A stretch of DNA of 64,000 bases from Chiloscyllium plagiosum (lineage: Eukaryota): the NCBI RefSeq assembly GCF_004010195.1, contig NC_057718.1, forward strand, positions 64,423,637-64,487,636, given 5' to 3'. This document shows positions 1 to 64,000 of this stretch, in pieces (positions within the stretch are counted from its first letter, which is position 1; the number at the start of each line of letters is the position of its first letter). Under the pieces are notes generated by a model. The model had not been told where the DNA came from. It saw nothing but the letters and a program-made list of their open reading frames with translations, and ran no database searches. Both the position numbers and the translations under genes were made by a program.

Positions 1-544
1 CAGGCCGGCTACTTGCGGGGCGTTTCAGAGAACACCTCTGGGACACCCAGACCAACCAACCCAACTACCCTGTGGCTCAACACTTCAACTCCCCCTCCCA
101 CTGCACCAAGGATATGCAGGTCTTTGGATTCCTCCATCGCCAGACCACAACAACACGAGGGTTGGAGGGAGAGCGCCTCATCTTCCGCCTAGGAACCCTC
201 CAACCATAAGGGATGAACTCGGATTTCACCAGTTCCCTCATTTCCCCTCCCCCTACCTTGTCTCAGTCAAATCCATCGAATTCAGCACCGCCTTCCTAAC
301 CTGCAATCTTCTTCCTGACCTCTCCACCCCCACCCCACTCCAGCCTATCACCCTCACCTTGACCTCCCTCCATCTATCGCATTTCCAAAGCCCCTCCCCC
401 AAGTCCCTCCTCCCTACCTTTTATCTCAGCCTGCTTGGCACACTTTCCTCATTCCTGAAGAAGGGCTTATGCCCGAAACGTCGATTCTCCTGTTCCCTGG
501 ATGCTGCCTGACCTGCTGCGCTTTTCCAGCAACACATTTTCAGC
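1..544 (+). mobile_element. Penelope-like element (PLE) 3' portion: GIY-YIG endonuclease remnant plus pseudo-LTR (family A)
   Basis: Translates as ..RFREHLWDTQTNQPNYPVAQHFNSPSH..LIFRLGTLQP, typical of the PLE GIY-YIG C-terminus. It is followed by a pyrimidine-rich tract and the pLTR seen many times in this window. Confidence 0.85.
455..482 (+). ncRNA. Minimal type-I hammerhead ribozyme motif (family A, intact core)
   Basis: CTGAAGA-A-GGGC-TTAT-GCCC-GAAA-CG-TC: conserved CUGANGA and GAAA boxes, 4-bp stem II, palindromic ACGT in place of stem III, GUC cleavage triplet. Activity not shown. Confidence 0.7.
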
Positions 545-2252
545 CCTTAAAGATCAGCAAGGCTGTCTACACGTGGAACCACAGGAGATAGGGGAGATAC
601 TAAATGAGTATTTTGCATCAGTGTTTACTGTGGAGAAGGATGTGGAAGCTAGAGAACTTGGGGAAATAAACAGCGATATCTTGAAAAGCATCTATGTTAC
701 AGAGGAGTTGGTTCTGGTCATCTTAAAATGCATAAAGGTGGAAAAATCACCAGGACCGGATCAGGTGTACCCTAAAACTTTGTGGGACATAAGAGAAGTG
801 ATTGCTGGGCCTCCACTGAGATATTTGTATCATTGATAGCCACGGGTGAGGTGCTGGAAGACTGGAGGTTGGCGAATGTGGTGCCACTATTTAATAAAAG
901 TGATAAGAAAAAGCCAGGGAACTATAGACCGGTGAGCCTGACATCAGTGGTGGGCAAGTTGTTGGAGGAGATTCTGAGGGACAGGATTTACATGTATTTG
1001 GAAACTGATCAGGGATAGTCAGCATGGCTTTGTGTGTGGGAAATTGTGTCTCACTAACTTGATTGGGTTTTTTGAAGACTTGATGTAGAAGATTGATGAA
1101 AGCAGAGCAGTGGATGTTGTCCATACGGACTTCAATAAGGCATTCCACAAGGTTTCGCAGACTGGTTAACAAGGAGAACTAACCATTTGGATACAAAATT
1201 GGTTCAAAGGTAGGAGACAGAGGGTGGTGGTGGAGGGTTGCTTTTTGGACTGGAGGTATGTGTCCACTGACGTAAGGATTGGTGCTTATGTCATTTGTCA
1301 TTTACATAAATGATTTGGAAGTAAGTATTGGAGGTATGGTTAATATGTTTGCAGATGATGCCAAAATTCATGGTTTAGTGGACAGCAAAGAAGGTTACCT
1401 CAGAGTACAACGGGCCTTTAAACGGAAGGGGTGATGGACCGAGGACTGGCAGATTGAGTTTAGTCTAGATAAATGTGAGGTGCTGCATTTTGGAAAGGCA
1501 AATCAGGGCAGGACTTGCACACTTAATAGTAAGATCCTGCGGGGTGTTGCCGAACAAAGAGACCTTAAAGTGCAGGTTCATAGTTCCTTGAAAGTGGAGT
1601 TGCAAGGTAGGATAGGAGAAGGCATTTGGTATGCTTGCCTTTGTTGGTCAGTGCATTGAGTACAGGAGTTGGGATGTCATGTTGCAGTTGTACAGGACAT
1701 AGGTGAAGCCACTTTTGGAATACAGCGTTCAATTCTGGTCTCCCTGCTATAGAAAGATGTTGTGAAATTTGAAAAGGATCAGAAAAGATTTACAAGGATG
1801 TTGCCAGGATTTGAGCTATATGGACAGGCTGAATAGGCTGTGGCTATTTTCCCCAGAGCATCAGAGGCTGAGGGGTGACTTTATAGAAGTTTATAAAATC
1901 CTGAAAGGCATGGATAGGGTAAATAGACAAGGTCTTTTCCCTGGAGTAGGCAAGTCCAACGATAGAGGGTATAGGTTTAAGGTGATAGGGGTAAGAATGA
2001 AAAAGGACCTAAGGGGCAACTTTTTCATGCAGAGGGTGATGCATATATGGAATGAGTTCCTGGAGGAGATAGTGGAGGCTGGTACAATAACAACATTTAA
2101 AAGGCATCTGAATGGATACATGAATAGGAAGGGTTTAGAGGGATATGGGCCAAATGCTAGTAATAGGGCTCGATTAATTTCGGATATCTGGTCAGCATGA
2201 ATGAGTTGGACTGAAGGGTCTGTTTCCATAGTGGACATCTCGTTGACTCTAT
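545..2252 (+). mobile_element. CR1 LINE, 5'-truncated, degenerate ORF2 (RT) with 3' UTR
   Basis: ORF fragments KSPGPDQVYP, WRLANVVPLFNK..PGNYRPVSLTSVVGKLLE, FADD-like motif, RLRGDFIEVYK, and the CR1-type 3' end. Confidence 0.92.
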
Positions 2253-2399
2253 AAAACAGGGGATTGATGCTCCAAAGGGGGATTATTTCAGAAGCCACAA
2301 AGTTGACTAAACGCTGCTATATTATGGTGTCAGTTTCTAAACCAAATGAATCCATAACCAACTGAGTTGACTTAACAGATTTGATCAAGGCAGATTTGA

Positions 2400-2705
2400 T
2401 CATGTCTATAGACAAGAGCTTCAACTGCCCTCTGCAATAAAGAATTCCACAGATTCACTTCCTCATCTCTATCTAAACTAGGTGACCTCTTAGCCTAATA
2501 TTATACCTCTGGTCCTCGACTCTCTCACAGTTGGAAATAACCTCTCCAAATCTAAACTGTCATGATCCATAAGAATCTTACATTTCAATAAGTTCTCTTC
2601 TCAGTTTTCTAAACTGGATTGAATACAAGCCCAACCTACTCAACCTCTCCTCATAAGCCAGTCCCTTCATACCCGGGAACCTTCTTTGGGCTGCCTTCAA
2701 TGCAT
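2400..2705 (-). mobile_element. Old CR1-group LINE 3' remnant
   Basis: Degenerate similarity to the reverse complement of the CR1 ORF2 C-terminal region seen elsewhere in the window. Confidence 0.45.
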
Positions 2706-2759
2706 GAAATTTTCTGACAATGTCTTAGACCTACTGGCCAAAATTGAACCTATCTACAA

Positions 2760-4225
2760 GCTCCCACGTCTTATTGTCTTATGGTAACTTTATTAAATAC
2801 AAAGGAACTTGAAAAGAAGCCTCCAAAAATCCAAAGACTTTGATCATTGCTGATGCAATATTACATGATTATAGAATGTGTATAGTGGATGTGCCAGACT
2901 ATGCTGCAACTTTATCAAAAATAATCATTGACAGCCCATACCAGGAAGATGCAAACATTTATTCAAAAAGACTTTCCTTAACACACTCACGATTGGTCAG
3001 GCACAACAAATATGTTGCAGAAAATTCAAGAGAGGAGGCTCAATTATGTGTTGACAAACATGGGCAGGTTCGCATGATTTGCCTTGATGTCTGGCCAGAG
3101 TATGCTGCCTGAAAGGAGCACTCAAACCTTTTATGTAGGTGTTCCTCTCTTGTGTGACAGACCAAAGACAGGGAACTAACTCTGAAGTTAATTAAACAAA
3201 CGCTTATTTAACTCCTTAGGTACCAATACTCAGTACAAAATGTACATTCATTGCAGCATTTACTACTTACTTCATCTAACTTAACTTCAACGTTCACTCA
3301 TTTTATTTGATTTCACTTTATCTGACTTTAACTTCATTCATATTTAAACCTAAGTCTAATTTAAACTTTATACATTTGAAACAAATACATTTTCAAGCCA
3401 ACTACAGGGAGAATGCCTCATCTTCCACCTTGGGATCCTACAACCACATGGCATCAACACCAGCCTCACCACTTTCTAAATCTCCCCTCTCCCAACCTCA
3501 TCCCCAACCTAACCCTCCAATTGGGCTTCACCCTCTTGACCAGTCCTACCTGTCCATCTTCCTTCCCATCTATCCACTCTATCTGCCCCACTGATTTATC
3601 ACAATTATCTCCCACCTGTATCCACCTATCATCTACTCACCTACCTTCCCCCTCAGCCCCACCCCCACCACCTGATTTATTTCTCAGCCCCCTTCCCCCT
3701 CCACATTCCTGATGAAGGACTTATGCCCAAAAGGTCAACTTTCCTGGTCCTCGGATGCTGCCTGACCTGCTGTGATTTTCCAGCACCTCACATTTTGACT
3801 CTGTAGCTCTTTGTCAACCTCACAGTCATTTCTGCTGCTGGCCACCTAATGGCAAGTATATCCTTAGTAGCCTTGTCCTGCAGCAGAATTTTGAACAATG
3901 CCATTACATCAGTGTTATTGATGACTTTTTGATCTATAATGAATGGTTGGTAGTCCCAAGACTTCTCCATCTGGACATCCTCCAGCAGATTCACCAGGGA
4001 CAACCAGGTATTTCAAGTGTCAGATTGGGACACAATGGTCAGTGGGTGGCCTGGTACTTCTCATCCCCTCAAGCACATGGTCTCCAACTGCACTTTGTGC
4101 CCTATGCAGAGACAGCCTGCCTTTCTCCTTTCTAGCTAGACCATTAGAAATCCTTGACATTGATCTTGTTGAAGATATGGGGATGTTTTTTCTTAACTTG
4201 GTCAACTGTTATTCCCACAAATAAT
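2760..4225 (+). mobile_element. Gypsy/Ty3 pol remnant (end of RNase H to integrase Zn-finger), interrupted by a PLE fragment
   Basis: ..VTLLNTKELEKKPPKIQRL.. near 2785 and DDFLIYNEWLVVPRLLHLDILQQIHQGQPGIS near 3920, matching the Gypsy integrase N-terminal 'IHxGHxG' region. Confidence 0.65.
3405..3802 (+). mobile_element. PLE 3' remnant with pLTR and degenerate hammerhead
   Basis: ..CLIFHLGILQPHGIN.., then the pLTR containing cctgatgaaggacttatgcccaaaaggtc. Confidence 0.75.
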
Positions 4226-4800
4226 TGCAATGCATATAATTCTGGATATACTGTAAGTTTTATAAAATTTAATGTTACATAGACAAGGCATAATTGGAAA
4301 TTGGACACACGGTAAGGACTGGAGTTCATCACCACTTTCTATTTAAATTGGTTTTGTCCTGATTCTCATTAACATTCATCTTTTTATATACTAGGTTATA
4401 TACTAGCTGTGGCTTTTATATACTATCTCTGGTTAACTTCTTTGAGGCCGTGTTGTTCACGCATAGAATTCTTGATGTAGTTGCCTCTGGCAGTGGAGCA
4501 CAATCAGCCAATAGTGTTTCCAGTTCTTTGTAGCCTTGTTTGGAATTGATCATGTTACTGAGGTACTGTCAAACCAAGCGTGAAGCTGAGAGTTGTCTGC
4601 AATCTATTATATTAAAGAAACCTCCTGGAAAAGAGTGACAATTTTCATCTCATCCAACTCAACTATAACTCCACACGACTAGAGAGAGAATGTAGTACTA
4701 TTATTAGCTTTAGACTGGTTGTAGGTTGCAAGATCAACTTTTCTCTCTGTCCCAGGCACTAAAGGTAAGTTTCACCAAGTGTGACAGAAAGAGGAATGAC

Positions 4801-5538
4801 GTGGAGGTGCCGGTGTTGGACTGGTGTGGACAAGGTTAAAAATCCCACAACACAGGTGATAGTCCAACATGTATATTTGGAAATACAAGCTTTTGGAGTG
4901 CTGCTTCTTCATAAAGAAGCTAATGGGGCAGGATTATAGGATACGGAATTTATGGTAAAAGATCAAAGCATAGTAAAAGATCTCTCTCTCTCTCTCTATC
5001 ACACGCACACACACACACTCTTCCCCCCTTCACATGCACATACACATATAAATCTAAGGAGTGAATTTGCATTTGCAGATTTTTATTTGCAGATATATTC
5101 TATTTTGTTCAAAAAGCACACAATCTGTAGGCATTCAGTCCATGTGACATCTTATAAATCCCTACTTTGGAAATAGAACCAGTCTGACTCAAAGTTGGAA
5201 TACAGACAGATTCTAACTTCACACTTTTAATGCATTGTCTGAACTGAGATGTCACTTTTTAAGTAAACCTTAAGTTATCTTGGGAATGTGACTTCAAAGA
5301 AGTTCTGGGATTTACATATTAATGAATTGAAAGCTGCAACCGCATTCTAAGTGATTAAAGACTTAAACAGCAGTCTAGATTTGTTCAATACATCACACCA
5401 TGACACTTTGATCTTTTATTATAAATACTGTGTTCTATAATCCTGTCCCACTAGTTACCTGATGAAGGAGCAGTACTCGGAAAGCTTGTATTTCCAAATA
5501 AACCGGTTGGATTATAACCTGGTATTGGGTGATTTTTA
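4801..5538. mobile_element. Fold-back PLE-derived element (family B) with inverted pLTR arms and a 15-bp TSD
   Basis: AGAAAGAGGAATGAC at 4786-4800 and 5539-5553. Arms ~4836-4965 and ~5405-5538 are imperfect reverse complements. Hammerhead-like core at 5459-5487. Confidence 0.8.
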
Positions 5539-5907
5539 AGAAAGAGGAATGACAAACTAAGCTTGCATCTTCAACCAATAACACAGAAACAATTTTAAGG
5601 AAATTGATTAATCCATCCCACACTCATTCTCTGTAAATCACAGACATGTTGGGGAGGGAAAGGGGTGGAATGTATCGTAAATAATAATGGGGGGGGCGGG
5701 GTGGAAGGGATGTTCAGAGAAAAAGAGTAAATTATATGTTTACTCATAGGAATAACAACTGAGCGTGTGTGAAAAGATCTATACCATAGTGTCATTGATC
5801 TATTACATCTGGAGTTTGATTCTGTAGAACTCTGGAGAAAATGGCCTTTTTTAAAAACCAGCTTCTATATATAATTACGTTCAATGAAAAATAGACTTCA
5901 CTTTACT

Positions 5908-6044
5908 TCCTTCCTGATGAAGGGTTTTTGCCCGAAACGTCGATTTTCCTGCTTCTTGGATGCTGCCTGACCTGCTGTGTTTTTCCAGCACCTCTCTAAT
6001 CTTGGCTCTGATCTCCAGCATCTGCCGTATTCACTTTCACCTAG
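5908..6044 (+). mobile_element. Solo PLE pLTR insertion (family A) with intact hammerhead core and 11-bp TSD
   Basis: TTCACTTTACT at 5897-5907 and 6045-6055. Core CTGATGA-A-GGGT-TTTT-GCCC-GAAACGTC at 5914-5941. Confidence 0.85.
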
Positions 6045-7262
6045 TTCACTTTACTACATCACAGACCTAGTTACTTACCATGGCACTGCATTCCCTGAAG
6101 CTAGAGAGATTCTGATTGACCCTCCAGCCTTGTGAGCCTGGGTAACCAGCTTTGATTGGTTAGTGAACCCATCTCCATTCCAATTAAAGTCTCACCCACA
6201 TGAAGATGTCAACTTTTGTCACTTCCCCACTGCAGGGGGTTTTCTGACCAGAAAGCAAGCTCAACTACTGTTTTGTAACTCGGGAGAAAATTTAGCCCTC
6301 TATTTTAGTAATGATGTATGAGGAATAAATATTCACCAGGACATTTTGGAAAACTTCTGTATTCTTTGCCCACATAATACAATAAGATTACAGTATTTAC
6401 GTCCGTCGCTTACATTTCAGCACTAGAGTTAGTCTCAGTTTCACTTGAAATATGTCTAGACTTAGCAATGACAGTACAATTTACTGTGCCACAGCTAATA
6501 CTGCAGTTCTGATGCTTCTACTAGGTATGTGCAATTTTGCAGACATTTTTGAATGTGCCATGGAAAAGATTTGTTGGCATAATCAAATCTCTGGAGTTAA
6601 ATGGACGCTGACTACCTGGATAAGAAACAAGCCAAGAGATGTTTCTATCAAATTGGAGGGAAGTTGCTGTTTTAAGGCAATATTTCAAAATTTGCAGCTG
6701 ACACAAAACTTAGAAATTTATTTAGGAAACAATGAGCAGAATAACAATAAATTTGAGGAGAGCTTGGACAAATGGGTGAAAGGGGCAGATACATAGCAGA
6801 GAAATATGAATGAGGAGACTCAATATTAACTAAATAGTACAGAGTTCTAAAGGTAGAAAGAGGTTTGGAAACTGAAGAACATGAGAGTTCACGGACAATC
6901 TTTGAAGGTTGATGGACATATCAATAAAGATATTTTAAAAAGCATAGTGGATTCTGGCTATTATGATAGAGGCATTGGTTGCAACATTAGATTACCTCTG
7001 GAAACAGATTGTAGGATAGTGATTAACCTAAACATGTTGCTATGGGGCAGGTTGCACACAAACTTTGTGCTGCCTCCTCACTTTGATGACTTAATTGTGC
7101 AATTAGTGCTAAATGCACTGTTGAGTGACTGCGTGCTTGAGCTGACACTTAAAATTGTGAACAGGTACACTGAGTTAAAACTCACCAACAGTACTGAGAG
7201 TCAGCCTGTGGATGTGCTGGAAGCCATTCTGAAAGTGATTTTGACCTGGAAAATACACAGGA

Positions 7263-7900
7263 ATGATAGAACTTTGCAGAGAGTGTGCTCCAAGATTTTC
7301 CAACTCTTCTTGTTGGCTTGATTCAGGAGGAATTGAGAGGAGATGTAATTTATCCGCAAGGATCCAAGATGCATTTCAGGCAAACTTTACAAAGGCAGCA
7401 GGACCAGGAAGCAATGCCACAGACCTGAATACAGTGCCAAGATGTTTGTTTATCTCCCCTGATCTGTCTATGCCAGAGACTGTATCTCTTTAATATCATA
7501 TTGTTTAATTCACCACCCCAACCATCAACCAACAATGATTATCAATTATGACCTATACAATATCTCACTTTTATAGTAAGATAGTCACTTTTAGTCACTT
7601 AGCTCTTCGTCAGCCTCACAGTTTGCCACACCACAGCCAGTTATTCACCGATGGCATCCACATTACCCAAACATATTACACTACACTCACTGATACATTT
7701 CACTACACTCACTGATACATTTCACACTCCCTTGTAGGATAAGATGTTTAATAATTGGAGCAGCATCTCAGCAGCACGAGACAAGCATGGCTCCATATCA
7801 CAGTGGAGAAAACAGTGATCACCAACAGTGTGGCAGCTATTGCTGAAGTTGTGGCCAATGTGATTCTGAGAACGCATTGAAGATATGCTGATACCTATCC
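7263..7900 (+). pseudogene. Degenerate Myb/SANT-like DNA-binding gene of a Harbinger-type transposon
   Basis: With frameshifts: RECAPRFSNSS..LIQEELRGDVIYPQGS..RT*IQC. This resembles the 'RAPRFS..EVL..RT..QCRK' Myb/SANT-like domain. A possible second exon follows the AG at ~7737. Confidence 0.45.
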
Positions 7901-8063
7901 TCCATTGCATATCCCACTCTACCCTCACTTTTCAATCTCTTCTCATTTCAAGCTGCAAATTGTGTAGGCATCTATCTATTGCCGCAAGTAGATCATTCTT
8001 GTTAGGTACCCTGAAGTATTGCATAACCAGGGATATTTAGCTCTCAACATTGACCTCCTTGGA

Positions 8064-8432
8064 GGCGGCACAGTGGCTCAGTGGTTAGCACTGCTGCCTC
8101 ACAGTGCCAGGGACTCGGGCTCAATTCCAATCTCAGACAACTGTCTGTGTGGAGTTTGCACATTTTTCCATGTGTCTGCATGCATTTCCTCTGGGTGTTC
8201 TGGTTTCCTCCCACAATCCAAAGATGTGCAAGTTAGGTGAATTGGCCAGTGGCCATGCTAAATTTCCCAGAGTGTTCAGGGATATGTAGGGTAGGTACAT
8301 TAGCCAGGGGGAAATATAGGATAATAGGGTAGGGGAATGGGTCTGGGTCTGGGTGGGTTAATCTTTGGAGGGTCAGTGTGGACTTGTTGGACCAAAGAAC
8401 CTGTTTCCACACTGTTGAGATTCTGTGATTTC
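8064..8432 (+). mobile_element. HE1/V-SINE-type tRNA-derived SINE, full length
   Basis: tRNA-like head (ggcggcacagtggctcagtggttagcactgctgcc..gggctcaattcc), V-domain (ctgtgtggagtttgcac..gtttcctcccaca), CR1-like tail. Confidence 0.9.
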
Positions 8433-8519
8433 ATGATTATAACTATGTCTTTGTAATGGTGAGTAGACCTATATCATTTATTTTTATTGGTGCCACTAGT
8501 CTGTCTTTTCTTTGTCTTA

Positions 8520-9625
8520 TTCTTGGAATGTGGATATCAATGGATGCACCAATAGTTACTTTTAGTTGCCCAGTTGCCTTTGAGGAGGTAGTATTGAGCT
8601 GCCTTTTTAAAATGCTGTAGCCCATTTTGTGTAAGTAGATCCACAATGTCATTAGGGAGGGAGTTACAGGATTTTGACCCAGTATCACTGAAAGAATCAC
8701 AATATAATTCCAAATCAGGGTGGCTATTGGTTTGAAGGTGAACTTGCAGGTGGTAATGTTCTCCCCTGTATCTTTGGCCCTAGTTCTTCGAGATGGAAGT
8801 GGTTGTGGGTTAGGAAAGAGCTATCTGAGGAGCCTTGGTGATTTTCTGCTGTGCTTTTTATAATAGTACACACTGCTGCTACTGAATGTTTATGGTGGAG
8901 GGAGTGGATGCTTGTGAATGTGGTATCAATCATTCAGGCTGTTTAGTCCTGAATGTTGTCAAGCTTTTTGAGTGTTTTGGAGCTGCATCCATCCAGGCAA
9001 TTAGTGTGTGTTCTATCACACTCCTGACTTGTATATTATAGATGGTGGACAGGCTTTGGGGAGTCAGGTGGTGAGTTACTCACACAGGATTCCCAGTGTC
9101 TGACCTGCTCTTGTAGCCATTGTACTTATATGATTAATCTAAGTAATTGATGTTCTTACTGATAACCCTCGTGATGTTGATAGTGGGGATTCAGTGAAGA
9201 TAACGTTATTGACTATCAAAGGGTGATAGTTTCATTATCATTTGTTGGAGATGGTCAACACCTGGCACTTGTCTGGTGCGAATGTAACCTACCACTTGTC
9301 AGCCCAAACTTGAATATTGTTCAGATCTTGCTGCATTTAGTTATTGAATGTTTAACTATTGGAGGAATTTCAAATGGTAATGATCATTGTTGTAATTGGC
9401 AGGAAACATCCCCATTTCCGACTTTATGATCGAGGGAGCTCAGTGATAAAGCAGCTGAAAATGGTTGGGTCAAAGACACAACCCAAGGAGACTATCCTGT
9501 AGAAATGTCCTGGAACTGAGAAATGACTGACCTCCAACAATCAACAAACATTTCCTTTGTGCTAGGTACAACCCCAACCAATGGAGAATTTATTCCTTTA
9601 TTCCTATTGACTCTAGATGTAAGTT
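8520..9625 (-). mobile_element. Degenerate non-LTR retrotransposon 3' part (RTE-X/CR1-group; clade uncertain)
   Basis: The reverse strand gives QGSxLGxxIFSCFI-like and IHSLHHKHSVAAVCTI motifs. Same family as 29310-30900 and 37470-38575. Confidence 0.65.
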
Positions 9626-11423
9626 TTGCTTGATGTACGTGCTCAGACTCCTGACTGGTGACTATACATCTTACCAACCTGACATAATTGAGTGTCTGTT
9701 ATGGAGCCAAAACAGGATAGACCATGATCAATTCCCTGGGTTGCAGAGGTATGGACCTCCTCACCAAGATCACCCTGACTGGACACCTGATCATGGCCAA
9801 TTCCCAGGACTGTTATAGGAGGCTATTTTTGACTTCCTGTGCTAATACCTCCTGACTGATAGGTACCTCATGGATGTTGGTGAGGACTGTCTCCCAAGAC
9901 TTTGAGATATGACTACCTGCTTGCTGCAAATGAAGTGTGTTTCCCCCATAAGGTGCTAAAGCATGATTCAAGGGTGAGATTGATGGAGCACAGCTGTACA
10001 GCAAGATATATGTCCCTTTTTCTGAGGACTGCTGACCTGCAATGTAAGCCTCTCTGATTGTGTGATTGCTGTAAGTGTAATGGCAAGGCAAGACTTGGCT
10101 GCTGTGAGCATTGAAGTATGCACCAAGTAAGCAAGGGCAAAGAAAGCAAGTGCGCAACCCTGATATGCAGTTTCTTCCAATTCATGAGCTAGGTCTTTGT
10201 CCCCGTTGCAGCCTTTCAGTGCTTGTTACTGGTGCGCCCTGCAACACGAGTCTGTGCTTTTGGAGTACCTTGCCAATGCATCAGAGAAGTGCCATGACAT
10301 TCATGATGGGTTGGTAAATGTGAGAAGCCATTGTCCATGTATGAAGGGTGCATGAGACTAGTGCCCATGGACAGTGCCCTGAGTTGCAGTTTGATCATAT
10401 GCAACATGGAAGTCCTTCAAAGTAAGTGGCAACCTGGATTCACCAGATACCTGCTGTGTTTATCATGTTCAATTTTCTCAATGTGTTGTTTGTTTGTAAT
10501 GAAGTGAATTGGGCTGTCAATGAGACAAGCATTTAAGCAACAATAATCCCCCTTAATTGACAAATTGCTGCTACCCAGTGAGAATCTTACCATGCCACTT
10601 GTCAAAAGTATAAAAGATGTAACAATACACTCCCAACTTTGAGATTGGTCTTGACAGATATCTCGTCCATTCCTGTAACATTTTTCCATAGCCTACATCG
10701 CTCAAACTCCGATAAGATTCACCTGTGGTGTCAAACAACCTTATTCAGGTTTATTACTAAATACTTGTTTGATTACCATAGAGAGGTAATTAAAATTTGC
10801 ACCCTTCAAGGATATTAAAATTTCCTCATGGAAATGCCCATGGCACAATGAATCAATGTGCTTTCCATTTATTAAAAACTACAGATTATGTTTTCTGTTA
10901 ATACTACAATAAATATACAAAATACATATTTGCTACAAAATCCACAACAGTAGAATAGTATTTTTGAATGAAAGCAGGAATGGACCAATAAAACATTCAA
11001 AAAATGTTAAAAGTACTATTTAGATTGAGGTGAACTTTACAGATTTTCTTTCACAACTGTATGTAATTGTTGCATCTGTTGATTAAAAATAACAATTATG
11101 TTTTGCCCTGAAGAAAAGTGCAATCTATTAATATTCTAGGTAGCATCAATCATTCTGACTGAAAACCTGTTGAATCATTCTTTAACATGGAAAACTTTGA
11201 TCAACCTAGGGTGGATTTTTCTTTGAGGGCAGAGTTAACCTTTCCAATGTGTTGTTTGTTATTTCTCAGATATTCGGTGTATTTCTCAATTTATAATTGT
11301 TTTGAACACAAGCTATTTAGCACATGACAGTTTAATTAATTAAATATTTAATAAGAAACATACTGCATTCATGAATGAAAACCCATTTCCCATTAATTTC
11401 CTTATGTCTTTTCAAGTTTTCCA

Positions 11424-11595
11424 AAGTTAAAAATCACACAACACCAGGTTATAGTCCTACAGGTTTAATTGGAAGCACCAGTTTTTGGAGCGCTGCTGCT
11501 TCATCAGGTGGTTGTGGACCAGGACCTTAAGACACAGAATTCTGTGTGATTTTTAACTTTGTCCACACCAGTCCAACATCGGGTCCTCCACATCA
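11424..11595. mobile_element. Short fold-back PLE family B element
   Basis: aaagttaaaaatcacacaacaccagg.. and the inverted ..tgtgtgatttttaactttgtccacaccagtccaac. Degenerate hammerhead on the - strand near 11478-11510. Confidence 0.75.
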
Positions 11596-11796
11596 ATGTT
11601 TCCATGTTTAAGTAAATTGATTAGCTCATTTAAAAGAATGAAATGTTACCATCTGCAGGCTATTTTAAATAGTATCAATGTAGATCAGTATCAAAACAAA
11701 GCTGTTTAGAATATCGCAATCAGACAAATGATTTAGCCCATCTTGACTGACACAGTGCTTGGGGTTGGGATTTGGGGGTTGGGGGTTGGGGGGTTT

Positions 11797-11912
11797 GGCT
11801 CTTGTGGTGCAGGAGAGTGTACCTATCTCGAAGTCAGGAAACCTGGATTCAAGTCTCATCTGCTCCAGATGTGTGCAGTAACATCCTTGAACAAATTCTG
11901 TCGAAAATATTT
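11797..11912 (+). mobile_element. tRNA-derived SINE fragment (second family)
   Basis: A-box-like tgtggtgcag..agtgt and B-box-like ggattcaagtc. Similar to the - strand copy at ~39030-39128. Confidence 0.5.
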
Positions 11913-12494
11913 TACAAATATACACATAATGTGAGAATGACCTCTGGTTTATGCTATTTGATAGTCTCTTAAATGGTTAAAAGGCTGCCTTGTTTTCAAA
12001 TAGATGAAAATTGACACCAGTAACTATTCGTATAATGGTTTCAGCCACAGCATTCTATAGAATATTTAATCATAATTAACATCACTGAAATTTTAAAGAT
12101 TACTTTAAGTCCTCACCTTAAGTTATTATGCTTTATTGTACAGATATAATAGGTCAGATATGTGCACTTAGTGTCTGTTTTAATGTCATATCGTACTGGT
12201 GCTGATGTAGTGCCATGATACCTTGTCATTACTGTTTTGAGCAAAATTCTCCCAATCGTCATTGCTCCTGCCTGCTGACGCTCTCACTCACTGCTTCTCT
12301 CCCCACCTCTTCCGTTTGTAGCTTGTCTTGTTCCCTTTTTAGCTTTCCACTTTGCTCAAAGCAAAGGTTTAGGAGAGGGAAGCAGTGAGCTGGAGACGTG
12401 TGATAGGAGTTTTGGTGAACAGGAGGATCAATGATTTTGAAATGTGACAAATGGGAGAGTTGGTGAGTGGCAAGGTCAGGAAGCATGGATGGTG

Positions 12495-12610
12495 GTAAGT
12501 CGGAGAATTGCTGAGGGGGAGGAAGCAGTGAGTGGGAGGATTGCTGAGGGGGAAGAAGCAGTGAGTGGGAGGATTGCTGAAGGGGAAGAAGCAGTGAGTG
12601 GGAGGATTGT
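12495..12610 (+). repeat. 33-bp minisatellite, ~3.5 copies
   Basis: Units start at 12495, 12528, 12561 and 12594; consensus GTGAGTGGGAGGATTGCTGAGGGGGAAGAAGCA. Confidence 0.9.
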
Positions 12611-13859
12611 CTGGAGGGAGAGGGAGCATGAAAGAGAGTAATTTAGGAGTACATTGTATCTCATCTTGCAAATTATAATTATTTAAGGACTTTTTTTCAC
12701 AATAGCTCTTCCAGAACATAACTATAGCTTTATATCTGGAAATCTGATTCACTTCACATTGGTTCATTTAAAGTTGCATTTTTCAGAAAGATAGTTACAA
12801 TATTAAATGAAGAATTACTTTTCTGGGGCAAGGTTGATTAATAAAAAGCACAAATCTGGACAAATTAAGTGGACATCTTGAATAAGTGTAAATAGGTGTT
12901 AATGTGATTAAGTGTAAGACAATATACATTAATGTGTGGACAACACAGATCGGATTTGATTAACATATGTATAAAAGAGAAAAAGATTTATGTATTAAAA
13001 ACAGAAAGCACTGGAAACACTCAACAGATCTGACAGCATCTCTGGAGAGGGAAACGGAGTGGTCCATGATTGTTCAGGTCCAAAATCTTTCATCTGAACC
13101 AATGGTTGTTAATTTATGTGCAATTGAAGTTTTGCTTCAAAGGCTAATCCTGGATCAGGCTACTTCCCAAAGGGACTTGACTCGACATCAAAACAAGTTA
13201 ATTTAATTAGATGTAATTTGATGCGGTCAAGATAATTATGCCTCTCTTTTACTAAGGTTAATCTAACTCATCTGTAACTTGCTGATTCACATCTTACTCC
13301 AGGTTTAAGTATCAAGTTGACTTGAGAATCTGTCTGCTATCCTCATTTTATTATATTGTGAAAATGTACGTGGCTTAGAAATGCACCCACTGTCCTGACT
13401 GTTTTCTAACCAGTCGAGCCTAATTGTTCTGGCCTTTAGTTGTGAAGAGTGATTGAAATGGCAGTGCAAGTTATTGGAAAAACTAGAAAAAAAGGCAGAA
13501 ACTGTTAGGAGAGCACTAAAATAAGACAATTAATAGACTTTCCACAGGGTTGCACTGTTCTTTGCAGGCTTCAGAAGCCATCCCTGGTACACTAAAAAGG
13601 CTACCTGCTCAGAAAAAATGAATTACCATTTATCATCATAGGAGCAGAAGTAGGCCATTCAGCCCATTGAGTCTGTTATACCATTGAATGAAATCATGAT
13701 TGTTTTGTTCAGGTATAAAAATACAAAGATGATTGTTCTGAAAGTTTTTAAACTTTTAAATTTCTTTTGAAGAAACTGGTTACTCATCCTGATTAAATAC
13801 AACAGTGTATTTAACAAATGGTTCTGAAGAATTAAAAAAAAAATCAGTTTCAAGAACAT

Positions 13860-14774
13860 ATGGATTTTAGTAAGGCGTTTGATAAGGTTCCCCCTGGTAG
13901 GCTACTGCAAAAAATACGGAGGTATGACATTGAGGGTGAATTGGAGGTTTGGATTAGGAATTGGCTGGCTGGAAGAAGACAGAGGGTAGTAGTTGATGGT
14001 AAAGGTTCATCTTGGAGTGCAGTTACTAGCGGTGTTCCGCAAGGATCTGTTTTGGGACCATTGCTGTTTGTCATTTTTATAAATGACCTGGAAGAGGGGT
14101 TAGAAGGTTAGGTGAGCAAGTTTGCGGATGATACGAAAGTCAGAGGAGTGGTAGACAGTGAGGAAGGATGTGGCAGGTTACAGCAGGATATAGAGAAGCT
14201 GCAGAGCTGGGCAGAAAGGTGGCAAATGGAATTCAATGTAGCTAAGTGTGAGGTGATTCACTTTGGGAAGAATAACAAAAAGATGGGGTACTGGGCTAAT
14301 GGTCGGATACTTGGTAGTGTGGATGAGCAGAGGGATCTTGGTGTCCATGTACACAGATCTCTGAAAGTTGCCGAAAGACTGATGCACTTGGGGCTGTTTT
14401 CATTGGAGAAAAGAAGGTTTAGGGGTGACTTGATAGAGGTGTACAAGATGATTAGGGGTTTAGATAGGGTTGACCATGAGAACCTTTTTCCACGTATGGA
14501 GTCAGCTATTACGAGGGGGCATAGCTTTAAATTAAGGGGTGGTAGGTATAGGATGGATGTTAGGGGTAGATTCTTTACTCAGTGAGTCGTGAGTTCATGG
14601 AATTCCCTGCCAGTAGCAGTGGTAGTCTTTCCCTCTTTATGGGCATTTAAATGGGCATTAGATAGGCATATGGAAGATAGTGGGCTAGTGTAGGTTAGGT
14701 GGGCTTGGATCGGCGCAACATCGAGGGCCAAAGGACCTGTACTGCGCTGTATTTTTCTATGTTCTATGTTCTAT
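13860..14774 (+). mobile_element. Young CR1 LINE 3' fragment (RT) with internal deletion and (TATGTTC)n tail
   Basis: [40 protein letters not shown]; ends ttctatgttctatgttcta. Confidence 0.95.
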
Positions 14775-15142
14775 AAGATTGAAGTACTCATAGTGCTGAT
14801 TGGGATTGTGATTAAAATGCTTACTTAATCTATTTTCAGCTATGTTAATCAAATGACACTTAGTTAATCATGCCAAAAACTACCTCGAGAAGTAACCTAA
14901 AAACAGATTATTAAAATGCTATGTGGTTGCATTGGTTTTGATAGATTTCACATTGTTGATATGACAGTAAATGAAGGAAACCTGAGCAGAAAAACACGAT
15001 ACTTAATGCAACTTGCACCTGAACCAGCGGTTGTGCTCAAACTCAACTCCGTCAGAGTTAGACTTTCCAAAATAACAACACACTTCCTAGAAATTTTAAT
15101 TGCCCAAAACCTTATTAAGTGATATGTGCAATCCAATCAAAG

Positions 15143-15188
15143 ATGTTTGACTTCATGAAGAAAGAAATTCTGGTCTCCTACAAGCAAG
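15143..15188 (+). CDS. Candidate first coding exon of the host gene (MFDFMKKEILVSYKQ + G)
   Basis: ATG preceded by an in-frame stop; donor CAAG|gtatta; ends in phase 1, compatible with exon 25371. No homology evidence. Confidence 0.3.
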
Positions 15189-16514
15189 GTATTAATAACT
15201 AATCCCTTGTTTGGAACATCTTCCTGAAGTCAAATGATCATTGAAACTTGTACACTCCCTTTATGTAAAAGAATATTTGATTTAAAAAAGTGCAAACTGT
15301 CGCTGACATCTTAATCAAATTAGAGAATGTAATAATTAGAATAAAGATATCATATATCCACAAGGGTGGTTCAATTTATCACATATAAACAATGTACAAG
15401 CATGAGTAAAACCTTTTGAAATGTAATGCTTCTATTTTAATCACTATGCCATAGATGATTATTATTTCGTGGTTAATGTAACTTTGCTACTAACTTTTAA
15501 TACAAAAAGCACTGGAATACAATAAAGACAATTAGGTATAATTTAACTATTACAAGTAGGAGATAGCACGTGCAAGCTTATTCAGAAAACTTTAGTAAAA
15601 CACAAGCATCCATTTTATAACAAAAATTATTGGTTGCCTCTGTTGCATGGTGCTTGAAAGTCTTTTCAATTTATTAGAAACATAAGTGATTGATGGTAAA
15701 ATAAACTGTCCAGTGGTGTTCTGAACTGTTCTCTGGCTCATATATATATGTACATAAAACCTTTAGGTCTTTTGTGATGTTCTCATAGAATTATACAGTT
15801 TAGATCTTATATCTGCACTCCATACTGTTGGCAGTGCTTAGGGACATCATTGAAAGTTGAACAGTTGTCTAAACTGAGATGTTGAAATATTTTTTGTTTT
15901 CTGTCTCACAACACCAAACTAGATATAATATATTTAATTGCTCGTTTATATTAATCATTCTGTGTCTTCCATTCTTTATGAACCCCTTTAGTTTATTCTG
16001 TATTGCTCTAACCCTTTTACTTGCTGTTACATCTGTTTCATTTTCCTTTCTACTCAGTTTTAACTGGAACATCGATTAGGTTAAACTATTGAGCTGTATG
16101 CCTTATAGAATGTCTGCAATGACTGAACCATTTTGATGGTTGGGCCACGCACCCGATAACAAATGAACTGGTCATTTCTGATGTTAAGGAGCATTGATGG
16201 GGAAGGAGGAATTTCAAGTGGACTCAGTGTCATTATGAAGGAATTCTGTGGCTGAAACATTGGGCTCTTTCCTGCTGGTTCTCTTTCGGTTTATGGAAGT
16301 GCTGCACATTTGAAGGAGTTGGTCATAGTCCGTGAAATCTGAAGAGTGCTGCGACACATGGGGGTGAACCTACCTGCTACACATTCTGTACACACCATTT
16401 GGTCTCAGTCAAGGATACAATAATCGCAGTTTCCTCAGATCGGCAGCATGAGAGAGAGATGTACTGGCAATATATAGTGGGAGGAGGACGGGGGAAATAG
16501 GTTTCAGCAGGAAG

Positions 16515-17600
16515 CCTCATCAAATTAGCCTTCCAGGAGCACCAGTATTACTCCTTTTAATCAGGGAGTGGTAAATGCATCATTTGTAATTGACAGTGGA
16601 CGTGCGGAAGAACTCTGCCATCTCTCGCAGCCAGATCTAAAGCCTCAGAGTAGGGTGGGGACTGCACTTGTAATGCTTGTGAAAGTAACTGTGGCAGTGA
16701 GTGTCTGTGTGATGAAATTGATCTAGGCTGATGCTGGTGACTTCTGTAAAATAGAGTCAGAGAGTCACACAGCACAGAAATAGACCATTCAGTCCAACTT
16801 GTCTGCACCAACCAGACATACCAATCTCACTTAGTCCCATTGGCCAGCATATGGCCCATATCCCTCTAATCCCTTCCTCATCATATGCCCATCCAGATGG
16901 TTTTTAAATGTTGTAATTGTATCTGCCTCCATAACTTTCTTTGACAGCTCGTTGCATACATACACCACGCTTTGCATGAAAAAGTTCCACTTCAGGTCCT
17001 GTTTAACTCTTTCCTCTCTCACTTTAAGCCTATACTGTCTAGTTTTGGATCCTGCCATCCTAGGAAAATTATCTATTTACCCTATCCATGCCCCTCATGA
17101 TTTTATAAACTTCATCTTTCAGTTTTTCACCTACTGCTGCATCAGAGAGGTAGCAGAGGCTTTGAAAGCCTAGGGAGGAATTTGCATTTTTGTCTCTTCC
17201 TGAATAGAGAGAAGCAACGAGAGTGCATTTGTGGCATGGCCATGTTCATGGACTTCAACATGGTGCAGGGCACTGGTGATTGCACTTGTGTGGCATTCTG
17301 GGCACTGCATTACAATGCTCATTGTATCTTAAGGCTACAGTTCACTGAACGCACAGTTAGAGTTTGATCATGCTCAGCAGTAGTCAAGATACTTTTATAC
17401 AAGTCCACTCTTCTGTCTATTATTCAACTACTACATCAAACAGGAGGGATTGCTTTGCAACAAAGGCTCTACACCTGGTTCATCTCAGTCTTACAAAACC
17501 AGCATGAATACAATAACAAAGCAGACCACTGAGACACTGAAGTGGAGCTTCTCTTATCTTGGAGGCTCTGCAGGATCTTCAAGTGCTTACTGGTCTACGT
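16515..17600 (+). pseudogene. Harbinger/PIF (HARBI1-like) DDE transposase relic, split by a CR1 insertion
   Basis: EELCHLSQPDLKPQSRVGTALVMLVKVTVAV..*ADAGDFCKI | IFQFFTYCCIREVAEAL..REKQRE..FNMVQGTGDCTCVA, matching the Harbinger 'GFPxVxGAIDCTHV' motif region. Confidence 0.8.
16752..17110 (-). mobile_element. CR1 3' fragment inserted in the Harbinger transposase
   Basis: ORF 16831-17058 (-) KTRQYRLKVREERVKQDLKWNFFMQ..TITTFKNHLD, plus CR1 tail. Confidence 0.9.
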
Positions 17601-18741
17601 GTCTCAATTCATAGTTATTTGCAACCTGACAATCAAGAGGTTACAACCTTTGCCAAACTGGCTGCAGTGAGTACCTAAGGAGAAGGAGTATGAAGGGAGT
17701 AGGGAGCCAGCGGATCTACTTTCTGGACAGATGTTCCGTGAATGCCTCATTTGATTTCCTTTTCCATGGTACAACCTCCAAAGCACTACAAATCAAACTT
17801 ATCAATTTCATTAAAGAAATCAATATTCCACCGGGAAGTCAACTGATGCATGTTCTCAGTGCTCGTCTTCCATGTGCCTTTGCCTCGCCCATTGCTACCT
17901 TCCTCATTGCTAGTCCAATAGCTGCAGCTTGGCTAGTGGGGCAGACTGTAGATGGCCCTATAGGAGATTTCAAACAGCTCAAGGCTTAGGTTAGTCTTCA
18001 CATAACCAGTCTAGGCTGGCTAGTTAAAATGCAGGAGCAAGGACCCCAGAGGAATGATGTAAGAATGAATGCTGTCACCCTGTAAGAGGTTTTTGGAGCT
18101 ACTGTGCGATGAATGTTCATAACGTATTATTATTTGGGAATGTGGGTATTAAAGTGGAGGAAAATGAATTATAGTTTTCCATTCTGTGATTGTCTAACCT
18201 TTTTTTTTTAAAAAGATGATAAAGTAATTTTGAACAGTGAGATGAAACAACATTTACAAGATGTCATGTAATTTTAGGTACATGAAAAGCAAGTCAGCTA
18301 GAGAGATATTTTCTAAGGAGTTTGTTCACTTGAGTTTTATAACTCTGAATGGGAGAATCGACAGGCCAGAAGTAAGCTCATTTAGAGAGAAAAGGGTCAT
18401 AACAACAAATATACTGTTAGTGGCAGACTCCAAGCAACCCCATGGGAGTGGGTGGAGGGGATGAGATTGCATTAGGTTTGGGCAGGCCAAATATGCCAAG
18501 GGACTTCTTGCAAATTGACCATTCTTTTTTTTTCCCTTTCTTTTGCCATTTCTTTCTTTATATCCAGAAGTGTTATCAACCAGAACTGAATTTTTTTCCA
18601 TCAGCAAATTTTCCCCCTTGTATTAACCACCTAGAGTATATCACCAATTTTACCAATTGAATAGTTTACATATAAAGCTCATTAAGGGCAATGCAGATCA
18701 TCAAAGGTGAGGGAGATGTAGGGAGAATGAAAGTGGCTAAA

Positions 18742-18940
18742 TCAAAATGGAATTAGACGGTAAATAAAGCACAGTATCCTTTGTGATGCCCACCTCTCTC
18801 TAAATGCATCAAGAGCATTGGTAGGCAACACACACTTCTCCAAGGATACCTGAGCACGAACATAACCACAGGAGAGGGGCAGACAGTCAACAGATCTGAC
18901 CCCCTCCACAGCTTGCTGCCTGGACCCGTTAATAACCAAC
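18742..18940 (-). mobile_element. L1/Tx1-clade ORF2 C-terminal remnant
   Basis: INGSRQQAVEGVRSVDCLPL..YVRAQVSLE..LDAFRERW resembles the Tx1 ORF2 terminus. Confidence 0.55.
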
Positions 18941-18989
18941 TTGACCTTTCTCAGCTGAAACCTTCAACATCGAAGGGGGCAGGCAGAGT

Positions 18990-20697
18990 GGAGTTGGAGA
19001 GCCCAGCTACTTCTGCAGCATCCTGAGTGGAGATTGTCATCGGGCCTGTGTGTAGCTCAACGTGAGGGGGAACACCTGGACTAATGTCTAGATTCCCCGT
19101 CCCTCTCTTGGCCCGCCTTCGGTCCTGACGGACACTGCATGGCGCGATGGAGTACAGTTATTGTTGACTTTGATGGGCTTGTCTCTCAATAGCAGCTTCC
19201 AATCTGTTTGTGGAGGCTGGCAGACATCTGCAGGAGTTGCTGCAATGCTGCAGCATCTGGCTGATAACATGGTGAATTGATGGACTGGCTGCAGCACTTC
19301 AGGTTCTCAGGAATGAGGGCTAGTGTGTCCTGTACACCTGTCTGCCACTGCTGCTCCTCCCTGTGCATCTGCATAAAGTCCCTCATAGCTAAGACCACAG
19401 AGTTATCTGCTGCCAGGGGTTCAGCAGGTGCCTGGTCTCTGGAGTCCTGAGACTCTCTAGCCAGGGGTGTTTCTTCCATACCTGTCAGCACTCTGAAACT
19501 CAGTGAAGGACCTCACAGAGCCCAATGAGATGTCCTCATCCATGTTTCTGCAGGTCCAGGTGGCAGATGATGGTTCATCCTCTGCGTCCCAACAATAATC
19601 TGGGAAGGTCAAGGAACTCTTCTCTGTGGCACATGGGTTAGTCCTTAGAAGGACACATCCACCTGTAAGACAAAAGAGGAAGGAGTGTTGCAGCCACTAG
19701 CTGGTCATGGTCTTTGATGTCCGCTTAATAGGACTGTTGCAGAAGAATGATAAGTGTGACTTACTCAGGTGTCGGGTCACGTCTCTGTATCCTTGTCACT
19801 GCTAGAGCAAGAATCCTTTCCGAAGATGGGATGAGGTACAATGATGTCCAGCACCCCATCCAGAAAGGATGTGTGGCATCACACCACTCTGTTCTGGGAT
19901 GTCTTCTCCTGTAATGATATAAAGGGGCTGAATAACTAAGATAAAAGCAGGTGGCATGACTGTTCATGCTGGTATGTGTGGAGAAAAAGTGTTGGTGTGT
20001 TCCAAAGGAGTGAGGAGGCAGTGTGGAGGTCATGCAAAGTTAGTGGTGTGGGAGGATGGGGGAATAACGAGTGAGTGAAGTGAGAAGGGGTGTCCGAACA
20101 TAAGTATTGTGGGAGGTGGGTGCACTGACATAGACAAGTGTGAGGCAGTAGAGAGCAGAGTGTTTCACTTAACTTGGCAAAGTGGAGAAGATCATTGACC
20201 TTTGCCCTACAGTGCATCCCAGTCCAACTGACCCTGAAGATGACATTGACCAAGTTGTAATCTCTGAAAAGGCTGGCATGGTATGGTGGCTTCCTCTAAT
20301 AATCCTCTGGGAAGAGGACTCCTGTCCACTACCCTGTCCACTAGAATCTTGCCAGCTTCGCCTTCTTTGCCATATCTTTTGATGCCTGACACAGCGAGCA
20401 GAGCAGCTTTCAAATGGCGGCACTCCTGCACATGCACAGTGGATGCTAAAAGATGGCATGGCCCCAAGGGATGCTGGTCTTATGGAGGAGAAGAGCTGAG
20501 TAGCAAGTTCCTGCATGAATGTCACGTGGCAAGGTATACTGGAGATAGGACATGATTCGTGCTGTGAGGGCTCAAATCACAATTAAAATGGCCAGTTTGC
20601 TAAGATACAGCGAGAACTGGCTTGGTCTGGTGGTGTGAATCACTACAACAAATGTTATACAACTTGCACTTACCCCAAAAAAAGCAAGATTCAGTCC
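18990..20697 (-). mobile_element. Harbinger-type element arm carrying a spliced, degenerate Myb/SANT gene
   Basis: VNVIFRVSWTGMHCRAKVNDLLHFAK (Myb/SANT 'RT..QCRKKxNDL'), intron-like C/A-rich tract, coiled-coil-like C-terminus (19186-19491). Terminus GGACTGAATCTT (- strand) at 20686-20697. Confidence 0.65.
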
Positions 20698-21825
20698 TAT
20701 GTTTCTGCTCAGGTCCTAGGAAATACACATTGGCATTAACAGTGAGGCATATCTGCGGTCATTGTTTTCTGAAGATTTAAATAAAGACAGAGCGTGCTGC
20801 GGATAATCAGAAGCTCTAACAGCTTATCCCCTTCAGAGTAGATTTAAACCACACTATCTGACTTATTAATTTTATCACTCCCATCCCTCGTTGACCAAAA
20901 TCATTTTGATTTTTCCTCGTATCAAAATAGGAAAGTAAAGGCAACAGATGAATAAGGCTACTGTATAACTGAGTGTTACAGAGTAAGGAAGGATCTGCTG
21001 CCTGCACACTATGTATCTATCTGGTAGAAGTCGAGAAGGGGAGGTAAAAATTTATCACATTTTCTTCCCTTCCTATCAAAGCATCTTATGCAATGGGCAT
21101 GGTGAATGTGACTAACAGCAGCATGTATCATGCACCCACCATTGTCCTCGCTGCAGTTAATTTAGTTTGCCAGACAGAATTTTTCAAATTGGTTTGAGTG
21201 TCCAGAATATAAGGAATTTTCCAAACGGCAGATAAAGTTGTCTCATTCTGAAATGATACATGAGTGCCAGGCAGCAGCTCATGGAGTCGCTAACATTTGC
21301 GCATTTCATTGTTGTCATGTCTCAGATAATACAAACTTTTAATCAATACTTTACAGACTGGATCCAAGCAGACCATTAAAATGCTCGCTACAAATCATAT
21401 CATTTTTGATATTTTGAGCTCCAGACAGAGCTGAGTCTCAAGTGAATATCTCGTTAAATATTCACAGCCATCCAGAGAATTCATGCATCCTTTATTTCAG
21501 GATGGAACAACAAAAAAAAGTAACAGAATTCCATCTGTCAGACTGTCTGTTTCACAATGGACAAAAGGTAGCATCACTGTACGTAAAGATTGTGAAAGAA
21601 TCCAGCATCCTGCTGTTCCATTACAACAGTTTCCTGAACCAAACAATGATGACTTGCAAGATGTCAAATGACAATGTGGCATGAATAGAGTCAACTGCCC
21701 CAAGTGTAACAGAGCCTGAGGTAATCATATCAGTTTGTACAGCCACCTATGGACTCATCCTGAGAGTGGAAGAGAGTTCATCCTTGTCTGCAAGGGACAA
21801 TCAGTGATGGTGATGATGACAAATA

Positions 21826-22448
21826 GGAGCGTAGAATACAAGAACAAAGATATTTTGTTGAACTGCTTGACACTAGTTTGCCCTCAGCTAGGATATTGCA
21901 TTCAGTTCTAGGTGCCCCACATTAGCACAGATCTGAAGGGATTAGAGAAAGTGCAGCACATGTTTATACGAATGGTTCCAGTGATAAGGAATTTCAGCTA
22001 TGAAGATAGATTGAAGAAATTAAAACTATTTTCTTTGGAGAAGAGAATTGCTGGGAGGAGATGTAATAGAGATATTCAAAGACATGAATATTCATGAGAA
22101 GCCTGGGCAAAATACAAAAGGCAGAAATATTCCTACTCCTGAAATGATCAAAATTGAGAAGGAACAGACTTAAAATAACTTTTAAAAGAAGCAAAAATGA
22201 TATAAGGAAATGCTTTTTCATGCAGCGAGTCATGAGTGTCTGGAATGCACTGCCTGAGTGTGTGGTGGAGGCAAGTTCGATTGATGCATTCAGAAGGGAA
22301 TTTGATAGTAATTTGAATCAGAACAATATGCAGAAGACATGGAGAAGGCAGGAAAATAGCAGTAGGTGAATGGTGTATTAGGAGACCCGATGCAAACACA
22401 ACAAGCTGAGTCACCTCCAACTGCTGTAAAAGTTCTGTGATTCTATGA
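21826..22448 (+). mobile_element. Old CR1 3' fragment
   Basis: LEKVQHMFIRMVP..SYEDRLKKLKLFSLEKR; FFMQRVMSVWNALP. Confidence 0.85.
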
Positions 22449-23830
22449 ATTTGGTACCTTTGCCTGTCTTGATCTGCAAGCTAATAGGATTTACGCTTTG
22501 TTTTGAATTTTGTACTTCGTATATCTCTATATACATTGCAGTTAGATGGGTACTAGTGCATAGTTTTTCAGTGGTACCTTTGTATTTGGATGTAGTTCGT
22601 GATTTGCTTTAATTTTTTTTGTGTGATTCATGTTGCTGTGTACAATTTGTTCTTAGTTTTTAGTCAGATATGGCCACTAACTAACTGTGATCTTCCATTT
22701 AACTTGAACTATGTTTCTATTATGCAGACCATATATTCTAGAAGTAACAAAGTTGTTCCAGCATGGTATGTACTTTACAAAATATAAACTGCCTATTCAT
22801 GATGCTGTTGAATAGAAAGTGCACTTTGCTTTAGATAGTTTGACAGAATGGCAATTATGATTTATTTTTAATCATGTACCTGTGAATAGTTTGAAATTCT
22901 CCATGGTTTATTTTAATCATTAAAACATGACCTTCCTTTGTGAAAATAATATCTGTTACAATTCTATAAAATGTAACTATTTAGCAGAAACATTTTTGGT
23001 CTAGAGTAGCTCAGTGTTACTTTATCAATCAATAAATCCTGCATAGCAGTAGCAAAGCATCACACACCTCTATTTCTGTCTCTGCTGGATGATGCTACTG
23101 ACAAGAAATCTGATTTTGATTGTTTGAACAGAGTTAACTTAAGAAACGTTTAGACAATCAGTTTTAAACACACAGCATCCCTACTGTCTATGCCACATTT
23201 TGGTAAGAAAGATCCACGCTGCTACTGTCACAGAAAAATCCAAAGTATCACTTTTTAAAACTTCTATCCTCACATTTAACTGATTGCATGGTCTCACCCT
23301 CCTGACTCTCAATAAGCTGTTCCAGCTTTACCACATTTTCCAATCTCTCTGTGGGTTTGGTAGAGAGAGAATCTTTAACCCACAGGGATGGTTGAGTTGG
23401 CATTGTGTGGGAAGATAAAAAAAAGATTGAAGGAAATTGAACCAACTTCAATTTGTCAACTTCCAGGTTTAACAGAGGTGCTTTTGGCCTCTTGTAACTT
23501 ACTCATTGAAGTCAGCTCATTAGCACATGGCAAAGGAGCAATTTCGATTCAGTTAAAGAGATATGAATGTAATGATTACAGTCAGATGGGTTCTCTGGAG
23601 CCTGTGAGATTGAGGTGCTTCATTAGGATGTTTGAAATTCAGATTATTCAATCTCTGTAAATGTTCAATGCCAATAGATGATTTGCCAGGTCACTCTGAA
23701 AAATATTTTAGAGATTTGGAGACTTTCAGATGACAGTGGTAGGAAGCAGGAGGCAAGGCATCATGATTCCTTTGACAGTACATAAGATGGGGAAGGTAAT
23801 CACCAACCATGGTGATGACGTGCAGTGATT

Positions 23831-24424
23831 TGTTATAGAACAGACCTGATCCCCCTCAAAATATTTTAAGAAGGTAGCCTAGACATTAACTTTCTCTTAT
23901 TTTAAAGGCAAATGTAACATGCAGTGTTCCAGATGCAATTTACAACAATGGAAATAACTTAGAATAAATTACCTCTATTGGAAAACTTAGCAGAATAATC
24001 AATACAATAACTATTACTAACTAAGTGTTTCAATATAGTAACATCGCATAAACACACCTATGGCAAAAAGGCAAATTCAGAAAAATAGATTCTCACTGGG
24101 AACCCAGCTGCAGAGAGAAACCGCAGCTTCAAGCTGTAACCACAAGAGGGAAAAGATAGCTTCTACTTCTTCAAAACTCCAGTAACTTCTGCCCTGTTGA
24201 GACTCCGACAGCAGCTGTTTAAAGCTAAATCTTAAACTAAACAAAACCGAGAAATCCTGGTTGGTGAGAACTGGCCATACCCAGCTAGGCTGTTTCTACT
24301 GTTCGAAAATCCCCAAGGCCTCACAAGCTGTTTACTTTCCAAGTAGTCAACTTGGCACTATCTTTACACCTCACTTTTTAAAAAAAAGAACAAAATAACC
24401 TCTTACAGCCACAGCATCGTCACA
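23831..24424. mobile_element. Probable solo LTR
   Basis: Bounded by TGTTA..TCACA, with LTR-like length and composition. No matching TSD seen. Confidence 0.4.
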
Positions 24425-25034
24425 GGTGGGATCAGTGGATACTCAAAAGGGAGGTTCTCTGGAGGGACTAACAAAGTGGGCTGATGCAGAGAAGAGAGAG
24501 AGGTGCACAAGAGAGTTACAAAATAACGGAGAACAGTACTCTGAGTTTTATCATTTGGATAGAGTCCTGAGAAATCCACACAGAGAGGTAGAGAAATTCT
24601 GTGATTCTAAGGGTTAAAGTTATCACTGATCATCGGTCCTTCAAACCATTACATTGCAAGCTGCACATGAAAGCACCAAACATTTGGAAAGTTAATGCTA
24701 GAATAAAAGCCTCCAACTCAGAAATTGGGCTATGGCTCACAGTTCCACCCCAATCCTTCAGACTTTGAGGTGTATGATCAAAAGCCTATTGGTCTCTATG
24801 ATGGTAACAGTGATCAAACCTTTATGGCTACCTCCTTTTAGCCATTGATATGATAGTGAGGCCCATGGTGCAATATCCGGGGCTGCTCACATTTTTCTTT
24901 TGATTCATGTATCATGCAAGCATGACATTTCAAAAATGGTTGCTCTCAAATGTCTTGCTCTACATTTCTTTCATACTTGGGTATGTTCAAAAGTGAAATT
25001 TTGCATGGCTCAATATTAAGAATATTGAGCCATG

Positions 25035-25127
25035 TTCCTGTTCCTGGATGCTGCCTAACCTGCTGCACTTTTCCAGCAACACATTTTCAGCTCTGATCTC
25101 CAGCATCTGCAGACCTCACTTTCTCCT
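25035..25127 (+). mobile_element. PLE pLTR 3' fragment (family A) with 13-bp TSD
   Basis: CAATATTAAGAAT at 25011-25023 and 25128-25140. Ends at the canonical ..ctcactttctcct. Confidence 0.85.
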
Positions 25128-25370
25128 CAATATTAAGAATGCATTGCTTACACAATTTAAGAGTCGTGTTATTGATGCCAAGAAGTGTGTGGACCTGACT
25201 TTGTACTTATCCTTTTGCAAACTGAGTTGAACTCTGAATAGAAGTCCTAAAGTCACGTTATGGGCTATATAAAATATTCAAGGACATTAACTGTGTGGAA
25301 CTATCATATTCCCACTTCTTTAATTTATCCAAAATTATATGATCTCAACCAGTGTCTTCTTTCATTGCAG

Positions 25371-25450
25371 TTGTCTCCAGACCTCGTACTGATCCCATGA
25401 CAGTGATCAATAAAGGTTTGAAGAACAGACTACAAAACATTATGAAGAGG
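25371..25450 (+). CDS. Putative internal coding exon of an unidentified host gene (xVSRPRTDPMTVINKGLKNRLQNIMKR)
   Basis: Polypyrimidine acceptor tcttctttcattgcag, 80-bp open frame (phase 1 to phase 0), donor AGG|gtatga, in non-repeat AT-rich context. Confidence 0.6.
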
Positions 25451-26351
25451 GTATGAAAAATGCTTTACGTATGGTTTATGAATGAGCCACAAAACCATTG
25501 ACAGATATTTCCAAATCAGACCAACAATTACATTGGGAAAAAGATTAATCATGATATAATTTGTGTTGGCATAGAGGTTCAAATAACATCAGTATGTATT
25601 GAGAACTAGTATTTTAAAACAATAATTTACAAATATAAACAGCATAAATATACAATATAGTTATGTTTGTACAAATTTAGACACATTGTAATTAGAGATG
25701 AGGAAAATAAAACTTGGGCAAAACTAATGCTCTTGGTTCTCCAAATTGACAATTGTACAGCTCTTGCACATATTTGGAGTGAATTCTGCCAGAAGCCATA
25801 TTGATGAGGATATTAGCGTGTACAAAGTGTATAGAAAGTGGACGAACAAGCATGTATCAACCAGCATACAACACTGCAGCTATGCCATTTAGGAGCTGAA
25901 GTCTGCAGTTAATGCTGTCTTAGTCGTACTCAGCTTAGGAGGTGAGGCAATTGGAAGGATTCTTACTGGTACTATTTAATGTGATCATCAGCTACTTAAT
26001 AGATTAGCTGCTAGCTGATTGTTTTGGCTGTTGTTTCAATTCTGTCAATTTTACAGCATTTTGCATTCGTTTTAAATTACAACATCTACAAGAAGTGGAG
26101 TGGTAAGTGCTGAAAGAGTTTTCATGACTTCAAGGTTTGGCACACATCAACTGATTGCATGAATGGTTGCAGTACTCTTATAGGAATAAGAAACAAAGAT
26201 CATACAGAACTGAGCAAGCTGTGAGAAAGGGAGGAGGAGAAGCAGGTGAACAGCTATCAGCAGGACCATAACCAAGGGTTAAGGGAACAATTCTCCTATT
26301 TGAATCGCAGTAAATAACTAGATGTGAGATATCTTCCTTTCAATAAGGACC

Positions 26352-27309
26352 ATGATTTGGAGATGCCGGTGTTGGACTGGGGTGTACAAAGTTAAAAATC
26401 ACACAACACCAGGTTATAGTCCAACAGGTTTAATTGGAAGCAATTGCTTTCGGAGCGACGCTCCTTCATCAGGTGATGGTAGAAGAAACCGAGCAAAGGC
26501 TATGGCAACAGATGAATGGGCACCGCACAACAATCAACAGACAGGAGGGTTCCCTCCCAGTTGGGGAACACTTCAGCGGTCCAGGACATTTGACCTCGGA
26601 CCTTCGGGTGACCATCCTCCAAGGCGGACGTCAGGACAGGCAGCAGTGAAAAGTGACCGAGCAGAGGCTGATAGCTAAGTTCGGTACCCATAGGGAGGGC
26701 CTCAACCAGGACCTGGGGTTCATGTCACAATACAGGTGACCAACATTGCACTATACACACGCAGACACTCCTACACACACACACAGAGGCACTCCTATAC
26801 ACACACATACACACGGACACTCACACACACCCTTACAGACACACACACTCCCACATGCATCCTCTCAGAGACTTAGACCACTCTAACTCACGTACACACA
26901 TATACACTCTCTCACAGACACTCACAACCCCCNNNNNNNNNNNNNNNNNNNNNNNNNNNNNNNNNNNNNNNNNNNNNNNNNNNNNNNNNNNNNNNNNNNN
27001 NNNNNNNNNNNNNNNNNNNNNNNNNNNNNNNNNNNNNNNNNNNNNNNNNNNNNNNNNNNNNNNNNNNNNNNNNNNNNNNNNNNNNNNNNNNNNNNNNNNN
27101 NNNNNNNNNAGATGAAAGACTCAACAGACAATCAAGGTATTTTTCAATGTATAATTTCAGTTACATCACACTGTAAATTTTTGCTATAAATTCTGTGCCT
27201 TACAATTGTGTCCTCCACAGCCACCTGATGAAGGAGCGGTGCTCTAAAAGCTAGTGCTTCCAATTAAACCTGTTGGACTATAACCTGATGTTGTGTGATT
27301 TTTAACTTT
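26352..27309 (+). mobile_element. PLE family B: inverted pLTR + GIY-YIG remnant + (CA)n + pLTR, spanning a gap
   Basis: ETEQRLWQQMNGHRTTINRQEGSLPVGEHFSGPGH..LIAKFGTHREGLN. Hammerhead-like cores at ~26443-26472 (-) and 27225-27253 (+). TSD TTTCAATAAGGA at 26338-26349 and 27307-27318. Confidence 0.85.
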
Positions 27310-27319
27310 CAATAAGGAT

Positions 27320-27492
27320 ACGGAGGTGCTAGCATTAGACTGGGACAGACAAAGTCATAAGTTACACAACACCAGGTTATAGTCCAACACTAGAGGATAG
27401 TAATAGCATTTCAAAACAGGTTTATTTGAAATCACAAACAGGTGCAGTCCTGATGAAAGAGCAGTACTTTGAAAGCTTGTGATTTCTGACTT
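27320..27492. mobile_element. Older short fold-back family B element
   Basis: cacaacaccaggttatagtccaac.. and cctgatgaaagagcagtactttgaaagctt; followed by a third copy of TTTCAATAAGGA. Confidence 0.7.
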
Positions 27493-27574
27493 TTTCAATA
27501 AGGACATCTTGAAGGCAAAAATAAAACAAAATGAATGAATTAATGGCACAAGTACAATTTATTGGGAATGATCT

Positions 27575-29310
27575 TACAGGTATTATAGAGACATCACTAT
27601 GAGGAGACTGAAGTTAGGAACTAAATATTCAGGGGTATGTGACCATTTTAAAGGATAGACAGAGGTGGTTTCGTTAGTACAAAATAGTACATGAGCAAGA
27701 AATGATTTGGATTAGATAATGTATTATCCATATGGGTGGAGGTAAGTAGTAAAAAGGGGAATAAGACAGTGGTGGGAGTAGTCTATAAGATACTAACAGT
27801 AGCTGTTTCTGTTGTGAGAGAATAAATCAGGAGATAAAAGGCTGAACCTAATTATTAGTGACTTTAATCTTCATGTGGCTGGGAAAATCAAGTTCCAGAA
27901 GTAGCCACAAGGAAGAATTCATAGAGTGTATATGGAATAGTTTCCAAGTCACTATGTTGTGGATCCAATCCGAGATCTGGCTGTTTTGGAATTGGTGATG
28001 TGTAATGAAGTGGGTTTAATGAACTACCTCTGAATAAAGTATTGTCTATGGAGCAGTGGCCATAACATGGAAGAACTTAACATTTAGTTTGACAGTGTGA
28101 AATTTGGGTCAGAAACAAGAGTGTTAAATTTAAACACAGATACATACATGGGATTGATAGCGGAGTTGACTGGAGTAGACTGGGAAAGGAGTTTAGCAGA
28201 AAAGATAGTTGATGAATTTTTTTTTTTAAAGAGTTCTTGGTTGACAGCAAGAATGTGTCCCATTGAGTAAAAAAGATTCTTGGAAGGGGTATGGTTAACC
28301 AGGGACGTTAAACAAGTATCAGATTGAAAGAAAAAAAAACAATGTAGCAATGATTACTGGTAAATCAGAGGTTTGGAAAGTTATGTGTCCCATTGAGTAA
28401 AAAAGATTCTTGGAAGGGGTATGGTTAACCAGGGAAGTTAAACAAGTATCAAATTGAAAGAAAAAAAAACAATGTAGCAATGATTACTGGTAAATCAGAG
28501 GTTTGGAAAGTTTTGGGAAAGCCATTTAGAGAATGAGGCTGGGGAAAAAAATAATGGGGAGCCAGAAGGAATTGAACAAATACTTTGCATCCTTCTTCAT
28601 GGTAGAGGATAGTAATAGCATTTCAAAAATGTTAATTAACCAAGTGACTAAAAGAGGAAAGGAAATAAACACAATCACTGTTACTAGAGAAAAGAGTACT
28701 TTGGAAACTAATGAGGCTAAAGACTGACAAGTCTCCCGGACCTGATGGGTTTTATTCTACGATTTTAAAGGAAATAGTTGCAGAAATAGTGGATGCACTG
28801 ATAGTAATGTTTCAAGAATCCTTGGCATCTGGAAAAGTCCCAGAGGATTAGAAAACTGCTGGTTAATTTATTCAAAAGGGGAAAGTGACAAAAAAAAAGT
28901 TAACTATAGGCAAATTAGTTTAACTTCTGTCATTGGGAAACTGTTGGAGTCCATTTTAAGGAATATAATAACAGGACATTTAGAAATAAATAATAAAATC
29001 AAGCAAAGTCAATATGGCTTCATGAAGATGAAACAAACAAACTTTGAGTGTAGGAGTTGGAATATTATGTTGAGATTGTAAAGGACGTTGGGGAGGCCTC
29101 TTCTGGAGTACTGTATCCAGTTCTGGTTGCCCTATTATGGGAAGGATATTATTAACCTGGAGAGGGTTCCGAAGAGATTTACCAGGGGGTTGCTGGGTAT
29201 GGAAGGTTTGAGTTATAAGGAGAGGCTGGTAAGCTAGGACCATTTTCACTGGAGTGTAGGAGGTGAAGAGGTGACCTTTTGACATTTATAAAATCATGAG
29301 GGGTATGGAT
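27575..29310 (+). mobile_element. Degenerate CR1 ORF2 (endonuclease to C-terminus, with deletions)
   Basis: LNIQGY.., ELNKYFASFF, DKSPGPDG, NYRQISLTSVIGKLLE, YCIQFW motifs. Confidence 0.85.
28253..28512 (+). repeat. 130-bp tandem duplication inside CR1
   Basis: 28253-28382 and 28383-28512 are near-identical (2 differences seen). Confidence 0.95.
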
Positions 29311-30900
29311 GATAGTGGTTGTAAGTTTGGAACATACTATCTTTGATCTTTGGTGAATTTCTGTAATGCATATTGTACATAGTCCACATTGCTACTGTTG
29401 AATATCGGTGTGGATGGGAGGGTGTAGATGTGGTCTAAGTCAATTAGACTGCTTTGTCCTGGATAGTATCAAGTTTCTTCAGTGTTGTTGGAGCTGCACA
29501 TGTTCAGGCAAATGGGGAGTGTTCCATCACACCCCTGACTTGTGCCTTATAGATGGAGGACAGACTTTGGGTAGTCAGGAAGTGAATTCCTCAGTGCAAG
29601 ATTCTAACCTGTTCTTGTAACCACAGTATTTATATGGTAAGTATATTTCACTTTCTGTCAATGGTAATCCAAGATGTTGATAGTTGGGGTTCAGTAATCA
29701 TAATGTCATTGACTGTCAAAGGCTAATGGTTAGATATTCTCTAATTGGAGATGGTCATTACTGGCATTAATGTTACTTGAAATTTATCAGCCCTAGCCTG
29801 GATGTTATTCAGTTCTGGTTGCATTTGAACACAGACTGACAATATATAAGGACATGTGCAATTACCAGCCAACATCCCCACTTCTGACCTAATAATGAAG
29901 AGAAATACTGCAGTGATTGGGACTGAGGTCATTGACCTTCAACAACAACAACCATCTTTCTTTGTGCTAGGTATGATTTCAAGCAATTGAGCGTTTTCAC
30001 AATCTGTGTTGTCTCCAATTTTGCAAGGGTTCCTTAATTCCAATGCTGCCTTGATGTCAATGAAAGTCACTCCCATGCCATCTCTGGAATTCAGCTCCTT
30101 TGTCCATGTTTGGGTCAAGGAGGGAGGAATTGGCAGTGCTGAGTCCAAGGGTTGGGACTGCGATAAGGTGAGGGGGAGGGGAAATGAGAAAGCTGGAGAA
30201 ATCTGCATTCATCCCTTGTGGTTGGAGGGTTCCTAGGCGGAAGATGAGGTGCTCTTCCTCCAGGCATCGTGTTGCCATGGTCTGGCGATGGAGGAGGCCA
30301 AGGACCTGCATGTCCTTGGCGGAGTGGGAAGGGGAGTTAAAGTGTTCAGCCATGGGGCGGTTGGGTTGGTTTTGTGCGGGTCTCCCAGAGGTGTTCTCTG
30401 AAACGTTCNNNNNNNNNNNNNNNNNNNNNNNNNNNNNNNNNNNNNNNNNNNNNNNNNNNNNNNNNNNNNNNNNNNNNNNNNNNNNNNNNNNNNNNNNNNN
30501 NNNNNNNNNNNNNNNNNNNNNNNNNNNNNNNNNNNNNNNNNNNNNNNNNNNNNNNNNNNNNNNNNNNNNNNNNNNNNNNNNNNNNNNNNNNNNNNNNNNN
30601 CCTATCACCCTCACCTTAACCTCCTTCCACCTATCGCATTCCCAATGCCCGTCCCCCAAGTCCCTCCTCCCTACCTTTTATCTTAGCCTGCTTGGCACAC
30701 CTTCCTCATTCCTGAAGAAGGGCTTATGCCCGAAACGTCGATTCTCCTGCTCCTTGGATGCTGCCTGACCTGCTGCACTTTTCCAGCAACACATTTTTCA
30801 GCTCATGTTTGGAACAAGGCTGCAATGTGGTCAAGAGTTAAGTGGCCCCAGAGGAACCAAACTGAATGACAGTGCCTTTGCCTGTCCTAGTTCTTCTGTA
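29310..30900 (-). mobile_element. Degenerate non-LTR retrotransposon (same family as 8520-9625), interrupted by a PLE
   Basis: QTWTKELNSRDGMGVTFIDIKAA (RT 'LDIKAAFD' motif) on the - strand. Confidence 0.7.
30121..30805. mobile_element. PLE family A with inversion: GIY-YIG on - strand, gap, pLTR on + strand
   Basis: NRPMAEHFNSPSHSAKDMQVLGLLHRQ..LIFRLGTLQP (-). Intact hammerhead core at 30712-30739 (+). Flanked by imperfect CATGTTTGGnnCAAGG duplicates. Confidence 0.85.
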
Positions 30901-31165
30901 TAGACCTTGAAGGATGAACAGTGGAGTTAATGACTTTCTTTGAAAATGTTTGTAGGTGACCTTGGAAGATGATTTTGATTAGCAAGACATTTTATGCTCA
31001 GTAGTTTTATATTCAGTTGAGATACCTTTGTTTCCTCAAACGGTGATCACATTTGCGCACCACTTTTGCCACTCTGCCAATGCTCTTGCTGTTGCCAGTT
31101 ATCCCTGAGGTGGCACATACTTTAGCCTGGCCTTCCATTTTCTTCTTGTGCCACAGCTGAAGGTT

Positions 31166-31350
31166 AGGAGAAAGTGAGGACTGCAGATGCTGGAGATCAG
31201 AGCTTAAAAATGTGTTGCTGGAAAAGCGCAGCAGGTCAGGTAGCATCAAAGGAACAGGAGAATCGATGTTTCGGGCATAAGCCCTTCTTCAGGAATGATT
31301 CTCTTGTTCCTTTGATGCTGCCTGACCTGCTGCGCTTTTCCAGCAACACA
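31166..31350. mobile_element. Fold-back PLE pLTR insertion with TSD
   Basis: pLTR (-) followed by an inverted stub 31297-31350. CACAGCTGAAGGTT at 31152-31165 and 31347-31360. Confidence 0.85.
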
Positions 31351-31360
31351 GCTGAAGGTT

Positions 31361-34300
31361 GGCTGCTAAGGTTGTGCAACATCCAAAGAGGGAAGATTTG
31401 GAAGACCCAAAAGAATGGACACCGGATCTAACTTAACCTCAGTTCCCAAAACCTCTTCCAACACACTCACTATGGCATCCCAATTACTGCAAATCTTGTG
31501 GCATGACCACAAGCAATGAGTGAGAGTGCCCATATCCATTTTACACTTAGGGCACATTGGGGACACTCCTGTCTTAAATTTTGCAACCCATTCCGGTGCC
31601 AAGTGAGCCCTATGGAGTACCTTCAGTTGAATAGCCTGGGTCCTATTGCAAATTGAGATCTTCCTCACATTTTCCCAGATATCCTCCCACATCTCTGATG
31701 AGATCTCTGCCCCCAATTCTTGAGTCCAGGTTCTGCATAGCCACTCAATGTCTTTCGAAACATTACTTCCTAATAAGTGATAGAGGGTGCTAACCGAGAG
31801 GGCGCTCCTCAACCACAGCACTCTCCTCTCTGTATCTGACTTGTAGGGACTAACCATTAATGTAGTCTTTTTTTGTATGAAGTCTCTAACCTGGAAGTAA
31901 TGAAAGGGATCTCTCCTAGGTAGCTCAAATTTCTGACTCAGCTGCCTGAAGGACGTCATGACCTCCCATCAAATAGATCTCCCAGCAGGAGATTCCTCTG
32001 GACTCTGAGAACATACAGCCAGAGTCCATCGATCCTGGCTGGAATCCAAATATTCCCACTATGGGAGTGAAAGAGAAAGTTTTTTCGTAAATTGCCCTCG
32101 CCCTACCACATCATTCTCCATGCTTTAACTGTGCTTAGGACAATTCGGTTTCACAACAATTCTCATCTTGTCCATAAACAACAAATTAATGAGGGGGCAT
32201 TTTGTTTTGGGGCCTCAATGTCCAACGAGATTGACCACGGGTCTTGACAGGCCCATTCAACCAATTGGTATTTCTTAAAGTCTGGAAAATCTAAACCCCG
32301 TCTTTCCTGCGGAAGCTGCAATTTATCCAGCTTAATAAGAGGCTGCCTATGATGCCAGATAAAAGATCCAAGTCAAATGTAAAGCCTGCATAGTGCTTGC
32401 CTTGGCAGCAACTATGGGAGCATTTGCATGGGATACAATAAGTGAGAAAGAACATTCATTTTGACCAGAGCTGTTCTGCCCAAGCAAGATATCGGAAGAT
32501 CTTCCCTGAGCCAAAGGTCCTGCCTTATCTTCTTTAACAACTGCACATAGTTGGCTTTATATAGTTGATCAAAGACAGTGGTGATAAAAACATCTAAATA
32601 CAGAAAAACCCCCTGTGACCACCGGAAAGGGAAATGAGTTTCATCACCAAAATTGGGCATCCGAGTAAGGTCCCCAACAGGCATGGCCTCCGATTTCATG
32701 AAATTAATTTTATACTCTGAAAACAAACCAAATAGATTAATCACTTGTGTTAAATAGGGCACAGATGTCATTGGATCAGTTAAAAAGAGAAAGACATCAT
32801 CTGTGTAGAGGGTGATTTTATGCCTGCCTGACCCTACCTCCGGGGCAGTTATATTAGGATCTGTCCGGATGCCTTCCGCCAGCGGCTCGATCACCAGTGT
32901 GATCACTAGCGGCGAGAGAGGGCACTCTTGACGGCAGCCTCTGCCGACACAAAAACTATCTGACCTTATACCATTAGTGAGAGCCACTGCTTTCGGATCA
33001 CTATACAGCACTGCCACCCATTTGGCAAAAACCCCTCCAAGACTAAACCGTTCCAGGACATAAAAGAGGTACGGCCACTCCACCCGATCAAACACTTTCT
33101 CTGCATCCAGGGAGACTACCAAACCCAGGATCATTCTTTGCTGGCATATTTGGACCATATTTGATACTCTTCTAATATTGTTGGTAGGTCTACGACCCTC
33201 AATAAAACCTGTCTGGTCCTCCTTTACAACAAAAGGCAAATACCCTCTCCAGCCCTAATGCCAGTATTTTTGACAGGATTTTAAAATCTATGTTCAGTAA
33301 CAATATGGGCCTATACGAAGTGCAATCCTCTAGGGTTTTCCTTTTCTTAAGAGTAAGAGAAATATTTACTTCTCTCAAAGAAGATGGGAGGCGGTCCTGA
33401 CTGAATGAGTAATTGTATATACCCAAGAGTGGCCCGGCCAGCTTGTCTATAAACTCCTTATAAAACACTTTGAAATCCATCTGGGCCGGGCGCTTTACCA
33501 CTCTGGAGCAGCCTCATTGCCTCCTGTATTTCCTGAATTGTCAGGGGGGCATTCAGAAAGGACGCCTGCTCTGAGGTTACACCCGGAAGATCCAGGGTCT
33601 TAAAAAAGGATTCCATCTTCATCATTCTGTCCTCACAGTCCTCCGAACAGTACAGCTCAAAATAAAACTTGCTAAATGCTGCATTAATCTTTTTAGCATT
33701 GCAAGTAAGAGTACCAGCACTCTCTCTGATGGATATAATAGATTGGGGGGGCATTCTTTTTTCTGGCCAAGTACGCTAGGTATCGACCCGGTTTATTCAC
33801 CATACTCAAATAATGTCTGTTTTGTAAAAGAGATATCCCTCTTTACTGTCTGGGTGAGTGCAGCATTCAAAGTAGCCCTAAGGGCTGTATTCCGCTGCAA
33901 TTTAATTGCAGATGGTCTGTTGAAGTGTGCCAACTCAGCTGCCTTCAGGCAAGCCTCAAACAAACGTTGCTGTTCTCACCTCTGCCGCTTCCGGATTGTA
34001 GAGTAAGAAATAATCAAACCTTGTGCATAGGCCTCGGCAGTCTCCCGCAGCACCGATGTATTACTGGCCGTACCTAAATTAATATCCCAAAATATTTTAA
34101 ACTCCTGCAAAAAATACTCTATAAACTAGCTATCTTTCAGGAGGAAAGGGTCCATGCGCCAGTGTTGGGAGCCCGTCCTGCCACCACCAGCCTTGACATC
34201 CATATACACTGCCGCATGATCAGATGCTATGTTCCCTATTCTGCAAGACCAATACCAAATTCAAAACGGTCAATCGGACAAAAAGAATGTCAATTCTAGT

Positions 34301-36663
34301 ATAGCACTTATGTGGATTAGAAAAAAAGGTAAAATCTCTACCCTCAGGCTGAAGACATCTCCACATGTCCACCAACCCCAGCTCCCTGTTCAGGTCCACC
34401 AACTGCCTGGATTGCAGGGATATATCCACAAGACCGGGGCATCCTGTCCACCTTGGGGTCAATAACGTGATTAAAGTCTCCCCCTGTAATTGTATGACGC
34501 GCCCCAAGGGTCATCAATATAGAAAGTGCATCAGTTAAGAATTTAAGAGGATGTGCTGGGGTGGGGGTGAGGTGGTGTGTGGTTGGCAATATACATTCAG
34601 AATCCCATATTCCTCTCCATGTATTAAAGCTTTAAAAATTATGAATTGCCCACACTCATCCTTAATTTGGCCTAGCATTTGAAATGGGAGGTTTTTCCAG
34701 ATGAGAATAGCAACTCCTCCACTTTTCGAATTATAGGATGAGAAAAACACCCTGATTGGAATACCAACATTTCCACTATGGGAGTGAAAGGGAAAGTTTT
34801 TTGTAAATTGCCCTCGCCCTGCTGCATCATTCTCCATGCTTTAACTGTGTTTAGGACAATCTGCAGTGGTCCATAACAGTTCTCATCTTGGCCGAATCCT
34901 CCCTGTTGCAACTTCAAATGCTTCTTATTGGTTAAATGTATTTCTTGTAATAAGGCTACATTGACCCTCTCTTTTCTAAGGCTTGACAGTATCTTTTTTC
35001 TCTTAATTGGTGAATGACTCCCCTTAATGTTCCAGGTGCACCATTTAAATGAATGGCTAGCCATGATTGTCCGAAACAGTCCATGACCCCCCGGGAGGAA
35101 GAACCCCACTCATTGCGTGCCGAGTGAAAATCATAAATAGTTCATATAAGTTTAAAAATGCAACTCCCAAAACTACCAAATCAAAACTTCTAACAGCTAT
35201 TTCTACAACATACCAACATAAAACATAAATGAAAGGAGACTTTCCCCCTTGTGCACAGGGGGGCACTCATACCACCCATTAGCCCCACCATGACTCCTTC
35301 TACCTGAAGCTATGCCCCTGCCCAGACAACACCAAGTAAGAAAACAAAACGAACATCTTATAACAAGAATGTTAAAAGTGGGCACTCAATCTGTCCCCTC
35401 CATACTGTAACTGTAGAACAAAGAAAAGACATAGAAACTCTCCCCACTTCCTCCCACCGCCACCTCCCCCATCCCAAACCTGAAAAGAAAAATAAAAGGA
35501 AATAATAAGAAAAGAAAACCCAGGAAAACAAAGGATGATGGAAGGGAGAGAGAAGGCAGAGGAGAGGAAAAAAATTAAGTAATTATGACCCTGACACGTA
35601 TTAAAAAAAACCACACCCCAACAACCAAGTAAACCAGGCAAATTACAGAGACAAAAAAACGGAATAAACATAATTATTCAAGCCAGTCAGTCTATTTTAA
35701 AGCATCCAAGAAGACATTTGCCTTTTCCAGTGAATCAAAATTGAACACGGACCCTCTGTGCCTGAAATGCAGTCAAATCCCTCAGCCGCCTTTTTACCTC
35801 AAAAAGAGGCCTTCTTCTTGCGAATCACGACTGGAGAGAAGTCCTGGAAAAGCATCATTTGTGATCCTTTATATATCAGAGCCTGAGGATCCTTCCCCAG
35901 TGCTCTCGAGGCTTCCAGCAGCATTTGGTTATCTCTGTAGTGCTGGAGTCGCAGTAGGACCGGGTGGGGGCACTGGTCCGATTCGGGCCTGCGTACTGCG
36001 ACCCAGTGTGCCTGCTCAACCCGAACCTGCCTTATCTCGACTTCCAGCCTCAGAAACTGCGGGGTTACCTCTCCAAGAAGCTGACGAGCTGATCTTCGTC
36101 ATCCCGTTCAGGAAGCCCCACCAAACGGATGTTCTTCTGACGAGCTGCTCCGCCAAGGCTCGCATTCACCTTTCCAGGGCCTGAACCTGACCTACCAAAG
36201 ATTCCACCATGGTCTTGGAAGCTGCGGCCCATTGCTCTGCCTCTCTGACACACTGCCCGAAGTGCTGGATCTCCTGGTCATGTCTCTGCAGTGTGACCAA
36301 GATTGATTCAAGCCTTGCCCGGGTCTCCTCCGTCAACGAATCAATCTTCTCTTGGAGTTTCATAGACTTGAGATCAGGCTGTGCTCTATCAGTGAGTCCC
36401 CTGGGGCGGTCGCGGAGGCAGACACTATGGCCATGGGTGTGTCCATTGTTGCGGGGATGGGAGGTCCCTGCCTGATGCAATCCTCGTGCTCCCTTCCATT
36501 TGGTCATTTTCTTAACAATTTAAACTGATAGTTCTAGGGGTCAAGAAATGGTTATTTCCAGCACATTAAGTAGTAAAAGGAGGGGGAGTGCCCCACTTTG
36601 TCTGGATTCTGGTGCAGAGCTCAGCAAAGCAGACCTACTGGGTCGCCACCGTCTTGAATCTCC
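31361..36663 (-). mobile_element. Near full-length L1 LINE (5' UTR, ORF1, ORF2 EN-RT-Cys), frameshifted
   Basis: 5' end GGAGATTCAAGACGGTGGCG. ORF1 RQKNIRLVGLPE. ORF2 TWNIKG..LLQE, GGDFN, GKAPGPDGF, SYRPILLLNIDFKILSK, SLDAEKVFDRVEW, RQECPLSP, LYTDD, CPKCK..TLTHCLWSC. Confidence 0.95.
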
Positions 36664-36679
36664 AGACGGTCATTTTAAC

Positions 36680-37188
36680 ACAGCGTCCTGCTCGCATGTC
36701 CACGTGTCTGTCCTGGACATGCTGTGATGCTCCAGAGGATTACAACACAAAACTGGAGGAGCAACATCTCACCTTCAAACTGGGCAGTTTATAACCTTCT
36801 GGGCTCAACATTGAGTTCAACACCTTCAAATTGTGAACCAATTCCTTCCCTTTCTTTTACCTTTGCTTGTTACATTCTCTGTCACCCTCTCTCTTGTCCC
36901 CCCAACCCAGTAGGACTGTCTGTTCTTTCCAGTCTGGCAATTAGACACACCATTGTTCTCCTGTTCTCACATTCCAATCACTGAATCTGAACTGTCAACA
37001 TCTTTTCTCTCCCTAGCATTCCATACCCCTCTGCTCCACTATTGAATACATGCTGCCCCCTCCATTTCAGCTCTGATGAAGAGTCATCTGGACTTAGTGT
37101 TAGCACGCTTTCTCTCTGTGGATGCTGCTTGACCAACATTTTTTGTTTTCAGTTCAGATTCCCGCATCTGCAGTAATTTGCTCCTAAT
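36680..37188 (+). mobile_element. Old PLE 3' remnant with degenerate hammerhead
   Basis: KLEEQHLTFKLGSL*PSGLNIEF; ctgatgaagagtcatctggact at ~37073. Confidence 0.7.
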
Positions 37189-37337
37189 GGTGGAGAAGAT
37201 CTGTTTTATCTGCTAGTATAGGTCACAGGTGTGGAAGGCACTGACAAAGGAGCCTGGGTTAGTTGCTGCAGTGCATCTTGTAGAAGGTCCATAATGCAGA
37301 AACAGTGTGTTAATGTTATATGGTCCATTACCGAATG

Positions 37338-37468
37338 TGGAGAAAGTGAGGACTGCAGAAGCTGGAGATCAGAGTCGAAAAGTGTGGTTCTGGAAAAGCA
37401 CAACAGGTCAGGCAGCATTCAACGAGCAGGAGAATCGATGTTTCGGGCATAAGCCCTTCATCAGGAAT
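37338..37468 (-). mobile_element. Solo PLE pLTR (family A)
   Basis: Core at 37437-37464 (-); imperfect TSD GAATGTGG/GAATATGG. Confidence 0.8.
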
Positions 37469-37469
37469 A

Positions 37470-38575
37470 TGGCTGAGATGCACCAGGATTGTTTGAACTG
37501 GCTGAAACCTAAAGGACATAGCTATTAGATTAAGCCTGTGGCAGGCAAGGCAACTAACAAGAGGGGAAAAATGTACTTGGCCAATCCTCACTAACCTACC
37601 TGGATCAGATGCAAATGTCCATGACAGTATTGATAGAAGTGACCACTATATGATCTTCATGGAGACAAAATCTCGCCTTCAGACTAAGGAACTCTGCATC
37701 ACAACGTGTGGTACCACCACTGCGCTAAACTTGATGACACTACAAGACTGGAATACTTGTATACCAAGGCCCACTCTGAGATTCCGAGTGTCATTGATGT
37801 CAACTTTCCACCGTGTGACATTAACAAACAGCTGAAGACACTGTGAAAGCAACATTCTGCCAGTAGTACTGAAGTTCTAGATCTAGCTGCACCCTTAGCT
37901 GAACAGTTCCAGTATGTCACAACACGAGCATCTATTCAACATATAGAAGATTGCCTAGGTATATCCTGTGCACAAAAGCACGACAAATCCAACTTTGCTG
38001 ATGACTGTTCTATCAGTCTGCTCCAGTCATCAGCAAAGTGATTGAAAGTGTTTTCGGCAGTGCTATTGTACAGCACTTATTTAACAATTACTTGCTGATT
38101 GACACTCAACTTGGGCCACTTGGCTCCTGACTTCATTATAGCCTTTGTTCAAAATGGACAAAAAGCTGAATTCCAGAGGTGAAATAAGAACAAAGCAGCA
38201 CTCAACTGAGTGTGGCATCAAGAAACCTCAGCAAACCCGGAGTCAGTAGGAATCAGAGCGGGGAAAGGTCATAAGTTGCGCAAAGGAAGATAGTTATGGT
38301 TGTTGGAAGCCGATTATCTCGGAGGAGTTCTCAGGATAGTGATTTTGCCCCAAACGTCTTCAGCTACTTCATCAATGACCTTTCCTTCATCATTAAGTCA
38401 GAAATGGGATGTCTGCTCATGACTTCATGATGGTCAGTATCATCAGTCTCTTTTCAAATGCAGTAAAACGTGGACAAGATTCCGGCTTAAGTCAATTAAA
38501 TGGCAAGGAACATTGTGTCATAATAAGTCCCAGGTAATGATCATCGCCAACATGAGAGAATCCAACCAAAATTAC
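37470..38575 (+). mobile_element. Degenerate non-LTR retrotransposon RT region (family of 8520-9625)
   Basis: LAAPLA.., VYPVHK..DKSN.., VISKVIE, GVLRIVILPQTSSATSS ([13 protein letters not shown] with frameshift). Confidence 0.65.
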
Positions 38576-39029
38576 CAATTAAAATACTAGCTGTGTTGGA
38601 TTAGCTCCCCAAAGGTGTCCATTGCTGGGAGAGCTTTCCAAAGACAGGGTGCCAGATAGACCATCTGCTGCTTCAAGGAGAATTGAAACTAATTTGCATA
38701 TTCAAAGGCCTAATAAAGACCATTTTACAACTCCTCACTTCTTGGGGAACCTGCCAGCTTCATGGACATTACATCCCAACAGCAACCCAGGGGCTCAGTT
38801 TCTTGCCCAAAAGGGAAAGTATGGACATGGAAGGCCATGGAAGCACCAACGATTGCATAGGAGCTGTCAACCCTCTGATGTTTTCTACTCTTTCTAATTG
38901 GCAATTCATCTAGCCCAGAGATCTTTTACTTCCTCTATAGCACTCACCTCTCCTGGGGCGGAGCTGAGGCTTCAGAGCTTCTGCTTTCTTACTGGGAGCA
39001 ATACCAGGAGCCTTTTTATTGTAATCAAT

Positions 39030-39128
39030 CTGTTCAGACATGTTATGATCTATTTCCAAGAAAATGGGTCTCGAACCTAGGCCGCCTTGTCGAGAGGTAG
39101 GAACACCAACACTGTGTCACAAGGCTCT
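39030..39128 (-). mobile_element. tRNA-derived SINE fragment
   Basis: The reverse strand has A-box/B-box-like tgtgacacagtgttgg..ctaggttcgagaccc. Confidence 0.5.
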
Positions 39129-40009
39129 AGACATTAGTGAAGCGCAGTATAGATTATATGTTCAGAACAAGAAATACAACAGCAGATGGACCATATCTGA
39201 TCTGAATGTGGTAACTTTGGTCTTACCCCAAAGCACCACAATGACTGAAATCATGTGCCAATCTGCCTTACAATAATAGTAAGTGAAGCCAACTGCTGCA
39301 ATCAATGGACAAAAGTTTGAAATGGTCAACAAGTTTAGCTGTTTGAATACCACAGTTGAGCAGCTCAAGTAATAAAACCAGAATTATCTTGGTATGTAAC
39401 AAAAATTTGACTGTGAGCAAAGAGCAGTTAGTCTTTTAGCAAAGCTAAAGGTTTGTCTTGCACTCCTGTGTGTGCTTGGGAGAAATAGACAGCTTACTCC
39501 AGCCAAACGACAGCATTTTCGCATGACTTAGTTATGGAGATTACAGAAGTCAAGGGGCTGAATTTCCCTATTGGTTTTATATGACCAGGTGGCCCAGAAT
39601 GAATTTTCTCATGTGATCTGTATTATATATGCGTTTCGGGTGCTCTCCCTTTAAGAGAACAAGTCAGGCGATTCGCAAGGTGGTGAGTTGGGAGGTCAGT
39701 CTAGAGCTGGCTGTAGAGGTTCTAAAAATAAAGTGTTCCTGCTTAGAGTTAAACCTGTGCCTCCCTTGTGTATAATTCCTAGTTCCCAGCGAGTTACAAA
39801 CTTAACAACTGGCAACGATTGTTGATCTGACCCACAAACTGTATGCAACTGCATTTTTTTTTTGTTTCTAAGTTTTGTGTTCAGCGGAGACGTCGCCTGG
39901 ACTTTAGGAATTTTGGTACAGGATTAAGGAGTTAACATCAAGGAAGTGGGTGTGAGGGGACTCAGGTTGCAGACAACACCAGGAAAGAAGGTACTCACCA
40001 GGGAGTGAG

Positions 40010-40094
40010 AAGGGTGGGTTGCGCTTCAGTGGTTCGGTGTGGACTTGTTGGGCCGAAGGGCCAGTTTCCACACTGTAAGTAATCTAAATCTAAA
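40010..40094 (+). mobile_element. HE1 SINE 3' fragment
   Basis: gggtgggttgcgcttc..gtggacttgttgggccgaaggg..cacactgtaagtaatcta. Confidence 0.85.
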
Positions 40095-40502
40095 AAGCGG
40101 CAGTCATGAAGGGACTTGGACTGATGGCTGAAGAAGAGTATGTGCCTGGGAGATACCAGAGGCATCATGGTGAGGGCTTGTGAGGAGACTTAGGCTGTGG
40201 GTGACACCAGGGAGGAATAGTGTGCTAATACAGTGGGCGAGGGAGCGACCGACATGGGAATGTTTATCAAGGGGACTCAGGGTGCGAGCGACAACTAGAC
40301 AGGTGATTGGATCGTTTGATGAAGAGTCAGATTGAACTTCTTACACAAACGTTTTAATTCATTCTTAAAAGTGAACAAAATGGCTGAGGACATCCTAGTA
40401 CCAGTTTTCTTAATTACCATTGGGAGCAAACGTCCCAATTTTAAGGAGTCAGGTACAACCAGAGAAATATATGAAGAAGACATTTCAAATGCTATGTGAA
40501 GT

Positions 40503-40915
40503 GGGCGGCATGGTGGCACAGTGGTTAGCACTGCTGCCTCACAGCGCCAGAGACCCGGGTTCAATTCCCGACTCAGGCGACTGACTGTGTGGAGTTTGCA
40601 CATTCTCCCCGTGTCTGCGTGAGTTTCCTCCGGGTACTTCGGTTTCCTCCCACAGTCCAAAGATGTGCACGTCAGGTGAATTGGCCATGCTAAAGGGGTG
40701 CCGCCCACTTCACATAGCATTTGAAATGTCTTCTTCACATATTTCTCTGGTTGTACCTGACTCCTTAAAATTGGGACGTTTGCTCCCAATGGTAATTAAG
40801 AAATAGGAAAAGGGGTAAATGTAGGGGAATGGGTGGGTTACGCTTCGGCGGGTCAGTGTGGACTTGTTGGGCCGAAGGGCCTGTTTCCACACTGTAAGTA
40901 ATCTAATCTAATCTA
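40503..40915 (+). mobile_element. HE1 SINE, full length, containing an inverted duplication of its own 5' junction
   Basis: Intact tRNA head and (TAATC)n tail. 40699-40803 is the reverse complement of 40406-40510. Confidence 0.93.
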
Positions 40916-41791
40916 AAAAATTATTTCCCACCCAAGCCACTGATGATCATGGAACAGTTGTGGTTTAATTAATGGGTTCAGCACGAAACAGAGTCCATCG
41001 CCCAATTTGTGGCTGCCTTAAAGAATTGAGCAGAACACTGAGAATTCAAAGGATTCCTCCAAGATGCTTTGTGGAACCATTTGGTTTGTGGCCTTTCACA
41101 CCTGGATTTCAAGGCAGCTTTTAAAATTGCTACCTCGATGGAATTGGCCACCAGTGAAGCAACACTGTTGGCTGTCAACTCCCAGGTGCAGCAAACAGTG
41201 GAAACTCAGCAAAGTGCAATACCAACCTAGAGTGCTGCCAATGTGGCAAGAGTGGCCACAAGGAGTAGATATTTTGAACTCAAGAAACCTAGTGCTCCAG
41301 GTGTATGTGAGTGAGTCATATTGCCTGAAATTGCCGGGTACAACTCAACAAATAGAAGAAGTGTTTAAAGGAGATGAGTTAAAGTGCAAGGCATAAGGTA
41401 CATATTTCCAACCAGGGAGTGGATGGAGTCAGTTGGGCCTGCGGGAGAAGCAGAAGGCCCAGAGACAGTGAAGTTCCTGTTCAACATACTGACAGTATGG
41501 GGTGAAGCTGAAGTGTACCCTGGAGGTATATAGGTGATACAGGAGTTTACTGAAGAAGGAAATCAGGAGGGCGAAAAGGGGGCACAAGATAGCTTTGGCT
41601 GAGAAGATTAGGGTGATTCTTTAAGTATAATAAAGGAAAAGGAATAATTAGAGAGAGAGTAGGATTCCTCAAGGATCAAAGTGGACACGCAGGAGATGGG
41701 TGAGGTCCTCAATGAATATTTTCTCCACTGTGTTTACCACGGGGAAAGACATGAAGACTTGGGAAAGTTAATGGTCATATCTTGGGGACAG

Positions 41792-41974
41792 GGTGAAAGT
41801 GAGGACTGCAGATTAGAGTCGACAGTGTAGTGCTAGAAAAGCACAGCAGGTCAGGCAGCATCCAAGGAGAAAGAGAATCGACGTTTCAGGCAAAAGTCCT
41901 TCATCAGGAAGCCCTGATAAAGGGCTTTTGCCCAAAACATCAATTCAGCATGATTAGTAAGTTTGACACTCTCG
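41792..41974. mobile_element. Fold-back PLE pLTR in CR1 with 15-bp TSD
   Basis: ATATCTTGGGGACAG at 41777-41791 and 41975-41989. Hammerhead-like cores at 41880-41907 (-) and 41914-41941 (+, degenerate). Confidence 0.85.
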
Positions 41975-42631
41975 ATATCTTGGGGACAGTCCATATCACA
42001 GTAGAGGAGGTGTTGGATATATTAGAATGTATGAAAGTGGATAAATCTCCTGGTCCTGACCAGACATATCCAAGAACACCGCAAAAGGCTTGAGAAGAAA
42101 TTGTGGGGGCCCTGGCGGATATTTTGCACCATCATTAGCTATGGATGAGGTCCTGGAAGACTGGAGGGTAGCAAAGGAGGAGAAAGTGAGGACTGCAGAT
42201 GCTGGAGATCAGAGCTGAAAATGTGATTTAAGAAGGGCTGCAAAGAGAAACCTGGGAACTATGGACCAGTAAACCTAACAATTGTGGTAGGTAGGTTAGA
42301 AATTGTGGGGGCCCTGGCGGATATTTTGCACCATCATTAGCTATAGATGAGGTCCTGGAAGACTGGAGGGTAGCAAAGGGTGTGCCCTGATTTAAGAAGG
42401 GCTGCAAAGAGAAACCTGGGAACTATGGACCAGTAAACCTAACAATTGTGGTAGGTAGGTTACTTGAGAAGATTCTGAGAGATAAGATACACATGCATTT
42501 GGAAAGACAGGGTTTGATTAGGAATACTCAGCATGGCTCTGCGCATGGGAGATCATGCTTCACAAATTTGTTAGAGTTCTTTGATAAAGTGACCAGGAAG
42601 GTTGACGAAAGCAGGGCGGTAGAAGTAGTCT

Positions 42632-42780
42632 GCTGGACACACTTTCCTCATTCCTGAAGAAGGGCTTATGCCCGAAATGTTGATTCTCCTGCTCCTTGGA
42701 TGCTGCCTGACCTGCTGCGCTTTTCCAGCAACACATTTTCAGCTCTGATCTCCAGCATCTGCAGTCCTTACTTTCTCCTC
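42632..42780 (+). mobile_element. Solo PLE pLTR (family A) with 14-bp TSD
   Basis: GGTAGAAGTAGTCT at 42618-42631 and 42781-42794; core at 42654-42681. Confidence 0.88.
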
Positions 42781-42852
42781 GGTAGAAGTAGTCTATATGG
42801 ATTTCAGTAAGGCTTTTGAGAAGACCACATGATAGGCTGCTGTGGAAGGATA

Positions 42853-43073
42853 TGTGGGAGATTAGAAATGTTGTTTTTGCAGATGGGTGAGGGGGTGTAG
42901 TGTGGGGGGAGGGGAAGGGGAACATTATACAAACGGTCGATATGCTCTGTTTTCGTGTACATTTCTGCTTGATTACAGAAGCGTCCGGTGCTTGCAAGCC
43001 TGTAATAAATTGTTCTTGTTTCCAAGGCTTTGTCTCAGGCTGATTGATTTGTGAGTGAGCTCTGTTTCTCACA
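42853..43073 (+). mobile_element. Short solo LTR inserted in CR1
   Basis: TGTGGGAGA..TTTCTCACA inverted termini, AATAAA at ~43004, 4-bp TSD GATA/GGTA. The CR1 sequence resumes on the other side. Confidence 0.7.
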
Positions 43074-44912
43074 GGTAGATCACATGGAAAACAAGAGTGA
43101 GCTGGCAAATTGGATATCCAATTGGCTTGATCGTAGGAAGCAGAGGGTAATTGTAGAAATTGCTTGGCGGTCTGGAGACCTGTGATTAATGGCATGCCTT
43201 AGGGGTCCGCACTGGGCCCATTGCTGTTTGTTAATTATATCAATGATTTGGATGTGAATGTACAAGGCATGAGTTGTAAGTTTGCGATGACACTGAAATA
43301 GGAGATATCGTGGACAGTGAGGAAGGTTATCAGAAGTTGCACAGGACCTTGGTCAGCTGGGGAAATGGGCTGACAAATGGCAAATGGAGTTTATTATAGA
43401 TAAGTATGAGGTCTTGCATTTTGGAAAGTCAAATCAAGACAGGAGTTTTTATGGTGAACGGTTGTGTCTTAAGGAGTGTAGTGGAACAGAGGGACCTTGG
43501 AGTTCAGGTGCACGGTTCTCTGAAAGTGGAGTCACGGGTTCACAGGGCAGTGAAGAAGGCTTTTGGCACACTGGCCTTCATCAGTCAGGGCATTGAATAT
43601 AGAAGCTGGGAAGTTATGTTGCAGTTGTACAGGATGTTGGTTGGTCCGCACTTGGAATATTGTGTCCAGTGTTGGCCACCTTGCTGTAGAAAGGATGTTA
43701 TTAAACTGGGAAGAGTACAGAAGAAATTTACAAGGATATTGCCTGGACTCAACGGTCTGAGTTATAGAAAGAGGTTGGACAAAGCTAGGACCTTTTTCTT
43801 CAGAGCATAGGAGATTGAGGGGGGATTTTATAGAAGTGTATAAGATCGTGAGAGGCAAGGATAGGGTGAATGCACTCAGTTTTTTTCCCAGAATTGGGAA
43901 ATCAGACTAGAGGGCATCAGTTTAACGTTAGAGGGGAAAGAATAAAAGGGAACCTGAGGGGCAACTTTTTTACACAGAGGATGGTATGGACATGGAATGA
44001 GCTGCCAGTGAAAGTGGTTGAGGTGGGTACATTAACAACATTTAAAAGGCACTTGAACAAATACATGGACAGTAAAGGTTTCGAAGGACATAGACCAACT
44101 TCAAGGAAATGGGGTTAGTGTGGATGGGCATTTTGGTTGGCCTGGACCAGTTTGGGCCAAAAGGCCTGTCTTCATGCTGTAAGACTCTATGACTCTAATT
44201 CTGGGTTCTTCCCAAAATAGAGGGAAGACAGTAAAATAGAAGTGCATATGGGTGCAGCAGTATCCCTAATTCCTAATTGGTATACAGGGAGAATTTAAGG
44301 GCACTACCATTGAAGGCTGTCAAGATCACACTACAGATGTATATGGAACAAGTGGTGCCATTGAAAGGCTGTGTACTACTGACAGAGACCAGTGTGCCGA
44401 ACGGCCACTTTATGTTGTAAATACCCGGCATTATTTGGATGCTTCTAGGTGGAAAAATTAAAGTTGAACTGGGACATGGTTAATATGTTGGCGGACTTAA
44501 ACATAAGTTTGTAAGATATTCTAAACAAGTACAAAGGTGTCTTCCAATGAACCCTGAGGGAAGTGAAAAGAGTCAAAGCTAAATTACAGTTGAAGCCAGA
44601 GGCTTGGCCTAGGAGTCTGAAGGTGCATCCGGTTACCGTATGCCATCCAGCCTAATGTGAAGCAGAACTGGAACGGCCGGTGAATCTGTGAGCATTGGAA
44701 CAAATAACCACCAATGGATGGGCCACTTCCATCATTCTGTCTTAAAAGCAGATGATGCGGTGAGGATTCAAGGTGACTTTAAGGTCACAGTCAACCCAAC
44801 GCTGAGTGAGGATCAATACCCACTTCCACTCATAGAAGATCTATAAAGGGGACGGCAGGGGGAAGAAAATTCTCCACAATGGATTGTTGGCCTACCTACA
44901 GATGGGGGTTTT

Positions 44913-45190
44913 GATTAGATTAGATTAGATTCCCTACAGTGTTGAAACAGGCTCTTTGGCCCAATAAGTCCACACTGACCCTCCGAAGAGCAACCCATCC
45001 AGACCCATTTCCCTCTGACTAATGCACCTAGCACTATGGGCAATTTAGCATGGCCAATCCACGTGGCCTGCACATCTTTGGACTGTGGGAGGAAACCAGT
45101 GCACCCGGAGGAAACCCACGCAGACACGGGGAGAATGTGCAAACACCACACAGACCATCGCCAGAGGCTGGAATCGGTCCCAGCTGCTGT
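44913..45190 (-). mobile_element. HE1 SINE inserted in Gypsy RT
   Basis: (GATTA)n tail and V-domain on the - strand. Confidence 0.9.
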
Positions 45191-48100
45191 GGGCAATAGT
45201 GACACACAGGGCTTTTTTTGCCATAAGCAGCTTCCATTTGACATCGCGTCAGTGCTGGCTGTGTTCCAGAGGGCCATGGATCAAGTATTACGTGGGTTGC
45301 CAGGAGTCCAGTATCATCTGGATGATATTTTGATTGTTGGACCCTCCAAAGTGGAACTTTCCAAAAATTTAGAGGGATCCCAAAAAAGATTGCAAGACTA
45401 TAACCTAGAGGTAAAAATGGAGGAATGAAAGTTTGTTAAAGACTCCCTAGAGTACCTGGGCAATTTAATCAACGGTGAGGGACCACACAAGGTGCCCAAA
45501 AAGATGCAGGCCATCATGAAGGCCCTCAGACCAGAGAACATGTCTCAACTGAGATTGTTCTTGGGGCTTGTCCATTATTATGGCTTGGATCTGGCAACTG
45601 TGTTCAGCCCCTACATTGATTCTGGCAAAAGGCCAGCTATGGAAATGGACCCAGGAATAGGAGGTGGCTCATCAGAAGGTGAAGCAAGTTCTACAAATTT
45701 CATTAGTGACCCAATGATGCCCTGCAGTTAGTGTGTGATGCCTCACCTTATGGCATTGAAGCTTCACTGTTGCACATCTTACTGAATGGAAAGGAAAGGC
45801 TCATTGCATTCACATCAAGAACAGAAATAAAGCCAGAGCAGAATAATGCATAAGTCAAAAAATAAGGATTGTTTCCTTTACAGCAGGCACTTCGTACTTC
45901 AGGCCGACCACAGAGCGATAACCTCCAATTTTGGGCCATATATGAGGATTACATTAATGGTGGCAGCAGGAGTTTAGTGTGGGATATGAGAATTGTTATT
46001 CCTCCCCTTTTAAGGGGAAAGATGCTGAAACAAGTGCACTAAGGACACCTGAGCATGATGTGAATGAAAGAGATAGCCAGGAGCTACTTCTAATGGCCAG
46101 AGGTGGACTCCCAGATTAAGGAGAAGGCAGGATCATGCAAATCCATTAGTAAGGAATTTGCTGCCATTGTTACCCCTTCACCCATGGGGGTGGCTTCAAT
46201 CACTGTGGCAGCAGATTCAAGTTGATTTCACAGGATCAGAAGAGGGATGGATGCTATGAATGGTTGTGGATGCCCAGACAAAGCGGTCCAAGGTGGTGGT
46301 CATGAAGTCTCTATCAGCAAGAGCAACAATAGACTGAATGGATGAAGTATTTGCCAGGTTTAGGAATCCCAGACAAGTGTAAGTGACAGTGGTCTATAGT
46401 TTGTGGTAGAAACATTCGAGGAGTACCTGGAGGAAAATCACTGAGTCAGACATGTCAGGTCGGCTCCATGTCACCCTGCGACAAACGGCCAGTCAGAGAG
46501 ATTTAGACAAACCTTGAAGCAGCCCTAAAAGCCTCACCAGGCATCCCTAGCACAAATTCCTCCAGTTCATAACAAATAATTGAACCCAGTTCCTCATTCA
46601 TATACAATAACTAAGCAACATTAAAAGAACAACAGACATGCAAGCAGGTGTTTTAAAATGTTATAAAGCGGAGGTTGACCCCCGCATGAGGTATTTCCTC
46701 CATAAGGAATTCCTCAGAAACATGCACAAGTGGCAACCCACTGTTCGCCGGCTTCCTTAATGTTCAATCTCCAGCTGAGAACCATGTCTGACTTATTGCC
46801 GCCAGGAGAGACCAGAGAGATGGTTAAGTGAAATCCAGAAGGACAGATGGTCAGAAGGACGGGAACCTCGCAGTCAAGGGTATTCCAAAGAGGAACTGGT
46901 TGGCCTGGAATTACACACGTCTGGGGAGAAATGGATCCCAGCGGTGGTGGTGGCTCAAACAGGACTGTTGTCATGTATGGTACAGACTAGAGATGAACTG
47001 CTCTGGATGAGACCTGTAACCAGCAGATCACTGCACCCGACCAATGCGAGGAGGTCCCTCAGAACACCGAGTGGTCTTGACTGAGTCATGAGTCTCTGAG
47101 CCTGGATTGACCATTCCCCGGGGGGGGGGGGGGGGGGAACAATACTGCAGTCACAGGGCGACAACAGCTGATCAGAGAGGGCTGTGCCTGCAGTACAACA
47201 GGAGCTTCCTGGTGCTTGGAGACTGCACTTAGAAAAGGTTCCTAAGATGAATCACCAATCCCTAAGAGACTGATCATATCAATACAAACTGTAGATAGAA
47301 TGTCTTTTATTTAGGGAATGATTGTTTTTAATGTTTTTATGAATATTCCTAACTGGTGTATCTATGTTGGCTTCAATGCCTGTATCATCTTTTTAATGGT
47401 TGTTTGTGTTGATTAAAGGGGTTTTGATTAAAATAAAGGGGTGGGGGTTTATGTATGTAGTTGTGCTGCTTCCCCTTTAAGAGAGCTCGTCAAGCGACTT
47501 GCAAGGGGCTCTGTGCAAGTGTAAGCAACTAAAATAAAGTGTTCCTGTTCAGAATTTTACCTGTGCCCCCTTGTCTGTAATTCAAGTGAATTACAATTTG
47601 CTTTGCAGTTCTTAATTTTTAACGTAAACTGGATCTTGGATGTGTTTCCAAGGGAATCTTGAGGTGACTGAGATGGAAGCGTTTGCAACTGCTGGGGCCT
47701 TCCAGCTTCAAATATAGCAACCTCTTGCTATATTTGAATCCCACCAATGCCACCATTTTCTCTGTACAGTCTTTCACGCAAAAGGCTAGCACTCACTCTA
47801 GCTTTGCCACTGCACACACAAGGCCGAAGGGCTGTCATCCACCTCCAAAATTACTGACCCTTCTTGCCCTTTGCATTTCCTATTAACTCGTTGTCACCTC
47901 ATCACTTCTTCTTATGCATTACCACTAACTACTCTTTCCTTCACTTACATCAAATTCAATCCCTCCCTTCTTCCATTGCACAAAAAACTGGTCTATTCCA
48001 CTGACTGATCCCTCAGCATCTTCCTGACTGATCTAAGTGTCATCTACAGTTTGCACCTTGACCTGCAGAACTGACCATGACCAACATACTGCACTGGAAT

Positions 48101-48439
48101 AGGATCAGCCCCTTGACTAACAGTGGTGGTACCGATTGACTGACTGTAGTCCCCCTTCACCCTTCAAAGGATTCTTCTCAATTGATTTTCCCACATGGTC
48201 ATTTGCTTAAAGCACATGCAATGTGTTTGCCATGTAAACTGTTTATCCCTGTCTGATTATTACATTTACTATTCAGTGCTCTCTATTTTCATAAGCTACT
48301 TGTCTTCTACTCTGTGCTACAAAGCAAGCTAAACTGCTGATGCTGGCAGCTTGTAACTGAGTGCTGAACATCTTGTGCCCTGAGAAAAAAATGTAGCCCA
48401 CACAAGGGTAGAATCCCATAAGTGAGCATTCATGTTAGT

Positions 48440-49070
48440 AAGTGGAAGGCAGGGAGGGTTGGGCAGGGGAAAATATTCTTGGTGGTGGGATCTAGTTAGA
48501 GTTGACAGATGTGTTTAAGGATTATTCATTGGATGTGGAGACTGGTGGGGTGGAAGGTGAGCACAAGGGGGACCCCGTCTATATTGTGTTTGTGGAGGGG
48601 GGGGGGGTGATTTAGATCAGTGGATTGGGGAAGGGATGCGGTGCAGTGGAGGGTTATCTAGATAACAGAATAGGGGAAAGCACGTTGTCCAAAGTAGGTG
48701 GACATCTGGGATGCTTGGGGGTGGAATGTCTCCTCATCCGAGCAGATGCAGCGGAGGTAGAGGAATTGGGAGAATGGGATGGAGTTCTTGCAGGATACTG
48801 GGTGGGAAGAGGTGTAGTTCAGGTAGTTGTGGGAGTCTGTGGGTTGATTGTAAACGCTGTATGGAGACTATCACCAGATATGGAAATGGAGAGGTCAAGA
48901 AAGGGGATGGAGGTGTCTGAGATGGATTAAGTGAATTTGAGGGTGGGGTGGAAGTTACGGGTGAAGTCAATGAACTGCTCTGGTTCAGCCTGGATGCAGG
49001 ATGCTGTTATACATATAATGGTGGAAGAGTTGTGGCACAATGCCTGTGTAGGTACTGAAGAGGGACTGTT
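48440..49070 (-). mobile_element. PLE reverse-transcriptase C-terminal remnant
   Basis: NFHPTLKFT*SISDTSIPFLDLSISI..TDSHNYLNYTSSHP..KNSIPFSQFL. Confidence 0.8.
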
Positions 49071-49283
49071 TTAAATATTTTTAAAATCTCAAATATGGAA
49101 ATAATTTACATGGTATTCGTAACAAATAATTGAACCCAGTTCCTCATTCATATACAATGACTCAGCGACAACAGACATGCAAGCAGCTGTTTTAAAACAT
49201 TGTAAAGCTGAGGTTGCTCCTCTGAGAACTAAAACCGAAACACTCAAAAACAATCAAAAATGAGTATCTCGCCCTATAACCTG

Positions 49284-50043
49284 TGTAGAGTGTAAAAAGT
49301 GGTGTAACCTGCTTTTCAGCAACTTTTAGTAGTTTAATAAAATAAATCCCTGACTCTCACTTTAAAATCAACAAGTAACAATTTATTTATCTCACTCTAA
49401 CAGTGAACAATTTAACTAAACTATTAAACCAAATAAAATCCTTCTAACTACTATTCCTGAATGAATCTAGATTCTAATGATATGCTGTCCCAATAAATAC
49501 AAATCCCACTCATATAAAAAAAATTGTAGCCACTCGAAATTACAGCCAGGTTATGTGTCTTCCAGAATGTTCTGTGCCTTTTCCGTCAATTCTTCTGTCA
49601 GGAATAAACAGTAGTTGTATCCTTGGTACCATTGTTATTTAGATGTTGCTTTCCCTCAGACATAGAGGACACTGTGAGAGTCAACGATTCTCGAGAGCTG
49701 AGGGCCATTAGCTCTTGTGAATGGTGGCTGGCTCTGGGGTCTTTATCCAACTGTCCCCTTATTTTACACACTTGATGGCATACCAATATTTCTTATAATA
49801 GGATTGGTCCTACGTTGTCAAAACCATTTAATAGGTTTTTGGTATCTAAGTACCTGGTTCAAATTGATTGGCTAAGTTCAAAAACCTATTGTCTTGGTAA
49901 AAACTGTTGTTTGGCCTGCTAACTGTACAACCTTTTGATACAAATCTTTCAATTTGGGTTCTCTGTGTACTTGCAAACTTTCAATCTGTGGCTCACAGAC
50001 CTCCATTTTAAATCTCTAAGCACAGAAAAAGTACCTGATCACA
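49284..50043. mobile_element. Probable solo LTR
   Basis: TGTAG..TCACA bounded block with LTR-like composition. TSD not seen. Confidence 0.35.
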
Positions 50044-50339
50044 GAATGCTTTCTCCTCTTACACTTTACAAACACCAAATTCTAGTTTCCTGCCTCACAA
50101 TCTACAAGGAACTTATCCAACTTTGCAACAGTAAACAGAGCAGACACGTGTTTAAACTTAATTCCGCCTGATATTTTCATCAGATGGAGGCAGACATATG
50201 GTCACTGATAACTTTCTAAGCTGATAACCTTCCAGAAAACCAAGCATTCTCGAATCTCTTGTCTTTAAAAGTTTGTTCTTCCTTGTGTCCATAAAGTCAG
50301 TGTTGTAAGAGTGAAACAACATAGTATATTGCATTGCAT

Positions 50340-50598
50340 TGAGGAAGTGATGGCCTAGTGGTATTATTGCTGGACTATTAATCCAGAGACCTCCGTAATG
50401 TCTGTGGGGCCTGGGTTTGAATCCCAACAAGGCAGATAGTGGAATTTGAATTCAATAAAGATCTGGAATTAACGATGACCATGAATCTATTGCCGATGGT
50501 TGGAAAAAAATCCATCTGATTCACTCATGTCCTTCAGGGAAGTTCTGAGCTATGAGTGACTCGGGACCCACAGCAATGTGGTTGACTCTTAACTGCTG
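50340..50598 (+). mobile_element. tRNA-derived SINE (third family)
   Basis: A-box tggcctagtgg, B-box gggtttgaatccc, body ending gcaatgtggttgactcttaactgc. Confidence 0.7.
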
Positions 50599-50896
50599 TT
50601 ATATGAAGCACTGACAAATGTAGTCAGACTGATTACAAATATGATAATTTTGTGGAATATCAAGGATATTTATCTCATACTTAGCAGGTGTCAAACAGTT
50701 TTAAATTAGTTTCATGGTCAGTTTGCATGCATGAAAAATAGCAATGTTGACTTAATAATTAAACACTACCCACTGCATCAACAGTGTTTATATATCAAGC
50801 TGCGCATAACAAAATGTAACAGTATCCTGAAATTAATGGTTACTGTTCATTTTCTATCAGTTTTTAAGTGTTGTTCTTCTTGTAACATTTTTTCAG

Positions 50897-50959
50897 ATTG
50901 AGAGAATGGAGGAACTGGCACCAGAAGTAAAAGTGAGACGGCAAGACAAGCTAAATGAG
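50897..50959 (+). CDS. Putative internal coding exon of the host gene (IERMEELAPEVKVRRQDKLNE)
   Basis: Acceptor cattttttcag, 63-bp purine-rich open frame (phase 0 to 0), donor GAG|gtatat. Continues the frame of exon 25371-25450. Confidence 0.6.
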
Positions 50960-51417
50960 GTATATATTCAATGCTATCACAAGTCAATTTGACTAATGTG
51001 ATTAATATAATCTCTGAGTATAGAATAAAGGAGTTAACTCATTTATTTGTTTTAGTCCCATGGAAAAGAGAAACAAAGAAAAGGAATAGATCATTCAGTC
51101 TTTCAAACTTGCTCTGCCATTCAATTAGATCATGCTGACCCATACCTAAATCAATTGATTTACTTTTTGTTCCATATCTTTGTAACTACCCGAAGTATCT
51201 TGCATTAACATTCTTGAACATTTCAATTGACTGAATAACCACAGCCTTTTATGGGAGGTTTAGATCTTTACTACTTTTGGCATGACAATCTAGTCGCTGG
51301 TGCCACAGCTAAATAGGCAATCTTTTACGATTATATCTTCTTGATCTTATGTACAAATAATATACTCACAGAAATAGACAGTTTGGTCAACAAACTGTTA
51401 CAAGTATGATATTTTTA

Positions 51418-51730
51418 AGAATCATAGAACCCTACAGTGTGGAAGCAGGTTATTTGGCTCATTGAGTCCGCACCAACCTTCTGAAGAGCATCCCTACTAG
51501 ACCCGGACCACTACCACCCCGCCCACCCCCCCCAAAAAAAAACCCCAGCCCTATAACCTTGCATTTCCCATGGCTAATCACCCTCGCCAGCACATCCCTG
51601 GACACTACGGGCAATTTAGCATGGCCAGTCCACCTAACCTGCTCATCTTTGCACTGTGGGAGGAAACCGGAGTACCTGGAGGAAACCCATGCAGACATAG
51701 GGAGAGTATGCAAAGTCCATACAGTCACCA
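51418..51730 (-). mobile_element. HE1 SINE (5'-truncated)
   Basis: V-domain and CR1-like tail on the - strand. Confidence 0.88.
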
Positions 51731-52050
51731 ATGTTATATTTTGGGATTGTGTCTTTAATTGAAGTGGTTTATATGACTTATTCTGGCCTCCTTGACAGTG
51801 AGTCTTGATGATATGGTTTTTGATGATTAAAGGGAGGTCCAGTTTCATTGTTTCATTGGAAAGAAGTTGTGTATGATATTCACATTTGGAGATGATGATA
51901 GATGATAATACTGTTCTTACAGCAATTAGGGTTGCTCATGTCAAAAGTGCCAAAGAGGAATTGAGGATGCCAGGTTGTAAACATTTATGCTTTAAACTGG
52001 CCATTTATCTAAGATGGTAGAGAGTTGCCAATCAAAGATAACTAATCAGT

Positions 52051-52182
52051 ATTTCCTGAAGAAGGGCTCATGCCCGAAACGTTAGTTCTCCTGCTCCTTG
52101 GGGATGCTGCCTGACCTGCTGCGCTTTTCCAGCAACACATTTTCAGCTCTGATCTCCAGCATCTGCAGTCCTCACTTTCTCG
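52051..52182 (+). mobile_element. Solo PLE pLTR (family A)
   Basis: Core CTGAAGA-A-GGGC-TCAT-GCCC-GAAACGTT at 52056-52083. TSD TAATCAG(T/A)ATTTC at 52043-52055 and 52183-52195. Confidence 0.85.
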
Positions 52183-52289
52183 TAATCAGAATTTCTACCT
52201 GGATACTGGACCTCTGTGGTTTATATGATTGTAGAGATGGGCTTTAAGAAGTAAAATGATTTTAAGATAGCCCTGAAATAGCTAGTCTG

Positions 52290-52750
52290 CCGGGATCCGG
52301 ATTAATGCATGCAATTATGATGTTGTTATCACAGAGACATGGGTGAAAGAGGGACAGGATTGACAGCTTAATGTTCCAGGATATCGGTGTTTTAGGCGAG
52401 ACAGAGGAAGAAGCAAAAGAGGTGGGGGAGTCGCTTTCTGGTTGGGCCACATATCACAGCTGCACTGAGGGAGGACATCCTGGAGGGATCTTGCAGTGAG
52501 GCATTATAGGTGGAGTTTAGGGATAGGAAGGGTGCAATCACAATGCTGAGATTGTACTACAGAACTCCCAGCTGCCAGCAGGACATAGATGAAGAGATAT
52601 GTACGCAGATTCTAGAAGATGTGCAAATTAACTTCCCCCATATTGACTGGGACCCCATTAGTGCCTAGGGTTTGGATGGGAGCAATTAATTAGGTGTGTC
52701 TGTAGGGCGTTTTTGAAACACGATATGGATAGTCCAGTGAGGGAAGGGGG
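52290..52750 (+). mobile_element. CR1 endonuclease remnant; apparently continues at ~59113
   Basis: ITETWV..LNVPGYRCFRRDR..YYRTP..NFPHIDW..DSPVREG. Confidence 0.75.
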
Positions 52751-52751
52751 T

Positions 52752-53805
52752 TCAAAAAGTGTGGTGATGGAAAAGCACAACTGGTCAGGCAGCATCTGAG
52801 GAGCAGGAGAGTCGATGTTTTGAGCATAAGCTCTTCACCAGGAATGTGGGAGGTGCCCAAGTGAGATAGTTGGATCTGGGATAAGGTGAGGAGAGGGGAG
52901 ATGAGGTAACTAGTGAAATCAACATTGATCCCATGTGGTTGGAGGGTCCCACGGCAGAAGATGAGGTGTTCTTCCTCCAGGAGTCGGGTGGCTAGGATTT
53001 GGTAGTAGAGGAGGCCTATGTCCTTGCACGTCCTTGGGGAGTGGAAGGGAGAGTTGAAGTGTTCAGCCACAGAAAGGTGGGGTTGTTTGGTTCGTGTGCA
53101 GGAGATTTCTCTGAAATGTTCCACGAGTTGGTGTCCATTCTCCCCAATATAGAGGAGACAACATCGAGAGCAACAGACACAGTGGATGAAGTGTTTGGAG
53201 GTGTAGGAAAATCTCTGCTGAATATGGAAGGATTCTTTGGGGCCTATATCTCTGGTGGGAAATATATTTCTGGTGGTGGGGTCTGACTGTAGGTGGCGGA
53301 AATGGTGGAGGATGATGCATTGCATCCAGAGCTTGGTGGGGTGGAAGGTGGGGACCAGGGAGGTTCTGTCCTTGTTGCGGTTGGAGGGGTGGGGTTCATG
53401 GGCGGAAGTGCGGCAAGTGGAGGAGATGTGCTGGAAGACATCTCCCGGTACCATCCTTTGCCACCTCAAGAGGTGTAAAACCTGCACTCACACTTCCCCC
53501 CTTACTTCCAATCAAGGCCCCAAAGAATCCTTCCACATCGGGCAGAGATTTTCCTGCACCTCCAAACACCTCATTTACCATGTCCATTGCTTTCGATATG
53601 GTCTTCTTTACATTGGGGAGACAAGATGCCAACTTGTGGAACGTTTCAGAGAATATCTCTGGGACACATACCAATCAATCTCACTGCTCTGTGGCAAAAC
53701 ACTTCAACTCCCCCTCCCACTCAGCCAAGGACATGCAAGTCCTGGGTCTGCCCCACTGCCAAATTCTAGCTACCCAAAGCCTGGAGGAAGAACGCCTCAT
53801 TTTCT
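52752..53805. mobile_element. PLE with back-to-back inverted GIY-YIG segments
   Basis: LLYIGENGHQLVEHFRE (-, 52690-53487) and GLLYIGETRCQLVERFREYL (+, 53450-53805). Confidence 0.88.
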
Positions 53806-53806
53806 A

Positions 53807-53970
53807 GGTAAAAACAATGACTGCAGATGCTGGAAACCAGATTCTGGATTAGTGGTGCTGGAAGAGCACAGCAATTCAGGCAGCATCCGAGGACAGGCAA
53901 AATCGACGTTTCGGGCAAAAGCCCTTCATCAGGAATAAAGGCAGAGAGCCTGAAGCATGGAGAGATAAGC
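53807..53970 (-). mobile_element. PLE pLTR variant with intact hammerhead core
   Basis: The reverse complement of 53905-53932 is CTGATGA-A-GGGC-TTTT-GCCC-GAAACGTC. Confidence 0.8.
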
Positions 53971-55150
53971 TACCCTCTCAGGCAACATGTTCCATATTTG
54001 ACCCATCCCCTGGGTAATTTGCTTTTCCATCAGATCCTCGCGAAATGCTTCATTTTTCACTTTAACCTTAATTCAATTGGTCTAAGACATGCCTACATCG
54101 CGGAAGTATTTATCACAATCGGCCCAGTCTATATCACTCACCATTATGTCTGCATCAATTGCCCCCTTAGCCTCTTCTGCTCCACAGACCCCAAACAAAA
54201 GTTAACTTTTTGCTGAGACCTCTCACTTCAGGGAACATCCCGTGAAACCTCTCTGCAATCTCTGCAGTGCAATTGTTCCCTGCCGATTTTGTAGCGATTG
54301 GACCCGCGCAGACTGTGGACTAACCATATCTTTCTTTAGAGTCTGCAACAATACTTCCTTCCTCCTATATTCCACCCTGTGGCTGATGATTATGCTTCCT
54401 TACGAACTTGCAGATGCAAGGACTACTGGGTTTTCAGTTCAGTACAACAGTGAACCTTTCATCGTTTTAAGTAAAGGTCCTGCTGAGAGCCCTGTCATTG
54501 ACGGTGCCAGGAATCTTCACTGCCAAAACAAAACTTTCCTGAGCATAACGCACCGCCTTTCCCCCGGTACCTCCCGCTATATGCCTCATCATTAGAGCAG
54601 ATGCGATCGGGAGGTAAGCTAAGAGAATGGAAGAGAGTCCATTCAGGTAGGATACTGTGACGATGCATAATAAATGTAACAGTGGAAATTGAAAGNNNNN
54701 NNNNNNNNNNNNNNNNNNNNNNNNNNNNNNNNNNNNNNNNNNNNNNNNNNNNNNNNNNNNNNNNNNNNNNNNNNNNNNNNNNNNNNNNNNNNNNNNNNNN
54801 NNNNNNNNNNNNNNNNNNNNNNNNNNNNNNNNNNNNNNNNNNNNNNNNNNNNNNNNNNNNNNNNNNNNNNNNNNNNNNNNNNNNNNNNNNNNNNNNNNNN
54901 NNNNNNNNNNNNNNNNNNNNNNNNNNNNNNNNNNNNNNNNNNNNNNNNNNNNNNNNNNNNNNNNNNNNNNNNNNNNNNNNNNNNNNNNNNNNNNNNNNNN
55001 NNNNNNNNNNNNNNNNNNNNNNNNNNNNNNNNNNNNNNNNNNNNNNNNNNNNNNNNNNNNNNNNNNNNNNNNNNNNNNNNNNNNNNNNNNNNNNNNNNNN
55101 NNNNNNNNNNNNNNNNNNNNNNNNNNNNNNNNNNNNNNNNNNNNNNNNNN

Positions 55151-58100
55151 AGGAAAAAGACTTTCACTGTCTATCCTGTCTAATCCTCTGATCATCTTGT
55201 ATGTCTCTATCAAATCCCCTCTTAGCCTTCTTCTTGCCAATGAGAACAGGTTCAAGTCTCCCAGCATTTCCTCATTAGACCTTTCCTCCAGACCAGGCAA
55301 CGTCCTGGTAAATCTCCTCTGCTCCTTTTCCAATGCTTCCATATCCTTCCCGAAATATGGGGACCAGAACTGTACAGAATATTCCAAGTGTGGCCGCACC
55401 AGCATTTTGTATAGTTGCAGCATGATATTGCAGCTCCGGAACTCAATCCCTCTACGAATGAAACCTAACACACTGTATGCCTTCTTAACAGCACTATCCA
55501 CCTGGGTGGCAACTTTCAGGGATCTATGTACATGGACTCCAAGATCCCTCTGCACATCCACACTACCAAGAATCTTTCCATTGACCCAGTGCTCTGCCCT
55601 CCTGTTATTCTTCCTAAAGTGAATCACCTCACATTTAGCTGCATTGAACTCTATTTGCCACCTCTCAGCCCAACTCTGCAGTTTATTCAGGTCCCGCAGC
55701 AACCTGTAACATTTTTCCAAACTGTCCACTACTCCACCGACTTTAGTGTCGTCTGCAAATTTACTAATCCATCCACCTATGCCTGCGTCTAAGTCATTTA
55801 TAAAAATGACAAACAGCAGTGGTCCCAAAACAGATCCTTGTGGCACACCACTCGTTAACCGGACTCCAGGCTGAATATTTTCCGTCAACCACCACACGCT
55901 GCCTTCTTTCATAAAGCCAGTTTCTTATCCAAACTGCTGAATCACCCTCAATTCCATGCCTCTGCATTTTCTCCAACAGCCTACCATGTGGAACCTTATC
56001 AAAGGATTTACTGAAATCCCTGTATATCACGTCAACTGCCCTACCCTCATCTACATGCTTGGTCACCTTCTCAGAAGACCCAATGAGGTTTGTGAGACAC
56101 GACCTGCCCTTGACTATCTGAAATCGAACTGTTGCTTGCTAGATGATTATAAATCATTTCCAAAACCTTTCCTACAACAGAAGTAAGGCTCACTGGTCTA
56201 TAATTACCTGGGTCATCTCTACTGCCCTTCTTGAACAAGGGCACAACATTTGCAATCCTCCAGTCCTCTGATACCAAACCTGTAGACAGTGACGACTCAA
56301 ATATCAAAGCCAAAGGCTCTGCTAATCACCTCCCTAGCTTCCCAGAGAATACTCGGATAAATCCCATCCGACCCAGGGGACTTACCTACTTTCACTCCTT
56401 CTCGAATTGATAACACGTGTTCATAACTAACCTCAATCCTTTCTAGTCTAAAATCTCGTATCTCATTCTTCTCCTCTACAATGTTCTCTATTTCCTGAAT
56501 GTAAACTGATGAGAAATATTCGTTTAGCACCTCTCCGATCTCCACAAGGTCCACACTCAACTTCCCACTTCTGTCTTTGACTGGCCCTATTCCTACCCTA
56601 ATCATCCTTTTATTCCTCCGCTTTAGGGCTCTCCTTTATTCTATTTGCTACAGACTGCTCGTGTCCTCTCTTTGCTCTTCTTAACTCTCTCTTTAAATCC
56701 TTCCTAGCTGATCTGTAACTCTCCATCGCCTCAGCTGAACCATCTTGCCTCATCCACACATAAGCCTCCTCCTTCTTTATAACAAGAGATGCAATTTCTG
56801 TTGTGAACCATGGCTCCCTTACCTTATCACTTCCTCCCTGCCTAACAGGGACATACCTATCAAGGACACACAATGTCTGTTCCTTAAACCAGTTCCACAT
56901 TACCATTATCTGCATCCCCTGCATTTTGCTACCCCATTCTATGCATCCTAATTCTTGCCTAATCACATTATAATTGCCCTTGCCCCATTGATAACTCTTG
57001 ACCTGTGGCATGTACCTAACCNNNNNNNNNNNNNNNNNNNNNNNNNNNNNNNNNNNNNNNNNNNNNNNNNNNNNNNNNNNNNNNNNNNNNNNNNNNNNNN
57101 NNNNNNNNNNNNNNNNNNNNNNNNNNNNNNNNNNNNNNNNNNNNNNNNNNNNNNNNNNNNNNNNNNNNNNNNNNNNNNNNNNNNNNNNNNNNNNNNNNNN
57201 NNNNNNNNNNNNNNNNNNNNNNNNNNNNNNNNNNNNNNNNNNNNNNNNNNNNNNNNNNNNNNNNNNNNNNNNNNNNNNNNNNNNNNNNNNNNNNNNNNNN
57301 NNNNNNNNNNNNNNNNNNNNNNNNNNNNNNNNNNNNNNNNNNNNNNNNNNNNNNNNNNNNNNNNNNNNNNNNNNNNNNNNNNNNNNNNNNNNNNNNNNNN
57401 NNNNNNNNNNNNNNNNNNNNNNNNNNNNNNNNNNNNNNNNNNNNNNNNNNNNNNNNNNNNNNNNNNNNNNNNNNNNNNNNNNNNNNNNNNNNNNNNNNNN
57501 NNNNNNNNNNNNNNNNNNNNNNNNNNNNNNNNNNNNNNNNNNNNNNNNNNNNNNNNNNNNNNNNNNNNNNNNNNNNNNNNNNNNNNNNNNNNNNNNNNNN
57601 NNNNNNNNNNNNNNNNNNNNNNNNNNNNNNNNNNNNNNNNNNNNNNNNNNNNNNNNNNNNNNNNNNNNNCTCCCTCCTGCACCATCCTTGCAGCCACGTG
57701 TTCAGCTGATACCTCTCCCTATTCCTTGCCTCGCTATCACGTGGCACAGGTAACAAACCAGAGATAACAACTCTGTTTGTTCTTGCTCTCAGCTTCCACC
57801 CTAGCTCTCTGAAATCCTGCCTTACATCCCTATCCCTCTTTCTACCTATGTCGTTGGTACCTACATGGACAACGGCTTGAGGCTGGTCACCCTCTCCCTT
57901 CAGGACCCCAGAGATACGATCTGAGACATCACGGATCCTGGCACCTGGGAGGCAACACACCAACCATGAGTCTCGTTCATTCTCAACAAACCTTCTATCT
58001 GAGCCTCTAACTATCGAGTCCCCAGTGACTAACACTCTCCTCCTTTCCCTTCTTCCCTTCTGTGCAACAGGAACAGGCTCTGTGCCAGAGACATGGGTCC

Positions 58101-58884
58101 CACTGCTTACCCCTCAACAGTAAGTCGTCCCCCTCAACAGTATCCAAAACGGTATACATGTTTTTCAGGGGTATGACCACAGGGGATCCCTCCACTGACT
58201 GTTTTCTCCCCCTTCGAACAGTCACCTAGCTTTCTTCATGCCTAGGAGTAACAACTTCCCTGTAACTCTTAGCCATCACAGCCTCTGCCTCCTGAATGAT
58301 CTGAAGTTCATCCAGCTCCCGCTCCAGTTCCCTAACACAGTCTTGGAGGAGCGAGAGTTGGGTGCACTTCCTGCAGATGTACTTGGATGGGACACTAACG
58401 CCGTCCCTTACCTCAAACATCATGCAGGAGGAACATTGCTCTCCCTGCACTGCCATCCCTGCTAGTCCCCATATCACAAAGTAAAAAAGAAGAGACGCTT
58501 ACCTGATATGTCCCTGGTCTTTAAGGTTAGAGGAGGTGGTTGGGTGGGAGGCCCTACGAACGTAGGGTTTCGGGTTGAGAAAACACTGACTTATATAGCT
58601 GGATGGAAATAAAAATAAGAAGTCCCTCCTTTCCCAGAAACCTCTGCTCTCTGACTTCAAATTTAAAAACACAAATCAGTGACTCACTGCTCCCGGCAGA
58701 CCCCTGGTGCAAGCTCCCGCTCTTCGAATTGCTGCTGCCGCTGAAAAACAGAAATGGAGGACTCCCGCGCTCGTGGTAAGTTTTTAAAGGCTCAAATCAG
58801 TGAATCACTGCTCTCGGCAGGCCCCTGGTGCAAGCTCCCACCCTTCGAGTTGCTGCTGCCACTGAAAAACAGAAATAGAGGACT
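55151..58884 (-). mobile_element. Near full-length CR1 LINE: tandem 5' monomers, ORF1 (Zn-finger + SGNH esterase), ORF2 (RT); two gaps
   Basis: ORF1 CSSC..CRKC..coiled coil; GDSIVRG..PGA..HVGTND esterase blocks; ORF2 [20 protein letters not shown]. Confidence 0.95.
58662..58884 (-). repeat. 121-bp tandem monomers at the CR1 5' end
   Basis: aaatcagtga at 58673 and 58794; both units share ccctggtgcaagctccc..gctgctgcc..ctgaaaaacagaaat. Confidence 0.85.
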
Positions 58885-59112
58885 ACCCATCGCATTTCAT
58901 CTACCTATTGCATTTCTAGCTACCTTCTCCCCATCCCCACCCCCTCTCCCATTTATCTCTCAGCTCCCTGGGCCACCTCCAGATTCCTGATGAAGAGCTT
59001 ATGCTCGAAATGTCGACTCTCCTGCACCTTGGATGCTGCCTGACCGGCTGTGCTTTTCCAGTGCCATACTTTTTGACTCTGATCTCCAGTATCTGCAGTC
59101 CTCACTTTCTCC
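58885..59112 (+). mobile_element. PLE pLTR (family A variant)
   Basis: Core CTGATGA-A-GAGC-TTAT-GCTC-GAAATGTC at 58987-59014. Confidence 0.82.
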
Positions 59113-60782
59113 CAATGAAGGAGGAGGTATAACTGGATTTGTTATTGGGAAATGAACCTGGCCAGGTGATCAAAGTTTCCATTGGAGAGCATTTAGGGAA
59201 TAATGACCACAATTCCATAAGTTTTCAGGTACCTATGGATAAGGACAAGAGTGGACCTCGGGTAAAGGTGTTAAATTGGGGGAAAGCCAACTATAATTGA
59301 ATTAGGCAAGATTTGGAGAAATGGATTGGCTATTTCAGAGTGGCTACTTAAGGGCAAATCCACATCTGTCATGTGGGAATCTTTTAAAGACCAGTCGATT
59401 AGAGTGCAGGACAGGAATGGCAGGAGTCAAGAAACTTGGATGATGGGGGAAATAATTAGTAAAAAAAAAGAGCATACTTAAGGTCTAGGCAACTAAAAAA
59501 CAGACAAAGTCCTTGGAGACTGTAGAGAAAATAAGAAGGAGCTCAGATGGAGAATTAGGAGGGCTAAAGGGGCTATGAAATATCCTTGGCCAGCAGGGTT
59601 AAGGAGAATCCCAATGCATTTTATACACATATTTGGAGCAAGAGGACAACTAGAGAAAGCATAGGCTCACTCAAGGATAAGGGAGAGAGGTAATGTGTGA
59701 AGTCAGAGGAAATGGGTGAGATCCTTAATGAATACTTTCCATCAGTATTCACCAAAAAGAGAGACATGAGGAATGTTGAGGTTAGGGAAATGTATGTGAA
59801 TACTCTCAAGCAGGTCAACATAATGAAGGAAGAACTGTTGGGTGTCTTGAAATGTATTAAGGTAGACAAATCCCCAAGGCAAGATAGGATCAATTCCAAT
59901 ATACTGTGGAAGGCTAGGGAGGAAATAACTCAGGCCTTAACAGATATCTCTGCATCCTCTTTCATTTCCAGAGGACTGGAGAATGGCCAATGTTGCTCCT
60001 TTGTTTACGAAAGGAAACAGAGATAATCCAGGTAATTACAGGCTGGTGAGCCTGACATCAGTGGTGGAGAAGCTGTCGGAGAAGATACTGAGAGACAGGA
60101 TTTATTCACATTTGGAAGTGAATGGACTGTTAGTGATAGACAACATGGGCTTATGCAGAGAAGGTCAAATCTCACCAACTTGATTGAGTTTTTTGAGAAG
60201 GGAATGATTGATGAGGGAAGGGCATTGGATGTTGTCTACGTGGCTTTAGTAAGGCATTTGATAAGGTACCTTAAGGCAGTCTGGTATAAAAGATCCCTCA
60301 TGAGGTCTAGCGTGGGCTGGCTAGATGGATACAAAAGTAGCTTGGTCATAGGACACAGAGAGTAGCCATGGATGCTTTTCGGGGAATGGAGATCCATAAC
60401 TGGTGGTGTTCCACAAGGATCAGTGCTGGATCTTTGTTGTTTGTAATATATGTACATGATCTGGAGGAAAATGTAGGTGGTCTGATTAGTAAGTATGTGG
60501 ATGACACCAAAATTGGTAGGTTTGCAGGTATTGAGGTAGATTGCTAAAGAATACAGCAGAATATAGATATAGAATACTGCAGATTTGGGCAGTAAAATGG
60601 CAGGTGGAGTTTAATCTGGACAAATGTGAGGTGATGCAATTTGGAAGATCAAATTCAGGTGCGAATTATACAATAAATGGCAGAACCCTTAGGAGCATCG
60701 ACATACAGAGGGATCTGGAAGTACAGGTGCACAGATCCCTGAAAGTGGCAACACAGGTGGATAAGGTGGTCAAAAAGGCATA

Positions 60783-60982
60783 CAGTTGGAACTGCTATAA
60801 CTGCTATTCCTTTCTCATGCAACCTAGTGTTGTAAGAAAATCGTGTAATAGAAACATGATTTAAACTAATGGGGCCGGAATCGCATTATAACCAATACAC
60901 TTTAAATGTTTGCACTATAGAAACTTTGCCCCCAATTCGTCAATTCTGTTAATGAAATGCACGTTATTAGCAGAATGACCTG
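60783..60982. mobile_element. Tc1/mariner (Tigger-like) MITE
   Basis: Inserted after TA in CR1. Imperfect TIRs CAGTTGGAACTGCTATAAC / GTTATTAGCAGAATGACCTG; the right TSD reads CA. Confidence 0.6.
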
Positions 60983-61569
60983 CACAGCTCATTTGCCTTT
61001 ATCAGCTGGGACATCAAATATGAAAGTTGGCAAGTTCTGTTCCAGTTGTATAAAATCTTCGTTAGACCACATTTGCAATATTGTGTGCAGTTCCAGTCGC
61101 CACACCACCAGAAGACATGGATACTTTGGAGACGGTGCAGAGAAGGTTTACCAGGATGCTGCCCGTTCTGGAGGGTTTTAGATCTGAGGAGACTTTAGAT
61201 AAACTATGGAAAGAGATTGGACATATTGGGGTTGTTTTCTGTAGAGCAGAGGAGACTGGGAGGGGACCTGTTTGAGATGTATGAAATTGTGTGGGACATA
61301 GATAGGAAGAAACATTTCCCCTTGATGGAAGGACCAATGATCGGGGCATAAATTTGAAATAAGGGGCGGTGGGTTGAGAGATGTGAGGAAAACATTTTCA
61401 CCCAGAGGTTGGTAGGAATCTGGAACTCACTGCCTGTATGGGTGGTAGAGACAGAAACTCTCTTAACATTTAAGTATATAGATGTGCACTTGTGATACCA
61501 AGGCATTTAAAATTATGGCCAAATCCTGGAAACCAGGATTAGCTGTTATGGGCTGAAGAGCCTTTTTTT

Positions 61570-61854
61570 AGATTAGATTAGATTAGATTACTTACACTGT
61601 GGAAACAGGCCCTTCGGCCCAACAAGTCCACACTGACCCTCTGAATAGCAACTCACCTAGACCCATTCCCCTACATTTACCCCTTCACCTAACACTACGG
61701 GCAATTTAGCATGGCCAATTCACCCAACCTGCACATTTTTGGACTGTGGGAGGAAACCGGAGCACCCAGAGGAAACCCACGCAGACACAGGGAGAACGTG
61801 CAAACTCCACACAGACAGTTGCCTGAGGTGGGAATTGAACCTGGGTCTCTGGCA
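61570..61854 (-). mobile_element. HE1 SINE inserted in the CR1 3' tail
   Basis: (GATTA)n tail and V-domain; the CR1 tail resumes at ctgtgctatagatttctatga. Confidence 0.9.
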
Positions 61855-62597
61855 CTTTTTCTGTGCTATAGATTTCTATGACTCATGACAGATTAATTGT
61901 TTTCTAAAAAGGTATATAACATGGTAGATTATGAAGTGAAGAATGATCTATGGAGGAGTTCAAATCTTTGAAGATGCTAGAACAATATTCTAACATTCAA
62001 AGTTCACATCACCATCGCTCCTCAGTTCTGAAGGGGAGTTATGTCAGATTCAAAACAATAATGATTTTTTTCTCTCCACAGATGCTGCTAGTTGTGTTGA
62101 CTTTCTCTAGCACTTGTTGTATTTATTTAGATCCCCAGTAACCACACTATTTTACTTTTATTTTATATTATTGAATAAATAAATCCTTTTGCCTATACAC
62201 GTAATGGTGGATAGTAATTAACACTGCAACATAACTATATAAAGAAGTAGCAAGGAAATGAGAAAATTGCACTAAGATCAACCTCAAGGAGTTGGAATAC
62301 ATTTGACAAGAAGAATCAAGCGACATTATTATTGTGGCCATAATTGTGGACTTCCTATGTGGAAGTTTACAACTGTAACTTGGGTACTTTATGAAGACAA
62401 GGCTTACGTCATGGAGACCTTAGGATAATTTCCATGATCTAATTTGTGTAATAGAAGTGAACTAGAGAAATTTCAACCTCTATGTCTAATGTTCACAATG
62501 CCTTTGATACCATTATTGGGAAGGAAGAGTAATCATTGATGATGCAAAAACATTACATAATCATCTCCAAGTTCCCACCAAGTCATGCATCATCCTC

Positions 62598-62806
62598 CGG
62601 GGTTTCCTCCGGGGGCTCCGGTTTCCTCCCACAGTCCAAAGATGTGCAAGTCAGGTGAATTGGCCATGCTAAATTGCACGTAGTGTTAGGTAAAGGGGTA
62701 AATGTAGGGGTATGGGTGGGTTACGCTTCGGCGGGTCGGTGTGGACTTGTTGGGCCGAAGGGCCTGTTTCCACACTGTAAGTAATCTAATCTAATCTAAT
62801 CTAATC
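62598..62806 (+). mobile_element. HE1 SINE (5'-truncated, young)
   Basis: gggtttcctccgg..ggcctgtttccacactgtaagtaatctaatctaatc; CpGs retained. Confidence 0.92.
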
Positions 62807-62834
62807 CTGATTTGTAAACATGTCACTGTTCTTT

Positions 62835-63062
62835 CTGAAATAACTCCACAGAGGCAAGTATCCTGTCACCAAGCCACCCTTTATTGACAAGTGAAGAATC
62901 CTTGACACTGATTCAGTTCCCTCAGAGCCAGCTCTTAGAGCAACAGGATGTCTGATACTCCAGTTCATATCTGTCAGTCAGGGCTCCTTGACTGTATCAG
63001 ATTAACAGCCTGAATCGGGGAACTCATATTCTGTGGAGGTCCACCTGGCTAATCTTGTTACA
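62835..63062 (-). mobile_element. Possible short solo LTR
   Basis: Ends ..cttgttaca (TGTAAC on the - strand); tttatt (AATAAA on -) at ~62880. Confidence 0.35.
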
Positions 63063-63735
63063 ATTAGTACGCTTTCAATGCCACTGCATCAAGGCACTCC
63101 CTATCTAATAGCAGTGTGGACATACCTTTGTCACACACTGCAATGGTTTTTTAAGGTACCTGCTGTGAAACTGTCCTGGCGAAGGACAGTAAATGCTAAC
63201 AATGACGACTTCCTGTAAAGCAATAAAAGAAAAGAAATAACATGGAACAAAGCTGCCTGCTTGTTTTCTTTTCCTTTAGGGTTTTCTCACAGCTACATTG
63301 CAATGGCTTAAACTAAGCATCTCTGCCAATTGTGGATAGTTTGTAAGATTTTCAACCTCTGAAGACAGAGGTTAGATAAGACTACTATTCAATGATGATT
63401 TAAATTGTGTAATTGAGTTTTTGAATCAACCTGGCATTTGGAGATAACCACTAACCTAAGCAAACAAAAGAAAAACAGTCATGCTAAACTGTCATAGCCG
63501 AAAATAACTAAACAGGAGGTTAAAAATACCAAATTGAATATGAGAATTAAACCAAGATCAGTAGATGAAATCAAGCTAAATATTCTAGATAGTCATTCAC
63601 AGTGCACATTCAAACCAGGATATCAAAAGCCACATTAGAAAGGATAATATGGGAATAAAAGATAATCTGTTTGGGACCAAGTGACCTTAAGTTAAAGGTA
63701 AAGCTGTGTATTAAGTTCATTTGCCTTAGTTTCAG

Positions 63736-63906
63736 CTAAAAATCACACAACACCAGGTTATAGTCCAACAGGTTTATCTGGAAACACTAACTTTCAGAGC
63801 GCTGCTGACGAAGGAGCATCAACAGATAAACCTGTTGGACTGTAACCTAGTGTTGTGTGATTTTTAACTTTGTCCACCCGAGTCGAACATCAGCTCCTCC
63901 ACATCA
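63736..63906. mobile_element. Short fold-back family B element
   Basis: aaaaatcacacaacaccaggttatagtccaacaggtttatctg and its reverse complement cagataaacctgttggactgtaacctagtgttgtgtgattttt. Confidence 0.8.
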
Positions 63907-63947
63907 TGTGTTAGCTTCAATTTACCTTTTTAGTACTTGCTGCTAAA

Positions 63948-64000
63948 ATCATAGAAGATAGAACATAGAACAATACAGCACAGAACAGGCCCTTCGGCCC
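63948..64000 (-). mobile_element. CR1 3' end running off the window
   Basis: (ATAGAAC)n tail + cagcacagaacaggcccttcggccc. Confidence 0.8.

Follow-up and report, generated by a model that had tools for sequence, protein, structure and literature searches.

Minimal hammerhead ribozymes have been described in the Penelope-like elements (PLEs) of metazoans (Cervera and De la Pena 2014, PMC4209133), and PLE hammerheads are reported to cleave as dimers (Lunse, Weinberg and Breaker 2016, as cited in PMC6765202). The main-text parts of the 2014 paper name no cartilaginous fish among the species with such motifs; the species table of a retrozyme preprint (bioRxiv 10.64898/2026.07.22.740005) includes one. 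We analysed a window of 64,000 nucleotides from Chiloscyllium plagiosum. Its dispersed motifs belong to the class already described in 2014: in the parts of that paper drawn on here, as in the window, a type-I core with a G10.1-C11.1 pair is combined with an extra nucleotide between 9 and 10.1 and a palindrome at 15.1-16.1 / 15.2-16.2 where helix III is absent, and most copies are solo and truncated, with opposite-strand pairs and several families per genome. Helix II has 4 bp and helix I 2 bp, compared with 7-8 and 4-5 bp in Schistosoma, and the copy number is far above that given for coelacanth (about 4,000) and Xenopus (about 9,000), although the descriptors differ (PMC4209133). As ribozymes, the motifs are an expected example of this class, and the copies look inert.

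A profile search of the window recovered 13 core-bearing copies of the repeat (family A), 8 on the forward and 5 on the reverse strand, at the positions given in a first-pass annotation, together with 3 tail-only pieces. The seven sites named there all read as described, and the intact cores are exactly its five (455, 5914, 30712, 52056, and 53932 on the reverse strand), where an intact core has the 11 core letters, a paired stem II, the palindrome and H17. The main features are as follows.

3..545, forward: 5'-truncated Penelope-like copy with a GIY-YIG-like C-terminal frame (3-206), a pseudo-LTR rich in pyrimidines (TTATCT 34 nt upstream of the core), the hammerhead and a short tail; no Pfam match itself, related copies match Pfam GIY-YIG
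455..482, forward: intact core of the N7=A subfamily with a TTAT loop; cleavage predicted after 482
3702..3805, forward: older, damaged copy with pseudo-LTR; endonuclease-end remnant upstream (about 3420-3700)
5909..6044, forward: short solo copy with long tail; intact core 5914-5941 with one G.U in stem II; 11-bp duplication 5897-5907 / 6045-6055
25033..25125, forward: tail-only copy, core absent; 15-bp duplication 25009-25023 / 25126-25140
30129..30806, both strands: composite of an inverted endonuclease fragment (30129-30407, reverse), an assembly gap, pseudo-LTR, intact core (30712-30739, forward) and short tail; 9-bp candidate duplication 30105-30113 / 30804-30812
31168..31353, both strands: head-to-head pair, long-tail arm (reverse) joined to a core-less short-tail arm (forward); core 31265-31292 (reverse), palindrome broken to ACAT; 14-bp duplication 31152-31165 / 31347-31360
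37340..37471, reverse: short solo copy, palindrome broken (ACAT)
41793..41946, both strands: head-to-head pair with damaged cores starting at 41907 (reverse) and 41914 (forward); duplication 41777-41791 / 41975-41989
42632..42779, forward: solo copy with its start 22 nt upstream of the core (42654); palindrome changed to ATGT; 15-bp duplication 42617-42631 / 42780-42794
52053..52182, forward: short solo copy; intact core 52056-52083 with GUU triplet and loop TCAT
52722..53805, both strands: GAGC/GCTC-subfamily copy in a head-to-head join; damaged core 52815-52842 (reverse) with G at A6, G12 changed to A and an ACAT palindrome; endonuclease frame 52861-53460 (reverse) meets an inverted endonuclease fragment 53440-53805 (forward)
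53809..53965, reverse: TTTT-loop subfamily copy; intact core 53905-53932, about 35 nt of pseudo-LTR
58930..59112, forward: GAGC/GCTC-subfamily copy, likewise damaged; core 58987-59014 with ATGT for ACGT, partial pseudo-LTR upstream

The motif occurs well beyond chance, with a structural descriptor giving 66 motifs in 1.064 Mb and none in the reversed sequence, and the two main variants giving 52,878 exact matches genome-wide and none for the reversed pattern. The Rfam search proposed in the first-pass annotation returned no hammerhead family in the window at E<=1, so that the hammerhead assignment rests on the descriptor and the literature. An Rfam match to mir-335 proved to be an inverted pair (31223-31348) and no hammerhead. 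The core CUGANGA...GAAA..UH with G10.1-C11.1 is intact in 5/13 window copies and 50/186 sampled copies, and the extra nucleotide between A9 and G10.1 is A in 137 of 144. The palindrome that had been noted in place of stem III is ACGU in families A, C and D and AGCU in family B. Helix I has only 2 contiguous pairs in 36/49 family-A motifs and 3 in families B and D. The loop had been thought to vary freely; instead, TTAT, TTTT and TCAT track subfamilies.

Compensatory change in stem II had also been claimed. The GAGC/GCTC change is real (265 seen versus 13 expected), but within family A it does not behave as recurrent covariation: among the first 100 matches listed, 87 have one common core-loop string and the flanks are shared too, which looks like one inherited subfamily event. 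Covariation is stronger between the four families than within family A, and the compensation between A, B, C and D in stem I, stem II and the palindrome supports the claim that the hammerhead fold was selected in the source lineages. After insertion, copies decay without visible selection, and the catalytic G12 has mutated in 21% of 144 copies, a CpG rate that C11.1, C15.2 and C17 share (20-22%). Core positions outside CpG differ less (50/1440) than tail positions (145/2304), a difference that we put down to base composition and ascertainment, though it could mask weak constraint.

The proposed Penelope-like origin is borne out by reverse transcriptase (RT), linker and GIY-YIG frames linked to the hammerhead-plus-tail ends. 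This anatomy points to a PLE of the Neptune/Nematis type, here called Neptune-type, Neptune being the vertebrate clade of these elements. The element consists of RT, a CX4CxxC linker, GIY-YIG, a pseudo-LTR of about 200 nt, the hammerhead and a tail, and a single frame of 561 aa (L153) matches Pfam RVT_1 at E 1.4e-8 and GIY-YIG at E 5e-4. GIY-YIG was found in 8/12 frames (2 of them above cut-off), and a Pfam scan of the five endonuclease fragments in the window gave no match. The linker is present in L153, L156 and L170 and a DKG motif in L201 and L202; a CX2-5CxxC linker before the endonuclease and DKG are given as features of the Neptune/Nematis clade in the parts of PMC8557442 used here. The hammerhead lies in the pseudo-LTR and follows the GIY-YIG frame on the same strand at a distance of about 200 nt; for 28/36 endonuclease-end alignments a core on the same strand lies within 550 nt. 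None of 60 loci, many of which reach assembly gaps, yielded a full-length copy with a contiguous direct 5' pseudo-LTR, and the link from tail to ORF start is therefore assumed from other PLEs. Two tail ends exist, about 30 nt apart. Extrapolation from 50 intact cores in 1.40 Mb gives approximately 120,000 genome-wide; the window repeats are real, and are mostly decaying end-pieces of a very abundant element.

The arrangement of the copies is strongly biased. Among 309 copies, close neighbours are head-to-head in 120 cases, tail-to-tail in 4 and direct in 1, and 10,873 head-to-head junctions were counted genome-wide. The pairs sit inside one target duplication of 9-17 bp, mostly 14-15 bp, which was detected in 34/46 pairs versus 5/529 shuffled ones. 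One long and one short tail are joined in 43/46 pairs, and two long tails in none. An inverted, 5'-truncated neighbour copy, with a tail at one end and a target duplication, is thus a regular form here. A direct neighbour occurs within 100 nt for 1/309 copies and within 500 nt for 19. About half of the copies are only 100-135 nt long and have target duplications.

Where copies end at their 5' side is equally non-random. In 99/202 young copies the end falls at -9..+5 relative to C3, corresponding to a hazard per nt of 0.057. In comparison, the hazard is 0.005 near the cut site and about 0.01 in the upstream region; for solo copies by themselves the value at this hotspot is 0.036. Only 8/202 ends lie at 24-32, which rules out the ends as marks of the cut site. 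An AG 18-28 nt before the core was considered as a splice acceptor setting the ends, which do not cluster there. Of the 100 junctions listed, out of 9,758, 57 have an extra G before A(-4), versus 26% expected (p 4e-11); these 100 are a non-random set, the first on one contig, and some are the two strands of one palindrome. The G is present in 25/40 of the subset judged by eye as flank-derived, and at sampled loci in 7/11 ends at -4 and 0/15 at -3. In sampled solo copies the extra letter is G in 4 and A in 2, a count too small to discriminate. Many of the G junctions are also explicable by the partner arm or by microhomology. Some pairs have the extra G on both arms, and many pairs have very unequal arms. 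An untemplated G is described as a mark of the RNA cap in the portion of PMC6425141 consulted. Upstream, TTAT[CT]T lies 33-36 nt before C3 in 63/185 family-A copies with differing spacers, placing this TATA-like box approximately 30 nt upstream of the putative start A(-4). Family B has TATAAA 37-40 nt before C3 in 17/35 copies, and its 5' ends lie about 4 nt further upstream than those of family A. RNA reads gave no peak at the start site or the cut site in the 2% that was read of one poly(A) single-cell run, a poorly suited data type.

Because the 5' ends pile up before the core, and because of the extra G and the -30 box, we favour, at a probability of roughly 0.7, the reading that these are hammerhead ends of a Neptune-type PLE and for the most part insertions in decay, which probably arose when reverse transcription started inside the RNA and ran off at its capped 5' end, four bases ahead of the core. 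A promoter in the pseudo-LTR, with its box at -30 and start at A(-4), would yield a capped RNA of which the first four bases are the whole of stem I. The element protein would nick both target strands about 14-15 bp apart, with each nick priming cDNA synthesis at one of two internal start sites; both cDNAs would halt at the cap, gain the extra base there, and be joined via microhomology into a two-armed palindrome. Longer copies may come from read-through RNA or template jumps. The template would be the capped, uncleaved RNA, with the ribozyme cutting rarely, in source elements and only with help (a dimer and/or the element protein), to process the RNA or switch it off at a later stage and not to make the template.

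A first alternative gives cleavage that very task. Tandem transcripts would be cut at both pseudo-LTRs, circularised and copied, as modelled in the sections of PMC4209133 cited here. The fold is conserved across four families, and cleavage therefore probably matters at some step. However, the scarcity of ends around the cut site (8/202) and of direct tandem neighbours speaks against its making the template, and a circle has no end at -4; we hold this to be quite improbable. Similarly low odds attach to the idea that the short copies form a non-autonomous family of their own, SINE- or retrozyme-like, that amplifies from its own short transcripts: the 100-135 nt copies with target duplications would suit it, but the subfamilies concerned also include copies that have pseudo-LTR and endonuclease upstream, the short copies lack the -30 box, and the units are not tandem. 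Somewhat better placed, though still unlikely, is that the 5' pile-up reflects fold-back or self-priming of a single cDNA, or an antisense template, at the short palindrome before the core. Several junctions resemble fold-backs or microhomology joins, and head-to-head palindromes of rotifer PLEs are read as antisense self-priming in the part of PMC3846280 consulted. Against this, solo copies have the same hotspot, the upstream sequence of family B differs and its ends shift with its TATA box, some pairs have the extra G on both arms, and the arms of many pairs are very unequal.

The first-pass annotation further suggested that a host pre-mRNA carries several sense-strand cores able to pair in cis, and this is without support, no host exon or local RNA having been found. 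Pfam detected no host-protein family in the window among the 150 longer of 288 unmasked ORFs or in the 200-kb flanks among 100 of 575, and no RNA reads fell on unique bins of window 1-8100 in the same 2% of one run; these negatives have limited power and are compatible with a large intron. That host cores pair via ACGU, cut the pre-mRNA and serve the host is, in our judgement, very improbable. Four intact cores do lie on the same forward strand, poly(A) reads from other loci often contain family-A sequence, and other minimal hammerheads show low activity as dimeric constructs (in the parts of PMC4209133 used). However, the intact forward cores are separated by 5.5-25 kb, an ACGU duplex contributes -1.7 kcal/mol, the pair 2.1-1.1 has a predicted probability of at most 0.08, and no sign of selection is seen in the inserted copies. 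Copies close to each other are inverted, an arrangement that would hide the core within a long hairpin; 31154-31367 is predicted to fold as a single one (-131 kcal/mol). The hammerhead has no likely role at this locus.

Returning to the capped run-off reading, a more tentative extension, to which we give somewhat less than even odds, is that the palindromes record the Penelope cycle as strong-stop-like cDNAs, each primed internally from one of the two nicks, ended at the cap with a cap-derived G and joined head to head, and that the hammerhead near the cap is a self-decapping switch, whose cut, triggered by protein or a dimer, would take RNA out of translation or out of short-copy production instead of making the template; the RNA would begin just four bases ahead of the hammerhead, which would explain the short stem I. 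If true, more than 10,000 palindromic insertions are a direct record of that cycle. What is worth keeping here is the scale (intact cores numbering on the order of 100,000) and the record preserved in the junctions, which bears on two general questions, how PLE inverted ends form and what their hammerheads do. The pile-up at a putative capped start, the rule of one long and one short tail, and the 14-15 bp stagger lead to precise predictions that the existing in vitro system and CAGE could address, and the head-to-head pairs would supply this animal's transcripts with much perfect double-stranded RNA. We found no report of a shark PLE hammerhead, or of a cap or twin-priming reading of PLE ends, in literature for which coverage of subscription journals and supplements was thin.

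As far as the cited parts of each source go, three known systems frame these data. Non-LTR retrozymes (PMC7229834; bioRxiv 10.64898/2026.07.22.740005) likewise have type-I hammerheads, very high copy number and a link to PLEs, but consist of tandem repeats with canonical hammerheads, whereas the copies here have minimal hammerheads and lie dispersed and inverted, not in tandem arrays. Insertions of EN+ PLEs (PMC8557442, PMC3846280) share the head-to-head arms, one-arm tail and target duplication, and their pLTRs contain TATA/Inr, to which the motifs here are similar. Target duplications are mostly 14-15 bp here compared with 8-10 bp in rotifers, and, unlike in those insertions, both arms are often cut down to 100-135 nt. 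Our data favour a capped sense template over the antisense self-priming of PMC3846280. The Poseidon element PAc of Anolis carolinensis (Frangieh et al. 2024, PMC11167929) is known from biochemistry, and the element here from genomic footprints; its linker is of the Neptune/Nematis CX2-5CxxC type, unlike that of PAc. The cDNA stop position and cap mark are not described for PAc in the parts consulted, and its cleavage is assisted by protein. PAc has a hammerhead near the RNA start region, as here, and two internal RT start sites that give the tail, with both target strands extended, to which we liken the tails and arms seen here; uncut RNA is its main template, as we propose for the shark element.

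The first-pass annotation described about 13 dispersed copies of a minimal hammerhead core, here called family A, and every site it named matches the described sequence. A profile search of the window, based on 12 of its own copies, gave 13 core-bearing copies (8 on the plus and 5 on the minus strand) plus 3 tail-only pieces, and the five cores called intact are exactly the five that pass for core, stem II, palindrome and triplet. The structural descriptor found 66 matches in 1.064 Mb and 0 in the reversed sequence, and exact matches over the 3.56-Gb assembly number 52,878 against 0 for the control; since both controls are 0, chance is excluded as a source of the motif. The Rfam search that had been proposed yielded no hammerhead match in the window. 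Intact cores make up 50 of the 186 core-bearing family-A copies in 1.40 Mb sampled, which extrapolates to roughly 120,000 per genome.

An endonuclease-like frame ends about 200 nt upstream of cores 455, 3709 and 52842, and longer genomic copies carry RVT_1 and GIY-YIG in one frame, together with YIDD, a CX4CxxC linker and a DKG motif. A same-strand core lies within 550 nt in 28 of the 36 sampled alignments to the endonuclease-frame C-terminus. A contiguous direct 5' pseudo-LTR was not found in any copy among 60 loci, where long copies often reach gaps. PMC8557442 assigns a CX2-5CxxC-type linker to Neptune and Nematis. The window endonuclease fragments alone gave no Pfam match; two of them are inverted:

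30129-30407, inverted endonuclease fragment
53440-53805, inverted endonuclease fragment

At three sampled loci (L218, L237 and L228), the 5' part of the ORF, ahead of the RT N-terminus, consists of a tandem repeat rich in proline; it includes CCTAACCC, which resembles the reverse telomere repeat, and 5' truncations are often located in it. At another locus (L048, flank block ~242,830), pseudo-LTR and tail are kept and the whole core is apparently deleted.

TTAT[CT]T occurs 33-36 nt before C3 in 63/185 family-A copies, with differing subfamily spacers, and a second family, B, has TATAAA at 37-40 nt upstream of C3 in 17/35 copies. Family-B 5' ends lie about 4 nt further upstream than those of family A, so that both boxes stand about 30 nt before the respective putative start. 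The sequence TCATTCC at the putative family-A start fits the initiator consensus YYANWYY. PMC3846280 notes TATA and Inr motifs within pLTRs, and PMC2377424 an internal promoter. Junctions with a non-template letter before ATTCC total 9,758; among the matches listed (the first 100), this letter is G in 57, A in 29 and T in 14, against 26% expected for G. The partner arm explains part of these junctions. Also among the matches listed, 25/40 have G in a subset judged by eye to be flank-derived, and at the sampled loci G is found at -4 in 7/11 and at -3 in 0/15; a small control on solo copies alone gave G in 4 and A in 2, too few to tell. For L1, PMC6425141 interprets an untemplated G as marking the cap; our searches, which covered subscription journals thinly, returned no literature on shark PLE hammerheads or on a cap mark at PLE ends.

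Among 309 matches, partners within 100 nt are head-to-head in 120 cases, tail-to-tail in 4 and direct in 1, and genome-wide 10,873 family-A and 2,207 family-B junctions have their two cores no more than 30 nt apart. A 9-17 bp duplication (mostly 14-15 bp) encloses 34/46 pairs, as against 5/529 shuffled flanks. One long and one short tail are present in 43/46 pairs, two long tails in none, a rule in keeping with the pair of internal RT start sites described for PAc, the Anolis PLE, in PMC11167929. Anatomy, ends, pairs, duplications and decay we count as observed. In the route we propose, RNA would start capped at A(-4), priming would occur from both nicks, cDNA would be copied as run-off to the cap, and the cDNAs would be joined through microhomology; cleavage in the source elements would probably be rare and assisted. 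If transcribed, a head-to-head pair would form one long hairpin rather than a double hammerhead.

Mapping of the 5' ends used the 202 copies with at least 80% similarity to the profile, leaving out 107 matches that were more divergent or unanchored; 99 of the 202 end at -9 to +5 of C3. The hazard per nt is 0.057 in this interval, about 0.01 upstream and 0.005 around the cut site; a cut-and-circularised template appears improbable to us. Fold-back or antisense self-priming could make 5' ends and pairs; solo copies alone have a hotspot hazard of 0.036, and we regard self-priming as unlikely. The short copies might also form a separate short family, which we hold to be quite doubtful. Finally, a host pre-mRNA carrying sense cores had been suggested. 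Pfam detected no host-protein families among 150/288 unmasked window ORFs or 100/575 flank ORFs. In one poly(A) run, read to 2%, 3,849 reads fall on window 1-8100, on both strands, 95% of them continuing into other sequence; the unique bins 2701-3240 and 6211-7830 received none, and read beginnings and ends form no peaks on window 1-8100. ORF scans and reads thus give a host pre-mRNA at this locus no support, although the window may lie in a large intron; cutting of a host pre-mRNA is very improbable.

The annotation's stem II covariation stood in part. At the second pair, genome-wide counts are G-C 52,878, A.C 921, G.U 769 and A-U 265, the last against 13 expected under independence, so the excess is real. 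However, one core-loop string is common to 87/100 A-U copies among the matches listed (the first 100), and ten fetched A-U copies largely have common flanks; for this reason, the excess is best read as a single change in one source lineage. Differences between families, although few independent events, appear to be better covariation evidence. Stem II sequence and length vary between them, the palindrome is ACGU or AGCU, and stem I differs:

Stem I and related features by family
family A: stem I UUC/GAU
family B: stem I CAC/GUG, stem II GGAGC/GCUCC, palindrome AGCU; 18,117 exact cores genome-wide
family C: stem I GUU/AAC with U-A pairs (3 copies only, full fit in one), stem II 5 bp, tail common with family A; 220 exact cores genome-wide
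family D: stem I CCA/UGG, stem II 6-7 bp; 3 copies, all outside the window

Copies of families B and C in the window
4802-4916 (-), family B
5453-5540 (+), family B
11415-11511 (-), family B
26349-26477 (-), family B
27220-27318 (+), family B
27322-27480, family B
63723-63901, family B
13008-13054 (-), family C, older

In 144 young copies, G12 is altered in 21%, C11.1 in 20%, C15.2 in 21% and C17 in 22%, all CpG, while G5 and G8 are altered in 5-6%, similar to tail guanines. Non-CpG core positions are altered in 50/1440 cases versus 145/2304 for tail positions; the core is somewhat better kept, a difference that base composition and ascertainment may account for. Family-A genomic copies show no visible selection.

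Other repeats in and near the window
31366-36519 (-), a disrupted LINE, presumably L1-like, carrying RT and AP-endonuclease-like frames and abutting the palindromic pair 31168-31353
54467-58113 (-) and about 550-2200, 14000-14600, 42050-44100 and 59700-60900, CR1-type LINE fragments (RVT_1); a GDSL/SGNH esterase-like ORF1 belongs to one of them (57672-58113), and family-A copies 42181-42228 and 42654 are nested inside one
42096-42462, two nearly identical direct repeats of ~165-200 nt within a LINE, adjoining the tail-only piece 42181-42228; either a long target duplication or an artefact of assembly could account for them
44979-47100, RT fragment (RVT_1), adjoining frames resembling a decayed LTR retrotransposon pol
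8064-8436, 39985-40097, 40406-40916, 45025-45181, 51407-51745, 61567-61856 and 62582-62804, dispersed SINE copies, presumably HE1/V-SINE-like
L039:3021-6189 (-), a sampled locus some 14-17 kb ahead of the window, a disrupted provirus-like stretch in which Pfam matches RNase H, integrase and envelope

Folding of the family-A motif gave a stem II pairing probability near 1 and, for the first stem I pair, at most 0.08; the ACGU duplex energy is -1.7 kcal/mol. In PMC4209133, a monomer of a minimal hammerhead did not cleave, and dimers cleaved at a low level. In PMC11167929, cutting by the hammerhead of an anole PLE requires the element protein, and insertion does without the hammerhead. Family A resembles the PMC4209133 hammerheads in the nucleotide added after A9, the G10.1-C11.1 pair, a palindrome in place of helix III and mostly solo copies. 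It is a further case of an already described kind, the minimal hammerhead of Penelope-like elements.
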